NCBI GenBank assembly: GCA_003248935.1
Contig: QFQF01000009.1
Location: 12,465 to 76,464, forward strand
Reading direction: 5' to 3'
Length of the DNA: 64,000 nucleotides
Source: Sphingobium sp.
GTDB taxonomy: Bacteria > Pseudomonadota > Alphaproteobacteria > Sphingomonadales > Sphingomonadaceae
In this document: piece by piece, positions 1 through 64,000 of the stretch
Layout of the letters: the number at the start of each line of letters is the position of its first letter
How positions within the stretch are numbered: the first letter of the stretch is position 1
The notes under the pieces: model-generated
What the model was told of the DNA's origin: nothing
Databases searched by the model: none
The model's input: only the letters and a program-made list of their open reading frames with translations
Position numbers and translations under genes: made by a program

Positions 1-50
1 AAAGCGGACCAGGTGCCCCGGCCGACGATATGGTGATTCTGAACGGTCAT
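1..50 (-). CDS. 5' end of a gene running off the window (MTVQNHHIVGRGTWSA...), function unknown
   Basis: ATG at 50 overlaps the GNAT stop codon (ATGA overlap), typical translational coupling; only 16 codons visible. Confidence 0.45.
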   Translation of the reverse strand, partial: MTVQNHHIVGRGTWSA

Positions 51-1225
51 GCTCGGTCTTTCATCGGCTTGATCCCTCGCCCTCGGGCAAGGGCGGTCAG
101 GCGCTCTGCGGCCCCGGCGGCGGCAAAGGCGGCCTGCCGGCGAAGGCGCGCGGAGCCGCGAAGCGCCACGCGGTATTGGGCAATGCTGCGGCGCTCGACC
201 CACAGGCTGTCGATCATCGGGTGCCCGGGCGCGGCACAGCTGTCCATCCAGCCCAGGTCAGGGTCGCCCTGCACCGCACGCAGATTGTCGATCTCCACCA
301 GCACGCCGGGCGAAAAGCGGCCCAGCGCCTCGTCGATCGCGATCTTGAAGGAGAAGGCCCCGTCCATGTGACGGAAATTGACCAGCATCGCGATCGCCCG
401 CCCGTCGAGGTCGATGCGCAGCATGTGCAATGCGCCGTTCGCGAACGCGCGTGCGCAGCTCTCATGCAGGAAGGCGACATCGCTCGCCCGCTGCCCGAGC
501 GCAGTGCCCTCCGCCCCCTTCCATCCCGACGCCTCCAGTGTCAGGAAATCCGCGCACCAGCCGGGCAGTTCCGCGCCCTCGGTGAGCGTCCGGTGCGTGA
601 CCGTGCCCATTTCGCCGAGGCGCTTCTGCAACCGCCGCAGTTCCTTGCGCTTCTTCGCGCGGACATTGGTTTCCCAATAGGCGTCGGCAGTGAGGTCGCT
701 GGCCAGCAGCGCGCGGTCGTAACGCTGGATTTCGACGAACGGGCGCCGCTGTGCCACGCACACGGCCTCCAGCGCCGCGGCGTTGGCACCGGCCGCGCCA
801 AGGCCCGAGAGATGCAGGAAATGCGCGGCCCCCGGCATCGCGTCGAGCCGCGCCAGGAACCCGGCCCATGCCATCTGCTCTTGCCCACGGCGGACCAGCG
901 GCGCGCCGAGGAAGCAGTGGCGATGCGTCCAGTTGGCGACATTGCCGATCGGCAGGCGCCCGTGACGCCGTGCGGACACGATCGGCATCAGCCCGATCAA
1001 CCGTCCGTCCGCGTCCTCGACCTCGATCATGCGCACCTCCTCCCGCTCGTCCAGATGCGCGAGCGCGGGCAGCAGCAGGGCGGGGGTGTAGAAGGCGTTG
1101 GCTTCGGCCGCGCCGGACGCAAGATCGGCCCAGCGCGCCGCCTGCAACGCGGGCACCGTCCGGCCGATACCGGGGGTCAGCGCTGGATCGGGCGCCATGT
1201 CCATCGCGCCGATGATAGTCGTCAA
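47..1225 (-). CDS. GNAT-family N-acetyltransferase (CelD/BcsL-like)
   Basis: 392 aa; KKRKELRRLQKRL, LEASGWKG, FSFKIAIDE, FSPGVL motifs typical of this GNAT subfamily; co-oriented after cysQ. Confidence 0.75.
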   Translation of the reverse strand: MTTIIGAMDMAPDPALTPGIGRTVPALQAARWADLASGAAEANAFYTPALLLPALAHLDEREEVRMIEVEDADGRLIGLMPIVSARRHGRLPIGNVANWTHRHCFLGAPLVRRGQEQMAWAGFLARLDAMPGAAHFLHLSGLGAAGANAAALEAVCVAQRRPFVEIQRYDRALLASDLTADAYWETNVRAKKRKELRRLQKRLGEMGTVTHRTLTEGAELPGWCADFLTLEASGWKGAEGTALGQRASDVAFLHESCARAFANGALHMLRIDLDGRAIAMLVNFRHMDGAFSFKIAIDEALGRFSPGVLVEIDNLRAVQGDPDLGWMDSCAAPGHPMIDSLWVERRSIAQYRVALRGSARLRRQAAFAAAGAAERLTALARGRGIKPMKDRA

Positions 1226-1298
1226 CGGTTAGAGAATGGCTAAGTATCGCGCGGCACACGTTCCCGGAACGGGACGGCTCCGCAACGGCCGGATGCCC

Positions 1299-2069
1299 CT
1301 AACCTGCCGCGACCAGTTCCAGCACGCGCTGCGCATAGACGGGGGCGCAGATCAGCAGGTCGGGCATGTAGACGTCCGCGCGGTTGTAGACGAGCGGGGA
1401 GCTGTCGACGCGCGAACAGTGGAGGCCATGCGCCGCGGCAACGGCCACGGGCGCCGCACTGTCCCATTCATACTGACCGCCGGTATGCAGGTAGATGTCG
1501 GCCTCCCCGCGCACGACCGCCATCGCCTTGGCCCCGGCCGAACCCATCGGCACCAGTTCGGCACCGAGCGCCTCCGCAACCGCAAGCGCTTCCGCCGCCG
1601 GACGGGTACGGCTGACCAGCATGCGCGGAGGACTGGCGGGCGGCGGAACGGGGGCGGCCTGGTCCGAGCGCAGCACGACACCCAGGCCGGGCAGCGCCAC
1701 CGCGCCGATACACGCGACCCCGTCAACCGCCAGCGCGACATGCACGGCCCAGTCGGTCCGCTCCTCGCCATATTCGCGAGTGCCGTCGACCGGATCGACG
1801 ATCCACACCCGGCTCTTGCCGAGGCGGCTGCCGTCGCACTTCATCTCCTCCGAGAGCAGACCATCGTCCGGTCGCGCCTCCCGCAGGGCATGGACCAGGA
1901 ACTGATTGGCGGTCTGGTCACCCGCCTTGCCCAGCGCCTTCGCGCCGAAGATGCCCGAGGCACGCACATCCAGCAGGATGCGGCCCGCAATCTCCGCCAG
2001 ATGGGCGGCAAGTTCGCCGTCGTTATACGAAGCGGACGCGGTTTCAGCCGTCAAAGGTCCGGACTCCAT
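1299..2069 (-). CDS. cysQ: 3'(2'),5'-bisphosphate nucleotidase
   Basis: Inositol monophosphatase fold motifs [22 protein letters not shown]; follows cysNC. Confidence 0.9.
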
Positions 2070-3988
2070 ACGCCGATCACCGCCTCGACAATCCGGTCAG
2101 CCGCCTCCTCGGCGGATAGCGCAGTGGTGTCGATACGCACTTCCGGGCTCTGCGGCGGTTCATAGGGGCTGTCGATGCCGGTGAAGTTCTTGAGCGCGCC
2201 ACTGCGCGCCTTCCGATAGAGGCCCTTCACGTCGCGCCGTTCCGCTTCTTCCAGCGGGGTATCGATGAAGATTTCGAGGAACTCACCCTCCGGCAGCATC
2301 TGCCGCACCATCTCCCGCTCCGAACGGAAGGGGGAAATGAATGCGGTGATGACGATCAGGCCCGCGTCGGTCATCAGCTTCGCCACTTCGCCGACGCGAC
2401 GGATGTTCTCCACCCGGTCGGCGTCAGTGAAGCCCAGATCCTTGTTCAGGCCATGGCGCACATTGTCGCCGTCGAGCAGGAAAGTGTGACGGCCCAGTGC
2501 GTGCAGCTTCTTCTCGACGATGTTCGCGATCGTCGACTTGCCCGAACCGGAAAGGCCGGTGAACCACAAGAGACGGGACGCCTGCCCCTTCTGTGCGGCG
2601 TGCGCGTCCCGCGTGATGTCCACCGCCTGCCAGTGGATGTTCTGCGCACGGCGTAGCGCGAAGCGGATCATGCCCGCACCGACGGTGCGGTTGGTCATCC
2701 GGTCGATCAAGATGAAGCCGCCCAGATCCCTGTCGGCCTCATACGCCTCGAACGGCACCGCCCGGTCGAGGGCGATATTGACCACGCCGATGGCGTTGAG
2801 ATCGAGCGTCTTGGCCGCACGCTGGACCAGCGTATTGACGCAGATCTCATATTTCGGCGCGGTGATCGTCGCCGACAAGGTACGCGTGCCGATCTTCAGC
2901 CAATAGGGGCGGCCGGGCAGCATCTCGGCCTCGTCCATCCAGACCAGGGTCGCCTCGAACTGGTCGGCGACCTCGGGCGGATTATCGGCGGTCGCGATCA
3001 CGTCGCCGCGCGAGCAGTCGATCTCATCAGCGAAGCAAAGCGTCACCGACTGCCCGGCGACCGCGCGGTCGAGGTCGCCGTCCATGGTGACGATCCGCGT
3101 GACCGTGCTGGTCTTGCCAGAAGGCAGCACACGGACGGCGTCACCCGGCCGGACCGCGCCGCTGGAGATCAGGCCGGAGAAGCCCCGGAAGTCGAGATTG
3201 GGGCGGTTCACCCATTGCACCCCCATGCGGAACGGACGTGCCTGCGCAGCGGTAGCGTCGACCTCCACCGTCTCCAGATGCTCCATCAGCGTCGGCCCCT
3301 GATACCAGGGCGTATTGACCGAACGGGCGGTGATGTTGTCGCCCTTGAAGCCGGAGATCGGCATCGGCGTAAATGCGGCGATACCGATGCTCTTCGCGAA
3401 CTCCGCATAATCGGCGACGATCGCGTCGAACACCGACTGGTCGTAACCGACCAGATCCATCTTGTTCACCGCCAGCACGATATGACGGATACCGATCAGG
3501 TGGGCGAGATAGCTGTGGCGGCGGGTCTGCGTCAGCACGCCCTTGCGCGCGTCGATCAGGATGACGGCAAGGTCCGCGGTCGACGCGCCCGTCACCATGT
3601 TACGGGTATATTGTTCGTGCCCCGGGGTATCGGCGACAATGAACTTGCGCTTTTCCGTCGCGAAGAAGCGATAGGCGACGTCGATGGTGATGCCCTGCTC
3701 ACGCTCGGCGGCGAGGCCATCGACGAGGAGCGCGAAGTCGATTTCCTGCCCCTGCGTGCCCACCCGCCTGGAGTCCGCCTCCAGTGCCGCGAGCTGATCC
3801 TCGAAGATCATCTTGCTGTCGTAGAGCAACCGCCCGATCAGCGTCGACTTGCCGTCGTCCACGGACCCGCAAGTGATGAACCGCAGCATCGTCTTGTTCT
3901 GATGCGCGGTCAGATAGGCGTCGATGTCCTGCGCGATCAGGGCGTCGGTCTTGTAGATGGGTTCGTTGGCATCGAGCACGTCCGACAT
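2051..3988 (-). CDS. cysNC: Bifunctional sulfate adenylyltransferase subunit 1 / APS kinase (CysN/CysC, NodQ-like)
   Basis: GTPase motifs [19 protein letters not shown]-terminal APS kinase [22 protein letters not shown]. Confidence 0.97.
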
Positions 3989-4920
3989 CAGAAGTACCCC
4001 TCCTGCTTCTTCTTTTCCATGCTGGCATCGCCCGCGTCGCGATCGATCGCGCGGCCCTGCCGTTCGGAGGTGGTCGTCAGCAGCATTTCCTGGATCACGT
4101 CCGTGAGGGTCGCCGCCTCGCTCTCCACCGCGCCGGTCAGCGGATAACAGCCGAGCGTGCGGAAGCGGATCGAGCGCGTCACCGGCTCCTCGCCGGGATT
4201 GAGGCGGAAACGGTCGTCGTCGACCATCAGCAGCAAGCCGTCACGCTCCACCGTCGGACGCGGCGCGGAGAAATAGAGCGGCACGATCTCTATCCCCTCC
4301 AGATGGATATATTGCCAGATGTCGAGCTCAGTCCAGTTGGAGATCGGGAAGACGCGCATGCTCTCCCCCTTCGCCTTGCGGGCATTATAGAGATGCCACA
4401 GTTCGGGCCGCTGGTTCTTGGGATCCCAGCGGTGGTTGGCGGAACGGAAGGAGAAGACGCGTTCCTTCGCCCGGCTCTTCTCCTCATCGCGGCGCGCACC
4501 GCCGAAGGCCGCATCGAAGCCATAGAGATCGAGCGCCTGCTTCAGCCCCTCGGTCTTCCACATATCGGTGTGCAGCGGGCCGTGGTCGAAGGGGTTGATG
4601 CCCTTCTCCTTCGCCTCGGGATTCTGGTAGACGAGCAGTTCCATGCCCGCCTGCTTTGCTGCCTTGTCGCGCAGTGCGTACATGTCCCGGAATTTCCAGG
4701 TGGTGTCGACGTGCAGCAGGGGAAAGGGCGGCGGCGAGGGATAGAAGGCTTTCTTGGCGAGATGCAGCATCACGGCCGAATCCTTGCCCACCGAATAAAG
4801 CATCACGGGGCGCTCGGCCTCCGCCACCACCTCCCGCATGATATGGATCGCCTCGCTCTCCAGCCGCTGGAGGTGCGTCAGCGCCGTGGGGGTAAGGGGC
4901 AGATCAACGGGCATGGTCAT
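3988..4920 (-). CDS. cysD: Sulfate adenylyltransferase subunit 2
   Basis: [33 protein letters not shown]-terminal [10 protein letters not shown]. Confidence 0.97.
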
Positions 4921-5189
4921 TCAACAGGACTCCTGGCGCCGGTGGGCGCATGGCGCCGCCGGCGAGTGGCACTCCAGCTACCAGCAAGCAACGTCCGAAC
5001 AAAGAAAGCTTTATTCGGGCAGGCGAAAGCCTGTGTAGTCGGGGGGCCCCCGGAAAAGCGCGGTGAGACCGGGACGGAGCCGGGCAGACGCCACTCAACA
5101 GTCCGGAGCGGACACAATTGCGGCCGAATTTAACCGATTGCAAAGGCTGTTTTTGCGATTCTGGATGCACAGGAAAAAAGGAGGGTAAT

Positions 5190-5651
5190 ATGGGTGCGAC
5201 GTCCCGATGGCCCAGTCCCGAGGAGGAGATGGGTGCGGAACTGAGCGGCGGCGAGCTGGAGCTTGCGCTGGCACGGATGCTGATCGGCTATTCGCAGCTG
5301 AGGCAGAGCCAGTTTCCGCATCTGACGCAGGATTCGCATTTCAACATTCTGATCGATCTCTACATCAGCGAACGGCGGGGCATGCGCACCACCGTGACCG
5401 ATGCGTGCATCGCGTCGCTGGGACCGCAGACCACGGCGCTGCGCGCGATAGCCGCGATGGAGGACGTGGGGCTGGTACGCCGGGAGGCCGATCCGATGGA
5501 CCATCGGCGCAAATTCCTGATCCTGACTGACGAAGGCCGGCTGGAAGTACGTCATTTCCTGCACAAGAGTCTGCCACTGGCGCGGCAGGTGCCGGAAAGC
5601 GCACCTCTGCAAACCGGAACCCAGACGCGCGATAATCCACTGTCGCGCTGA
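5190..5651 (+). CDS. MarR-like winged-helix DNA-binding protein
   Basis: GGAGG RBS before ATG 5190; ILIDLY, TTALRAIAAMEDVGLVRREADPMDHRRKFLILT wing motif; divergent from cysD. Confidence 0.7.
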   Translation: MGATSRWPSPEEEMGAELSGGELELALARMLIGYSQLRQSQFPHLTQDSHFNILIDLYISERRGMRTTVTDACIASLGPQTTALRAIAAMEDVGLVRREADPMDHRRKFLILTDEGRLEVRHFLHKSLPLARQVPESAPLQTGTQTRDNPLSR

Positions 5652-5725
5652 TCGGCAGCCTGACGCTGAAGACGCCAATCCCAGGCCGTCAGTAAACCGA
5701 AGCCGTTATGTGCCGAAGGGCGGTG

Positions 5726-6094
5726 TCAGGCCTTTTCGAGGGTGCACTGGAGCGGGTGTTGGTTCTGGCGCGCGAAGTCCATCACCTGGTTCACCTTGGT
5801 CTCCGCGACCTCGTAGCTGAAAATGCCGCATACTCCGACGCCGCGCTGATGGACGTGCAGCATGACGCGCGTCGCCTCCTCCATGTCCATGCGGAAGAAG
5901 CGCTGGAGGACATGCACGACGAATTCCATCGGCGTGTAGTCGTCGTTCAGCATCAGCACCTTATAGAGCGACGGCTTCTTGGTGCGGGCGCGCGTACGGG
6001 TCGCGATCCCCACGCCGGGACCCGCGCCGTCCTCGTCGTCCTTCCGCTCCGCCATCGTAACGGAGAGGCGATAATCAGTCATCGTGCTGTCCAT
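5726..6094 (-). CDS. clpS: ATP-dependent Clp protease adaptor ClpS (start uncertain: 6094/6082/6055)
   Basis: [39 protein letters not shown]. Confidence 0.95.
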
Positions 6095-6105
6095 GTTCAC
6101 GCACG

Positions 6106-6133
6106 ATATGGCAATTGCGGGGGACGGCGCAAG
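6106..6133 (-). promoter_or_regulatory. Possible RpoH-type promoter of clpS
   Basis: CTTG-N18-CCATAT on the minus strand just upstream of clpS. Confidence 0.4.
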
Positions 6134-6209
6134 AGGCGACGGGTCGATCCCGTCCCATTCTCTGCCGGATTTCGAGATCATCCAGCAACAAATGCCCCGC
6201 GACCGTCCG

Positions 6210-6249
6210 AAAAAAAGAAACGGGCGGCTCCCCGCTGGGGAACCGCCCG
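6210..6249 (-). terminator. Rho-independent terminator after the phasin gene
   Basis: CGGGCGG...CCGCCCG GC-rich stem followed by TTTCTTTTTTT on the minus strand. Confidence 0.8.
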
Positions 6250-6274
6250 GAAATAATCGATCCTGCCGAAAGGA

Positions 6275-7288
6275 TCAGGCGGCCATCGCCTTCACCTTCT
6301 CGGTCACCAGCGAAACGCGGGTGCTGATCGGCTGCGCAACGTCGCCAGCAAGCTTGATCATCGCTTCACTGCTCTTCGCCGTTTCCTTCGCGAAGCTGTC
6401 GAACGCGGTCGAAAGCAGTTCGCTCTGGAGCTGGAAGAATTCGGTCGGCGACTTGATCGCGGCGAAGCTCTTCATCGTGGCCGTCGCCTTCTCGAAGTTC
6501 TTGCGGCTGTATTCGGCTGCATCCTGGCTCATCGCCTCGACACCCTTGGCGGCGATCTTGCCGGACTCGACGAACGCCTCGACATTACCCTTGGTGATGT
6601 CGCTCAGCTCGCCCAGAGCCTTGGTCGACTTTTCCACGCCAGCCTTCGCCTTGGCATTGAAGTCGGCGAAAGCGGATTCGAACTTCGCTTTGGCTTCGTC
6701 GGTGATCTTCTTCGTGGTCTCGATAACGTCGGTCATTCCTGTTGTTCCTTCTGTCACTGCGGGGGCCGGTGCGGCTTCTGCGGCCGCCGCCGGCATGGGT
6801 TCGATGGCTGCCGGCTGCTCGACCGGCGGCTCCTCAACTGGCGGTGTTAAAACTGCCGCTTCAGCAACCTGCGGTTGCTCAACGGGCAGGGCCGCCACGG
6901 CGGGAATATCCGACGGTGCAGCGTCCTTGGGCTCCGGCGCGGCCTTCGCGACCGGCGGAACCGCCACCTTCGGCGCCTCAGAGACAGGTGCCGGAGTGGA
7001 TTTCGGGGCGGCGGGCTTAACGGCCGCCGGCTTTGGCTTTGGAACGTCGGGCGACACGGCCGCCTTGGGCTTACGACCCGGCTTAGCGCGCACCTTCACA
7101 ACTTCGCCGGTCGCCGCCTGCGCGGCGTTGAGCGCCTGCGCCGCAGTCAGTACGGCGGGCTCCGGCGCGATGGGTGCAGGCATCGCCTTCACGCGCGGCT
7201 TGCGCGTGGCCGCCGCCTTGGCCACCGGTTTAACTACAGCCCGGGTAGTGGGCTTGCGGGGTCTGCCCGGCTTAGATGTGTCGGCCAC
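6275..7288 (-). CDS. phaP: Phasin with long Pro/Ala/Lys-rich N-terminal extension
   Basis: C-terminal phasin domain (KGNVEAFVESGKIAAKG...IKSPTEFFQLQ); GAGG RBS before GTG 7288; adjacent to phaC; second possible start at 6736. Confidence 0.8.
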   Translation of the reverse strand: MADTSKPGRPRKPTTRAVVKPVAKAAATRKPRVKAMPAPIAPEPAVLTAAQALNAAQAATGEVVKVRAKPGRKPKAAVSPDVPKPKPAAVKPAAPKSTPAPVSEAPKVAVPPVAKAAPEPKDAAPSDIPAVAALPVEQPQVAEAAVLTPPVEEPPVEQPAAIEPMPAAAAEAAPAPAVTEGTTGMTDVIETTKKITDEAKAKFESAFADFNAKAKAGVEKSTKALGELSDITKGNVEAFVESGKIAAKGVEAMSQDAAEYSRKNFEKATATMKSFAAIKSPTEFFQLQSELLSTAFDSFAKETAKSSEAMIKLAGDVAQPISTRVSLVTEKVKAMAA

Positions 7289-7310
7289 GGTCGCGTCCTC
7301 ACCTCTTTGT

Positions 7311-7368
7311 TGCAGTGCACAATACGCGAGTCGCTGCGGCTTTGCAATAGTTATTGTGCGGTGCAGCA
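7311..7368. promoter_or_regulatory. Two PhaR-type boxes upstream of the phasin gene
   Basis: TGCAGTGCACAA (7311-7322) and TGCGGTGCAGCA (7357-7368), both fitting TGCRNYGCASMA. Confidence 0.7.
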
Positions 7369-7412
7369 TGGAATTTCGCCCGGTTTTCGGGCGAGTCCGA
7401 TGGTGAACGCGA

Positions 7413-9188
7413 TCAACGGCTCTTCACATAGCGGCCCGGCGCGTCCTCGATCGCCTTCCGCCTGCCCTTCCCCGGTCGCCGCGCGCCCTTCACCGGCACC
7501 GTCTCGGGCGCCAGCGTTTCAAGCCAGCCGAGCCAGTCCGGCCACCAGCTGCCCTTCGTCTCGGTCGCGCCGGAGATGAAGGCGTCGAGCGATGCGACGG
7601 GCGTGTCGTTCGTCCAGTACTGATATTTGTTCGCCGCCGGAGGATTGACGACACCGGCAATATGACCCGACCCCGCAAGGATGAAACGCATCGGACCGGA
7701 CAGATGCCGCGTCAGTTTCCACACGCTGGCGGCGGGTGCGATATGGTCCTCCCGCCCTGCCTGGATATAGGCCGGCGTCCTGACCAGATGCAGGTCGATC
7801 GGCGTGCCATCCACGCTGACGCCACCCGGCACCGCGAGCAGGTTGTCGCGATAGAGGTCGGTCAGATAGGCACGATGCCATGTGACCGGCAGATTGGTGG
7901 TGTCGCCGTTCCAGTAGAGTAGGTCGAACGGCGGATAGTCGTTCCCCAGCAGGTAATTGTTGACGACATAGTTCCAGATCAGGTCGCGCCCGCGCAACAG
8001 GTTGAACGTCATCGCCATATAACGGCCGTCGAGATAGCCGGGCGCGGACAGCTGATCGATGACCTTCAACATCTCAGCATCGACGAACAGGCAGAGATCG
8101 CCGGCTTCGGAAAAGTCGACCTGCGAAACGAAGAACGTCGCGCTCGCCACCTTGTCCGCCTCGCCCCGCGCCGCCAGCAACGCAAGCGTCGCCGCGAGCG
8201 TCGTACCCGCAACGCAATAACCGACGGTATGGACGTTCTCCACCCCCAGCAGGTCGCGCACGGTATCGATCGCGTCGATCTGGCCGCGGACGATGTAATC
8301 GTCCCACGACACGTCCTTCATGTCCGCATCGGCAGATTTCCAGGAGACCATGAACACAGTGACGCCGTTATCCACCGCCCATTTGACGAGACTCTTCTGC
8401 GGCGAGAGGTCGAGGATATAGAAGCGGTTGATCCATGGCGGGAAGATGACGAGTGGGGTCTTGAACACACTCTCCGTCGTCGGGCTATATTGGATCAGTT
8501 GATAGAGCGGGGTCTCGTGAATGACCTTGCCCGGCGTTGCCGCAAGATTGCGGCCGACCTCGAACCGGCTGGCGTCAACCTGGGTCAGCTGCCCCTTTTC
8601 GATGTCGGCAAGCATCCGCTGGAGCCCGGTAAGCAGGTTTTCGCCGCCAGTCTCCAGCGTCTTCTCCAGCACCTTCGGGTTGGTGAAGGGGAAGTTGGAC
8701 GGCGACGCCGCGTCGATCAGGCCGCGCGTGGCGAAGCGCAGCTGCGCCTTCTGCCGCGGATCGATGCCGTCGACCGCGTCCGACAGCCGCAACAGATAGT
8801 CTGAGAGCAGCAGATAACTCTGCCGGATGAGGTCGAACAGGGGATGATCGGCCCAGGCCGGGTCGACGAAACGCCGGTCAGCGGGCGGCGCAATCGGCGT
8901 CACGGGCGCGTCGGTCGTGGCGGATGGGACGCCGCCCATGAAACCGCCGCCGTCGAGAAACCTCTGCCAGAGCGCCATGCCCTCTTTCGCGAAATCGGCC
9001 TGAATGTCCGAGACGACCTCCGGATCGAAAGCCGGGGCGGCAAACGGCAGGCCATGGGTCGGCATCTCCCCGATCAAGCCGCTGGCGCGTTCCAGCATCA
9101 TCTGCTGCGCCCGGCCGATGACCTGGGTCCACTGCTGCATCTGTTCCAGTGTCGGGAGAGTGGCCGTATCCGCATCACCCTGAGCCAT
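7413..9188 (-). CDS. phaC: Class I polyhydroxyalkanoate synthase
   Basis: PPWINRFYILDL, lipase box GYCVAG, REDHIAP, SGHIAG; GGAGG RBS before ATG 9188. Confidence 0.95.
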   Translation of the reverse strand: MAQGDADTATLPTLEQMQQWTQVIGRAQQMMLERASGLIGEMPTHGLPFAAPAFDPEVVSDIQADFAKEGMALWQRFLDGGGFMGGVPSATTDAPVTPIAPPADRRFVDPAWADHPLFDLIRQSYLLLSDYLLRLSDAVDGIDPRQKAQLRFATRGLIDAASPSNFPFTNPKVLEKTLETGGENLLTGLQRMLADIEKGQLTQVDASRFEVGRNLAATPGKVIHETPLYQLIQYSPTTESVFKTPLVIFPPWINRFYILDLSPQKSLVKWAVDNGVTVFMVSWKSADADMKDVSWDDYIVRGQIDAIDTVRDLLGVENVHTVGYCVAGTTLAATLALLAARGEADKVASATFFVSQVDFSEAGDLCLFVDAEMLKVIDQLSAPGYLDGRYMAMTFNLLRGRDLIWNYVVNNYLLGNDYPPFDLLYWNGDTTNLPVTWHRAYLTDLYRDNLLAVPGGVSVDGTPIDLHLVRTPAYIQAGREDHIAPAASVWKLTRHLSGPMRFILAGSGHIAGVVNPPAANKYQYWTNDTPVASLDAFISGATETKGSWWPDWLGWLETLAPETVPVKGARRPGKGRRKAIEDAPGRYVKSR

Positions 9189-9315
9189 TAAACCTCCCCC
9201 CTTGAACCTGCTTCCGCTGGCATGCTGCGGCCAGCCGGTATATAGCGCCATTTCGGCACCTTAAAAGCGCCGAACCCAGCCATTTGATCCGTTCAATGGA
9301 GATAAAGAGGAAGAA

Positions 9316-10527
9316 ATGTCCGAAGAATTCTACCGCATGAAGCGCTTGCCCCCTTACGTCATCGCCGAAGTCAACGCGATGCGGGCAGCGGCGCGCGCGG
9401 CGGGCGAGGACATTATCGACCTGGGCATGGGCAATCCCGACCTGCCGCCGCCCGACCATGTGATTGACAAGCTGGTCGAGGTCGCGCGCAAGCCGGACGC
9501 CCACGGCTATTCCCAGTCAAAGGGTATTCCGGGCCTTCGCAAGGCGCAGGCCAATTATTACGGCCGCCGCTTCGGCGTGGACATCGACCCCGAAACCGAG
9601 GTGGTCGTGACCATGGGGTCGAAGGAAGGGCTTGCCAGCCTCGCCACCGCGATCACCGCGCCGGGCGACGTCGTGCTGGCCCCCAACCCCAGCTACCCGA
9701 TCCACATGTTCGGCTTCATCATCGCGGGCGCGACGATCCGGTCGGTGCCGACGACGCCGGACGAGAATTATTTCCGCGCGCTCGACCGGGCGATGGCCTT
9801 CACCGTGCCGCGCCCGTCGATTCTGGTCGTCAACTATCCGTCGAACCCGACGGCGGAGACGGTCGACCTCGCCTTCTACGAGCGGCTGGTGGCCTGGGCG
9901 AAGGAGAACAAGGTCTGGGTGCTGAGCGACCTTGCCTATTCCGAACTCTATTATGACGGCAACCCGACCCCCTCGATCCTGCAGGTGCCCGGCGCGAAGG
10001 ACATCGCCATCGAATTCACCTCACTATCGAAGACCTATTCGATGGCCGGCTGGCGCATCGGCTTCGCGGTGGGCAACAAGCAACTGATCGCGGCGATGAG
10101 CCGGGTGAAGTCCTATCTCGATTACGGCGCGTTCACGCCGATCCAGGCGGCGGCATGCGCGGCGCTGAACGGCCCGCAGGACATCGTCGAGAAGAACCGC
10201 GAACTCTATCACAAGCGCCGTGACGTGCTGGTCGAAAGCTTCGCCCGATCGGGCTGGGACATTCCGGCGCCGCGTGCATCGATGTTCGCCTGGGCGCCGC
10301 TGCCGCCCGCGCTCAAGGACATGGGGAGCCTGGAATTCTCGAAGCAGCTCCTGACCCATGCCAAGGTCGCGGTGGCGCCCGGCGTCGGCTATGGCGAGGA
10401 TGGCGAGGGCTATGTCCGTATCGCGCTGGTCGAGAACGAACAGCGCCTGCGACAGGCGGCGCGCAACGTGAAGAAGTATCTCCAGTCGATGGGCGTCAAC
10501 ATCGCTTCCACCAAGGGCGCGGCCTGA
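9316..10527 (+). CDS. PLP-dependent class I/II aminotransferase (AlaC / LL-DAP aminotransferase-like)
   Basis: DLGMGNPD, NYPSNPT, DLAY, SLSKTYSMAGWRIG (PLP lysine). Confidence 0.9.
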   Translation: MSEEFYRMKRLPPYVIAEVNAMRAAARAAGEDIIDLGMGNPDLPPPDHVIDKLVEVARKPDAHGYSQSKGIPGLRKAQANYYGRRFGVDIDPETEVVVTMGSKEGLASLATAITAPGDVVLAPNPSYPIHMFGFIIAGATIRSVPTTPDENYFRALDRAMAFTVPRPSILVVNYPSNPTAETVDLAFYERLVAWAKENKVWVLSDLAYSELYYDGNPTPSILQVPGAKDIAIEFTSLSKTYSMAGWRIGFAVGNKQLIAAMSRVKSYLDYGAFTPIQAAACAALNGPQDIVEKNRELYHKRRDVLVESFARSGWDIPAPRASMFAWAPLPPALKDMGSLEFSKQLLTHAKVAVAPGVGYGEDGEGYVRIALVENEQRLRQAARNVKKYLQSMGVNIASTKGAA

Positions 10528-10582
10528 AGGCAATGACGCGGGGGAATAACGCCGGGAGGCCGGGCCGCGGCGGGATGAACGC

Positions 10583-11062
10583 ATGATCCCGCTGCCGCAG
10601 ATCACACAGGTCGCGCAGACCATCCAGCTGGCGCTGGCGCCCGTCTTCCTGCTGACGGGCATCGGCGCCTTCCTGAACGTCTGCACCGGCCGTCTCGCCC
10701 GCGTCATCGACCGTGCGCGCAACGTCGAAAAATGGGTGCTGGAAACGCGCGGGCGCGAACATGACCGCTTCGTTGCGGAAATCCGCGTGCTCGACCGGCG
10801 GATGAGCGTCGTCAACAACGCCATCTTCCTGAGCGTCGCCAGCGCCTGCGCCGTCTGCCTCGTCGTCATCCTGCTGTTTGCGGCGGAATTGTTCCACGCC
10901 AATCTGGGTCGCGCCATCGCGGCGCTGTTCATCGTCGCGATGCTGCTTCAGGTCGCCGCATTCGCGACATTCATCCTTGAAATCCGCCTCGCTTCGCGCA
11001 CGATCCACATTCGCAACGAAGTCCTTTTCCATAAGGTCGAAGATGATGGGGCCAGCCAGTGA
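10583..11062 (+). CDS. Membrane protein, DUF2721-like
   Basis: IQLALAPVFLLTGIG...RLARVIDRAR; three hydrophobic segments. Confidence 0.7.
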   Translation: MIPLPQITQVAQTIQLALAPVFLLTGIGAFLNVCTGRLARVIDRARNVEKWVLETRGREHDRFVAEIRVLDRRMSVVNNAIFLSVASACAVCLVVILLFAAELFHANLGRAIAALFIVAMLLQVAAFATFILEIRLASRTIHIRNEVLFHKVEDDGASQ

Positions 11063-11522
11063 GAAGCGCCTCCTCCAGATAGCCGTCGGAGCGGCGTGCA
11101 TCGTACCGGTGTGCGCTGGCGCGGCGGGCGTCGCGATGGGTCCGGCGCTCATCGGGGCCAGGCTGACGCTCGGCGCTGACGCGGCCGCCGTCGATCTCGA
11201 CAGTCACCTGCGCTATCTGTCCGGCCTGCTGCTGGCCATCGGCATCGGCTTCGCCGCCTGCGTACCGATGATCGAGGAAAAAGGGGGGGCCTTCCGCCTG
11301 CTCGGCCTGCTGGTGGTATGCGGCGGGCTCGCGCGGCTGGTGGCGATGGTGGCGTCCGGCCTGCCGTCCCGCATCATGCTCTACGCGCTCGGCATGGAAT
11401 TGCTGGTTACGCCGCTGCTGATGATATGGCAGTCCCGGGTCGAGCGCCGCTTTGCCGCTATCTCGCCCCGTCGAGGCGATGCCCCGCATCCACTGTTGGG
11501 GAAAAGGAAGGCCGCACGCTGA
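11043..11522 (+). CDS. Membrane protein, DUF4345-like
   Basis: LDSHLRYLSG, GGLARL, ELLVTPLL motifs; four hydrophobic segments. Confidence 0.65.
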   Translation: MMGPASEKRLLQIAVGAACIVPVCAGAAGVAMGPALIGARLTLGADAAAVDLDSHLRYLSGLLLAIGIGFAACVPMIEEKGGAFRLLGLLVVCGGLARLVAMVASGLPSRIMLYALGMELLVTPLLMIWQSRVERRFAAISPRRGDAPHPLLGKRKAAR

Positions 11523-13061
11523 TCTTCGCCGCCTGCTCGTAAGCATAGCCCGCATTGAGCAGCAATTGCTCCTGGAACGCCCCGGAAACGAAACTGAGCC
11601 CTACGGGCAGGCCATCGGCCAGCCCCATGGGAACGGTCAGATGGGGATAGCCGGCGATCGCGACACGGGCGGTGGCGCTCGGCCCCTCATACTGGTCGCC
11701 CCAGACGGTGTCGGACAGCCACGCCGGACCGTAGCTGGGCATCACCAGCAGGCGCACATCATTGCCCGTCAGCATCGCATCAATGCCGTATCGTCCGGCA
11801 AGGCGCAGGGAGGTTGCACGCGCATCGGCATAAGCAGGATCATCGACGCCGCCGGTCGCCTCCGCCGCCTCGAACAGATCCTGCCCGAACAGCGCCATCT
11901 CACTGGCCGCATGCGCCTTGTTGAAGGCGATGACATCGGCGAGCGTGCGCGTCGGCACCCTGTCCGGCGCGGTGGTCGCGAGATAGGCGGCAAGACCGGA
12001 TTTCAGCTCCATCTCCAGCACCCGCAGTTCCGCCGCGCCCATGCCCTCGGTCGAGGGCTGGGCCACCTCGACCAGTTCCGCCCCGGCCGCGCGTAACACC
12101 GCGAGCGCGGCCTCGAAACGGGCGAGCATCGCGGGCTGACCGCCCATGCGAACCACGCCGACCCGCAGGCCCCGGAGCGCACCGGTGTCGAGTGCCGCGG
12201 CATAATCGTGACGATGGACGAGCGCATCCTTTGTCGCCGGATCCTCAGGATCGCTCGCGATCATCGCGGAAAACAGCATGGCGACGTCGCGCACACCGCG
12301 TGCCATCGGCCCGGCGGTATCCTGACTATGGCTGATCGGCACGATATGGGTGCGGGGCACGAGGCCGATGGTCGGTTTCAGGCCGACGAGGCCGGTCATC
12401 GCGCTGGGACAGATCACCGAGCCGTCGGTCTCTGTCCCGATTGCAGCCGGCGCATAGCCCGCCGCCACCGCCGCGCCGCCACCGCCGCGCCGGAACCGCT
12501 GGACGAACCGCAGGCGGTGCGGTCAAGCGCATAGGGATTGCGGACGAGGCCACCGATGGCGCTCCACCCGCTCATCGAGCGGCTGGAACGGATGTTCGCC
12601 CATTCGGACAGGTTGGTCTTACCCAGGATCACCGCACCGGCCGCACGCAGCGCAGCGACGACCGGCGCGTCGCGGCCATTGTCGTTGCGGGCGAGCGCCA
12701 GCGAGCCGGCGGTCGTCGGCATGCCCAGCGTCTCGATATTGTCCTTGATCAGGATGGGAACGCCGTGCAGCGGCCCGCGCACATGGCCCGCGCGCCGCTC
12801 CGCATCGAGGGCGCGGGCATCTTTCAGCGCATCGGGGTTGAGGGCGATGACGGCATTGAGCCGGGGGCCTTTCCGATCCAGGGCAGCGATGCGGGCAAGC
12901 GCTGCGCGGACCGCCTTTTCACTGCCGGTCCTGCCCGCCGCCATCGCATCGGCCAGCGCGGCGACGCCGATGTTCTGCGGTTCGGCCGACCCTTCCGCCT
13001 GGGTCGGCGTGGCCGGTAGCGCAGCAAGCAGCGCCATGGCCAGAAGCGTGCGTGGATGCAT
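11458..13061 (-). pseudogene. Secreted amidase-signature amidase, frameshifted by a 14-bp tandem duplication
   Basis: 5' part has signal peptide, GVPILIKDNI, GKTNLSEWAN, CGSSSGSG; 3' part (GTETDGS, GLVGLKPT) is in another frame; GCCGCCACCGCCGC is duplicated at the junction. Confidence 0.85.
12461..12488. repeat. 14-bp direct tandem duplication
   Basis: gccgccaccgccgc at 12461-12474 and 12475-12488. Confidence 0.95.
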
Positions 13062-13257
13062 GGCGACACTCCCCTTTGCGGACATGAGAGGGGCCGCCGG
13101 GCGTGATACCCGACGGCCCGTCATGTGCATGGTCAGCGGCCGGAAGTGCCGCCCAAGGGAAACGTTGCTCGCGCTCTCTTGCCGATATGGGAAAGGGGAC
13201 ACCCGTACGGGTGCCTGTATCCTTTCAGCCTATCGGAAGGCGACGCTCAGGCGTCGC

Positions 13258-13314
13258 TCAGCGGCGCGTTTCCCGAATGGACTTGACCGACCCCATTGCT
13301 GAACCATGAGACAT
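13258..13314 (-). CDS. Putative 18-aa small ORF MSHGSAMGSVKSIRETRR within a structured transcript
   Basis: Preceded by GAAAGGAGGTGATCC, an extended match to the 16S rRNA 3' end; followed by three hairpins. Confidence 0.45.
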   Translation of the reverse strand: MSHGSAMGSVKSIRETRR

Positions 13315-13674
13315 CGGATCACCTCCTTTCGCTTTGTTGAGCCCGTGTGGCAGCTCCCGGACATTCGCCCCTAGGCTAAGCCTTTGTCTGGCCACGAACA
13401 ATAGGTGGGACATTCCGATTCGGCGATCAAGCCTTGTATTATTCTTTTTTCGAATCATAATTGCGCGCTCGTGCCGTCCGGAGCCGCACGCCCCCGCGAT
13501 CAGAGTGCGCCCGCTTTTCACGCAAATTCGGCCCATGCTGCGTGCAACATGCCACGACACTTCCAGCCCCCTTGCACAATCGCGCGCACTCGGCATGATA
13601 GCAGCGGATGTCGCGGTGACTTGACGCTCACGACACCGCGACAATCATATCATCTGAGATAAAGGGGACAGGCT

Positions 13675-14055
13675 TTGATTTCATTCAAGCGGGTGTCGCT
13701 TGGCGTCCTGCTGCTTTCGGCCGGACTGGCCCTGGCACCGCAGGCGCTGGCGCAGCAGAAGGACGGAGGCACCATCTTCCGCCAGCGCTGCCAGATGTGC
13801 CACGTCACCGCGGCAGGACAGAAGGCGGGGCTCGGTCCCAATCTCTCCGGCCTGGTGGGACGCAAGGCGGCAGGCACCGACTTCCTCTACTCCGCCGCGC
13901 TCAAGGGCTCCGGCCTCAAGTGGGACAAGGCGACGCTGGATACGTTCCTGACGGCTCCGGCGAAGATGGTTCCCGGTACGCGTATGGCGATTTCCGTCAG
14001 CAACCCCGCCGACCGAGCGGCACTGATCGACTATCTCGCGACGCTCAAGAAATAA
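13675..14055 (+). CDS. Periplasmic class I cytochrome c (c2-like)
   Basis: Signal peptide, CQMCH, GPNLSGLVGRKA, PGTRM; TTG start after AAGGGG. Confidence 0.9.
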   Translation: MISFKRVSLGVLLLSAGLALAPQALAQQKDGGTIFRQRCQMCHVTAAGQKAGLGPNLSGLVGRKAAGTDFLYSAALKGSGLKWDKATLDTFLTAPAKMVPGTRMAISVSNPADRAALIDYLATLKK

Positions 14056-16084
14056 CGGGCGCGTCGGGATAACTATCGAGGACCGGGCCAAGCGTCGCGA
14101 CAAGCGGCGCAAGGTCCGCCTCGAAATGGCGCCAATGAGCGACGGCGTCGGTGAAGATCGGCTGACGCACCTGTTCGGAACTCGCCGTCCGCACCGCCCG
14201 GTCGTTCTGCCAGAAGGCGATGCACGCCTCCTCGAACGGCAGATCGAGATGGGCGAGCAACCGTTCCACTTCCCCGCGCGTGTCCGCCACCATCCGTTCG
14301 TAGATGACACGGTGGACATGCCCGGGGGCCGCTGCATCGAAGGCGGCCATCGCCATCACATAGTCGCGATAATAGCGGCCAACATCGGCCAGATCGTAGG
14401 TGAAAGCCTGCCCGCGCGCGAAATGCTGCTTCCACGCAGAGAAACAGCAGCCGACCGGATGCCGCCGCGCGTCCACGATCTTCGCATTGGGCAGGATCAA
14501 CCTGATCAGGCCGACATGCTGCCAGTTGTTGGGCATCTTGTCGATGTAGTGGGGCCTGCCGGTCTTCCGGTGGGTACGCGTACGGTCGAGATATTCCTCG
14601 CCCAGCCGGGTCCGGTCTGCACCGGTCAATGATTCGACCATCGCGCGGAAATCAGCAAACTCGCCATCGTCGATCCGCGATTGCAGGCGGCTGGCGATCA
14701 TCATCATTTCCGGCAGTTCCATCGTCCCCTCGACCCGGCTGTGGCTGGAGAGGATCTGCTCGACCAGGGTGGAGCCCGAACGGGGCAGGCCGACGATGAA
14801 GACCGGATCGGGCGCAGGGCAACCGCCCTCCCCCATCCGGGCAATGAACGGCGCGGTGAAGGTATCGACGGCGGCCGCAACCTCCGCCGCGAACTCGTCC
14901 GCGTCGTGCGTCACCAGCGTGCGGCGCAGGCGATTGCCCTGATCATAGTGACGGAAGGCGGCGGCATAGTCCTTTGCATCCTCCAGCGCCTTTCCCAATG
15001 AGAAATGAAGGTGGAAGACATCCTCTCGCCGATCCGCCGCATCCCCCTCAAGCGTCGCGAGCGCGCCCTCCATCGCGGCGATGTCCGCAGCATCCAGCTT
15101 TACGGTCTTGAGGTTGGCGAGGCTCCACCATGCTTCCCCCATGCCCGGCTGGTGAAGAACGGCCTGCCGATAGGCGTGAACGGCCTCGGCCTGCCGCCCC
15201 AGCGTTTTTAACACATGCCCCAGATTCTGCCAGACCTGCGGCTGATCCGGTTTGTCCTTCAGCAGCCGTTCGTAAATGCCACGCGCCTGGTCCTGATCGC
15301 CCAGGCGCACCAGCACGGAGGCCCGGATCAGGTCGTGGCCGGGATTTTTCAGCGGCGACCGGCTCAATATCCCGGCATGTTCGAGCGCGTCGGTCAGGCG
15401 ATTGGCCTGCAGCAGCAGGCGGATCAGGAAATCGCGTGCGAGGTCGAAGCCCGGCGCGAGGGTCACGGCCTGCTCAACCAGCGCGAGCGCCTCCGCAAGG
15501 TCGCCCCGGCGCCAGTGCACCTCGCCCAGCAAGCGGGTGGCAGAGGGGTCGCCGGGCACGCGATCAAGCCGCACCTTCAGTATCGCCTCGCTCTCGTCCA
15601 GCCTGCCTTCGTTCATCGCGACCGCCGCATCGAGCAGTTCCGGGTCGCGGGACGAGGCATGCACGCCCGACAGATCAGCACGCCAGGCATCGGACGTCCG
15701 GCCGACCTTCCGCAATTCGGCCGCCAGCAGGAACCAGCCGCCGGCGACCGCAGGCTGCTGCCGCGTCAGGCTTTCAAGCGCCGCGATCGCCTGACGGCTA
15801 TCACCTGCCTCACTGGCCGCCTGTCCCAGTTCCCAGAGAAGGGCAGGCACTTTGGGTTGCCTGCGCGCGAGCTGGACGAGCCGCTGTTGCGCTGCCTTCG
15901 GCTTGCCGAGGCGACGCAAGGCCTGGCAGGCGATGAACTCCGCTGGCGGCAAGCCCCTCGCTCGCGCCAGGATCGCCTCTGCCTGCGCAAGCGCCAGATC
16001 GGGATGCGACTCAAGTGCCGCCGCCGCCTTCGCCAGCGCCGTTTCGAGCATGCCGGTTGCGGTGGACGCGGAACCCATTCCCAT
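14045..16084 (-). CDS. TPR-repeat sulfotransferase
   Basis: N-terminal TPR helices; PAPS-binding FIVGLPRSGSTLVEQ, IDKMPNN, RTASSEQVRQPI. Confidence 0.88.
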   Translation of the reverse strand: MGMGSASTATGMLETALAKAAAALESHPDLALAQAEAILARARGLPPAEFIACQALRRLGKPKAAQQRLVQLARRQPKVPALLWELGQAASEAGDSRQAIAALESLTRQQPAVAGGWFLLAAELRKVGRTSDAWRADLSGVHASSRDPELLDAAVAMNEGRLDESEAILKVRLDRVPGDPSATRLLGEVHWRRGDLAEALALVEQAVTLAPGFDLARDFLIRLLLQANRLTDALEHAGILSRSPLKNPGHDLIRASVLVRLGDQDQARGIYERLLKDKPDQPQVWQNLGHVLKTLGRQAEAVHAYRQAVLHQPGMGEAWWSLANLKTVKLDAADIAAMEGALATLEGDAADRREDVFHLHFSLGKALEDAKDYAAAFRHYDQGNRLRRTLVTHDADEFAAEVAAAVDTFTAPFIARMGEGGCPAPDPVFIVGLPRSGSTLVEQILSSHSRVEGTMELPEMMMIASRLQSRIDDGEFADFRAMVESLTGADRTRLGEEYLDRTRTHRKTGRPHYIDKMPNNWQHVGLIRLILPNAKIVDARRHPVGCCFSAWKQHFARGQAFTYDLADVGRYYRDYVMAMAAFDAAAPGHVHRVIYERMVADTRGEVERLLAHLDLPFEEACIAFWQNDRAVRTASSEQVRQPIFTDAVAHWRHFEADLAPLVATLGPVLDSYPDAPVIS

Positions 16085-16200
16085 AATCCCCCAATCATGT
16101 GCGACTGCACAAACAGCTTCGCCGAAATATCCGCGCCCGTCGACCCGGCGCATCGCGGCCGTCCAAAAAAAGGTGATACCGCCCGCTTGACAGCGCCATT

Positions 16201-16218
16201 TTGGATGGCAGTATCCAA
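16201..16218. promoter_or_regulatory. Palindrome next to a TTGACA hexamer in the divergent sulfotransferase / TonB receptor intergenic region
   Basis: TTGGAT-ggcagt-ATCCAA; TTGACA at 16187-16192. Confidence 0.4.
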
Positions 16219-16478
16219 TCTAGGACGGTTGCTCTGATTGCTGCATGAGCGAACGCGTCCCTTTTTTGACGTACGAATGTGTTCAGACCACGCGTGGAAC
16301 GACCCCGAAGGATGTGTCCTTTTGGGTATGGAGTTTCTTGCGCGCGGCAAAATGCATGATGACGCGACCCGCACAAGCCGGGCGCTCGCAGGGAGAATGA
16401 CGAACGAACGAAAGACCCGGAGGCGGGCGGACAAACAGGAGAGGCGAAGGATGCAACGCGTATCAGGGGGCTTTACGC

Positions 16479-19193
16479 ATGGCCATTCGTCTTCGCTCGC
16501 GGGCAGCGGGCACATTCTGCGTTCTCGGCGCGACCACTTTTCTTACACCGCTGGCTCTTTCGACGCCGGCCTTCGCGCAGGAGGCGCCGGTCGCGGCAGC
16601 CGCTGATCCGGCGGACCCGACAGGCCTTGGCGATATCGTCGTCACCGCGACGCGCAGCGCACAAAGCATTCAGGACGTTCCGATCTCCATGCAGGCGCTC
16701 GATACCGAGCGGCTGGAACAGCGGCAGATCAACGGCATGTCCGACTTCATCGCCCTGCTGCCGTCGGTATCGTTCGAGGGGATCGGCCCCGGCCGCAACA
16801 CCGCCTTCTTCCGCGGCATCGTCCCGGCGGGCGGCGCCTACGCCTCGGTCGGCTACTATCTCGACGACATTCCGATCACCGGCACCGAAGTGCCCGACAT
16901 CCATATCTACGACATGGAGCGCATCGAGGCGCTGTCGGGGCCGCAGGGCACGCTGTACGGCGCCGGGTCGCTCGCCGGCACGATCCGCTTCATCACCAAG
17001 AAGCCCGATCTCGACAAGTTCGAGTTCGGCTATGATCTGGAAGGCAACAAATACGGCAAGGGCGACTTTGGCGGCCAGATCGAATCCTATATCAACATCC
17101 CGCAGGGTGACACGCTGGCGCTGCGCGTCATGGGATATTACCGGCGTGATGGCGGATATATCGACAACACGCCCAACAACGGCCTGCTGAACAACGGCGA
17201 ACCCGCCGTCTACACGCTCGGCGACAACAATCCTGACACATCCTATACGCTGAGCAACGCGGCCATCGCCAAGAACGACTATAACCCGATCAAGGAATTC
17301 GGCGGACGGGTGCAGGTGCTGTGGCAACCGGCCGATGGCTGGGAGATCACGCCGCAGTTCACCGGGCAACGCCAGATCGCCAAGGGCTATTTCGGCTACG
17401 ACCCGCGCGTCGGCGACCTTCAGGTTCACGATTATGACCAGACGCGCAACGATGATCGCTGGTATCAGGCGCAGCTCAGCATCCACGGCCATATCGGCGA
17501 CTGGGAAGTCGTTTCCGCGACCGGATACTTCAAGCGCCGGACGAAGACGCTGAACGACTATACCTATTACACCGTCACCTATGACGGCTTCGGGCCCGGC
17601 TATGAAAGCTATCTGCAGTTCTTCGACAATTGCACCGGAACCGGTGCAGCACAGCAGTGCGACCTGATCAACCCGACCCAATATTATCATGCCGACTGGC
17701 ACAGGAACAAATTCACGCAGGAACTGCGCCTGTCGACGCCGAAGGACTGGCCATTCGACGTCACGATCGGCGGTTTCTACCAGCGGCAGAAGAACGAGAG
17801 CAACACCTCCTACGCCATTCGGGGCCTGGATCAGATCACCGGCTATACGCAGGGCGGCGGCGGTGATGTTGCTGGCGGCCTGATCGGCGTGCCGGCCATG
17901 TATGCGATCGCCTACGATGACGACGGCGTGCCATATTTCGACACCACGGACGTCATCAATGCTGACGGCAATCCATTGGGCACGATGGCGCTGGGGACAC
18001 CGGCAGTAAAGGGCGACGCGTTCTACTTCGTCGAACAGAACCAGTTGTATCACGACAAGGCGATCTTTGCGGAAGGCCATTACGACATCACGCCAACGCT
18101 GAAGATCACTGGCGGCATCCGATATTTCTGGACGGATTATGCGGTGAAGGGCTTCGCAGGCGTCGCCGGATCCGCCGCAAATACCATCACATCCTATTAT
18201 GTCCCGACCGGGGAAATGGGTTGTCCGACGCCACTGCCCGCGGATCGCCTCCAATGCCTCAACACCAACTTCCGCGCAGCGGATCAAACCGGCCGCTACA
18301 AGGAGGATGGCGAAACGCACAAGGTCGCGCTCGACTGGCAGTTCCAGTCGGACAAGATGGTCTACTTCAACTATTCGACCGGTTTCCGGCCCGGCGGCTT
18401 CAACCGTCCTCTGCGCATCCGCAATTTCGGTCCGGTCGATGTGGCACCGTTCAAGTCGGAAAAGCTTACCAACTTTGAGCTGGGTGTGAAGACGACTTGG
18501 AATAATATCTTCCGCTTCAACGCGGCCGTCTATCTAGAAAAATGGAACAATATCCAGTACGGCGTCGTCGTCTCCGGTGCGCAGGGCGCGGGCATGACCG
18601 GAAACGCGGGCAAAGCCGAGGTCAAGGGCATCGAATATGATGCCGAGCTGAAACTGGGCAAGTTCACCTTCATGACCTCCGGCGCGTATAATGACGGCAA
18701 GCTGAAGGGCAATTTCTGCAATTTTGCGCTCGACCGGACTACATCGTCCATTTCGCAATTGTCGAGCTGTGTGCTTGGCGAGTTCGTGGAAGGCTCGGAC
18801 CCGCCGACGCCGCAGGTCGCTGCCGCAAACGGCACACGCCTGCCACGTCAGCCGAAGTTCAAGGGGACGACCTCCGTCCGGTTCGATACGATGCTGGGCG
18901 ATCTGGGCACGTTCATTCAAGGTGCTGCGCTTTACCAGACCGGCGCCACGCAAGACCTCAACGTATCGAGCAACGAACTTCTGGGCAACACCAAGGGTTT
19001 CGTCAGCTTCGACTTCTCCGGCGGGTTCAAGGGTGACAACTGGAACCTCAGCTTCTTCCTACAGAATGCGTTCGACAAGCGCGGGCAGCTGACCCGGAAC
19101 ACCTTCTGCTCGATCGACTTCTGTTCCGGCTCGTCGCGTACCTTCACGATCAAGCCGCAATTCTTCGGCGTCCGTTTCGGCCAGAAGTTCTGA
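16479..19193 (+). CDS. TonB-dependent receptor
   Basis: Signal peptide, TonB box DIVVTA, plug motif RIEALSGPQGTLYG, C-terminal Phe (FGVRFGQKF). Confidence 0.93.
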   Translation: MAIRLRSRAAGTFCVLGATTFLTPLALSTPAFAQEAPVAAAADPADPTGLGDIVVTATRSAQSIQDVPISMQALDTERLEQRQINGMSDFIALLPSVSFEGIGPGRNTAFFRGIVPAGGAYASVGYYLDDIPITGTEVPDIHIYDMERIEALSGPQGTLYGAGSLAGTIRFITKKPDLDKFEFGYDLEGNKYGKGDFGGQIESYINIPQGDTLALRVMGYYRRDGGYIDNTPNNGLLNNGEPAVYTLGDNNPDTSYTLSNAAIAKNDYNPIKEFGGRVQVLWQPADGWEITPQFTGQRQIAKGYFGYDPRVGDLQVHDYDQTRNDDRWYQAQLSIHGHIGDWEVVSATGYFKRRTKTLNDYTYYTVTYDGFGPGYESYLQFFDNCTGTGAAQQCDLINPTQYYHADWHRNKFTQELRLSTPKDWPFDVTIGGFYQRQKNESNTSYAIRGLDQITGYTQGGGGDVAGGLIGVPAMYAIAYDDDGVPYFDTTDVINADGNPLGTMALGTPAVKGDAFYFVEQNQLYHDKAIFAEGHYDITPTLKITGGIRYFWTDYAVKGFAGVAGSAANTITSYYVPTGEMGCPTPLPADRLQCLNTNFRAADQTGRYKEDGETHKVALDWQFQSDKMVYFNYSTGFRPGGFNRPLRIRNFGPVDVAPFKSEKLTNFELGVKTTWNNIFRFNAAVYLEKWNNIQYGVVVSGAQGAGMTGNAGKAEVKGIEYDAELKLGKFTFMTSGAYNDGKLKGNFCNFALDRTTSSISQLSSCVLGEFVEGSDPPTPQVAAANGTRLPRQPKFKGTTSVRFDTMLGDLGTFIQGAALYQTGATQDLNVSSNELLGNTKGFVSFDFSGGFKGDNWNLSFFLQNAFDKRGQLTRNTFCSIDFCSGSSRTFTIKPQFFGVRFGQKF

Positions 19194-19208
19194 AGTTCCG
19201 AGGGGAGG

Positions 19209-19553
19209 ATGGCCACGTTTTGCCCGCGAACCGCGCGAAACGTGGCCATTCGCATGTCCGGGGCCGTCACTTTCTGCATGGCAACCGCAGTCCTTGTCCC
19301 GATCGCCACCGCCTTGCCACGCCCCGCCAGCGCGCAGGAGGATCATTCCGGGCTGACGCGCGAGGGCTATCGCCGCAAATGCCTGATGTGCCATAGCCGC
19401 GCCGCGCCGGAGGGCATTGCGCCCGAGATATTGGTCGGCCTCCATCCCGAACCCGGACTGCGCCCGGCCGTCGCGATGCCGGGCGTCACCTGCTGGCGGC
19501 GATGCACGACATGCTGGGCGCCCGATCCACCGGCGAGGACAGGCGTCAAATGA
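19209..19553 (+). CDS. Small exported CxxCH protein with an extra Cys cluster
   Basis: GGAGG RBS, signal-like N-terminus ending ASA-QED, CLMCH, C-terminal CWRRCTTCW; follows the TonB receptor by 15 bp. Confidence 0.55.
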   Translation: MATFCPRTARNVAIRMSGAVTFCMATAVLVPIATALPRPASAQEDHSGLTREGYRRKCLMCHSRAAPEGIAPEILVGLHPEPGLRPAVAMPGVTCWRRCTTCWAPDPPARTGVK

Positions 19554-19557
19554 CCGC

Positions 19558-20292
19558 TCAGGGCGTCGCGGGCGGCGCCGTTGCGGCGAGAAGCGCAGCC
19601 AAGTCGCTGGTGCCCGCCTGTCCGGTTCGCCCCTGTTCAAGCGCAAGCGCGGCAAAGCCGCTCATCTGCGCCACCGCGAAGCTGACGCCGTAGAGGTTGC
19701 GTGTCGGCGGCACGCCCTCGATCGGGCGCGGATAGCCCGATGCGAAGAATGCGGGCGTGCCGTCGATATCCGCGACGCGATACCTGCCACGCGGACAATC
19801 CCAATCCAGTTCGACACCGATCACACCGGGCAGCGCGCCCGGCCAGCAAGAGATGCCGTCGACCGACCGTGCAGCGACCAGCACTACGCCGGCGGCAGCC
19901 GCATCTTCGGCCGCACGCACGAAGGCGTCCCGATGCGCGGGGTTCTGCGAACCGAGGCTGAGGTTGACGATGTCGGCGCCCGCGTCGACGCACCAGCCGA
20001 TCGCCGCGACCAGCGCGGTCGCGGAAGCGCGCAGAGCGTCGTGAAACACCCGGACCGGCAACAGTTGCGCGCCGGAAACACGTTCCTGGATAGCGGCGGA
20101 GACGGCCGTGCCGTGGCCCAGCCGGTCGAGCGTCGCCAGCGACCCACCGTCGATCACGCCCTCACGCGAAACGGCCACGCCGTTCAGCAAGCGCGCAGCG
20201 TCAATATGCGGGTGACGCGGGTGTACACCGCTGTCGATCACGGCGATGCGCACGCCCCTGCCCGTTGTTCCGGGAAAGACCGTGCCCGTCAT
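19558..20292 (-). CDS. qhpE: Subtilisin-like leader peptidase for the QHNDH gamma subunit
   Basis: S8 triad motifs IDSG, HGT, GVSFA; last gene of the qhp cluster. Confidence 0.85.
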   Translation of the reverse strand: MTGTVFPGTTGRGVRIAVIDSGVHPRHPHIDAARLLNGVAVSREGVIDGGSLATLDRLGHGTAVSAAIQERVSGAQLLPVRVFHDALRASATALVAAIGWCVDAGADIVNLSLGSQNPAHRDAFVRAAEDAAAAGVVLVAARSVDGISCWPGALPGVIGVELDWDCPRGRYRVADIDGTPAFFASGYPRPIEGVPPTRNLYGVSFAVAQMSGFAALALEQGRTGQAGTSDLAALLAATAPPATP

Positions 20293-22004
20293 GCCTGCGG
20301 CACGGCATCGGGTCTGGAGACGGTGGCGCGTCCGTCCCGGATGTGAACCAGCATGTCGGCGCGCCCGGCAAGGGCCGGCTTGTGCGTTATGACGATCAGG
20401 GTGGCGTCGGGCATCGCGGCACGCAGGTTCGCCGCCACCAGCGCCTCCGTCTCGATGTCGAGCGCGGACGTCGGCTCGTCGAGAATGAGAACGCTGGGGT
20501 TGCGGAGCAATGCGCGCGCCAGCGCCACGCGTTGCCGTTCCCCGGCGGATAGCGCCTGCCCCCGCTCCCCGGTACGGGTGGCAAGGCCTTCAGGCAGCCG
20601 CGCGATCATCGGGCCTAGCCCGGCCGCCAGCGCCGCCGCCTCCACCCGATCCGGTGATACATCCGGCAGGCCGAAGGCGATGTTGGCGGCAATGCTGTCG
20701 TTGAACAGATAGGGTGCCTGATCGACCAGAACGATTTCCCGTCGCAGGTCATCGATCCGCAGCGTGCGGACGTCCTGCCCGTCGACGAGGATGCGGCCGT
20801 CATCGACGTCCTGATAGCGCACGAGCAGGTCAGCAAGCGTCGACTTGCCGACACCGCTGGGCCCCAGGATCGCACAGAAGCTGCCCACAGGAATCGCGAA
20901 GTCGATGTCGGTCAGCACTGCATCCCGATCATAGCGCTTGGCCACATGGTCAAAGCGCAGTTCGCCAGTCACACGGCGCAGCGGCAGGGCATCGGCCCGC
21001 TCGGTCACTTCGGCGGGTGTGTCGAACAGTTCGAAGATACGCGCCAGCGACACACGTGCGGAGGCGAGCCCGGCACTGAGGCCCATCAGTACCTGGATCG
21101 GCGCGAACAGCCGCCCCTGATAAGTCATGAAAGCAACCAGCGTGCCGATCGTCATTTCGCCCCGGATGATCATCCACCCGCCATAAAGCATCACGGCGGA
21201 CGCGGACGCGGTGAGCAGTGCGCCGGGCAGCGCACCGGTCATGAAGGAGGCAAGCTGCATCCGCAGCATCGCGCCGACGAACGCGTCGTTGCGGGCGCGG
21301 AAGCGCGCGACTTCATGGTCCCCGGCGCGCAACGCGTTGACAACGCGCATGCCCATCACGGTATCGACGAGGAAGCTGCCGAGGTCGGCGCCACGTTCCC
21401 GCATCTCCCGCGTCAGGGCCGTAAGCGCGCGCTGATAATGCAGGAAGACGGCGACGCAAACGGGGATCAGCACGACGCCGACAAGGAACAGGCGCCAGTT
21501 GAGCCAGAGCATCAGTGCGATGCTGCCGACCAGAAACAGGATGTTGCTGAGCACCGACAGCAAGCTGTCAGCGGCCGCCCGCTGCACATCGCTGACGTCG
21601 CTGTTCATCCGCGACATCAGGTCGCCGAGGCGAAAGCTGCCGAAGAAGCGGGGCGACAATGTCTGAAGATGGCGCAGCAACGCGACCCGGATATCATAGA
21701 GCATCGCCGCCGACAGCGCGACATAGCGGTAGCTCGCCAGCATATTGAGCGCGAAGCCCAGCACCGTCACCGCCAGCAGCGCGGAGGCGATCGTCACCAG
21801 CGCCTGCATATCCCGCCGGAGCAGCGCGTCGTCGATCATCAGCTTCGAAATATACGGTTGGGCGAGGTTCAGCGCGGTGGACAGCAGACTGATCGCGAGG
21901 ACGAAGACGAGCCGGGGCAGATAGGGGCGGACATAGGGCCACAGCCTGCGATAGGTGCGCCAGTCCGCCGCCGGTTGCGGTACGGAGGCAGGTGGTCCGC
22001 TCAC
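20289..22004 (-). CDS. qhpF: ABC exporter (fused TMD-NBD) for the QHNDH gamma subunit
   Basis: TM helices, GPSGVGKST, LSAGERQR, ILDE; GTG start overlaps the upstream stop codon. Confidence 0.85.
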   Translation of the reverse strand: MSGPPASVPQPAADWRTYRRLWPYVRPYLPRLVFVLAISLLSTALNLAQPYISKLMIDDALLRRDMQALVTIASALLAVTVLGFALNMLASYRYVALSAAMLYDIRVALLRHLQTLSPRFFGSFRLGDLMSRMNSDVSDVQRAAADSLLSVLSNILFLVGSIALMLWLNWRLFLVGVVLIPVCVAVFLHYQRALTALTREMRERGADLGSFLVDTVMGMRVVNALRAGDHEVARFRARNDAFVGAMLRMQLASFMTGALPGALLTASASAVMLYGGWMIIRGEMTIGTLVAFMTYQGRLFAPIQVLMGLSAGLASARVSLARIFELFDTPAEVTERADALPLRRVTGELRFDHVAKRYDRDAVLTDIDFAIPVGSFCAILGPSGVGKSTLADLLVRYQDVDDGRILVDGQDVRTLRIDDLRREIVLVDQAPYLFNDSIAANIAFGLPDVSPDRVEAAALAAGLGPMIARLPEGLATRTGERGQALSAGERQRVALARALLRNPSVLILDEPTSALDIETEALVAANLRAAMPDATLIVITHKPALAGRADMLVHIRDGRATVSRPDAVPQA

Positions 22005-22996
22005 GCCACTCCGGCCCGTTCGACGAGTTCGTAACCGCGCAACATATAGCGCGGCTCCGGTTCGGCCGCGAGACGGCGCGTGCACCAGTCGTGCCCCTGC
22101 GCAAGCGCATCATGCGCCTGTTCCCACCACGCGCCCGTGCCGCCGGAGCGATAGAATGGCGCGCAGAGCTGGAGATGGCGGCGCATCGTCGCGGTCAGCA
22201 TCGCCCCATAATGTGCACGCAACGCCTGCGCGTCGCCACCCCGCGCGATCGCGGCGATGACGGCAGCGGCAAGGATCGCCTCCCGCACCGCCTGTACTGT
22301 CCCGTCACCGCAGATCGGGTCGAAGGCGATGGCGGCGGTGCCGCAGCCGATCCAGTCGTCACCCGTAACCTGCGTCGCGATACGCGGGGAAGGATCGAAC
22401 GACTGACATGGCGTGTCACCGGCCACGATGCGCGATGCGATATCACGACTCTGTGCGAGCGCGCCGTCCAGGCTGATGCCGACGCACAGCAGCCACGCCC
22501 GCCCGGCGCCTGACGGGATCAGGAACAGCCAGCCGGCCTCCAGCGACTCGATCCGGCAGCAATCGGCGTCGTCATCGTCCCCCAGCGTTACTTCGGTCGC
22601 CAGCGCCCGCCGTTCGCCGAAATGCATGACCTCGCCATCGGGAAGCGGAGCCATGGCATGGACATGGAAACCGGGTGCGGCATCGTCCAGCGCCGGTGCG
22701 GCCGGTGCCAGCGCCGCTTCCAGCGCGGCACCGGTCACGATTGTCGCCGCATGGGGCATGGCTACCGGATCCGAATCACCCCAGCTGACGACACGCCGGT
22801 CGATCCGGCGTTCCCCCGCAAACAGGCCGGGGCGTCCGAACACGTCACGCACCAATGAGAGCGCCGCATCGCTGATCATGACGACGGGCAATGGCGGGCG
22901 GTCGACGCGGATCGCCGACGCTGCAATGCCGTGAAGGCCCAGCACATGCGCGCAACAGGATGCCGCGACGCCGCCGCCGCGTATCGTGACATTCAT
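22001..22996 (-). CDS. qhpG: FAD-dependent monooxygenase-like protein, probable QhpG
   Basis: N-terminal VTIRGGGVAA, GWLFLIP, GTAAIAFDPICGDG; position within the qhp cluster. Confidence 0.65.
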   Translation of the reverse strand: MNVTIRGGGVAASCCAHVLGLHGIAASAIRVDRPPLPVVMISDAALSLVRDVFGRPGLFAGERRIDRRVVSWGDSDPVAMPHAATIVTGAALEAALAPAAPALDDAAPGFHVHAMAPLPDGEVMHFGERRALATEVTLGDDDDADCCRIESLEAGWLFLIPSGAGRAWLLCVGISLDGALAQSRDIASRIVAGDTPCQSFDPSPRIATQVTGDDWIGCGTAAIAFDPICGDGTVQAVREAILAAAVIAAIARGGDAQALRAHYGAMLTATMRRHLQLCAPFYRSGGTGAWWEQAHDALAQGHDWCTRRLAAEPEPRYMLRGYELVERAGVA

Positions 22997-23060
22997 GCCG
23001 GGATGGTCATCGCCGCGCACGGTCGCGTCAAGCCGTCACGCTCTCGGCGCGGCGGCATCC

Positions 23061-24161
23061 TTATTGCGATACAATCAGGCCCGCCATGGTGGCGTCGTTG
23101 CCGATGTCCCACACCTTCTCCAGCTTCAGCGTCTTCGCGTCATAAACCTCGATGTCGAAGCTGGCGCCATAGATGTAGAGTTTTGCTCCGTCGCCGGACA
23201 TGCCCATCTGGAAGCGGGAGCGGCACTGGAATTCCGCCTTGTCGAGCACCTTGTTGGTGGCGAGGTCGAAACGCCAGAATTCGCACCGTTTGTTGCCGAG
23301 TGTGCCGTTGGTGACGACGGTATAGCCTTCCTTCCCGTCCGGTGTCACCTGCAGCCCCGCCATCGTCGACGCCGCCGGGCCGATCGGCACGAAAGTGAAC
23401 TGACGGGACGCGAGATCGAAGCGCGCGACACCGAAGACCTTGTTATGCACATAGGGGTCGGCCGCGTTGAACAGCGACACATATTGCCCCGGATTGCGGA
23501 TCGCCTCGACACCGCCGCCGAAGCTGACATTCTCGAACCCGGAAACCACTTCCGTCTTGGCAAGGTCGAAACGCTCGACGGCCTTCAGGTCCGACGTACC
23601 GACGACGACGACCTTGTCGCGGAAGACATACAGGAACTTGCCGTCCGGCGAGATCGCGTAGCTGGCGCGATAGGCGGCGCCGGGCGTGTCGTCCTCCGCC
23701 TCCATGTCGACGGCGCGCACCACCTTCTTCAGCTTCAGGTCGACCACCGTATATTGCGGCTTGCTGATACGGTAGCGGTCGATGTCCTTGTCAATGCGTT
23801 CGGCCACCGTGTAGAAATAGCGGCCCGCCGGGTCCGCCACGCCGCTGTAGAAACGATAGCGCGTGGTCGGCGTGTTCAGGCTGAAACTGTCCAGCACTTT
23901 GCCGGTCGCCACGTCATAGGTCTCTATGCCGCCGGTGGTGATCGTGGAGACGTAGATTTTCTTGCGATCGCTCGATTCGCGCAGGCCCGTGGGCAGGCCG
24001 GTCGCGAGCGGCACGCGCTTCGTCACCGTGCCCGTCACCTCGTCGAACAGGATCAGCACATTGGGATAGCCGCCAAGATACATGGTGCCCGCCTGAAGCT
24101 GGGCAGGCAGCAGGGCGAGACAGGCCGCAAGCGCGGCGCGCAGGACGCGGGCCGCCATCAC
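23061..24161 (-). CDS. qhpB: Quinohemoprotein amine dehydrogenase beta subunit
   Basis: Signal peptide, beta-propeller repeats (SPDGKFLY, SGDGAKLYIYG, YDAKTLK); follows qhpC. Confidence 0.85.
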   Translation of the reverse strand: MMAARVLRAALAACLALLPAQLQAGTMYLGGYPNVLILFDEVTGTVTKRVPLATGLPTGLRESSDRKKIYVSTITTGGIETYDVATGKVLDSFSLNTPTTRYRFYSGVADPAGRYFYTVAERIDKDIDRYRISKPQYTVVDLKLKKVVRAVDMEAEDDTPGAAYRASYAISPDGKFLYVFRDKVVVVGTSDLKAVERFDLAKTEVVSGFENVSFGGGVEAIRNPGQYVSLFNAADPYVHNKVFGVARFDLASRQFTFVPIGPAASTMAGLQVTPDGKEGYTVVTNGTLGNKRCEFWRFDLATNKVLDKAEFQCRSRFQMGMSGDGAKLYIYGASFDIEVYDAKTLKLEKVWDIGNDATMAGLIVSQ

Positions 24162-24490
24162 GGGAACACCAGGTCGAGGTTGCGCCAGTCTTTCGTCGCG
24201 ACCGCGCAGTTGCTGGCCCAGTCGGGCGAATAATTGACATGATCAGGCACCTGAACCGGCCAGAAGCAGGTGACGTAGCAATCGTAGATGTCGCGCTCGA
24301 CCGGCTGGCAAAGGCCCGCCGTGCCACCGCCCGCATCGACCTCCCACCCTGGCGAGAACGCCAGCGAGCAGCCCATCGGCACGTGCGGACGGGGCTGTGC
24401 CTGCTGAAGGGCGACGACATCCTCCTCCAGCATCGACGCCGCCTCGTCGATCCGGGCAGCCTTCCTGTTCAGCGGCCGAAGATGCTTCAT
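24158..24490 (-). CDS. qhpC: Quinohemoprotein amine dehydrogenase gamma subunit (CTQ precursor)
   Basis: Leader MKHLRPLNRKA; GCSLAFSPGWEVD, LCQPVERD, DCYVTCFWPVQVPD preserve the Cys-Glu/Asp crosslink and Cys-Trp spacings. Confidence 0.95.
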   Translation of the reverse strand: MKHLRPLNRKAARIDEAASMLEEDVVALQQAQPRPHVPMGCSLAFSPGWEVDAGGGTAGLCQPVERDIYDCYVTCFWPVQVPDHVNYSPDWASNCAVATKDWRNLDLVFP

Positions 24491-25938
24491 GACAACGCCT
24501 TCCTTTCAGCGAAGCGTTCGAGGAATTCGGGATTCTTGACAGCCAGTTCGCCGTAGATGCGTAGGCACCGGTCGGTCCATTCGCGGATCCAGTCGCAATA
24601 ATGCAGGTTCGCGTGGCCGGTGTCGCCATACCGTACGAACGCCTCATGATGGCAGCCGCCCGCGCAGAGCGGGCGCGCCCAGCAGCTCTGGCAATCATAT
24701 TTCGCCGCGACATGGCCGCGTTCGAGGAAATCGCTCTGCTTCTCCCGGTCGATGCCGCTGGAAATGTGGCCGAGCGTGTGCGTGTCGGCGTCGGTAAAGC
24801 GATGGCAGGGCGACAGGTCACCCGACGGGCTGACGCCGAGCAGGCCGATACCCGCGCCGCAGGGATGCGATTTGTGCACACCCTGGATCAGTTCGCTGAT
24901 CGTCTCGCTGACGTTGGAGAAGCCGTGGCTCCGCCCTTCCAGCGCGTGCTCCAGCCATTCGTCGGCCAGCGCATGGAACTGCGCGAGTACCCCCTCCATA
25001 TCGGCAGCGGAAATCGCATAGTCGCGGTCGCCCGCCGTCGTGACCGGCGCGAAGCCGACCTCGTGGAAACCCAGATCGTCCTTCAGGTGGCGGTAGATGC
25101 GCTGAACGTCGGTCACGCCCTCCGTCAGGGTCACGCGCGCGGTGATCGCGCGCGTGCGGTGACCGGCGATCAGCGCGCGCAGCCGGGGCTCCATCACCGC
25201 ATAGCTGCCCCGGCCGTTCTTGTAGACGCGACGCTTGTCCTGAAGGTCCGGCGGGCCATCCATGCTGACGGTGACGCCGATCGCATTGTCGGAGAGGAAC
25301 GCGATGATCTCCGGCGTCAGCAGCGTCGCGTTGGTCGTCAGGCTAAAGCCGACCGACTTGCCCGCCTCCTCCGCGCGTGCCGTGGCATAGGCGACGACGT
25401 CCTTCAGCAGCGGGAAGTTCATCAGCGTCTCGCCACCGAAGAAGGTGATGTGCACTCCCTTCCGCCCGGCCGACTGATCGAGCAGGAAATCGACCGACTC
25501 CCTGGCCGTGTCGATCGACATATATTTCTTCTTGCCCTGCGGCGTCGCGATCTTGTCCGCGCCGAATTCGTAGCAATAGGTGCAGGACAGGTTGCACTGA
25601 TTGGTGATGTTCAGCACCAGCGCCTGAAGCGGGAAATCCTTCGGCGGGCTGGACGGCGGCGGCGCGGGCATCGCCTCGTCCGGCACGATCACGCCCGCGA
25701 AGCGCAGTTCCCGGATGAACTCCTCCGCATCGGCGGGCGCATAGCCGTCCTCCACCAGCAGGCGGACAATCTCGCCATGGCCGAGCACTTCCCGCTCCAG
25801 CCGCGCCAGCATCGCGCGGGACGCCGCGTCGAGCTGAAAGATCGCGGCCGCCGACACAAGATAGATGAACGCGCCGTCGGCCGCGGTGAAGGCATGGAAT
25901 TCGCCGGGGCGATAGCGGTGGGCCAGCATTACGGTCAT
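24487..25938 (-). CDS. qhpD: Radical SAM/SPASM thioether-forming maturase
   Basis: CNLSCTYC, FFGGETL, SPASM cysteines (CGAG...PCHRF...CQSCWARPLCAGGC); lies between qhpA and qhpC. Confidence 0.93.
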   Translation of the reverse strand: MTVMLAHRYRPGEFHAFTAADGAFIYLVSAAAIFQLDAASRAMLARLEREVLGHGEIVRLLVEDGYAPADAEEFIRELRFAGVIVPDEAMPAPPPSSPPKDFPLQALVLNITNQCNLSCTYCYEFGADKIATPQGKKKYMSIDTARESVDFLLDQSAGRKGVHITFFGGETLMNFPLLKDVVAYATARAEEAGKSVGFSLTTNATLLTPEIIAFLSDNAIGVTVSMDGPPDLQDKRRVYKNGRGSYAVMEPRLRALIAGHRTRAITARVTLTEGVTDVQRIYRHLKDDLGFHEVGFAPVTTAGDRDYAISAADMEGVLAQFHALADEWLEHALEGRSHGFSNVSETISELIQGVHKSHPCGAGIGLLGVSPSGDLSPCHRFTDADTHTLGHISSGIDREKQSDFLERGHVAAKYDCQSCWARPLCAGGCHHEAFVRYGDTGHANLHYCDWIREWTDRCLRIYGELAVKNPEFLERFAERKALS

Positions 25939-27779
25939 TGCGAAACCTCCGGCTGGTCCCAGCGCTGATAGGCGGGGACGGCGACGACCAGATAGGCCCG
26001 TCCGGTAAGCGGCTGGCCAAACTTGTCCTTCTCCGTCCTGGCCGTGGCCACGACCCAGACGTCGCCATAATTGTTGCGGCCGAAACGGCGGGCGGGGTTG
26101 GGACCGTCGGCGGCAGGCGTGAACAGCGCCCCGGCGTTCAGCGAACCGACGAAATCCTTGTCGTCATCATCGAAGACGGCCATGAATTCCTGGATACTCC
26201 AGTCGGCATCGACGATACCGATCTTCACGTCGTCGGCCGTGTTCGGCTTGCCGTCGGGACCGTTTTCGTAACCGATCGCCTCGAACTGACCGTAGCCCTT
26301 GGGATGCTTGTCTCCACCAAGGCGGGCGAGGCTGGTGTCCGGCGAGACCTTCAGATAGTCGATCTTCCGGTAGACTGGCAGCACCTGCGCCAACGTGGCG
26401 TCGCGGATGCCGACATCATGGCGCCCGGCCACGGCGTCCGGCGCGATATCGGCCAACACGACCACCTCGTCCGGGGTCGCCGACACGATCCTGCGTACGC
26501 TCACCCCTTCGCCCAGATTGACCTCGCCAGGCTTCAGGTCGGCGGGCAGGTTGATGCCGGTGATGCGGACCTGCTGGTCCTTCTCCCCGGCCTTCAGCAT
26601 GACCGGCGCGACGCCAGCGACCGCCGGTTCGGCACCCGCGCGGGTCAGCGTCACGTCGAAGCCGAATTCATGATACTCGCCCCAGAACCATCGCCCCTGC
26701 GCGCTCTTCTGGTCCGGCGCGAACCATAATGTCTCACGCATTTCCTGATTGGGATCGTCGGGCTGCGTGGCCGCAGCCGGCCCCTTCGACCTGCCACGCC
26801 AGGAATAGCCGCCATAGACGATGCCAGTCCCCGTGCGGGTCAGCGTTTCGCCGGTGGCGAGCGAGCGCAATGACGTGCTGGTGACGAACTCGTCGGCGGT
26901 CTTGCCGGGGCGAACCGTCAGCGTGCCCGCATAGTCGCCATGGCCCGGCAGATGCGCGGAGACCACCCAGGCACCGGCCAGATAGGGGGAACGGATACGC
27001 GGCCGCCAGCTGCCCCATTCCATCGTGTGGAGCGGCGCGGCCTTCTGCATATATTCCAGTGCGACCTGACCGTTGGTGACGGGCGGTGTGCCTGGCGGCG
27101 GCGGCGCGCCCGGCGCGGGATCGGCAGGACGGCGATATTGCGCCTCCGCCTGCGAATACAGCGCGACGTGCATGTCCTGGAGCAGTTTCCATTCCGTCTT
27201 CGACCGGCGCCAGGACAACGGCTGGGCGAAGGCGTGGCATGACGCGCAGGCCTGCCGTACGGTGTCGTTGGGAATGGCCGCCTCGTCCACGATGCGCCGT
27301 TCGGGCAGGTACATGACCGGCTTTGCCTCTTCCGGCGACAGGCCGTGCCAGGTTGCCAGATAACGGACCACGGCGCGCGATTCCTCCGGCGTGATATCGA
27401 GGCCGTTCAGCTTTACCATCCGCTTGATCGCCTGGGACCAGCCCTCCGGCGTGGTACGCAACCAGGAGATACGGGACAGATTACCCTTCGCATCAGGCGC
27501 GTGACAGGAACCGCATTTCTCCTTCGTCAGCGCATCGGTGACGGGGATGCCATCCTCCGTCTCCTTGAGCGCCGCATCGGCCGCCGGGGGCGTGCTGCCC
27601 TGACCGCTGACCTGCGCCACAACGACGGTCGCCGAGCAGAGGCCAAGCAGGACGAGGCGACGGACCGAGGAGCCGCAAGCCGCGAGAAGAGCCGGTATCC
27701 GGCGCGGGAGGAGACGTTCGGCTTGGCCCGGACGCTGTGGACCGGCGGGCGCGATATCATCGGCGGCTGGGATCGTCAT
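25935..27779 (-). CDS. qhpA: Quinohemoprotein amine dehydrogenase alpha subunit (diheme)
   Basis: CGSCH and CASCH, SRISWLRTTPEGW, GPDGKPNTADD, DGPNPAR; start uncertain. Confidence 0.92.
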   Translation of the reverse strand: MTIPAADDIAPAGPQRPGQAERLLPRRIPALLAACGSSVRRLVLLGLCSATVVVAQVSGQGSTPPAADAALKETEDGIPVTDALTKEKCGSCHAPDAKGNLSRISWLRTTPEGWSQAIKRMVKLNGLDITPEESRAVVRYLATWHGLSPEEAKPVMYLPERRIVDEAAIPNDTVRQACASCHAFAQPLSWRRSKTEWKLLQDMHVALYSQAEAQYRRPADPAPGAPPPPGTPPVTNGQVALEYMQKAAPLHTMEWGSWRPRIRSPYLAGAWVVSAHLPGHGDYAGTLTVRPGKTADEFVTSTSLRSLATGETLTRTGTGIVYGGYSWRGRSKGPAAATQPDDPNQEMRETLWFAPDQKSAQGRWFWGEYHEFGFDVTLTRAGAEPAVAGVAPVMLKAGEKDQQVRITGINLPADLKPGEVNLGEGVSVRRIVSATPDEVVVLADIAPDAVAGRHDVGIRDATLAQVLPVYRKIDYLKVSPDTSLARLGGDKHPKGYGQFEAIGYENGPDGKPNTADDVKIGIVDADWSIQEFMAVFDDDDKDFVGSLNAGALFTPAADGPNPARRFGRNNYGDVWVVATARTEKDKFGQPLTGRAYLVVAVPAYQRWDQPEVSQ

Positions 27780-27846
27780 GCCCGGAAATGTCCCCCTGTT
27801 CGGCGGCGCATCCGGCTGTTGCCGGCATGGCGCCCGAGTCCGAAGG

Positions 27847-27876
27847 TTGGACAAATGTCAAGAATTGGTCAAGCGG
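27847..27876 (-). promoter_or_regulatory. qhpA promoter/operator (shared motif)
   Basis: cgcTTGAC-caattc-TTGAC-attt-GTCCA on the minus strand; 27/30 identical to 31480-31509. Confidence 0.75.
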
Positions 27877-27934
27877 ATATTGCGCCTGCGAGCAGACATG
27901 CTGCGCCGCGACGTACACGGCACGCAAAGCCCCT

Positions 27935-28450
27935 TCAGCCGGGCGGTGAAGGATAGAGCGCGCGCAACGAAACCGGCGCATGACATTTGCGGATCGCCGC
28001 CTCGACATGGCGGGCGCGCTCCGCCTTCAAGGACGCGGAAGACAGCGCAAAGCGCCGCTCGCGCGCGACCTCCTCGGCGGAGAAAGGCACGGCATCAGGC
28101 CGCGTGCTGGCACCTCCCAGGCCGAAGACGACGAAGTTGACGAGATCGGCGAGTTGCTGATTGTCGGTGATCCGGCTGTGCGCGACGTTGGGCAGGCGGA
28201 TGAGGTATGCGCGCGCCTGTGGCGTGCACATGAAATAGCCGACCCGGTCGCGCAGTTCGGGCAGCTGGGCCGGTGCCGAACGCCCCTCGACCCCGTGGCA
28301 GCCCCCGCAATTCTCGACATAGTCCGACCGTGCGAGGACGGGATCGGTGATCGCGGCGGGAAGAACGGATTTGCCCGGTTGCGTCGCCGCGCCCGCGCCG
28401 ACGGCAAGCCCGGCCATGCCGAGCAGGGCAAGCCGCCCGCCCCGCCTCAT
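27935..28450 (-). CDS. Periplasmic monoheme cytochrome c
   Basis: Signal peptide, CGGCH, YLIRLPNV; directly after mauA. Confidence 0.8.
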   Translation of the reverse strand: MRRGGRLALLGMAGLAVGAGAATQPGKSVLPAAITDPVLARSDYVENCGGCHGVEGRSAPAQLPELRDRVGYFMCTPQARAYLIRLPNVAHSRITDNQQLADLVNFVVFGLGGASTRPDAVPFSAEEVARERRFALSSASLKAERARHVEAAIRKCHAPVSLRALYPSPPG

Positions 28451-28480
28451 GCCGGTCCCGCCATCATCGCCGCACGCCGG

Positions 28481-29026
28481 TCAGCCCGCCGCGCCCACCA
28501 GCACCGCAGTCGAGCAATGATATTCCATGCTGGACGTGCCGAAGCACCAGATCACGTCATTGTTGAGCTGGGGCGTATAGAGCTGGGTTTCGCGGTCGGT
28601 ATTGTCGCAGAAGCACTGGCCGCAGGTCGGCTTCCCGCAGCAGTCGCGATAGGCGATCAGATAGGCCTTGCCATCGTCGGGGTTGATGCAGGTGCCGACC
28701 CAGGACACCGGGGACGGCTCCGCGCCCGGCGGGCAGCTGTGGATACCACCGCCGCAACAGGTGCAAAGGGCGCCGTCGATCGCACAATAGCGCCAGTAAT
28801 CGCACTGCGTATCGTCCTTCGTCTGCGCGTTGCGGGCGAAGGCGGTCTTCGCCTCAGGCGATCGGTCGGGCTTGGCGGCGTCGGCGCGGCTGACGGGCAG
28901 CAGCGGGAAGACGGGGGCGGCGACGAGCGCCGCACCCAGCCGCGAGAGGATGCCACGCCGTGACGTGCGTCCGGCAAATTTGCGGAGGAGCGTTTCCCCG
29001 ATGGCGTCCGCGTCGAAATGCTTCAT
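28481..29026 (-). CDS. mauA: TTQ amine dehydrogenase light chain
   Basis: Tat motif SRRGIL; CDYWRYCAIDG and NDVIWCFG contain the two TTQ tryptophans; YRDCCGK; Cys-rich. Confidence 0.95.
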   Translation of the reverse strand: MKHFDADAIGETLLRKFAGRTSRRGILSRLGAALVAAPVFPLLPVSRADAAKPDRSPEAKTAFARNAQTKDDTQCDYWRYCAIDGALCTCCGGGIHSCPPGAEPSPVSWVGTCINPDDGKAYLIAYRDCCGKPTCGQCFCDNTDRETQLYTPQLNNDVIWCFGTSSMEYHCSTAVLVGAAG

Positions 29027-29062
29027 GTGACCACCCCCTTAAATGCTGCCCGCATGCGCGCC

Positions 29063-29665
29063 TCAGGCCGCCTCCACCTTCAACGCGGCGATATAGTCCT
29101 GCACCGACCGGATGCCCATTTCATGGGCGACGACCAGGCTCTCCAGATGTTCACGGCTGTTCACCAGCCCCTTCGACAGGACTGTGCCCTCCGCATCGAG
29201 AAGGACGGCGAACGGCAGCTTCGCAACGCCGAATGCCTGCCCAACCTCCGGCCCGTTGACGAAGACATAGCCCTCCAGCCCCTGCTGCGCGACCAGCGCC
29301 TTCTGCGCGGCGACATCGTCGTCCCCGACGAAGGTCAGCGTCACGCGCTCGTCGCGGGCGAAGGATTTGGCCATCGGGATCATCGCCTTGCACAGCGGAC
29401 ACTGGGCGGACACGAACATCAGCAGACGGAGCGCGGAATGCCGGGCGGGACCGCCCACCATCGCCGTCACTCCCTCCAGCGTGCGCGTCGCGACCGGCGC
29501 GGAGGCATCGCCGACGGCGATACCGCCAGCCGTCGTCAGCGCGCCGGCGGGCGCGACACGCATGTGCAGCACGCCGACCTGCCGCGCCAACGCCAGCAGC
29601 GCGACACCCATCGCCAGGATGACGATCCACGAGATGATCTGGGATGCGATCAGGGCAGTCATCAT
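29063..29665 (-). CDS. mauD: Amine dehydrogenase accessory thioredoxin-like protein
   Basis: LARQVGVLHMRVAPAGAL, CPLC, KGLVNSREHLESL. Confidence 0.93.
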   Translation of the reverse strand: MMTALIASQIISWIVILAMGVALLALARQVGVLHMRVAPAGALTTAGGIAVGDASAPVATRTLEGVTAMVGGPARHSALRLLMFVSAQCPLCKAMIPMAKSFARDERVTLTFVGDDDVAAQKALVAQQGLEGYVFVNGPEVGQAFGVAKLPFAVLLDAEGTVLSKGLVNSREHLESLVVAHEMGIRSVQDYIAALKVEAA

Positions 29666-29671
29666 GGTCGA

Positions 29672-30226
29672 TTATCTCCGGTAGGCGGCCTTCGATGAAC
29701 GCGAGAGCGCGTCGATCGCGTTGAAGACGAGATAGCAGAGGAACAGAGCAAGGCCGCCCGCCGCCGCAGCCGCTATCGCGCCGCCGGACACGGGCGGTGA
29801 CACGGGCAGCGCGAGCAGCAGCAGGGCTGCGATGCACAGGTTGCGCGCGACCAGCGGCCAGCCGAGCGGCTGGCGCAGACTGGAAAGGCCGCAACCGCAA
29901 TCGATATGACCACGGCCGCGCCGCACGTTGATCGCCATTCCGGCGGCAAAGGCGAGGAGCAGGACGATGGCGATGATCTGCGGCAACGGACGCAGGCCCG
30001 CGATCAACAGTCCGCCAACGGCCGTCTCGATATAGGGAAGCGCGAATGCGACGGGCGCGACGAGCGGCCGGGGCAGGATACGGTAATTGGCAACCACCCC
30101 CTCCAGCAGCATGCGATGGCGGAACTTCGCCACTCCGGACAACAGCAGGATCAGCCCAATGCCGATCGACACGGCGAGCCCGATGATGCCCAGGCCGAGT
30201 GCAATGCTGAGGGGCGCCGTCTCCAT
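29672..30226 (-). CDS. mauE: MauE/DoxX membrane protein
   Basis: TM helices, YRILP, INVRRGRGHIDCGCG, VARN. Confidence 0.9.
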   Translation of the reverse strand: METAPLSIALGLGIIGLAVSIGIGLILLLSGVAKFRHRMLLEGVVANYRILPRPLVAPVAFALPYIETAVGGLLIAGLRPLPQIIAIVLLLAFAAGMAINVRRGRGHIDCGCGLSSLRQPLGWPLVARNLCIAALLLLALPVSPPVSGGAIAAAAAGGLALFLCYLVFNAIDALSRSSKAAYRR

Positions 30227-30228
30227 GA

Positions 30229-31392
30229 TCAATGCGGGTTCACCACGGTGATCACGCCCGCGCCCGCATTCTCGATCGCATGCTTTTCCTCCCACGTCGC
30301 AACGTCGAGGATGATGCCCTTCTTCTTTTCGTCATTGGCGAAGATCAGCGGCTTGTCGGTCTGCGTCACTTCCAGATTGTTCATCGGCTCCTTCAGCGGC
30401 ACGCGCTTCACCACCTTCTGCGTGGCGAGGTCGACGTCCCAGATTTCGGTGCCCGACGCCTTGTGCGACCAGTATTCGCCCATGTGCATCAGCACGAACA
30501 GATGGCCGGATGGACGATGCAACGCCATCGGCTGGCGCCCGCCCGGCAGCCAGTTGATGTCCAGCGGCTTCGTATCGCCGGAACGGATGCCGGCCGCCGT
30601 CTGGATGGAGAATGGTTGCGACACCGAAGGCTCCGCGCTGATCTTCGCCGTATAGATCTGGCCGGTATAGGTCAGGAACACCGCCTCCTTCTTGACGGCG
30701 TCATAGGCATAATTGTCGAAGATCGGATCGTCGGTGGCCGAGAAGAAGGGCTGCGTGTGCGTGATCTGCGGCTTGCTGCCCGCCATCCGCACCGTCGCGA
30801 GCGACCCGTCCGAACACAAGGCGGAGAAACCAAGACCCGGATTGGGCATCAGACTCGCGCAGCCGGGCAACTCGACATTCTTGTAGAACTTCTTCTTCGC
30901 CAGATCGACGACATTCACGGAGGACGCCGGGTCGAGATTGTAGACGAATCCCCATTTGCCATCGTCGCTGACCACGAAATTGTTCTTGCGCGTGCCGATA
31001 AGGATTCGGCCGGGAATCGCGATCTCGGTCACCAGCTTCAACTCGCTTGTGTCATAGACCGACACCATGTCCTGGCGCGTGCCGCGATCCCCCTTCGACC
31101 AGATGGTTTCGGCGACATAGTAATATCTGCCGGCGGGATCGATCGCCATGTCGGCAAGCCGGCGCGTTTCCACCATGCCCTTCATCTTGCCGCTTTCGCC
31201 GTCGAAGATGGTCGTGCCGCCCATGTCCCAGCCGCCATCGACATAGAACCAGCCGGGCTTGGGCGGGTCGATCGTCATGACGTCGGACGTTTCGACCTGA
31301 AGTTCGGTTTCCGCGTTCGTCGGAACGGCGGTGCCCGCGATCGCGGCGAGCATCACCCCGATGGCCGCGGCTCTAGAGCGCATCCTGATCAT
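30229..31392 (-). CDS. mauB: TTQ amine dehydrogenase heavy chain
   Basis: Signal peptide, RGTRQDMVSVYD, PGCASL, ALCSDG, WLPGGRQ, LMHMGEYWSHK. Confidence 0.9.
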   Translation of the reverse strand: MIRMRSRAAAIGVMLAAIAGTAVPTNAETELQVETSDVMTIDPPKPGWFYVDGGWDMGGTTIFDGESGKMKGMVETRRLADMAIDPAGRYYYVAETIWSKGDRGTRQDMVSVYDTSELKLVTEIAIPGRILIGTRKNNFVVSDDGKWGFVYNLDPASSVNVVDLAKKKFYKNVELPGCASLMPNPGLGFSALCSDGSLATVRMAGSKPQITHTQPFFSATDDPIFDNYAYDAVKKEAVFLTYTGQIYTAKISAEPSVSQPFSIQTAAGIRSGDTKPLDINWLPGGRQPMALHRPSGHLFVLMHMGEYWSHKASGTEIWDVDLATQKVVKRVPLKEPMNNLEVTQTDKPLIFANDEKKKGIILDVATWEEKHAIENAGAGVITVVNPH

Positions 31393-31479
31393 ATGGCCGG
31401 TCCCCCTTCGATCGACATGCGTGCACGGTGCGGCACCGGTGCGTCGTCCGCCGCGTCCTGCCGCTGCATCGCAACAAGA

Positions 31480-31509
31480 TTTGACAGATGTCCAGAATTG
31501 GTCAAGCGG
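31480..31509 (-). promoter_or_regulatory. mauB promoter/operator (shared motif)
   Basis: cgcTTGAC-caattc-TGGAC-atct-GTCAA on the minus strand. Confidence 0.75.
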
Positions 31510-31552
31510 CGAAAACCGCGTTGGAAGCGATTTTTTTGCGCCGCACCTTGCC

Positions 31553-32725
31553 TCACGCTGCCACCCCCTGCCCGGCCCCGGCTCCGGTCGCGACCGGAAC
31601 CTGCCGCCGCGCGAACAGCAGGGCCGCCATGGCCGCGACCAGCACCGACAGCGCGCCCGCCTCCAGTCCCGGCCGTCCAGCCGCACCGGCCATGACGGCT
31701 CCCAGTACGGGGCCCGCGATCATACCCAGCGGATGGGTACAGGCGACGAATCGGCGGAACAGCGGATCGCCGCTCGCTGCGGTCGCCGCTCCGGAGCAGC
31801 GGATGATGATAGCGGTCGACCCGATGTTGAGCAGCAGGACCGCGCCGATAAAGGGTGTGCTGCCGCCAAGCGGGATCAGCACCAGCGGCGAGAGCAGGCA
31901 CAGGCCCGCGAGCAGGCCGGTGAGCGGCAACGGAACGAGGGGCCGTTCGCGCATGACGGCGATCGCGGTCAGCGCACCGACCACCGACCCCAGCGCGACA
32001 CCGAAGCCGATCACCTCCTCGTCCAGTCCCTCTCCGGCCGCCAGCGCACCGGTAAAACTCCACACAAGCATCGTTGCGCAAATGAAGGCGAAGGCGGCGG
32101 CGGCCAGCGCCCAGGCGGCCGGCGGCACAGATGTCCCGCCGGGTGCCGGAAACGGCGGTGCGCCGGACAGGATGCGCGCCCATGGTCGCGCCGTCAGTGC
32201 CAGCCCGGCAATGACGAGCGGCCCCGCAGTCAGCGCAACCAGCGCCGCACGGGGACTTACAGCATCCGAGACAAACGGCAGGAGAAGCGCCACGGCGGTC
32301 GAGAGCAGGAGTTGCGCAAGGAATACTGCCGCATAGGCTGTGGTCGGGCGTCGCGCTGCCGCCTCGCTCATCGCATCGGTGTAGATCACGCCCATCGCAA
32401 GGCCGAACAGGCCACGTATCAGCAGGAGCGCCGCAAAATCACCGAACAGGGCAGTCGCGATGCCACACAGGAATGCGAAGCCGGCGGCCATCGGCACCAT
32501 CCGCCGAGCCGGCAGCGCATGGCGGTAGCGCCAGACGGCGAGTGCACCCAGCGCCATGCCGCCCTGGGTCGCGCCGACGATCCAGCCGTGCCGCAGGGGA
32601 TCAAGGCCATGCGCCGCCGACAGGATGGTCAGGAAAACCGGATCGATGCCGGGCTGAAGGCAACCGATGGCTGCGGTGGCGATCGTGGTTGAACCCGCGA
32701 ACGCACGATGGGGCCCTGCCTGCAT
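31553..32725 (-). CDS. MFS-like membrane transporter
   Basis: About 12 hydrophobic segments; LLIRGLFGLAMG motif. Confidence 0.75.
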   Translation of the reverse strand: MQAGPHRAFAGSTTIATAAIGCLQPGIDPVFLTILSAAHGLDPLRHGWIVGATQGGMALGALAVWRYRHALPARRMVPMAAGFAFLCGIATALFGDFAALLLIRGLFGLAMGVIYTDAMSEAAARRPTTAYAAVFLAQLLLSTAVALLLPFVSDAVSPRAALVALTAGPLVIAGLALTARPWARILSGAPPFPAPGGTSVPPAAWALAAAAFAFICATMLVWSFTGALAAGEGLDEEVIGFGVALGSVVGALTAIAVMRERPLVPLPLTGLLAGLCLLSPLVLIPLGGSTPFIGAVLLLNIGSTAIIIRCSGAATAASGDPLFRRFVACTHPLGMIAGPVLGAVMAGAAGRPGLEAGALSVLVAAMAALLFARRQVPVATGAGAGQGVAA

Positions 32726-32802
32726 CGATGCTCCTCCCAACGACTGCGCCTTGCGGCGCGCCGTTCAGAGCATCCCCCTCCCGATTATCGTCCTTGCCGC
32801 CG

Positions 32803-33462
32803 TCAGGCCACCGCTTCGGGCAGGGCGGCAATGTCGCGCGCGCTCGCCGTCTTGGCAAGCTCTACCAGCGATTTGACCGCCAGCATCTTGAACGCGTCCA
32901 TCTTGTCCGACCAGGGCTTGCCGTAGCCCAGAAAGGCCGTCGCCCCTTCCATCGAGGCACTGATATAGAGCGCCAGCGTGTGCACCTCGTCCGGCGTCAG
33001 CGCCGGGTTGAGCTGCGCCACATATTCGCCGATCACGTCGTGCACCCTGCGGTAGAAGATCTGCACGCGCTCGGCGACGAAGTCATCATGGTTGGCAAGC
33101 GCCCACAGTTCCGTGAACAGATGCGTGGTGCGCTTGGTACGGATGTCGTCGAGGCACAGGATGATAACGAGGCGAAGGCGCTCCTCGGCCGACAGGCCGG
33201 GCCTGCGCACCCGCTCCTCCAGCAAGCGCCCATAGGATTCGATCAGCTCGTCGAGCAGCACCTGGATCAGCATTTCCTTGCGCGGGAAATGATAGCTGAC
33301 ATTGCCTACCTTCATGTCGGCACGGGCGGCGATGCGGCGAATGGTGAACGCTGCCGCCCCCTCGTCGATCAGCACGGACAACGCCGCCTTCAGGATCGCG
33401 TCGACGGTTTCTGTCCCACGGGCGTAAATGCCGGGCTTTGGAGGAGAAGTCATGACATTCAT
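32803..33462 (-). CDS. TetR/AcrR family regulator
   Basis: ILKAALSVLIDEG...FTIRRIAARADMKVGNVSYHFPRKE HTH. Confidence 0.92.
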   Translation of the reverse strand: MNVMTSPPKPGIYARGTETVDAILKAALSVLIDEGAAAFTIRRIAARADMKVGNVSYHFPRKEMLIQVLLDELIESYGRLLEERVRRPGLSAEERLRLVIILCLDDIRTKRTTHLFTELWALANHDDFVAERVQIFYRRVHDVIGEYVAQLNPALTPDEVHTLALYISASMEGATAFLGYGKPWSDKMDAFKMLAVKSLVELAKTASARDIAALPEAVA

Positions 33463-33540
33463 ATCGATAATCCCGGTCGTGCCGCTCTCCCCCTCTCGGC
33501 TGCCCTTAACGTCCTCCGGCGCGTGGCTCAACCCCGGGTG

Positions 33541-33568
33541 CGCTTGACGAAAGTTTGAAGCCTGTCCA
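33541..33568 (+). promoter_or_regulatory. Mo-oxidoreductase promoter/operator (third copy of the shared motif)
   Basis: cgcTTGAC-gaaagt-TTGAA-gcct-GTCCA; same spacing as the qhpA and mauB sites; lies in the tetR divergent region. Confidence 0.6.
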
Positions 33569-33692
33569 GTATTGATGCAACAGCGTGGCAGCGGAAAGTC
33601 ATTCCGATGCGGATCGATGCCCCCAACCGGCGGATGTTGCGGGCAACCGCGATACGGCGGTAGGATCGTTGCATGACGCAGGGGGACAGGCA

Positions 33693-34154
33693 TTGGCGGT
33701 GACATTCGAGGTGAACGGCACGGCACGGACCGTCGAGGCCGATCCGGACAAGCCGCTGCTCTGGATATTGCGCGAAGACCTGAAGCTGCCCGGCACCAAA
33801 TTCGGCTGCGGCGCGGGTCTCTGCGGCGCGTGCACCGTCATCATGGACGGGGAGGCCATCCGCTCCTGCCAGACGCCCGTCGGCACGATCGCCGGGAAGG
33901 CGGTGATGACCATCGAGCATGTCGCGAGCACCGGTCCGGGCAAGCGGCTGGCCGATGCCTGGGTCGCGCTGGACGTGCCGCAATGCGGCTATTGCCAAGC
34001 CGGGCAGATCATGTCCGCGACCGCGCTTCTCACCAGCAACCCCAAGCCGCAAGTGGCTGACATCGACGCGGCGATGAGTGGCAATATCTGTCGCTGCGCC
34101 ACCTATCTGCGTATCCGTGCTGCGATCACGCAGGCGGCGGGAGCCGAGGCATGA
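33693..34154 (+). CDS. (2Fe-2S)-binding small subunit of a xanthine oxidase-family (IorA-like) oxidoreductase
   Basis: [30 protein letters not shown]. Confidence 0.92.
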
Positions 34155-36343
34155 ACGCCATTTCCGTCATCGATCGCCGCGCTTTCCTCTCCGTGTCGCT
34201 GGCGGGCGGCGCGGCGCTGCTGTTCGACGCGCGCATGCCGCTGGCTGCGCAAGCCCCGGGCGGCACAGCCGCCCTCAATGCCTTCGTTCGCATCGGTGCC
34301 GACAACATCATCACTATCGGCGCCAAGAATCCGGAGATCGGACAGGGCATCCGTACCATGCTGCCGATGCTGATCGCAGAGGAACTGGATGCGGACTGGG
34401 CGCAGGTGCGGATCGAACAGACGCTGGCCGATGACAAGATCTACGGCCCGCAGTCCGCAGGCGGGAGCCGCAGCACGCCGGTCAACTGGCTGCCGATGCG
34501 GCAGGTCGGCGCGGCAGCGCGGCAGATGATCCTGATGGCGGCAGCGGGCGAATGGGGCGTGGACGCCGGGGCGCTGTCGACCGATCGCGGCCATGTGGTG
34601 CTGACGGGAACGGACCGGCGTGCGCCCTATGCCACCTTCGCCGTGCGGGCCGCGCAGATCGCGCCACCCGACCTTTCCACCGTCGCGCTGAAGGACGCCA
34701 AGACCTTCCGCATCATCGGCACGTCGGTGCCGGGCGTCGACACGCCTGCAATCACGCAGGGCAAGCCCCTGTTCGGGATCGATACCGACCTTCCCGGCAT
34801 GCTCCACGCCGCGATCGAGATTTGTCCGGTGTTCGGCGGAACCATTGCCAGCCTGGACGACAGCGCAACCCGCGCTGTCAAGGGCGTGATCGCAGTGACG
34901 CCGCTCAACAGCGGCATCGTCGCCGAGGGACAGCAGAATGCTGTCGCCGTGATCGCCGACAGTTGGTGGACGGCGGATCAGGCGCGGCAGAAGCTGGTCG
35001 TGCAATGGGAAACGCAGGCACAGCAGGGTCATTCGACCGCAGGCTATGAGGCGAAGGCAGGCGAACTGCTGAAAGCGCCGCCGCAGCACGACCTGCTGCG
35101 CAAGGGGGATGCGCAAGGCGCCCTCGCCCGGGCGAAGCGTGTCGTCACGGCGCGCTATGATTATCCGTTCCTTGCGCACGCGACGCTGGAACCGCAGAAC
35201 TGCACGGCGCGCTTTGCCGACGGCAAGGTCGAGATATGGGCGCCGAGCCAGGCGCCCGCCGGTGGACGCAAGCTCGTCGCCCAGGCGCTCGGCATCGCTC
35301 CCGAAGCGATCACCATCCATATGACGCGGATCGGCGGCGGCTTCGGCCGGAGGCTGATGAACGACTACATGGTACAGGCGGCGCTGATCGCGAAGGCTGT
35401 GCCGGGCCGTCCGGTGAAGCTGATCTACAGCCGTCCGGACGACATCAGGCATGATTATTACCGCCCGGCCGGCTGGCATCAGCTGACCGCCGGTCTTGGT
35501 GCGAACGGCGAGATCGTCGCGATCACCGACCATTTCGTCAGCTTCGGCGCCGATGGAAAGGCCGTGACCGCCGCCGAGATGAACCCGCTGGAATTCCCCG
35601 CCCAGATCGTGCCCGACGTCCATTATGGCGCGACATACATGCCGACGTTCATGCCCACCGGCTGGCTCCGTGCGCCGACGTCCAACGCGATGGCCTTCGC
35701 CTTTCAGGGATTCCTTGACGAGGTGGCGGAGGCGGCCGGGCTTGACCTGCCCGAACTGATGCGACGCACGCTTGGCGAGGCGCGGTTGCTGCCGCCGCCC
35801 GAACGCGGCGCGCCGTTCCACACCGGACGCGCCCGGGCCGTGATCGACGCCGTATGCGCCGATGCAGGATGGACGGGCGGTGCGGCATCGCGCAAGCGAG
35901 GAAAAGCCAAGGGGCGCGGCTTCGGCTTCTATTTCAGCCATGCCGGCTATTTCGCGGAGGTGGTCGACATCAGCATCGTCGACAAGACGACGGTCCGTGT
36001 CGACAAGGTATGGGTCGCGGGCGATGTCGGCGCCCATGTGATCAACCCGCTCAACGCGCTGCATCAGGCGCAGGGTTCGGTCATCGACGGCATCGCCCAG
36101 GCGCTGGCCGGGCAGAAAGTCGAGCTGGAGGGCGGCGCGGTCGTGCAGGAGAATTTCCACGACTTCCCGCTGCTGCGGATAGAAAGCGCCCCGCCGGAGG
36201 TCGCGGTCCGTTTCCTGACGCCGGACTTCCCGCCGACCGGCATGGGCGAGCCCGCCTTGCCACCGGTGATCCCGGCGCTGGCCCATGCGATCTACAACGC
36301 CACCGGCAAGCGGCTGCGCAGCCTGCCGCTGAGCCTCGGCTAG
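34151..36343 (+). CDS. Molybdopterin-binding large subunit (IorB-like), Tat-exported, probable aldehyde oxidoreductase
   Basis: DRRAFL Tat motif, [35 protein letters not shown]. Confidence 0.9.
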
Positions 36344-36446
36344 AGCATTTTCCAAGCAGGTGGAATCACCTGCTGGCTCAGAAAACGCCACCAAACAATG
36401 AGATAGAGCGGTCGATCTGATTCAATCAGATCGGGAACCGCTCTAG
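36340..36446. repeat. Alphaproteobacterial intergenic palindromic repeat (CIR/RIME/Bru-RS-like)
   Basis: CTAGAGC...GCTCTAG termini; two internal hairpins each containing a GANTC site. Confidence 0.7.
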
Positions 36447-36464
36447 CGGCGGCGACCCGCTACT

Positions 36465-36689
36465 CTAGCCGCTACGCCCGGCCGCCCGCCAGAAGGCGAT
36501 CGCACGATCACTGGCCCGATTGAGGGCTTCCTGCTCGGTATCGCCCTCCGCGCGCCACCAGGCACGCGAAGCAGTCGGTGCGCCCAGACTGACATCCGCG
36601 ACCCAGCGCTCCGCCTTCACCGTTTCCCATGCGAAAGCGAACCCCCGCCCCGCAGCATATTCACGCAGCAAACCGTCGCATATGTGCAT
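36465..36689 (-). CDS. Small hypothetical protein
   Basis: 74 aa ORF with plausible composition filling an intergenic gap. Confidence 0.4.
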   Translation of the reverse strand: MHICDGLLREYAAGRGFAFAWETVKAERWVADVSLGAPTASRAWWRAEGDTEQEALNRASDRAIAFWRAAGRSG

Positions 36690-36839
36690 GACGACTCACC
36701 CCCAGACATTGGACCCGGCGGCGATGCTATGACGTGCGCGGCAAAGGTGCGAATCTATTAACCATACTGCCGGTCGTTACCCCATCGGAACAAGAAACGC
36801 GCTGTTGCGTCTAGGGTCAGGACAGGGAGATCGAACGGC

Positions 36840-38342
36840 ATGCCCATCCCCGACGGCCGCCATCGGCACAGGCTTCTCCTGCCCTCGCTGGCCGCGATCC
36901 TCGCCCTGCTGCTGGCCGGCTGTTCCGAGCGCACGCCGGTCGAGCCGCCGCCCCGCGCCAACGATCCCGTGCCGGTGCCGGAGGTCGGTTCCATCATCAC
37001 CGTTCCCGTCGACGCCGATCAGGCGCTGCTGACCCGCGCGATCGAGAAGGGGTTGCCCCGCACGCTATGGACGATCAACCGGGAGGAGGAGAGGTGCATC
37101 CCCCCGCAGAAGGTGAAGATACTCGGGCGCGGCATCAACGTGACGCCCGCCATCGGCTGCACCATCGTCGGCACAGTAACGCGCGGCCCCGTGCGCCTGC
37201 GGGGCGCGGGGCAGGACATCATCGCCGATGTACCGATCCGCGCGGTGATCAGCGCCCGCGATGTAGGCGGCGTGCTGAAGGGAGAAACCGCCACCGGCTC
37301 CGCCATGGTGCGTGCCCGTATCCGGCTCGACCTGTCGCCGGACTGGCGGCCGCGTGGCACGGTGAAGCTGCAATATGACTGGACCACACCGCCCGGGATC
37401 GACTTTCTGGGCCGACGGATCACCTTCACCGACAAGGCGGACGAGAAGCTGGCCCCCGTCATCCGGACGCTGGAGGCGACCCTGCCCCGCGAACTGGCGC
37501 GCGCGGACCTGAAGGCACAGGTCGCGCCGCTCTGGCGCCGCGCCTTCAGCGTGCTGGAACTGAACCGGGAGAATCCGCCGGTCTGGATGAGCGTGTCACC
37601 GCGCGCGCTGATCTACGGGGGCTACCGTATGGAGGGACGGCGGCTGCGCCTGAACCTGGGGCTGGAAGCCATGACGCGGACGTTCGTCGGCGAGCGGCCG
37701 CCCGCGCCGGAACCGACTCCGTTGCCGAACCTCACCAGTGCGAAGACGGGAGGCCGCTTCCATTTCTTCATTCCGGTCATCGCCGATTATGAGGAACTGG
37801 AACCGGTGATCGCCCGCGCGCTCGCAAAGCGGTCACAACGCCCGTTCGACCTGCCCGGCATCGGCGCGGTGAACGCCAGCTTCGGGCCGCCCGATGTCTA
37901 CGGCACCCAGGGCGGGCGGATCGCCGTGGGCCTGAAGGTCACCGCGCGCCCGGCGACAGGCATGGTCGGCGAGACGCATGGCAGGCTCTGGATCGCCGCC
38001 CGCCCGGTCAACGAGCCGGGGTCCGCTCGCATCCGGTTCACCGACCTCGTCGTAACCGGCGACACCGACGGGGTGGGTGGAGACCTTTTGCTCGCGCTGG
38101 GCAACAGCCCAGGCATGGCGGAGTTGATCGCCACGGCCCTTGAACAGAATTTCGCCGACGACCTGGACGACCTTCTCGCCAAGGTGCGACGCGCGATCGC
38201 CCGGAAGCAGGAGGGCGCCTTCACCATCGACGCGCGCGTGGATGCGGTGGAGACGGGTGTCATCCGGGCGTTCGGCCAGGGCCTGTACCTGCCCGTGCAG
38301 GCAACCGGCGACGCCCACGTCCTGTACCGGCCGGAACGTTGA
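36840..38342 (+). CDS. Lipoprotein, DUF4403-like
   Basis: Lipobox LLAGC; beta-rich 500 aa protein. Confidence 0.65.
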   Translation: MPIPDGRHRHRLLLPSLAAILALLLAGCSERTPVEPPPRANDPVPVPEVGSIITVPVDADQALLTRAIEKGLPRTLWTINREEERCIPPQKVKILGRGINVTPAIGCTIVGTVTRGPVRLRGAGQDIIADVPIRAVISARDVGGVLKGETATGSAMVRARIRLDLSPDWRPRGTVKLQYDWTTPPGIDFLGRRITFTDKADEKLAPVIRTLEATLPRELARADLKAQVAPLWRRAFSVLELNRENPPVWMSVSPRALIYGGYRMEGRRLRLNLGLEAMTRTFVGERPPAPEPTPLPNLTSAKTGGRFHFFIPVIADYEELEPVIARALAKRSQRPFDLPGIGAVNASFGPPDVYGTQGGRIAVGLKVTARPATGMVGETHGRLWIAARPVNEPGSARIRFTDLVVTGDTDGVGGDLLLALGNSPGMAELIATALEQNFADDLDDLLAKVRRAIARKQEGAFTIDARVDAVETGVIRAFGQGLYLPVQATGDAHVLYRPER

Positions 38343-38375
38343 CCCGCCCGGCCGATACGGGATGCTGGGATTACT

Positions 38376-39341
38376 TCAAGGCTTGGGCTTCAGCATGCCG
38401 TGCATGCCGATCCAGCGAACAAAGGCATCGAACCAGCCGGTGCTGGTCGTGCCCTTCTGGTACATGCCGAAGCCGTGCCCGCCCCGCTCGTAGAAGTGGA
38501 ATTCGACCGGCCGCTTCGCCGTCCGCCAGCTGTCGATCAGGCCGAAACCGCCATTGCCGAACAGCGGATCATCGGCGGCGATGGCGACGAACAGCGGCGG
38601 GGCGTCCGCCGGGACGGTCACGGGCGCTAGCGAGCCATAGATGGTCCCGATGAACGCCGGCTTCGCATCCTGCCCGGCCAGTGTCGTCGTCATGGTCAGC
38701 ATCGCGCCTGCGGAGAAGCCCACCATGCCAATGCGGTCGGGGTCGATATGCCATTCGCCGGCGCGGCGGCGCACCAGCGAGAAGGCGGCGCGCGCATCGG
38801 CGATCTGCGGTGCAAGACCGGCAATGGCTTTCGCCGGATCCGGCCGGCTTCCCGTTACGGACGCGAACATCTCCTGCATCGAACGCTCGAAGCCCGGCAT
38901 ATCGGCAGGGGTCTGATTCAGCCGATATTTGAGCACGAACGCCGCCACGCCCTTTGCCGCCAGCGCCCTGGCGACGTCCCAGCCCTCATTTTCCATCGAC
39001 AGCGTGCGGAAGCCGCCACCGGGCGCGACGATCACCGCGGCGCCACTTGCTTTCGCCGGGTCAGGCAGGAACGGCGTGAGCGTCGCAACCGTCACGTTGC
39101 GGGCAAAGACGCTGCCATACTGGCTGTGCCAGCTTTCCCGCGCCTTGGCGTCTGGCAGCGAGCCGGTGTCGAGCGTGATCGCATCCGGCTGGGCCGGGAT
39201 CGCGATCGGGATCATCTTGTCGTCCTGGGCATATACCGGCGCGCTGATCGCGCAGGCAAGCACGACCATTGCGGCCGCGAACCTCCGGCGCAGCGGATAC
39301 CCGGTCGCGGCTCGTTTCTTCATGCTGGTCAGATATCTCAT
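38376..39341 (-). CDS. Secreted alpha/beta hydrolase (esterase-like)
   Basis: PGGGF oxyanion motif, GFSAG nucleophile, DDPL, GGHGFG; signal peptide. Confidence 0.85.
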   Translation of the reverse strand: MRYLTSMKKRAATGYPLRRRFAAAMVVLACAISAPVYAQDDKMIPIAIPAQPDAITLDTGSLPDAKARESWHSQYGSVFARNVTVATLTPFLPDPAKASGAAVIVAPGGGFRTLSMENEGWDVARALAAKGVAAFVLKYRLNQTPADMPGFERSMQEMFASVTGSRPDPAKAIAGLAPQIADARAAFSLVRRRAGEWHIDPDRIGMVGFSAGAMLTMTTTLAGQDAKPAFIGTIYGSLAPVTVPADAPPLFVAIAADDPLFGNGGFGLIDSWRTAKRPVEFHFYERGGHGFGMYQKGTTSTGWFDAFVRWIGMHGMLKPKP

Positions 39342-39527
39342 GGCATCGCTCCCTCCTGCATCGCCCGCATCCAGCGGGTCGCCTGTTTTTGTCGTACAAA
39401 AGAGGAGGCGCGCTGTCACGGAGGAAAGCAGCGAAAACGCACCGATGGGATGCCAGCCCGTGCACCGATATGAAGGCCGGCGGCGCTACTTGTGCGTCCG
39501 AACCACCAGATAGTCGGACAATATTAC

Positions 39528-39568
39528 AAAACACGCCGCCCGCACATTCATGCGGACGGCGTGTTTTT
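39528..39568. terminator. Rho-independent terminator, possibly bidirectional
   Basis: AAAACACGCCGCCCGCA-loop-TGCGGACGGCGTGTTTT. Confidence 0.75.
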
Positions 39569-39571
39569 GCA

Positions 39572-40528
39572 TCACTTGAAGCCGAGCTTCTTCAGATAGT
39601 TGGCGCTTTCGCGCAGGGCGGTATCCGGATCGGCGACCGTGTCCTGCTCAACGAAATAATGCTCGACGCCGGTCTCTTCCGCCTTGGCCAGGATCGCCTT
39701 CAGGTCGATCGCACCGTTACCCAGATAGGTCATATAGGGGAACAGCTTGATCCACTGATCGGGCGTACCACCGTCGCCGTCGAAATGATGGATCTGCGTC
39801 ATGTCCTTCAAATGGAGCATCTTGTAGCGGTTCTTGTACCGGGTCAGGTAGTCGACCGGGTCACCGCCGCCCGCGACCGTCCAGTAGATGTCCAGTTCGA
39901 AGAACACATGCGCCGGATCGGTTGCATCGAGCATCACGTCCAGCGGCACCTGACCATCGATCGGCTTAAAGCCGTATCCATGATTATGATAGGCGAACCG
40001 CACGCCATGCTTCGTCGCCTCGGCGCCGACAGCGTTGAACAGGTCCGCCGAGCGCTTGTAGTCGTCCAGCGACTTGCGATGCTCCGCGGGCAGCGAGGGC
40101 AGCGTGACATAGGTCGCGCCCAGCTTGTGCGCGGCCTCCGCCAGCGGCCCCATATGATCCTGGACCGTATACAGGTCGGTGTGCATGGACGGCGCGGTCA
40201 TGCCGTTGGCCTTCAGGATGGCGCGGGCCTCCTCCAGCGTCTTGCCGAAGAAACCGCTGCCGGAAAAGCCAAGGCTCGGCGTGACCCTTTTCCAACTCTC
40301 GACGTTCCTGGCATCGCTGAACGTATAGGGACCGAAGGTCTCGACCTCACGGTAGCCAAGCTTGGCGAGGAAACCGATCGCCTTTGCGTAGTCCTGCTCC
40401 AGCATCTTGGGAATCGAGAACAGCTGGACACCGAAGCGCCGAGGCCGCTTGGCGGCGGCGAGCGACGGGGAAGCGCCCAGGAGCAGTGCAAGCGCCCCCG
40501 CCTGGGTCAGGAAATCCCTTCTATCCAT
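39572..40528 (-). CDS. Tat-exported sugar-phosphate isomerase/epimerase-family TIM barrel
   Basis: MDRRDFL Tat motif; YHNH, ELDIYW, HLKD, VEQD metal motifs. Confidence 0.85.
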   Translation of the reverse strand: MDRRDFLTQAGALALLLGASPSLAAAKRPRRFGVQLFSIPKMLEQDYAKAIGFLAKLGYREVETFGPYTFSDARNVESWKRVTPSLGFSGSGFFGKTLEEARAILKANGMTAPSMHTDLYTVQDHMGPLAEAAHKLGATYVTLPSLPAEHRKSLDDYKRSADLFNAVGAEATKHGVRFAYHNHGYGFKPIDGQVPLDVMLDATDPAHVFFELDIYWTVAGGGDPVDYLTRYKNRYKMLHLKDMTQIHHFDGDGGTPDQWIKLFPYMTYLGNGAIDLKAILAKAEETGVEHYFVEQDTVADPDTALRESANYLKKLGFK

Positions 40529-40577
40529 AATCTACAGGCCTCCAAAATTATTGAACGGCCGATAGCCGTCCGGCGAC

Positions 40578-40593
40578 ATGTAAACGATAACAT
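40578..40593. promoter_or_regulatory. LacI-family-like operator
   Basis: ATGTAAACGATAACAT, an imperfect palindrome with central CG, 50 bp upstream of the isomerase gene. Confidence 0.5.
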
Positions 40594-40720
40594 TTTAAGC
40601 TGCAAATAAATGTTGATGCCTGTCGCGCAGGCCTACACAGTCGCGGCCGATGTTGCAGGTCCGCCGCCCGATCATTCCGCCTTGCGCCCCGGCCATCGTC
40701 CTGTTCGGCCATTGCGTGTC

Positions 40721-41467
40721 ATGACGCTTTCCTCCGCCGTCATCGTCCTCGCCGCGCTCCTGACCTCCATCCTGTCGGGCATATTCGGGATGGCAGGCGG
40801 TTTCATCCTGATGGGCGTGCTGGCGGCAATGCTACCCGCGACGACGACGCTCGCCCTGCACGGGGTCATACAGTTTGCCTCCAATCTCTGGCGCCTGCTG
40901 CTGCACCGGATGCACGTCGTCTGGCATGTCCTCATCCATTTCGGGCTTGGCGCGGGCGCGGCGATGGGCCTGTTCGCGCTTGTCGCCTTCACCCCGACCA
41001 AATGGCTGCTGTTCCTCATCCTCGGTATCACGCCGGTACTGGTATGGCTGCCCGAACGCTGGCTACGCCTTGATGCGCTCAACCCGCTGCATGCGCTCGC
41101 CGGCGGGTTCGCATCGACCGGACTGTCGCTGGTGTCGGGCGTATCGGGGCCGCTGACCGACCTGCTGTTCGTCAACACGAACATGACCCGGCACAGCGTG
41201 GTCGCGACGAAGGCGGCCATGCAGGCCATCGGCCACGCCTCCAAAATTCTCGTCTACGGCGCCGTCCTGCTCAGCGCGCCGTCACGCGCCGCCGTACCGC
41301 TTCCCACCGCGGCCGCCGCAGTTGCCGTGTCGATGGCGGGCATCGTCATCGGCGGCAGGATACTTGATCGCATCAGCGACCTGCACTTCAAGCGCGCGCG
41401 GCGATGGATCGTGACAGCCATCGGCCTGACCTTCCTGGTGCAGGCAGCCGCCCTCGCATTCGGATGA
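40721..41467 (+). CDS. TauE/SafE-family membrane protein
   Basis: SGIFGMAGG and SGVSGP motifs; about 8 TM helices. Confidence 0.75.
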   Translation: MTLSSAVIVLAALLTSILSGIFGMAGGFILMGVLAAMLPATTTLALHGVIQFASNLWRLLLHRMHVVWHVLIHFGLGAGAAMGLFALVAFTPTKWLLFLILGITPVLVWLPERWLRLDALNPLHALAGGFASTGLSLVSGVSGPLTDLLFVNTNMTRHSVVATKAAMQAIGHASKILVYGAVLLSAPSRAAVPLPTAAAAVAVSMAGIVIGGRILDRISDLHFKRARRWIVTAIGLTFLVQAAALAFG

Positions 41468-41616
41468 CGGGATTGGGAGATGGCGCTAAAGCTGTAGACG
41501 CAAGCCACAGCGGCTTATTTCTCCTTCTCATAAACGGTTGACGACAATGCGTTGGTGCACCGCCTTCCGCCACCCTAGCTCAGGCGTATATCCCTGCTGC
41601 AACGGAAGGCATCACC

Positions 41617-42954
41617 ATGGCCCGCTCCCCCCACCTCAAGCTCGGCTTCATCCTGCACGGCGTCGGCCGCACCTGGCATGACTGGCGCCACCCCGACCGC
41701 GACGTCAACGCCAGCACCAGCCTCACCCGCTATCAGGAGCAGGCGGCGATCGCAGAGAAGGGCAAGTTCGATTTCCTGTTCGTGGCCGACAGCCTGTCGA
41801 TCACCGAGCGGTCGAGCCCGCATTATCTGAACCGTTTCGAGCCGATCACCATATTGTCGGCCCTCGCCGCGACGACCAGCCGCATCGGCCTGGTCGGTAC
41901 GCTGACGGTCAGCTATTCCGAGCCCTTCAATGTTGCCCGCCAGTTCGCGTCGCTCGACCATCTGAGCGGCGGACGTGCGGGCTGGAACATCGTGACCTCC
42001 TGGCTTGGCGATACCGCCGCCAACTTCAGCAAGGACGAACATCCGCCGCACGCGGTCCGTTACCGGATCGCGGCCGAATATCTGGATGTGGTCCAGGGCC
42101 TGTGGGATAGCTGGGAGGACGGGGCGCACGTTGCCGACAAGGCCACCGGTCAGTTCGTCGATCCCGATCGGCTGCACCGCCTAGACCATAAGGGCGAGTT
42201 CTTCAACGTGAGGGGGCCGCTTAATATCAAGCGCACGCCGCAGGGCCAGCCCGTCATTTTCCAGGCGGGGGCGTCGGAAGACGGGCGCAACTTCGCCGCG
42301 CGCCGGGCGGAGGTGATCTTCACCCACGCCGAAAGCGAGGAACAGGGCCGCACCTATTATGCGGACGTGAAGGCGCGCGCGAAGGGTTTCGGCCGCGATC
42401 CCGATGCCCTGTTCATCCTGCCGGGTATCGCGCCGATCGTGGGGGATACCGACGAAGACGCAGAGTTGCGCTATCGTGAGCTGGCGTCGCTGGAATCGAT
42501 CGACACCGGCCTCGGCTTCCTGTCGCGGACATTCAACGACCATGATTTTCGCCAATACGACCTCGACGCACCGTTCCCCGATGTCGCCCGTTTCGGCTTC
42601 AACAGTCAGCAGAGCGGCGCGCTGCGGATACTGGCGGAGGTCGAAGCGGAAGGGTTGACCCTCCGTCAGGTCGCGGAACGGCTGGCGACGCCGCGCGGCG
42701 TGTTCGTCGGATCGGCGCGGACCGTCGCCGATCGCCTGCAACAGTGGTTCGAGAGTGGCGCCGCCGACGGCTTCGTCCTGTTCGAGCCGCTGCCCGGACA
42801 ACTGGCGCTGTTCGTCGAGCAGGTGATCCCGATCCTCCAGGAACGCGGCCCGTTCCGCGCAGAATATGAAGGCGCGACATTCCGGGAGCATCTCGGCCTG
42901 TCCGTGCCGGACAATCGCTACACCGTCAGGGCGGAGGAGCGGTCCGCCGCCTGA
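41617..42954 (+). CDS. Luciferase-like FMN-dependent monooxygenase (NtaA/SnaA/DszA family)
   Basis: FDFLFVAD, ARQFASLDHLSGGRAGWNIVTS, PVIFQAGAS. Confidence 0.9.
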   Translation: MARSPHLKLGFILHGVGRTWHDWRHPDRDVNASTSLTRYQEQAAIAEKGKFDFLFVADSLSITERSSPHYLNRFEPITILSALAATTSRIGLVGTLTVSYSEPFNVARQFASLDHLSGGRAGWNIVTSWLGDTAANFSKDEHPPHAVRYRIAAEYLDVVQGLWDSWEDGAHVADKATGQFVDPDRLHRLDHKGEFFNVRGPLNIKRTPQGQPVIFQAGASEDGRNFAARRAEVIFTHAESEEQGRTYYADVKARAKGFGRDPDALFILPGIAPIVGDTDEDAELRYRELASLESIDTGLGFLSRTFNDHDFRQYDLDAPFPDVARFGFNSQQSGALRILAEVEAEGLTLRQVAERLATPRGVFVGSARTVADRLQQWFESGAADGFVLFEPLPGQLALFVEQVIPILQERGPFRAEYEGATFREHLGLSVPDNRYTVRAEERSAA

Positions 42955-43113
42955 ACCCTTGCGATTGTCAGGGGAGGCACGGCCAACTAGACATGGCTGA
43001 TGGCATGCGATCCGCGTGCCGGGAGTGGCCATGGCAGTTGACGACCGTACATCCCGCCGCGCCTGCCGCAGTCTCGTCGGCCTGCATCTGGCGCGCCTTG
43101 CGGGCCGCATCGC

Positions 43114-44682
43114 ATGACGCTCGAAGCGCAGGCGCGCGCCGCGCTCAGCCGCGGTGATCTGCCTGCCGCCGCCGCCGCCGCGAAGGCGCTTGCCCTCGAC
43201 AGTCCGGACCAGTCGGTCGGCTTCTTCCTGCTCGGCATGGCGGCCGCGGAAGCGGGCCAGGTCGCGAAGGCCGTGCCGTTGATCCAGGCGGCGGTGGAGC
43301 GTGGACCGCAGGCCGAACATCTGGCGCAACTGGCGCGGTTGCTGATCCTGCTGCGGCGGGACGGCGAGGCGGCCGATGCGGCGCGCGCGGCGATGGCGAT
43401 GGCGCCTGCCGACGCGCTGACGCTCGACACCATCGGCTGCGTGCTGGCCCGGCTGGGCGATCATGAGGCGTCGGTCGCACCATTTGCGGCGGCGGTCGCG
43501 GTGGAACCGGACAACCTCTCCTACCGCTACAATCTGGCGGCGGCGAGCGGCTTCACCGGGCGGGTAGACGAGGCACGCGCGCATTACGAGACAATCCTGA
43601 CCGCCGAACCCGGCGACGCGCGCGTGCATTATGCTCTGGCGATCCTGTCCCGCCAGACCGCACAGACCAATCATGTCCCCCGGCTGGAAGCGGCACTGGC
43701 GAACGCGCAGCGACCGGAGGATGCGCTGCGCATCCGCTATGCACTGGCGAAGGAACTGGAGGATGTCGGCCATGCCAGCGACGCCTTCCGTCACCTCGCC
43801 GCTGCCAATGCCGCGCACAAGCAGACCATACGCTATGACTTCGCACAGGATGTCGCGATCTTCGACGCGATCGAGGCGCTATTCGGCAAGTCCCGGAGCG
43901 CGCTTGCGACCGGGAGCGGCAATCCGGACGTCGCACCGATCTTCGTGATCGGCATGCCGCGCACCGGCACGACACTGGTCGACCGCATCCTCTCGTCCCA
44001 CCCCGACGTCGGGTCGGCGGGAGAACTTCAGGCAATGCCGCTCGCGGTCAAGCAGACGGCGGGCACGCGATCGCGCACCGTTATCGATCCGGAAACGGTA
44101 ACCGCGAGCGGGGATGTCGCCCCTGCCGCAATCGGCGACGCCTATCTCGCGCGCGCCGCTCACCACCGGCCGACGGGCAAGGCGCGGTTCACGGACAAGC
44201 TGCCGGCCAACTTCCTCTATGTCGGCCACATCCTGCGCGCATTGCCCAATGCCCGGATCGTCTGCCTGCGCCGCAATCCGATGGATACGATCTGGAGCAA
44301 CTACAAGAACCTGTTCGCCAGCCAGTCGGCCTATTACGCCTATTCCTACGACCTGATGGACACCGCGCGTTACTATGCGCGCTTCGACCGGCTGATGGCA
44401 TTGTGGGACAGCCTCTTTCCAGGACGCGTGCTGCAGTTGTCCTACGAGGCGCTGGTCGCCGATCAGGAAGGGGAAACCCGCCGCCTGCTCGCCCATTGCG
44501 ACCTTGGCTGGGATGATGCCTGCCTGTCATTCCATGAGAACCGGGCGGCCGTCGCGACGCCGAGCGCGGCACAGGTGCGGCGGCCAATCAATGCCGATGC
44601 CGTGGAAAGATGGCGGTCCTACGCCGACGCCCTGGAACCTGCGCGTGCCTGGCTGGAGACGCAGGGCATCGGCGTCGAATAA
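43114..44682 (+). CDS. TPR-repeat sulfotransferase
   Basis: TPR helices; FVIGMPRTGTTLVDR, TDKLPAN, TPSAAQVRRPI. Confidence 0.88.
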   Translation: MTLEAQARAALSRGDLPAAAAAAKALALDSPDQSVGFFLLGMAAAEAGQVAKAVPLIQAAVERGPQAEHLAQLARLLILLRRDGEAADAARAAMAMAPADALTLDTIGCVLARLGDHEASVAPFAAAVAVEPDNLSYRYNLAAASGFTGRVDEARAHYETILTAEPGDARVHYALAILSRQTAQTNHVPRLEAALANAQRPEDALRIRYALAKELEDVGHASDAFRHLAAANAAHKQTIRYDFAQDVAIFDAIEALFGKSRSALATGSGNPDVAPIFVIGMPRTGTTLVDRILSSHPDVGSAGELQAMPLAVKQTAGTRSRTVIDPETVTASGDVAPAAIGDAYLARAAHHRPTGKARFTDKLPANFLYVGHILRALPNARIVCLRRNPMDTIWSNYKNLFASQSAYYAYSYDLMDTARYYARFDRLMALWDSLFPGRVLQLSYEALVADQEGETRRLLAHCDLGWDDACLSFHENRAAVATPSAAQVRRPINADAVERWRSYADALEPARAWLETQGIGVE

Positions 44683-44800
44683 GCGGATTTCCGCCACTCG
44701 GACGGGGTGGGGCGCAGCAATGGAGCAGGGGGCTCCCCGTCTCCGGAAAGCCCCCAGCCCGCCCTCGTAATCGGTGATCGCGCCGACTGGCCGCGATCGA

Positions 44801-47221
44801 TCAGTATTTGACGCGTGCCTCGATGCCGAAGGTGCGCGGATTTGCCAAGGTGTGGTTGTAGTAGCGCACCGCAACCCCATCGTTGACACCGATACGTGAA
44901 CGGTCGTTGCTGACCGAGACTACCGTATATTTGTCGAAGATATTGTTTGCGAACAGACCGATGCTGTACTGATCCGCCTCGTAGGTCAAAGACGCACGAT
45001 GCAGGACATAGCTGGGGATCTTTTCGCCATAGGCGCGGTCCCAGCCCAGTCGGGAAACGACATTCCCGCGATAGGTTGCCGTCCAGTTGCCGATAAGAGA
45101 CCCATCCATGAACGGCATGGTGTAGGTCGCCCCAAGGCTGCCGGAGTTCTTCGCCGACCCCGGCAAGCGATCCCCGTCGAGTGCGTCGAGTTGCGTAAAT
45201 TTCGGCCGCACATCGTAATTATTCGGCACCGTGCGAATACTGACAATATTCGGCACATCCTCGGTCAGCTTAGCATCGGTGTACGAATAGCTGCCTTGGA
45301 TCGTCAGTGCCGGGATCGGCCGGAACTGGAATGAGGTCTCAAAGCCTTGAGACTTGGCTGAACCGCCGTTCACAGTAATGCCGGTAACGCCATAAAAAGT
45401 AGCGGAAGCGACCTGAATGCCCTGCCATTTGATATGGTAGACGTCGAAGTTGAACGTCAACTTCTGGTCGAGCAGCATTGCTCGAATACCGATTTCCGCA
45501 TTCTTCGTCGTATCCGGCCCATACTGCATCTCGTTCGGCAGGGCGCAAGCGTTCTGCTGATCGGCGGGTACGGGGTCAGGACAAGGCGCGACACGATTGG
45601 GACCACCGAGACGATAGCCCTTGCTGTAGGTCACATAAGCCATGAAGTCCGGCGTGAAATTGTAGGATGTGTTAAGCTTCCACACCCAGCCGTCCTTCTT
45701 GGCTTTGCCGCCAGACGGAGTGAGATCGTAAGGGCTGAAGGGATCACCGAGCAGCGGCAATACCAGCGCGCCCTGAACATTAGAGGTATATTTGAAATAG
45801 CGTGCGCCACCGGTAACCTGCCATTGCGGCGTCACCTTGAAAGTACCCTCACCGAAGATGGCCTTCTCTGTCACCTTCGATTTTGTGAAGCTCACATATT
45901 CAAGTTCCTCGGGATTGTCGGTGATTTCGTAGAATCCCGTAAGGCCAGGCACGTGCTCGGCATAATCGCTGTGATATTTCTGCTCATTGTAGAAGCCGCC
46001 GAGCACCCAGTTGAACGGGCCGCCATGGGTCGAGACAAGGCGGACTTCCTGATTGAACTGCTTGCGACGGATATCGCTTTCGCTCCAACTCGAAAAGGCC
46101 GGGAACAGTTCATAGTCATAATCGAGATCAAGAAGGAGGTCTGTATTGTCGCCCTTCGTCCGACTTCTGAACTTGGTGTATGCAGTAGTCGACACAATGT
46201 CCGCAATGCCATCTATACTCGCGTTTATCTCCATGCTCAACAGGTGAGCATGGCGATTTGTCGGTTCGACATAACGACTGGCATTCTGATATTTCCCTGT
46301 GCCCATTACGCCTGAACTATTGGACTGAGAGCCATCGGTCTTGGTCTGCTGGTAGGCATAAGTGAAATTGACACCCAAATCCGGCGTCAGTTGGAACAGC
46401 AATTGGTTACGGGTCGTGAAGGTCTTCTCGAAATTAAGATCTTTGCGACCTTTGAGATTGGCCGCATAGTCAGCGTCAGAAACGCCGTCGGTTCCGCCCG
46501 GCTGCGGCAGCGACACACCCGGCTCCTGGAGCAGCAACGTGTAGTCGATAAAACCGGGGTCGTAATAATAGCCGGTGGTCGAACGGAATGCGACGTAGTC
46601 CTTCACCAGGGGGACGTTGATTACACCGTCCACCTGATAGCCGGGTTTGCCACTGTGGCTCTTGCCGTAAAAGCGACCGTGTATCTCGCCCTCGTAATCC
46701 GTCAGGTCAGGACGGTTGGGAATGTAACGAATCGCACCCGCCAGGGTACCCAGACCGTATAGGGTTCCCTGCGGGCCGAGGAGCGTCTCGACGCGCGCGA
46801 TGTCGAGCAACTTGAAATCGTAATAAAGTGGCACTTCGCCCAGATAGATGCCCATCGCACTGTCATAGCTGCTGCCGCTGTCATTTACGTCCGAAGCGCT
46901 AAGGCCACGCAACACGATCGCACCGGCCGATCGTGGTCCCGTGTCGGAAATCGTCATGCCCGGCGTGAAATCCGCCAGATCCCGCACGTCATCGATCCGC
47001 TGGCGCGCCAATTCCTCGGCACTTACCGCCGAGATATTGATCGGCGTTTCCATGATCGTCGTGCTGCGGCGCGTGCCGGTGACGACGATGAAACCGTCGT
47101 TGGCGCCTGCCTCCTGGGCTTCCTGGGCCTCCTGCGCCATGGCCGGCATCGCGAGCGCCGTGCTGGTGAATATGGTCGCGGACAGCAGCCCCAACCTCAG
47201 TTTCGCGCGGTATGACATCAT
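44801..47221 (-). CDS. TonB-dependent receptor
   Basis: Signal peptide, FIVVTG TonB box, RVETLLGPQGTLYG, C-terminal PRTFGIEARVKY. Confidence 0.92.
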   Translation of the reverse strand: MMSYRAKLRLGLLSATIFTSTALAMPAMAQEAQEAQEAGANDGFIVVTGTRRSTTIMETPINISAVSAEELARQRIDDVRDLADFTPGMTISDTGPRSAGAIVLRGLSASDVNDSGSSYDSAMGIYLGEVPLYYDFKLLDIARVETLLGPQGTLYGLGTLAGAIRYIPNRPDLTDYEGEIHGRFYGKSHSGKPGYQVDGVINVPLVKDYVAFRSTTGYYYDPGFIDYTLLLQEPGVSLPQPGGTDGVSDADYAANLKGRKDLNFEKTFTTRNQLLFQLTPDLGVNFTYAYQQTKTDGSQSNSSGVMGTGKYQNASRYVEPTNRHAHLLSMEINASIDGIADIVSTTAYTKFRSRTKGDNTDLLLDLDYDYELFPAFSSWSESDIRRKQFNQEVRLVSTHGGPFNWVLGGFYNEQKYHSDYAEHVPGLTGFYEITDNPEELEYVSFTKSKVTEKAIFGEGTFKVTPQWQVTGGARYFKYTSNVQGALVLPLLGDPFSPYDLTPSGGKAKKDGWVWKLNTSYNFTPDFMAYVTYSKGYRLGGPNRVAPCPDPVPADQQNACALPNEMQYGPDTTKNAEIGIRAMLLDQKLTFNFDVYHIKWQGIQVASATFYGVTGITVNGGSAKSQGFETSFQFRPIPALTIQGSYSYTDAKLTEDVPNIVSIRTVPNNYDVRPKFTQLDALDGDRLPGSAKNSGSLGATYTMPFMDGSLIGNWTATYRGNVVSRLGWDRAYGEKIPSYVLHRASLTYEADQYSIGLFANNIFDKYTVVSVSNDRSRIGVNDGVAVRYYNHTLANPRTFGIEARVKY

Positions 47222-47411
47222 GCTTCCCCTTTTTATGGTACAACACTCCCGTGCCCTGACGCCCATGCGCCAGAGCCTGTTCGGCTCTTCATTCGAGGAT
47301 CTCGCGCGGTGCGCCGGCTACCGGTTTCCGGTCTGGCCCGATGCACCTGCCGCCCGACGTTTCAAATCCGTCATGTGCGGCCGATCCGATATGCCCCCCT
47401 GCCCGTCCGGG

Positions 47412-48425
47412 TCAGCCTGTCGCCGCTGATGCACCTGCGGCACGCTTGGCCCTGAACCTGTCTATCATCGGCTGGAACGGAAACAGGAACTGCTCCCGGA
47501 TCGACAGCCGCTTGCGATCGTCCTGCCCGACCAATGCCGATTCACCCTCGCGGTAGGTGCCGAACACGCGATCGATCAGGATCAGCGAATTGGCGTAGTT
47601 GCAGCGGGTATCGTCATAACCGACCGAATGGTGGAGGCTGTGGTGGCGGATCGTCGTGAAGAAAAAGGAGTAGAAGAGCGGCGGGTTCGACCGCACATTG
47701 GCGTGCGCATAGGTCGACACCACGCCCAGCACGTTGAAGGCGCAGAACGTGGCCGCCTGATCGAAATCGAACAAGGCGACGACACTCAGGCTGATAAGGA
47801 ACAGTTCGATCGGATTACCGACCGCCCCCTTCATGGCGTTCAACTGCGTGATGTGATGGTGCGGCGCGTGGGTCAGCCAGAACGGGTGGCAGTTGTGCAT
47901 CAGCCGGTGCATCCAGTACTGCCCGAACTCGATCAGGAAGACCACCATCGCGACCTGCACGACGAATGGCAGATGCGTCACCCATGGCGTGCTGATACCG
48001 AGCCACGCCTTGAGCGCCGTCAGCGGCTCCTCGGCGAAGGTGCTCGTCACCCAGGCGATCGCCGTATAGCCGAGCAATACGTAGAAGAGATCGGTCGCGA
48101 ATTCGCGCCTGTCCATGCGCCAGCCGGCATGCCGTTCCAGAACCAGTTCCAGCGCCAGCACGAACGCCGTCGTCAGACTGCCGGCAATCAGGATCGACCA
48201 TGGCTGCTTGATCCACGCTTCGGGACCAAAGGCCCAGAACAGCACCACAGCAAGGACGGTCAACGGCGGGAGCAGGTCGATCGCGAGCGTCTTGATACCA
48301 GTCGCGTTCTGACCGTCGGCGGAAGTATCGCAGGAGAGAGCAGATACCCCGTCGGAACGAACGCCATCGGCGATCGACTGAACGTCGCCTGATGATGCAG
48401 CACTAGGGGCCGGCCGTTGATCCAC
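47412..48425 (-). CDS. Sterol desaturase / fatty acid hydroxylase-family di-iron membrane enzyme
   Basis: His boxes YWMHRLMH, THAPHH, RHHSLHH, DRVFGT; AGGGGAG RBS before GTG 48425. Confidence 0.85.
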   Translation of the reverse strand: MDQRPAPSAASSGDVQSIADGVRSDGVSALSCDTSADGQNATGIKTLAIDLLPPLTVLAVVLFWAFGPEAWIKQPWSILIAGSLTTAFVLALELVLERHAGWRMDRREFATDLFYVLLGYTAIAWVTSTFAEEPLTALKAWLGISTPWVTHLPFVVQVAMVVFLIEFGQYWMHRLMHNCHPFWLTHAPHHHITQLNAMKGAVGNPIELFLISLSVVALFDFDQAATFCAFNVLGVVSTYAHANVRSNPPLFYSFFFTTIRHHSLHHSVGYDDTRCNYANSLILIDRVFGTYREGESALVGQDDRKRLSIREQFLFPFQPMIDRFRAKRAAGASAATG

Positions 48426-48516
48426 AGAAAATCTCCCCTGCCGGATCGGACACCGACCCGGCGTTTCAGATTTCTCTCTCCTGCAAACCTCGCTCTCACC
48501 GGCGATATGCACACGG

Positions 48517-48553
48517 TATTGATATTACCTAATGCGTCAAGAGTATTATTCAT
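48517..48553. promoter_or_regulatory. Operator copy B (TATTAC-N14-GTATTA) over the desaturase promoter
   Basis: tattgaTATTAC-ctaatgcgtcaaga-GTATTAttcat; minus strand reads TTGACG-N16-TACCGT. Confidence 0.75.
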
Positions 48554-48714
48554 AAGCCATTCAGCGTGAACGGCGAACCTTCTCGAGGTGCATTAATATT
48601 TCAATATATCAATTAGATGGGCCATATTCATCCGCCGATTCACCGATCCATGGCCGCTGAAACATGCGCATCCTCGGCACACTTCCCACATATCAAGGAC
48701 AGCGATTCGGCCGA

Positions 48715-49638
48715 TTATTGTTTCCCGACCGTTTCGCTCCACCAGGACAAGCTGTGCACGTCATGCGCGGTCGTCCAGATACCGGAGGGCGTGTAGCGCA
48801 GCGCGCCGCTGCCCGACGGCTTGCCCGCCCGCAATACGACCTCCGCCGCCTTCGGATCGATGACGACGAACGTCTGGTCCTCGGTCGTGCGCAGCCAGAC
48901 GTTCCCGCCACCCACATCGATGTCACCGTAGATCAACGTCTTGCCGACCTTCACGCGGGCCGTGACCGCAACCGTTGCCGGATCGACGCGCGCGACGGTG
49001 CCGTCGCCCTGCTCCTGCACCCACACGCCACCCTCACCGGCAGCAAGGAAACCCGGCTGCTTGCCGAGCGCGATCGTATGGGTCACGGCGTCGGCCTTGG
49101 GATCGATCCGCTGGAGGGTCTCGCCCTTGCCGCTGACGGCCCACAAGGCGTCGAAACCGAAGGCGAGATAGGAGGTGCCGGGCGCGACGTCGATGGACGC
49201 CGCCACCGTGTTCGTTGCCGGGTCTATCCGCGCGATCTTTCCGGTCGTTTCGCTGGGTGCCCAGATCGAACCCGCGCCCGCGACGACGTTCAGCTCGCCG
49301 CTGGGGCCGACACCGGCCGGAATGGTTGCAAGGACGCGCGCGGTCTTCGGATCGATCCGGTACACCTCGCCGCCCTTGCAGTTGGCGACCCAGAGCGAGC
49401 CGAAGGCCATCGCCATCGCGCCGCAGGGTTTGGGTACATCCACGGAGGCCTGCTTGCCCTCGGTCGACCATTGCTCGACGCGGCCCGCATTGGTGGCCCA
49501 GACCGTGTCGCCGTCGACCGCGAGGAAGTCCGCGAAACCGGGCACCGTGAACGTCAGTTCGTCCAACGCCTTGGGATCCGGCGACGCCGCCGCACAGAGC
49601 GCAGCCGCCAAAAACATCAAGCCGATCGGTCTCATCAT
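48715..49638 (-). CDS. Secreted beta-propeller protein (Vgb/YncE-like)
   Basis: Signal peptide; repeated GSLWV...RIDPxT blades. Confidence 0.75.
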   Translation of the reverse strand: MMRPIGLMFLAAALCAAASPDPKALDELTFTVPGFADFLAVDGDTVWATNAGRVEQWSTEGKQASVDVPKPCGAMAMAFGSLWVANCKGGEVYRIDPKTARVLATIPAGVGPSGELNVVAGAGSIWAPSETTGKIARIDPATNTVAASIDVAPGTSYLAFGFDALWAVSGKGETLQRIDPKADAVTHTIALGKQPGFLAAGEGGVWVQEQGDGTVARVDPATVAVTARVKVGKTLIYGDIDVGGGNVWLRTTEDQTFVVIDPKAAEVVLRAGKPSGSGALRYTPSGIWTTAHDVHSLSWWSETVGKQ

Positions 49639-49671
49639 GTGCCTGCTCCTCCTGCGCCGCGTCGTGGTGCC

Positions 49672-50673
49672 TCAGTTGTAACGATAGGGGTTCCTGTCGA
49701 TCGTCGTCGTCCCGCGCGTCTGGTTGCACAGGAAAACCGTGCCGGTGAAATAGATACCGGGCTCCGTGATGGTCTGCGCGTGGGCATAGGCCTCCCGCAA
49801 TTGCTGCACCGTCATCTCCACGGGCGCCTCGTCCGGTTGCCAGGTCATGCCATAGGCATAGTCCTGCCCGTCCTTGCTGATTTCCACATGGCAGCCCATG
49901 ACGTGCGTCACCGGATGCGTGTCACAGAATGCGATCAGCCGCTTCATGCTGTCGAACCACGGTTCCCAGAAGCTGATGTAGCAACGCCCGCGATAGAACA
50001 TGTCGCCGGTGTAGAGAATCTGCGTGTAGCTGTCGTAATAGGCGAATTCCGACACGACATGGCCGGGCGAGCCCCAGATCAGGATGTCGCGGCCGCCAAG
50101 GTCGAGCGTCACCCGCTGTTCCGGGAAGTTGGTCATGCCCCAGAAGCCGACCATCTCCTCATGGGTCTGGCCCATATAGCGGGTATTGGGGCGATCGGCG
50201 AACTGGTTGACGGCCATGTAATGGTCGCCGTGCAGGTGGCTGAAGGCAACCAGCAATTCCATGCTGGCGGGATCGCGCCCGTTACGCGCGCACCAGTCGT
50301 TGATGCATCCGTCGACGACACCGCGCAGGTCCCATTCGTTGCGCAGCTGCGTGAACCCCTCGTCCAGCAGCAACACGCGATCATTGCCGAAATAGAGCGG
50401 CGCGAAAGGAGCCTCGTAACTGTAGGCCTTGTTCTGGCGCAGGATCGCGGTGTGGGGATTGTACCAGTGGACCTGCACCGGCGGGTCGGTGTTGTCCATG
50501 CAGGAGGACGATCCGCAGATCCATTTGTCGGGAAAACCGCCCTTCGCCGGGAGGTTGTTCTTGAAGTCGATCGGTGCAGGGCGGGCCGCGGCCGACGCCG
50601 CCTGAGCGAGGCCGGGCAGCACGGCGCCGACGGCCATCGTGGCGTTGGCGGTCAGAAAGGTGCGACGATCCAT
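49672..50673 (-). CDS. Tat-exported metallo-beta-lactamase-fold hydrolase
   Basis: MDRRTFL Tat motif; SHLHGDH, PGH, TGD, GCH metal ligands. Confidence 0.88.
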   Translation of the reverse strand: MDRRTFLTANATMAVGAVLPGLAQAASAAARPAPIDFKNNLPAKGGFPDKWICGSSSCMDNTDPPVQVHWYNPHTAILRQNKAYSYEAPFAPLYFGNDRVLLLDEGFTQLRNEWDLRGVVDGCINDWCARNGRDPASMELLVAFSHLHGDHYMAVNQFADRPNTRYMGQTHEEMVGFWGMTNFPEQRVTLDLGGRDILIWGSPGHVVSEFAYYDSYTQILYTGDMFYRGRCYISFWEPWFDSMKRLIAFCDTHPVTHVMGCHVEISKDGQDYAYGMTWQPDEAPVEMTVQQLREAYAHAQTITEPGIYFTGTVFLCNQTRGTTTIDRNPYRYN

Positions 50674-50690
50674 GATGACCTCCAGTAACG

Positions 50691-60243: not shown

Positions 60244-62006
60244 CCGCGCTCGACCGGCGCGGGGTGGCCGCGATCGCCGATGCCGTCAACGGCGGGACGA
60301 CGAGCGCGCTGGCGGTTGCGGAGGAAACGCTGGACCGGCTGGCGACCTATGACGCGGTACAGCCGCAGATATGGATCAGCCGGATCGCACCAGACGTCCT
60401 GCGCGCCGCCGCCAGAGCGGTGGACGCCCGGATCGCTGCGGGCGAGCGCCTGCCGCTCGCGGGCGTACCCTTCGCGGTGAAGGACAATATCGACGTCGCC
60501 GGCTTCGAGACGACGGCCGCTTGCCCGGCCTTCGCCTATGAGCCCGGAGAGTCGGCGGGCGTTATCGAGCGTCTTATGGCTGCGGGCGCGATCTGCGTCG
60601 GCAAGACCAATCTGGACCAGTTCGCAACGGGACTTGTCGGCACCCGCAGTCCCTATGGCATTCCGCGCAACGCCTACAACCTCGCTTATGTGAGCGGCGG
60701 CTCCAGCTCCGGCTCGTCCATCGCCGTGGCGGCCGGGCTCGTTGCGTTCGCACTCGGCACCGACACGGCGGGTTCCGGCCGTGTCCCCGCCGCCTTCAAC
60801 CACCTGATCGGTTTCAAGCCGAGCAAGGGCCGGTGGAGTACCCGCGGCCTCATTCCGGCGTGCCGATCGATCGACTGCATCACGGTATTCACTGACCAGC
60901 TGTCCGATGCGCATCTGGTCGATACCGTCGCGGCAGGATTCGATCCGGCCGACCCTTATTCCAAGCCGCTGGCAGATCGACCGATAGCTCCCCGCCGGAT
61001 CGGCGTACCGCGCCCGGACCAGCGCATATGGTTCGGCGACGGCCAGTCCGAATATCTGTACGACCGCGCGATCGAAACGCTGGCACAGAGCGCCGAGATC
61101 GTTGAGATCGACATCGCCCCCCTGCTGGAGGCCGCCCGCCTGCTCTATGGCGGCCCGTGGGTCGCCGAGCGCACCGCCGCGATCGCCAATCTGCTGGCCA
61201 CCCAGCCCGACGCCATCGATGAGACGGTCCGGCAGGTGGTGCAACCCGGCCTCGACATCAGCGCGGTCGAGCTATGGAACGGCATCTATCGCCTCGCCGC
61301 GCTGAAGCGTCATGCGGACCAGATGTGGGAGGGGGTCGACCTGCTCGCCTTCCCGACCACGGGCACGACCTATAGGGTCGCGGAACTGGCGGCGGCACCG
61401 ATCGCACTCAACAGCAATCTCGGCCTCTACACCAATTTCGTGAACCTGCTCGACATGGCCGCGCTGGCCGTGCCCGCCGGCACACGAGCGAACGGAACGG
61501 GCTTCGGCATTACCCTGATCGGCCCGGCCGACACCGACCATGGCCTGCTCGCCGTCGCGCAGACCTATCTCGCGGCGGCGGACCTGCCAGCACCGCCACC
61601 ACTCGACCTGGAGGGAAAGATGGAAAGCGTGAAACTCGCCGTTGTCGGCGCGCACCTGAAGGACATGCCGCTGCACTGGCAGCTGACATCACGCGACGCG
61701 ACGTTCGTGGGCGCCTTCGAGACCGCGCCGACCTATCGTCTCTACGCCATGGCGGACAGCGTTCCTCCCAAACCCGCGCTGATCCACAGCGAGGATGGCG
61801 CCCCGATCGCGGTCGAAGTCTATGAACTGGATGTCGCGGCCTTCGGCAGCTTCGTGGTCGAGGTTCCCGCTCCCCTTGCAATCGGCACGGTGACGCTGAG
61901 CGACGGCACCAGCGTCAAGGGCTTCGTGGCCGAGCCGCGCGCCATGACCGGCGCGGAGGACATCACCCATCTCGGCGGCTGGCGCGCGTTCATCGCACGC
62001 GGCTGA
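60240..62006 (+). CDS. atzF: Allophanate hydrolase
   Basis: VKDNIDVAG, GKTNLDQFATGLVG, GGSSSGS, GTDTAGSGRVPA, C-domain VVGAHL...GGWRAF. Confidence 0.93.
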   Translation: MTALDRRGVAAIADAVNGGTTSALAVAEETLDRLATYDAVQPQIWISRIAPDVLRAAARAVDARIAAGERLPLAGVPFAVKDNIDVAGFETTAACPAFAYEPGESAGVIERLMAAGAICVGKTNLDQFATGLVGTRSPYGIPRNAYNLAYVSGGSSSGSSIAVAAGLVAFALGTDTAGSGRVPAAFNHLIGFKPSKGRWSTRGLIPACRSIDCITVFTDQLSDAHLVDTVAAGFDPADPYSKPLADRPIAPRRIGVPRPDQRIWFGDGQSEYLYDRAIETLAQSAEIVEIDIAPLLEAARLLYGGPWVAERTAAIANLLATQPDAIDETVRQVVQPGLDISAVELWNGIYRLAALKRHADQMWEGVDLLAFPTTGTTYRVAELAAAPIALNSNLGLYTNFVNLLDMAALAVPAGTRANGTGFGITLIGPADTDHGLLAVAQTYLAAADLPAPPPLDLEGKMESVKLAVVGAHLKDMPLHWQLTSRDATFVGAFETAPTYRLYAMADSVPPKPALIHSEDGAPIAVEVYELDVAAFGSFVVEVPAPLAIGTVTLSDGTSVKGFVAEPRAMTGAEDITHLGGWRAFIARG

Positions 62007-62158
62007 ATGTGGCGGACTCCGCAAGCGCGTCCCATCATTTCGATGCCGGCATTCCCAGAATTGCCGAGAAATCGATGGCGACCCGCAGGCCGACCTTCAC
62101 CGGAAAATCCCGGTACCGGACAATGCTGGCGTCACGACAAGCGCATACCAATACGCAT

Positions 62159-62177
62159 ATTGCGATCCATTCGCATT
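62159..62177. promoter_or_regulatory. Alphaproteobacterial Fur-like box upstream of the ECF sigma gene
   Basis: ATTGCGATCCATTCGCATT; related copy ATTGAGGCTGGTTCGCATT at 63829-63847. Confidence 0.6.
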
Positions 62178-62214
62178 TGCGCTACCTCTCGGCGCTGCCC
62201 AGACCGAAGAGCAG

Positions 62215-62724
62215 ATGTCCAACAACGCCACAACCCTAACGCATCTGCTTCTCAGTGAGCGGCCATCGCTGATCCGCAGATTGCAGCACATGCTGGGCAG
62301 CGAGCCGGCGGCGGAGGACCTGACCCAGAGCCTGTGGTTTCGTGTGCAGAAGGTCGATGACGACCCGCCCATCGTCCATCCGCGGGCCTTCCTGTATCGC
62401 CTCGCAGCGAATCTCGCGATCGATCATCTCCGCAAGCGGCAGAGCGAGGCGAGGATATTCACCGGCGATGCGCCCGATCCCGAAATCGCCTGCGACCAGC
62501 CCTCACCCGAAAAGATGCTGCTCGACAGCGATGCACTGGACCGCCTGAAAACGGCGTTCTCGCAGCTTTCGCCGCGCTGCCGCCAAGTGTTGCAACTACG
62601 CCGCATCGAAGGCATGAGCGTGGCTGATATTGCCGCCAAACTGGGCATCAGCAGGCAGATGGTCTGGCGCTACATGAACGAGGCGATGGACCACATAAGC
62701 GATCAGATGACGAACATCGATTGA
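62215..62724 (+). CDS. ECF sigma factor (FecI-like)
   Basis: AEDLTQ, RAFLYRLAANLAIDHLR, region 4 HTH; followed by a FecR-family gene. Confidence 0.9.
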   Translation: MSNNATTLTHLLLSERPSLIRRLQHMLGSEPAAEDLTQSLWFRVQKVDDDPPIVHPRAFLYRLAANLAIDHLRKRQSEARIFTGDAPDPEIACDQPSPEKMLLDSDALDRLKTAFSQLSPRCRQVLQLRRIEGMSVADIAAKLGISRQMVWRYMNEAMDHISDQMTNID

Positions 62725-62817
62725 AGATCGCAGGTTACCATTTTCCGTTCCCGCTCGTCTTGAACAGGGAGAGGCGGGAACCGCGCATCGGTTCGTCTGG
62801 TATCGGAGCGACACGCC

Positions 62818-63777
62818 ATGGATGATCTGCCGAACGATCGCAAAGCGTTGGCGCGCCAAGCCAATCACTGGCTTACCCGGCGCGACGCCGGCCTGATGAC
62901 GGCCGAGGACGACGCGGCCATGCGCGCGTGGCTGGAGGACAGTCCGGCCCATGCGGAGGCCTATGGTCGCGCGGAGTCCATTTTCTATGCGATTGCCACC
63001 CTGCCCCCAGCCGGACGATTCCCTTCCCTACGCCATCGCCGAGGCACCGGCCGTGCATGGACGGGCGGCAGGCAGTTGCGCAGGATCTGTGCTGGCTCCA
63101 TCGCTGCGGGCCTTGCCGCCCTCGCCATCGTCGGCTTGGATCTGCCCGTGCAGATCCAAGCCGACGCCATCGCCCCGACCGGGGAAAGCCGCCGCGTTCC
63201 GCTGCCCGACGGATCGACCGCGCTGCTCGATAGCGCATCGGCCATCGCTATCGATTATGACAGTGAGCGCAGGATCAGGCTGTTGCGCGGACAGGCCGCC
63301 TTCACCGTCGCGGCCGATCGCGCGCATCCGTTCGTCGTCGAGGCGCGCGGCGGCACCACGACGGCGCTGGGTACGCGCTTCATCGTAAGCCGGATCGCGC
63401 CCGCCACACAGGTCACGGTGACAGAGCACAGCGTCCGCGTGCAATCGGGCTCGGGAAGCCGGATCGTGCGCGCCGGCGCCAGCGCGCGCTACGACGGTCG
63501 CGGCGTTTCGGGGCCGCTTCCCGTGCACCTGTCGGAAGCCGACGCGTGGACGCGCGGACGCATTCGCTTCGTCAACCGGCCGCTGCGGGATGTCGTGGCC
63601 GAACTGGGACGCTATCATCGCGGCTATATCGCCATGGTCGGCCAGGGGATCGGCGACCTGCGGGTGAACGGCGTGTTTTCAACCAGCGACCCCGTCGGTG
63701 CGCTCGACATCATCGAGCGCTCGCTTGGCCTGGGATCGTACCGGATCGGTAACCGGCTGATCCTGCTGCACAGCTGA
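62818..63777 (+). CDS. FecR-family anti-sigma / signal transducer
   Basis: AWLEDSPAHAEAY, LPDGS, GTRF, AWTRGRI, ELGRY motifs. Confidence 0.9.
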   Translation: MDDLPNDRKALARQANHWLTRRDAGLMTAEDDAAMRAWLEDSPAHAEAYGRAESIFYAIATLPPAGRFPSLRHRRGTGRAWTGGRQLRRICAGSIAAGLAALAIVGLDLPVQIQADAIAPTGESRRVPLPDGSTALLDSASAIAIDYDSERRIRLLRGQAAFTVAADRAHPFVVEARGGTTTALGTRFIVSRIAPATQVTVTEHSVRVQSGSGSRIVRAGASARYDGRGVSGPLPVHLSEADAWTRGRIRFVNRPLRDVVAELGRYHRGYIAMVGQGIGDLRVNGVFSTSDPVGALDIIERSLGLGSYRIGNRLILLHS

Positions 63778-63894
63778 AAACTTTTCCGGTCGAACAGGTT
63801 AACATTCCGGTTCCCCGCCCGTCTGCATATTGAGGCTGGTTCGCATTAGCAAACCGGCTCTTCCAAATATATCCGATATCGGGGGATTCCGTTT

Positions 63895-64000
63895 ATGATC
63901 GTTACCGTGCCTGCCATGGCGCTGCGCCGCCATGTGCATCCCTGCCTTTCCGCGATGCTGCTGGCTTCGGCCGGTGCCGGTGCGATGCTGCTCCCGGTCT
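63895..64000 (+). CDS. N-terminus of a probable TonB-dependent transducer (truncated by the window end)
   Basis: GGGGGA RBS, signal-peptide-like start; position after fecI-fecR-like genes (inference). Confidence 0.5.
   Translation, partial: MIVTVPAMALRRHVHPCLSAMLLASAGAGAMLLPV

Follow-up and report, generated by a model that had tools for sequence, protein, structure and literature searches.

Why should genes for two different tryptophylquinone amine dehydrogenases, one with TTQ and one with CTQ, lie clustered with those of a molybdenum enzyme of the aldehyde-oxidising kind? The locus that raises this question is located on contig QFQF01000009.1 of Sphingobium sp. (GCA_003248935.1; assembly of 3.64 Mb, 85% complete), of which a stretch of 64,000 nucleotides (the window) was analyzed. 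Every gene named in the initial annotation was found, at the position and in the orientation given there. The run tetR-MFS-mauBEDA-cytochrome c-qhpADCBGFE lies entirely on the minus strand, as confirmed by Pfam, TIGRFAM and NCBIfam profile matches, and the divergent Tat-exported IorAB-like enzyme is encoded on the plus strand. A single operon would be the wrong description: a separate promoter, carrying the same palindrome each time, is predicted in front of mauB, of qhpA and of iorA, which gives three transcription units. The module also reaches to the left beyond 19558-36343, taking in a region (14045-19193) with a TonB-dependent receptor (16479-19193, plus strand; PF00593, PF07715) and its divergent partner, a TPR-sulfotransferase protein (14045-16153, minus strand; PF13469 and TPR). 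A mini c-type cytochrome is located at 19209-19553 (plus strand; signal peptide, CLMCH, AMP motif and C-terminal CxxxCxxC). Copies with 61-79% identity occur in 8 other loci, and a feature search led to small cytochrome-like clusters.

The TTQ half comprises the heavy chain mauB/aauB (30229-31392; PF06433), the membrane protein mauE (29672-30226; PF07291), the thioredoxin-like maturation protein mauD (29063-29665; TIGR02661, E-value = 2e-46, below cut-off) and the light chain mauA/aauA (28481-29026; PF02975), all on the minus strand. A light chain with a Tat leader and a beta-propeller heavy chain accompanied by MauE and MauD place the enzyme in the TTQ superfamily. Alignment of mauA with the light chains of methylamine dehydrogenase (MADH, 3C75_L) and aromatic amine dehydrogenase (AADH, 2AGL_D) showed that both TTQ tryptophans, both active-site aspartates and the cysteine pattern are kept, with W43, W94 and D62 invariant in 49 alignment rows. 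The mature MauA core scored 150 bits to AADH and 137 to MADH, and MauB 136 and 132 bits, respectively, the heavy chain forming its own clade (support 100/100). Genes for mauF, mauG, mauJ and amicyanin were not found in the cluster, which is unbroken in the assembly, and the TTQ half therefore has the aau-type (MauG-less) layout. Queries with MauF, MauJ and amicyanin of PD1222 gave zero matches in the 85% complete assembly, whose sole CCP/MauG-family gene scored 256 bits as MbnH-like and 157 bits as MauG, both below cut-off. Methylamine dehydrogenase proper was rejected because mauF, mauG and amicyanin/mauJ are missing. For an aromatic amine dehydrogenase proper of the Alcaligenes faecalis type the layout fits, but the aromatic pocket residues of the heavy chain are not kept. 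We take this pocket to consist, in AADH, of a Phe-Asn loop and a Phe/Leu loop. The AADH loop PTAFNG aligns with ETRRLA in MauB, the first loop is shorter, and the Arg-Arg-Leu opposite Ala-Phe-Asn of AADH is kept in 9 of the 11 relatives shown, the Arg pair being missing in two.

The CTQ half, also on the minus strand, has the features of a quinohemoprotein amine dehydrogenase (QHNDH): a di-haem alpha subunit, qhpA (25935-27779; TIGR03908 above cut-off, two CxxCH); the radical SAM thioether cross-linker qhpD (24487-25938; TIGR03906, 662 bits, above cut-off); the subtilisin-like leader-cleaving protease qhpE (19558-20292; NF049966, above cut-off); and the ABC exporter qhpF (20289-22004; PF00664 and PF00005, and its place in the qhp run). 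The gamma subunit and CTQ precursor, qhpC (24158-24490; NF037958), keeps C7, E16, C27, D33, C37, C41, W43 and D49 when compared with 1JMX and 1JJU, so that the cross-link pairs Cys7/Glu16, Cys27/Asp33 and Cys41/Asp49 and the CTQ pair Cys37/Trp43 are all present. Its Asp12 is replaced by Ser (DPGWE reads SPGWE), as in 12/12 genus copies examined. The beta subunit qhpB (23061-24158; TIGR03907) is highly divergent, with 63 bits against a cut-off of 223 and an E-value of 5e-5 to 1JJU_B, its best match still being its own family. QhpG (22001-22996) likewise finds its best family match in QhpG despite 59 bits against a cut-off of 240, and its predicted model has 7CTQ as top fold match (E-value = 1e-18, TM 0.76). 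It has 331 aa instead of 429-432 and consists of the catalytic domain only, lacking the C-terminal winged-helix domain; the domain limits 1-344 and 349-429 are those given in PMC7876137. There are 55 such short orthologues (328-354 aa). Ser12 of the gamma subunit and a QhpG without the winged-helix domain mark a subfamily and not an exclusion from qhp. Both the MauG-less TTQ enzyme and the QHNDH of this locus are uncharacterised clades.

The third enzyme is encoded by iorA, the 2Fe-2S subunit (33693-34154; PF00111, PF01799), and iorB, the molybdopterin subunit with Mo-bis domains and a Tat signal with the motif RRAFL (34151-36343; PF02738, PF20256), both on the plus strand. For iorA, a TTG that follows a GGGGGA motif was chosen as the start; in the ORF list it opens at 33585. 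The closest solved relative of IorB is the large subunit of the Gluconobacter aldehyde dehydrogenase (8GY3_C, E-value = 2e-66), and the Tat motif RRxF[LMI] is present in 22/22 orthologues examined. With Mo-binding domains, a 2Fe-2S subunit and a Tat signal, IorAB is predicted to be a periplasmic aldehyde dehydrogenase of the IorAB/AldGH kind. The assembly holds three further IorAB-like pairs.

The initial annotation had c-type cytochromes replace amicyanin or azurin, a proposal that divides on closer study. Behind mauA lies a mono-haem cytochrome c (cytB; 27935-28450, minus strand) without a Met ligand, whose modelled structure matches the c552 fold (Z 10.1, rmsd 2.6, 110 aligned). MauG proper was rejected for this protein (one CxxCH, 171 aa, no PF03150 match in the window). 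Lacking the di-haem CCP/MauG fold, it would be at most a non-homologous MauG stand-in. Column 62, where a second cytochrome, cytA, has Met, is occupied in cytB by Val (75), Leu (56), Ala (2) or Ile (1) over 134 rows, in which no conserved second Met or His was found as sixth ligand. Across the clusters examined cytB and MauG are mutually exclusive, and being Met-less as well, cytB may serve to mature TTQ rather than to replace amicyanin; that it helps to build TTQ is, in our view, slightly favored. A Met-bearing cytA adjoins cytB, or is fused with it, in many MauG-less clusters, where it could act as the carrier, and a pseudoazurin gene is present in the genome. Nevertheless, cytB might itself take the electrons of the TTQ enzyme as a built-in acceptor, its sixth ligand being unusual or exchangeable, an alternative with a substantial but lesser chance. 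The modelled fold is that of Thermus c552, an electron carrier, and cytB occupies the position of amicyanin in mau clusters; moreover, MauG clusters mostly carry amicyanin, so that the absence of cytB beside MauG is confounded with its absence beside amicyanin. However, two clusters of the MauG type (Indioceanicola and G642), in whose fetched stretch amicyanin was not found, have no cytB either, and the cytA of many MauG-less clusters, the unconserved sixth ligand and the pseudoazurin all argue against an acceptor. That cytB carries electrons is accordingly somewhat doubtful, as is its proposed replacement of amicyanin. The cytochrome c2-type protein at 13675-14055 (plus strand; PF00034, CxxCH and the Met motif PGTRM) is loosely attached to the module and is a fair acceptor candidate. 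It recurs at the same position with 73-78% identity in 4/80 QhpC loci, and a homologue (49-53%) stands beside 2 sister-clade TTQ clusters.

What unites the three transcription units is one promoter/operator element common to mauB, qhpA and iorA, which is new here. The predicted elements are located at 31475-31508 for mauB (minus strand; TTGACC, 17 bp with the palindrome inside, AAATCT), at 27842-27875 for qhpA (minus strand; TTGACC, 17 bp with the palindrome inside, CAACCT) and at 33541-33574 for iorA, in the gap shared with the divergent tetR (plus strand; TTGACG, 17 bp, CAGTAT). With a matrix trained on 33 mauB-upstream sites, from other genomes only, they scored 54, 52 and 31 bits, respectively. 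No other site in the 3.64 Mb assembly exceeded 16 bits; all three lie in the locus, each facing its gene, and 8 column-shuffled matrices peaked at 9-14 bits. A generic sigma-70 scan listed no promoter at the locus, and the -10 boxes match only the relaxed A2/T6 pattern. The predicted operator precedes mauB in 34/36 orthologous loci, and among relatives sites of at least 18 bits occur in the upstream regions of qhpA (36/82), iorA (9/30) and cytA (10/19), the iorA-type site being found also in 21/46 tetR-upstream regions. At this threshold none was found in relatives upstream of qhpE (0/79), qhpD (0/85), qhpG (0/83), mauD (0/31), cytB (0/31), the MFS gene (0/31) or iorB (0/27). The receptor and the TPR-sulfotransferase also lack the operator (0/48 and 0/49 upstream regions), which was not found at the cytochrome c2 gene either. 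Co-regulation is not universal, as 0/17 ureohydrolase-type qhp loci had an 18-bit site in the fetched stretch. A TetR gene was present in 5/5 genomes with the qhpA operator versus 0/5 without it, and the operator is retained in trans in relatives where tetR lies elsewhere. The palindrome, then, overlaps each promoter, is confined to the locus and tracks the regulator gene, and we infer that its owner is the BetI-like TetR regulator at 32803-33462 (minus strand; PF00440, PF13977). Given the three operator copies and an arrangement kept in relatives, one repressor likely switches all units on together; induction of the clusters by unrelated signals was not borne out, since the mau, qhp and iorAB units share this element.

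The probable answer to the opening question is a regulon repressed by TetR: the two dehydrogenases would work side by side on a single class of imported amines, and the resulting aldehyde would be converted to the acid by the Mo enzyme, within the periplasm. The TonB receptor would carry the amine across the outer membrane, and the amine or its product, through the MFS carrier (31553-32725, minus strand, co-oriented behind tetR; assigned by features and structure, Pfam giving only E 0.04), would free TetR from the palindromes between the -35 and -10 boxes of mauB, qhpA and iorA/tetR. Both dehydrogenases would then turn the amine into aldehyde and ammonia, a chemistry established for both families, and IorAB, by homology, would yield the acid. 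Electrons may exit through His/Met cytochromes (the c2 protein at 13675, or cytA in relatives) or pseudoazurin, the Met-less cytB more likely serving TTQ building than electron transfer.

The juxtaposition recurs in many sphingomonads and is not unique to one assembly. Among 134 genus genomes, 47 have both the TTQ clade and qhpC, 3 have one and 84 neither; in the 47, the systems lie within 22 kb in 19, and 28 are without shown linkage, the two lying far from each other in 11 and on separate contigs in 17. Where the sole mauA of a genus genome is of another type, qhpC is missing in 8/9. Thus 47 of the 50 genomes with either system hold both, which exceeds chance, and MauB, QhpA, QhpB and TetR distances are concordant (Spearman 0.66-0.85, 32 locus pairs), figures that partly reflect shared descent because kin are not independent. 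Orthologues of the other components recur at the 80 QhpC loci: iorB in 25, frequently immediately before qhpA, the MFS transporter in 24, the TonB receptor (at least 45%) in 40 and the TPR-sulfotransferase in 39. The latter also adjoins TTQ-only clusters, and the receptor adjoins the mau cluster (72-87%) in 9/11 genus genomes first fetched.

Such near-complete co-occurrence, even of unlinked systems, could also mean that the enzymes work in series, one dehydrogenase oxidising the first end of a diamine, IorAB then yielding an omega-amino acid whose second end is oxidised by the other dehydrogenase, for an entirely periplasmic route from diamine to diacid. Remodelling is apparent in both active sites (Ser for Asp12 in gamma, Arg-Arg-Leu in MauB), and either change might accommodate a distal group that bears a charge, these positions presumably having active-site roles. 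We consider a serial pathway improbable, since either enzyme can be found without its counterpart next to the same TetR and/or receptor. The TTQ enzyme, TetR and the receptor are found without QhpC in two genomes (G353, G297), and QHNDH, TetR and the receptor without mauA in G349 and 5 Novosphingobium; mauA was not found in 10/10 QHNDH genomes examined, and a QhpC match is absent from 6 family genomes with MauA at least 82% identical. The Arg pair is, besides, missing in two MauB orthologues. The dehydrogenases are therefore likely parallel, not serial. Of the single periplasmic amine-aldehyde-acid pipeline proposed earlier, the shared module under one signal stands, with the common operator and the IorB-8GY3 match, but an obligate two-enzyme pipeline is unsupported.

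There is a slight chance that two independent amine modules, each with its own inducing signal, merely travel together on a mobile island. At least 4 different gene orders exist, many Sphingobium have qhp in a ureohydrolase-urea operon without the operator, and the present module clusters with Sphingomonas copies in 4/4 trees, which suggests transfer. Yet the same operator precedes both units here, as in those 36/82 qhpA regions, and is kept in trans, and canonical mau and qhp on the same plasmid lie >100 kb apart in 3/3 cases. It is hardly credible that cofactor making in the TTQ enzyme depends on QhpG or on the haems of QhpA: MauG was not found in the assembly and QhpG dihydroxylates a peptidyl Trp, but for most of the MauG-less TTQ clusters examined the genome lacks QHNDH, and QhpG acts in the cytoplasm while TTQ forms after export (both QhpG statements from PMC7876137).

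For the parallel regulon, the neighbors in relatives hint at a substrate. Secreted ureohydrolases and urea ABC genes occur in 16/80 QhpC loci, an agmatinase above the TIGR01230 cut-off adjoins the TTQ cluster of L147, and gabT/gabD/gabP-like genes with iorAB adjoin a sister-clade TTQ cluster at a single locus (L142). Putrescine, agmatine or other aliphatic di- or polyamines may tentatively be named, with not quite even confidence; an arginase-family gene and a gabP-like protein match were not found in the 85% complete assembly itself, so that the hint comes from relatives only. It is rather unlikely that the whole constitutes an undescribed, widespread polyamine/agmatine regulon of two new tryptophylquinone clades under one repressor, with cytB and cytA, which are fused into di-haem proteins in other genomes, as non-homologous MauG replacement and missing AADH-type TTQ maturase. 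If true, this one locus would offer a place to study how TTQ forms without MauG and how CTQ is made with a QhpG that lacks the winged-helix domain.

Concerning known systems, the A. faecalis cluster presumably consists of aauBEDA and the orf-2 cytochrome. The order B-E-D-A followed by a mono-haem cytochrome, with mauF and mauG missing, is shared with A. faecalis AADH (2AGL, 2H3X); unlike there, the heavy chain is equidistant from AADH and MADH in its own clade, channel residues differ, and the locus has TetR control and ties to QHNDH, IorAB and a TonB receptor. Compared with Paracoccus denitrificans PD1222 (NC_008688) and its mau cluster, homologues of mauB, E, D and A are shared, and so are the two TTQ tryptophans, both aspartates and the cysteine pattern, whereas mauF, amicyanin, mauJ, mauG, mauM, mauN and the LysR-type mauR are missing and cytB is there instead. 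IorAB resembles the membrane-bound aldehyde dehydrogenase of Gluconobacter oxydans (8GY3) and IorAB-type Mo hydroxylases in its Tat-signal Mo subunit and 2Fe-2S subunit, with a full-length match; unlike 8GY3, no multihaem subunit gene lies beside iorAB, and some relatives have the order cytA-iorA-iorB, led by a mono-haem cytA. Finally, the qhp unit differs from those of P. denitrificans and Pseudomonas putida (1JJU, 1JMX, 7CTQ; PMC7876137) in two gamma residues (Ser for Asp12, Phe for Trp42), a barely recognisable beta subunit, the short QhpG, the order ADCBGFE and a TetR operator with no qhpR-type gene seen in the cluster, while all of qhpA-G, the gamma cross-link and CTQ residues and the QhpG fold are alike.

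Gene and profile calls in the window recovered, all intact, every gene named in the initial annotation. The minus strand contains tetR, an MFS carrier gene, mauB, mauE, mauD and mauA of the TTQ amine dehydrogenase, a mono-haem cytochrome c (cytB, 27935-28450) and qhpA, qhpD, qhpC, qhpB, qhpG, qhpF and qhpE of the CTQ enzyme, the quinohaemoprotein amine dehydrogenase (QHNDH). The divergent iorA and iorB, predicted to encode a periplasmic Mo aldehyde dehydrogenase with a Tat motif on IorB, occupy the plus strand. GC content is even across the locus, the named close homologues come from Sphingobium and Sphingomonas, and the assembly (GCA_003248935.1) comprises 3.64 Mb and is 85% complete. The locus is real and conserved, and its parts are members of known families. 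Clustering of flanking ORFs, noisy from antisense frames, gave no conserved neighbour beyond those named here. Additionally, an unannotated mini cytochrome c was observed at 19209-19553 (plus strand); its mature form spans about 70 residues with a C-terminal CWRRCTTCW, and it is kept at 61-79% behind the TonB-dependent receptor (16479-19193 here) in eight other loci. A second pair of TPR-sulfotransferase and TonB receptor at 43114-47266, within a lower-GC stretch, shares 35% and 27% identity with the first (14045-16153 and the above receptor). At 11458-13202 (minus strand), a signal-peptide amidase is broken by a frameshift near 12440-12470, its halves matching PF01425 positions 2-141 and 139-445; this may be an assembly error, and no amidase orthologue was found in the related loci.

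A 34-bp element precedes both mauB and qhpA (88% identical), and a weaker copy precedes iorA. It reads TTGAC(C/G), 17 bp, (C/A)A-NNN-T, with a spacer palindrome T(T/G)GAC-N4-GTC(C/A)A placed where a repressor would block sigma-70; a generic sigma-70 promoter scan listed none of the three sites. When 33 mauB sites, all from other genomes, were used to train a matrix, it scored 54 bits at 31508, 52 at 27875 and 31 at 33541; elsewhere in the assembly neither strand has a site exceeding 16 bits, and eight column-shuffled matrices peaked at 9-14 bits. With our own site added to the training set and a threshold of 18 bits, relatives carried a site upstream of mauB (34/36), qhpA (36/82), iorA (9/30), cytA, the Met-bearing cytochrome of relatives (10/19), and in the gap before tetR (21/46). 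None reached this threshold in the upstream regions of qhpE (79), qhpD (85), qhpG (83), mauD (31), cytB (31), the MFS gene (31), iorB (27), urtA (19), ureohydrolase genes (16), the receptor (48) and the TPR-sulfotransferase (49). Where the qhpA site occurs with no tetR nearby, a TetR orthologue (67-69%) is encoded elsewhere in five of five genomes, and none was found in five genomes devoid of the qhpA site. A uniform TetR regulon across relatives was rejected, as 17 ureohydrolase-joined qhp loci have no site in the fetched stretch. The earlier proposal of a module answering to one signal is supported by mauB, qhpA and iorA standing behind the same predicted operator, and since the linked layout has one common operator, a single inducer is predicted.

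The juxtaposition is not peculiar to this assembly. Among 134 genus genomes, own included, orthologous mauA (at least 179 bits across positions 1-112, counting also one frameshifted copy) is present in 49 and qhpC in 48, with both in 47 and neither in 84; qhpC is found in one of the nine whose mauA is of other types only. TTQ genes and qhpC lie at most 22 kb apart in 19 of the double carriers, more than 100 kb apart in 11 and on different contigs in 17. The linked arrangements are exactly back to back (6), with qhp upstream (2), convergent at about 11 kb (7) or 17-21 kb apart (4). The best 80 of about 542 QhpC loci (flanks up to 10 kb, 65 full length, overlapping in part the genomes of the L-numbered loci cited below) have nearby orthologues of the receptor (40), TPR-sulfotransferase (39), tetR (29), iorB (25), MFS gene (24) and mauB (20). 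Distances of MauB, QhpA, QhpB and TetR are concordant (Spearman 0.66-0.85, 32 locus pairs, 0/500 permutations), and our copies cluster with those of Sphingomonas in all four trees. Because kin share genes, co-occurrence and matching distances speak for co-inheritance, not for function.

Concerning the way the enzymes act together, a serial amine-to-aldehyde-to-acid pipeline had been put forward, and it does not stand as written, because each enzyme is found alone with the same regulator and importer. Specifically, tetR and receptor are retained by the TTQ-only clusters L139 and L140 and by the QHNDH-only L143. Among 300 family genomes, two have both enzymes back to back, six have MauA at least 82% identical with no QhpC match, two have this QhpC with no MauA match and one more has QhpC with a partial MauA match. 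Ten further QHNDH genomes (five Novosphingobium, four Phenylobacterium, one Solimonas) yielded no mauA; of these, Novosphingobium keeps tetR, MFS gene and receptor, and Phenylobacterium the receptor. Two other genome sets hold some mauA in 3/5 and 5/5. Either enzyme can thus stand alone beside this regulator and importer, and with this distribution of genes two overlapping routes for one substrate class would fit better than two obligatory steps. Strict dependence of the TTQ enzyme on qhp genes was also rejected, given the MauA-bearing family genomes that lack QhpC.

In MauA, the two TTQ tryptophans, the two active-site aspartates and the cysteine pattern are conserved. Against aromatic amine dehydrogenase the mature MauA core reaches 150 bits, and against methylamine dehydrogenase 137; MauB is about equidistant from the two and, in a 53-member tree of heavy chains, forms its own clade with 100/100 support (A. 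faecalis row absent, with a long-branch warning outside the clade). The cluster has no mauF, mauJ, mauG or amicyanin gene, and the sole CCP/MauG-family gene of the assembly is MbnH-like and on a different contig. The layout is aau-type, the A. faecalis aau cluster being the reference. A second MauG-less TTQ clade (L025, L026, L028, L029, L032, L034, L037, L039 and L040) keeps the same gene order and is accompanied by a pair of tandem cytochromes, a TonB receptor and an aldehyde dehydrogenase, in many cases also by a related TetR, with an operator-like site in L025 and L029. In an acetic acid bacterium with this QHNDH (G853), a 23-kb stretch (C36:249369-272242) contains three mauA copies, and mauA of G010 is frameshifted (L023:9512-10050) with the remainder of both clusters apparently intact.

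In 48 of 49 mauA-positive genomes, cytB is found no more than about 1.3 kb from mauA, and it is absent from 12 of 12 mauA-negative ones; in the one mauA-positive exception, the cluster contains mauF, mauJ and a MauG-family gene. MauG above the family cut-off was found in none of 56 genomes. The 30 plasmid mauA clusters divide evenly: cytB without a strong MauG match occurs in 15, and MauG or an in-cluster peroxidase without cytB in the other 15, of which 13 are from Paracoccus, so that independent cases are few. Leu or Val stands at the Met position of the cytA family, and 134 cytB sequences share no conserved second His or Met. Judging from these patterns, we lean towards cytB as a putative TTQ maturase. 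An electron acceptor is the other reading, possible but short of probable. The fold of cytB is that of Thermus c552 (Z 10.1, rmsd 2.6, 110 residues), and exclusivity with MauG is confounded with exclusivity with amicyanin; even so, cytB is also missing from two MauG-type clusters that have no amicyanin. The label of amicyanin substitute earlier attached to this cytochrome could not be kept as written, given the missing conserved sixth-ligand candidate and the MauG exclusivity. Foldseek gave no match for cytB at E < 0.001, and a wider fold search showed no prominent MauG/CCP-like row, which excludes nothing. Pseudoazurin is present and cytA absent in the assembly (85% complete). In relatives, cytA-cytB pairs and fusions occur; di-haem fusions of Met-bearing cytA and Met-less cytB domains are P0121, P0123-P0128, P0131, P0150, P0157, P0235 and P0249. 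MauG (PMC11951088) has one open and one closed haem, an arrangement that the pairs and fusions recall. Full-text searching, with most subscription journals outside its reach, gave no publication on the aau orf-2 cytochrome.

In the QHNDH, QhpC keeps every cross-link and CTQ residue, with Ser replacing gamma Asp12; pattern matching gave Ser at residue 12 in 77 and Phe in three of the best 80 of about 542 QhpC loci. These roughly 542 stretches, from the scanned part of GTDB, contain QhpC relatives of any type, and the best 80 come from sphingomonads, Phenylobacterium, acetic acid bacteria, Solimonas and Acidobacteria. QhpB is far under its family cut-off. QhpG has 331 residues, a predicted fold like 7CTQ (E 1e-18) and no winged-helix domain, which PMC7876137 places at residues 349-429; 55 orthologues are similarly short (328-354 residues).

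The nearest solved relative of IorB is an aldehyde dehydrogenase subunit, the Tat motif is present in 22 of 22 iorB orthologues, and several relatives have iorB at the head of the qhp unit. Secreted arginase-family ureohydrolases, scoring below agmatinase cut-offs, adjoin qhp in 16 of the best 80 of about 542 loci, in most cases alongside genes for a urea ABC transporter and HupE/UreJ. In L022 (1935-6242), L018 (13437-17887), L077 and L144, the qhp operon opens with two or three secreted ureohydrolases in tandem, followed by the urea ABC and HupE/UreJ genes; one paralogue is missing metal-ligand motifs (QFNAHADA or QFDAHADA, SFDMSVLDP), and the paralogues may form an active/inactive heteromer. 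Downstream of two Sphingobium TTQ clusters lie a permease gene and an agmatinase-like gene, the latter above the TIGR01230 cut-off in one case, and one sister-clade TTQ cluster lies amid gabT-, gabD- and gabP-like genes and iorAB (L142:12408-17988, sharing an amidohydrolase-like gene with L141). Our own assembly (85% complete) has no arginase-family gene, agmatinase or gabP-like match. Together, the neighbouring genes in relatives point to agmatine, putrescine and GABA, and di/polyamines may be the substrate class, an assignment that we make tentatively.

In about one third of the genomes of a major genus of soil and water, both enzymes are retained, often linked, and cultured type strains make testable the substrates of two uncharacterised clades, the reason for two cofactors in one job and TTQ formation without MauG. 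CytB becomes a candidate for the MauG-free route through its sharp separation from MauG (15 vs 15 of 30 plasmid clusters; 48 vs 1 of 49 genomes). No description of TTQ and CTQ clusters that adjoin each other or share their control emerged from full-text searching, which left most subscription journals out of reach. The two kinds of amine dehydrogenase are known as distinct systems, each with its own regulator; in a control comparison, canonical mau and qhp clusters occur on one plasmid in three records, more than 100 kb apart in all three. The proposed joint operator-sharing regulon with a receptor and a Mo enzyme appears new with respect to the literature reachable by full-text searching.

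Follow-up and report, generated by a model that had tools for sequence, protein, structure and literature searches.

Within 64,000 nucleotides of Sphingobium sp. DNA (hereafter, the window), genes for guanidine breakdown are accompanied by three copies of a short inverted repeat and by a gene for a relative of the nickel regulator NikR. The question raised by this locus is whether the repeats are operators of a single regulon, which signal would act on it, and what its less familiar genes contribute. The reading preferred here, to which a probability of roughly 0.58 is assigned, is a guanidine regulon controlled by the NikR paralog and provided with a front end that would free guanidine from other compounds.

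Operator sites and their distribution

The first-pass annotation had proposed three sites: they are found where it placed them, with cores at 48523-48548, 51869-51894 and 54634-54659, and the motif is TATTAC-N14-GTAATA. No match to the site pattern occurs in 100 shuffles of the window, and a genome-wide search (3.64 Mb, 65% GC, 85% complete) with the strict pattern finds these three sites only. When one mismatch is allowed, a fourth appears at C1:2306, about 150-190 nt upstream of an unlinked paralog of the window desaturase (45% identity). In this 85% complete genome, the genes downstream of the four sites are those of the guanidine cluster and the desaturase paralog; no site is found before nickel genes or other nitrogen genes. 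The spacer is fixed in length and free in sequence: 14 nucleotides in 197 sites, any other length in at most seven.

The -35-like hexamer noticed earlier within the spacer (TTGACG, TTGCCA and TTGACG) occupies positions 9-14 in all three sites when these are read along the strand of the gene that follows; TTGAC is invariant in 45 sites, these being sites selected for TTGAC. The flank 'tattga', formerly taken as part of the operator, is instead, in reverse complement, the end of the spacer plus the start of the -10 element in the leftward promoters, TTGACG-N16-TACCGT and TTGCCA-N16-TAGGAT. The first of these is the predicted promoter straddled by the desaturase operator (48523-48548, within 48513..48548, minus strand), with the -35 at 48540-48535 and the -10 at 48518-48513. 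The central operator (51869-51894, within 51859..51931) lies between divergent promoters predicted from conservation: the leftward one has its -35 (TTGCCA) at 51886-51881 and its -10 (TAGGAT) at 51864-51859, the rightward one, TGGACA-N17-AATGCT (51903-51931), its -35 at 51903-51908 and its -10 at 51926-51931. The sites had been said to precede the MBL/ABC operons, the desaturase-TonB unit and the regulator; their placement stands, with the correction that a separate conserved promoter, the rightward one, belongs to the ABC operon and lies downstream of the site. The third operator (54634-54659, within 54634..54676, plus strand) falls within the final codons of the gene for the ABC ATPase, over a predicted internal promoter of regulator-cgdA-cgdB-gca-atzF with its -35 (TTGACG) at 54642-54647. 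It begins 43 nt before the regulator ATG, which coincides with the expected +1: the transcript is predicted to be leaderless.

TATTAC-N14-GTAATA tracks the NikR paralog (54677-55186). In the scan of related genomes, the exact motif is present in 23 of the 23 family genomes with the regulator versus 10 of 177 without it, and no site is seen in the guanidine clusters fetched from four genomes that have cgdB and lack the regulator. Conservation upstream of orthologs, on which the first-pass annotation had staked its regulon, is evident in 80 loci: a site is upstream of the substrate-binding protein in 76/76 cases, of the desaturase in 41/43, of MBL1 in 38/39 and of the regulator in 76/101, and never upstream of cgdA, cgdB, uca, atzF, the ATPase or MBL2. 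Where the cluster is rearranged, the site travels along with its genes; among nine unlinked copies of a second desaturase, six have a site within one mismatch, two within two and one has none. The motif is retained at about 45% protein identity, in two Acinetobacter loci and in Asticcacaulis. Of 80 metagenome loci with distant paralogs, 66 hold cgd or substrate-binding protein genes, with a site before the latter in 31 of 32. The comparative evidence thus favours the single protein-controlled regulon, with the NikR-like gene as regulator, that had been suggested.

The NikR paralog and the guanidine pathway

The regulator gene (54677..55186, plus strand) encodes 169 residues and is the sole NikR-family gene in the genome. 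Both the ribbon-helix-helix (RHH, PF01402) and the NikR_C (PF08753) domains are matched; the top Foldseek matches of the monomer model (pLDDT 86) are all NikR. The RHH and C-terminal ACT-like domains are shared with the solved proteins of P. horikoshii (2bj1/2bj3), E. coli (1q5v/2hzv) and H. pylori (6mrj), with 39% identity to Pyrococcus NikR in the fold alignment. As judged from model and alignment, the NikR fold and its DNA-contacting strand are retained, R10-S12-S14 being kept in 182-184 of 185 regulators. Similarly, the operator, a 27-28 bp inverted repeat with a long free spacer, has the same 28-bp geometry as the published NikR operators GTATGA-N16-TCATAC and GTGTTAC-N13/14-GTAACAC.

The differences from NikR concern the metal site and the targets, here guanidine genes. 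The high-affinity nickel ligands of NikR are His76, His87, His89 and Cys95 (PMC7055735); in the paralog they correspond to T84, H95, F97 and S103, so that three of the four are lost. All five NCBIfam NikR models score under cut-off (best 98.4 bits versus 105), and a branch has the paralogs on one side, separate from the nickel-site proteins. Throughout this clade Cys95 is absent; His76 and His89 are absent in most members, some distant ones retaining three His, and the remaining His95 is invariant in the 185 regulators of the examined loci. Positions 84, 97 and 103, which correspond to the lost nickel ligands, vary across the clade and give no sign of a new pocket; clade-specific residues are E89, Q110 and a C-terminal LPPxH tail. 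Databases wrongly label the family nickel-responsive, a reading that at least one paper adopts.

The pathway core lies on the plus strand. The importer comprises a substrate-binding protein of the urea-carboxylase-associated family (51954..53039; TIGR03427, 535 bits, cut-off 334), a permease (53070..53885; PF00528) and an ATPase (53882..54664; PF00005). After the regulator come the carboxyguanidine deiminase subunits CgdA (UAAP1, DUF1989; 55183..56007) and CgdB (UAAP2, DUF1989; 56021..56656), a carboxylase annotated as urea carboxylase (56653..60243; TIGR02712, 1759 bits, cut-off 1304) and the allophanate hydrolase AtzF (ORF limits 60135..62006, true start probably near 60240). CgdA, CgdB, AtzF and the importer, all above the cut-offs of their models (TIGR03425, TIGR03424, TIGR02713 and TIGR03427), are together in one operon. 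In an alignment to 5i8i, carboxylase Asp697 corresponds to Asn1330 of the yeast urea enzyme, which we take to be the specificity position meant by the Asp/Asn rule. By this rule, Asp at the specificity position marks guanidine carboxylases, Asn urea carboxylases (review PMC12186494). The Asp is present in 75/78 orthologs and in 25/25 of a distant set; this signature points to guanidine as the substrate, as had been supposed, rather than urea.

The core genes and the Asp signature are those of riboswitch-controlled guanidine carboxylase operons (gca, cgdAB, atzF, ABC importer). Unlike these, the locus features a DNA operator, a putative repressor gene inside the operon and additional front-end genes. 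The protein control proposed earlier agrees with the absence of any riboswitch match from Rfam in the window. Class I guanidine riboswitches were not found genome-wide, class II were not found among the 150 scored of 1058 genome-wide candidates, and classes III and IV were not found within the window; none was seen in the sphingomonads examined. Outside this group, riboswitch and operator occur together in 5 of 8 loci tested, indicating that the protein does not simply replace riboswitches. In the A. baumannii locus a guanidine-I aptamer lies 35 nt downstream of the operator: a second guanidine sensor would be redundant there, which counts against a pure guanidine sensor.

A protein regulator beside a urea-carboxylase-type operon is also known from the mum operon of Acinetobacter baumannii (PMC5050338). 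MumR, as described in the accessible part of that paper, is a LysR activator tied to the import of manganese; the operon is a different one, and that part mentions no NikR-like gene.

The preferred reading can now be stated in full. The NikR paralog would be the transcription factor for TATTAC-N14-GTAATA, binding, by homology with NikR, as a tetramer with one RHH dimer on each half-site. It would repress its targets, to judge from the operators, which lie across the -35 in front of the desaturase, MBL and regulator genes and next to the promoter of the ABC operon; binding and repression are very probable. Having lost the nickel site, the paralog would respond to another small molecule: guanidine, a substituted guanidine or a pathway intermediate is the most likely effector, at about even odds. 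The core targets would ensure guanidine uptake through the importer and mineralisation to ammonium and CO2 by guanidine carboxylase, CgdAB and AtzF.

Front-end genes

Leftward of the central operator, all on the minus strand, lie MBL1 (50691..51779), MBL2 (49672..50673) and a beta-propeller protein (48715..49638), followed by the desaturase (47412..48425) and a TonB-dependent outer-membrane receptor (44801..47266). MBL2 is a metallo-beta-lactamase-fold hydrolase with a twin-arginine N-terminus and intact metal ligands (HxHxDH, H, D, H); RR and H-L-H-x-D-H are conserved in 39 orthologs. Structure comparison confirms the fold, with no close relative (best Z 14.2, rmsd 3.1, 201 aligned, 15% identity); many solved subfamilies match with Z 9-14 and 9-20% identity, no one being clearly best, and the GloB model gives 36 bits (cut-off 201). 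Its paralog MBL1 (35%) has no signal peptide and SGED in place of HxHxDH, and is probably non-catalytic or altered. The propeller (TIGR02276) has a hydrophobic, signal-like N-terminal stretch, weakly resembles virginiamycin B lyase (Pfam Vgb_lyase, 36.5 bits, under the cut-off of 50) and is found in 53/80 loci.

The desaturase is a 337-residue membrane di-iron hydroxylase/desaturase of the fatty acid hydroxylase family (PF04116, 77.9 bits versus a cut-off of 31), with about four hydrophobic segments and His boxes at residues 173, 186 and 261, conserved in 49 orthologs. Its start is most likely at 48425, not 48512, because orthologs of 320-345 residues align over the whole 337. The receptor (Pfam plug and barrel; true start perhaps near 47221), second gene of the desaturase unit, is present in 64/80 loci, with a site directly upstream in 23/65. 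A TPR-sulfotransferase-family gene (Pfam Sulfotransfer_3 and TPR; 43114..44682, plus strand), convergent with the receptor and beyond the range previously considered, is a probable peripheral member of the module: homologs are found in 37/80 regulator loci, with a site upstream in 3 of the 16 having enough flank, and no site precedes the copy in the window.

Desaturase and MBL families are found in 22/27 and 20/27 cgdB genomes, respectively, and in 0/173 others, although clustered genes and related genomes make such counts overstate independence. This confinement to guanidine-pathway genomes indicates that the upstream module belongs to the pathway. The attribution of the upstream genes to one module, suggested earlier, thus holds for desaturase and metallo-hydrolases; the receptor is tied less tightly, its homologs of at least 63% being confined to pathway genomes and those of 51-56% occurring also in four genomes without cgdB. 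The front end is dispensable, since desaturase and MBL are absent from three regulator-bearing guanidine clusters (L135-L137) and from both of genus g283.

None of the solved relatives suggests a substrate. In sphingomonads the front end would comprise the TonB receptor, the secreted propeller, the Tat-type metallo-hydrolase with its degenerate partner and membrane di-iron hydroxylases, one or two in number, and would most likely serve to release guanidine from a guanidino compound that is larger or lipophilic. An amide-type bond would be hydrolysed, and the carbon beside the guanidino nitrogen hydroxylated to a hemiaminal that falls apart; the odds of this chemistry are put slightly short of even. 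Alkylglycerol monooxygenase, which shares the PF04116 His-box di-iron architecture, cleaves its substrate by hydroxylating the carbon beside a heteroatom. A precedent for the logic, stripping a substituent from guanidine by an added hydroxylase and helper, is the gca operon of Vreelandella boliviensis, where the hydroxylase MgdH and the lyase MgdL demethylate methylguanidine (PMC12508155). MgdH, however, is a soluble dioxygenase that depends on 2-oxoglutarate and is controlled by a riboswitch, whereas the oxygenase here is a membrane di-iron protein accompanied by a TonB receptor and exported hydrolases; the two systems share no homology, and no such dioxygenase and lyase are present in the window cluster. 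When the cluster-linked dioxygenases of L139, L254 and L137 are taken as proxies for MgdH, the best matches in the genome (26-40%) are located on contigs other than that of the cluster; the protein encoded beside these dioxygenases has no match in the genome.

Alternative readings and significance

Regulator and operator may be as described and the signal be nitrogen status: glutamine, ammonium or arginine would be a co-repressor in the ACT-like domain, and the regulon a nitrogen-scavenging package, with an AND gate in loci that have a riboswitch too. Amino acids are common ligands of ACT-type domains, nickel itself is for NikR a co-repressor signalling 'enough', operator and riboswitch stand in series in some loci, and gene content varies with lineage (creatininase in 32/80 distant loci, glutamine-synthetase-like genes in 46/80). 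Yet the regulon does not extend beyond the guanidine cluster and a single paralog, with no other nitrogen gene among its four genomic targets, and in sphingomonads, where no riboswitch was found, a guanidine-blind regulator would leave the pathway without substrate sensing; about one chance in four is left to it. Sensing of nickel, zinc, manganese or iron through His95 and other residues, coupling the cluster to metal supply, is improbable. The invariance of His95, the three His of some distant members and the several metalloproteins of the cluster speak for it, as does a Caulobacter operon read as nickel-related in the available part of PMC8552747, in agreement with database labels; the ligand losses, with one of four left here, and the lack of sites before nickel genes speak against it. 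Furthermore, in 26 loci of other NikR-family genes, taken as controls, neither the site nor cgd or substrate-binding protein genes occur within 1.5 kb, and the H-H-H-C ligand set is present in 15 of the 16 readable ones. Least probable of all is that the motif is a mere promoter feature or is bound by another factor, such as a global nitrogen regulator or a co-travelling two-component system: the sites do coincide in part with promoter elements and stand out as AT-rich against a GC-rich genome, and in about 13 loci genes for a hybrid kinase and a response regulator come after atzF, but the site is lost exactly where the regulator is lost, the kinase pair staying (L128, L129), and the spacer is constrained in length only.

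The front end, finally, might share the switch without feeding guanidine to the pathway, serving envelope or lipid modification (amino-lipid hydroxylation, sulfation) or another nitrogen compound. The sole NCBIfam match of the desaturase is the ornithine lipid hydroxylase OlsE, of the same PF04116 architecture, the sulfotransferase-family gene co-travels with the cluster, and a conserved membrane protein without family assignment is encoded after the second desaturase. Against this, the OlsE score is far under cut-off (NF052566, 74.1 bits versus 475) and the gene context differs; front-end families are confined to guanidine-pathway genomes, where they occur under either regulator, and in G542 the genes for a related desaturase, a 2-oxoglutarate dioxygenase, a TonB receptor and a substrate-binding protein paralog stand in a single row. 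Such a role is judged unlikely, with about one chance in five.

No description of a guanidine regulon under a NikR paralog was found in the literature searched. Protein control of these genes matters, as guanidine genes have so far been known as riboswitch-switched, and a 2025 review lists a direct guanidine receptor protein class as not yet found. It is a doubtful but distinct prospect that the NikR paralog is itself such a receptor for guanidine or substituted guanidines, evolved from NikR, with a pocket around E89, Q110 and LPPxH replacing the nickel site, and that, jointly, an undescribed di-iron N-dealkylation front end draws, through the TonB receptor, on a lipophilic or conjugated guanidino compound, an unrecognised natural guanidine source. 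The regulon supplies a candidate regulator, a 28-bp site and targets, testable with one protein and one oligonucleotide. Its front end points to enzymes that possibly make guanidine from a larger compound, which bears on the source of environmental guanidine and may be relevant to the breakdown of alkylguanidine biocides.

Gene organization and operators of the window

In the window, one leftward unit comprises the desaturase (47412-48425) followed by the TonB receptor, and another MBL1, MBL2 and a beta-propeller protein. The rightward genes are SBP (TIGR03427), permease, ATPase, the NikR-paralog regulator (54677-55186), cgdA, cgdB, carboxylase and atzF; for the named core-gene families, every NCBIfam score exceeds the cut-off. 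In the alignment, Asp697 of the carboxylase falls opposite Asn1330 of the urea enzyme from K. lactis, a position which we take to be the one meant when a review assigns specificity to Asp or Asn. Asp is found here in 75 of 78 sphingomonad ORFs, the remaining 3 being unreadable, in all 25 readable distant ORFs and in 11 of 11 further readable loci. According to the review, guanidine enzymes carry Asp and urea enzymes Asn (PMC12186494).

Two further gene groups flank the cluster. A FecI-type ECF sigma factor and a FecR anti-sigma factor (62215-63777) immediately follow atzF; the pair was not seen among the conserved-cluster members. A TauE-family exporter and an NtaA/DmoA-family flavin monooxygenase (40610-42954) lie upstream of the sulfotransferase, with no operator at these two genes.

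The three operators reported by the first-pass annotation (family motif TATTAC-N14-GTAATA) were correctly placed, at 48523-48548, 51869-51894 and 54634-54659, where shuffled sequences predict none. In a whole-genome scan the strict pattern occurs nowhere else; when one mismatch is allowed, a single extra operator appears (C1:2306, outside the window), upstream of a desaturase paralog (45% to the window's). Within C1:442-2331, the gene after this second desaturase encodes a conserved membrane protein of 232 aa, which has no Pfam family and is present in about 30 loci; the two genes make up the regulon's fifth unit. Apart from the regulator, the genome has no NikR_C gene; the closest named relatives of the regulator, at about 90%, are Novosphingobium and Sphingobium proteins, indicating a sphingomonad host.

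Association of the operator with the regulator

Conservation of the operator was surveyed in 80 loci, the best of 273 that surround regulator orthologs; they are interrelated, as these orthologs are 77–91% identical. A site was accepted with at most one mismatch, within 500 nt upstream of a gene, genes with too little flank being excluded. The conservation upstream of orthologs expected from the first-pass annotation is found for SBP (76/76), desaturase (41/43) and MBL1 (38/39). Sites also precede the regulator (76/101), second desaturase (14/28), TonB receptor (23/65), propeller (7/53), sulfotransferase (3/16) and permease (1/78); none precedes cgdA (80 genes), cgdB (79), carboxylase (76), atzF (68), ATPase (78), MBL2 (40) or a third MBL type (17). 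The spacer is 14 nt long in 197 sites, each other length from 10 to 18 being found in at most 7. Among the matches listed, the first gene of each unit retains its site in rearranged clusters.

The surveyed loci vary in composition. In 21 of the 80 (L007, L008, L013, L015 and others) the regulator is duplicated within the cluster, with a site near each copy. In 17 loci a single MBL, signal-bearing and catalytically intact, replaces the MBL1/MBL2 pair. Between propeller and sulfotransferase, about 13–16 loci encode a UrcA-family protein and another small secreted protein (L076:18324-18674, L070:18774-19184), and a hybrid histidine kinase with a LuxR-type response regulator follows atzF in about 13, together with either regulator, NikR paralog or LysR (L058:17342-18859, L031:18795-19799, L128:3462-5916).

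At family level, the regulator is present at 66% or above in 23 of 200 genomes, a 31% match in genome G517 not being counted. An exact site is found in all 23, versus 10 of the 177 others, a rate that does not exceed that of the reversed-pattern control. Three genomes (G528, G565, G486) have exact palindromic sites although the regulator is absent; no recognised cluster gene is close to the two sites of G528. The NikR-family gene of G517 (C3:1269326-1269721), a genome without cgdB, reads H-H-I-S at the ligand positions and is possibly another degenerate paralog.

cgdB is found in 27 genomes: the 23 regulator-positive ones and four more (G437, G471, G560, G573), where a profile search found no NikR-family gene and the fetched cluster regions contain no site. 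In three of the four a LysR gene adjoins SBP; the contig of the fourth is cut. Identity is 66–79% among these LysR proteins as well as between them and the copies found in two regulator-positive genomes (L127:12744-13601, L130:1782-2780, L132:7170-8192, L133:6752-7690, L139:9895-10830). Three LysR-bearing guanidine clusters feature neither the NikR paralog nor its site nor a riboswitch, and the LysR family is a candidate second protein regulator of guanidine genes.

The first-pass proposal of a regulon is borne out by comparison, the site moving with the genes and tracking the regulator across genomes. The regulon is, on this evidence, real; the case for it, as for the roles of its members, is entirely comparative.

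Front-end genes

Of the 27 cgdB genomes, 22 contain the desaturase family and 20 the MBL family, and neither family was found in any of the 173 others; five pathway genomes lack the desaturase and seven the MBL. Nine second-desaturase copies are unlinked, lying on another contig or more than 100 kb away: six have a site with at most one mismatch, two have one with two mismatches (background, 41 per genome) and one has none. Chance or linkage as the origin of the desaturase sites is ruled out by these unlinked copies keeping the site. Among 20 distal regions, 12, several of them operon-internal, are devoid of any site. The TonB receptor is linked more loosely to the pathway: in 160 genomes, the 14 matches at 63% or above are all in regulator-positive genomes, and genomes without cgdB account for 4 of 6 matches at 51–56% and all 5 at 40–42%.

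A twin-arginine start is conserved in MBL2, whose metal ligands are complete; MBL1 has neither. No structure or family match indicates a front-end substrate: no solved relatives were found for the desaturase or MBL2, and only one, an S-layer protein, for the propeller. By analogy with MgdH/MgdL, the front end may release guanidine. Hydroxylation adjacent to a guanidino group is described for the ethylene-forming enzyme and for homoarginine hydroxylases of plants (PMC12508155), and MgdH-family dioxygenases occur in three related clusters.

The latter (L254:12320-16492, from Acinetobacter sp. NCu2D-2; L139:4117-6077; L137:14875-16779) show an MgdH/MgdL-like layout, a 2-oxoglutarate dioxygenase with a hypothetical protein of 293–295 aa containing a D-x-R motif. 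In L254 a site lies upstream of the pair, whose gene run also includes an ABC pair and an SMR transporter; in L137 the dioxygenase sits in a 634-aa frame, which may be a fusion. The D-x-R of the adjacent proteins of L139 and L254 resembles D49/R51 of MgdL; a search for this short motif in the supplements of PMC12508155 gave no match.

Mode of control and age of the regulator

As predicted from conservation, the site straddles the promoters of the desaturase (TTGACG-N16-TACCGT), MBL1 (TTGCCA-N16-TAGGAT) and the regulator (TTGACG-N17 with an extended TG, the ATG being +1). In distant lineages it lies immediately ahead of the SBP ribosome-binding site. Repression would be the simplest reading of these positions. 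The regulator may instead activate the SBP promoter, which is predicted to start 8 nt past the site. Two other readings of this region were set aside: the conserved letters of the SBP leader hairpin fit a promoter, and the spacing, judged by eye, is wrong for sigma-54.

As to the signal, nitrogen status is a serious rival explanation. The first-pass annotation had set protein control against riboswitch control. Here this agrees with the data: searches of the window and of 15 sphingomonad loci revealed no guanidine riboswitch, nor did genome-wide searches for classes I and II (150 of 1058 class II candidates scored). Elsewhere the contrast does not hold: of 8 loci tested outside the sphingomonads, 5 combine regulator and riboswitch, and therefore the protein is not merely a riboswitch substitute. 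In four of these five a class II riboswitch precedes uca or cgdA. An A. baumannii record (L255:1843-1999) features the site, 35 nt later a guanidine-I riboswitch, and then cgdA, an arrangement that points to protein and RNA control in series.

Neither the regulator nor its operator nor the front end was found described in the literature searched, where 'NikR' is absent from the 2025 guanidine reviews; subscription papers, RegPrecise and other supplements may hold one. The protein has the NikR fold, with T84/H95/F97/S103 at the nickel positions. In a quick tree of 102 near-full-length relatives, with ligand columns included and a few chimeric rows present, the 62 without H-H-H-C all fall on the same side of one branch, which has an SH-aLRT support of 87. 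After removal of 11 chimeric or cut rows, this clade retains E89, Q110 and P142-P143, positions 84, 97 and 103 being variable. The DNA-reading strand, R10-S12-S14, is kept in 182–184 of 185 proteins, consistent with the invariant half-site. Published NikR operators equal this one in length and have similar half-sites (PMC545781, PMC7055735).

Searching metagenomes with a profile built on distant paralogs (about 45% to the window's regulator) gave 538 matches. In the best 80, cgd or SBP genes are present in 66 loci, and the site precedes 31 of the 32 SBP genes whose upstream sequence is available; loci bearing it span 38–70% GC. In 32–46 of these 80, and likewise in L140 (14594-16836), the stretch separating the ABC genes from the regulator contains creatininase-family and glutamine-synthetase-like genes. 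The paralog also sits in a uca/atzF cluster in two Acinetobacter records (2 and 3 sites) and in Asticcacaulis excentricus (1 site). Caulobacter crescentus CCNA_01902, annotated as NikR, is the first gene of a uca operon, with a divergent lipoprotein operon (PMC8552747, PMC4117421); 12 of the 20 supplement files of PMC4287350 gave no transcription start for it. Control loci of other NikR-family genes (26, with 1.5 kb flanks) contain neither the site nor cgd/SBP genes, and 15 of the 16 readable proteins have H-H-H-C. Only 4 of 401 genomes in a phylum-wide sample have the paralog, whose distribution is therefore patchy. The pairing of regulator and operator is old. The regulator itself is best read as a NikR-family protein of a new kind, not a nickel sensor.
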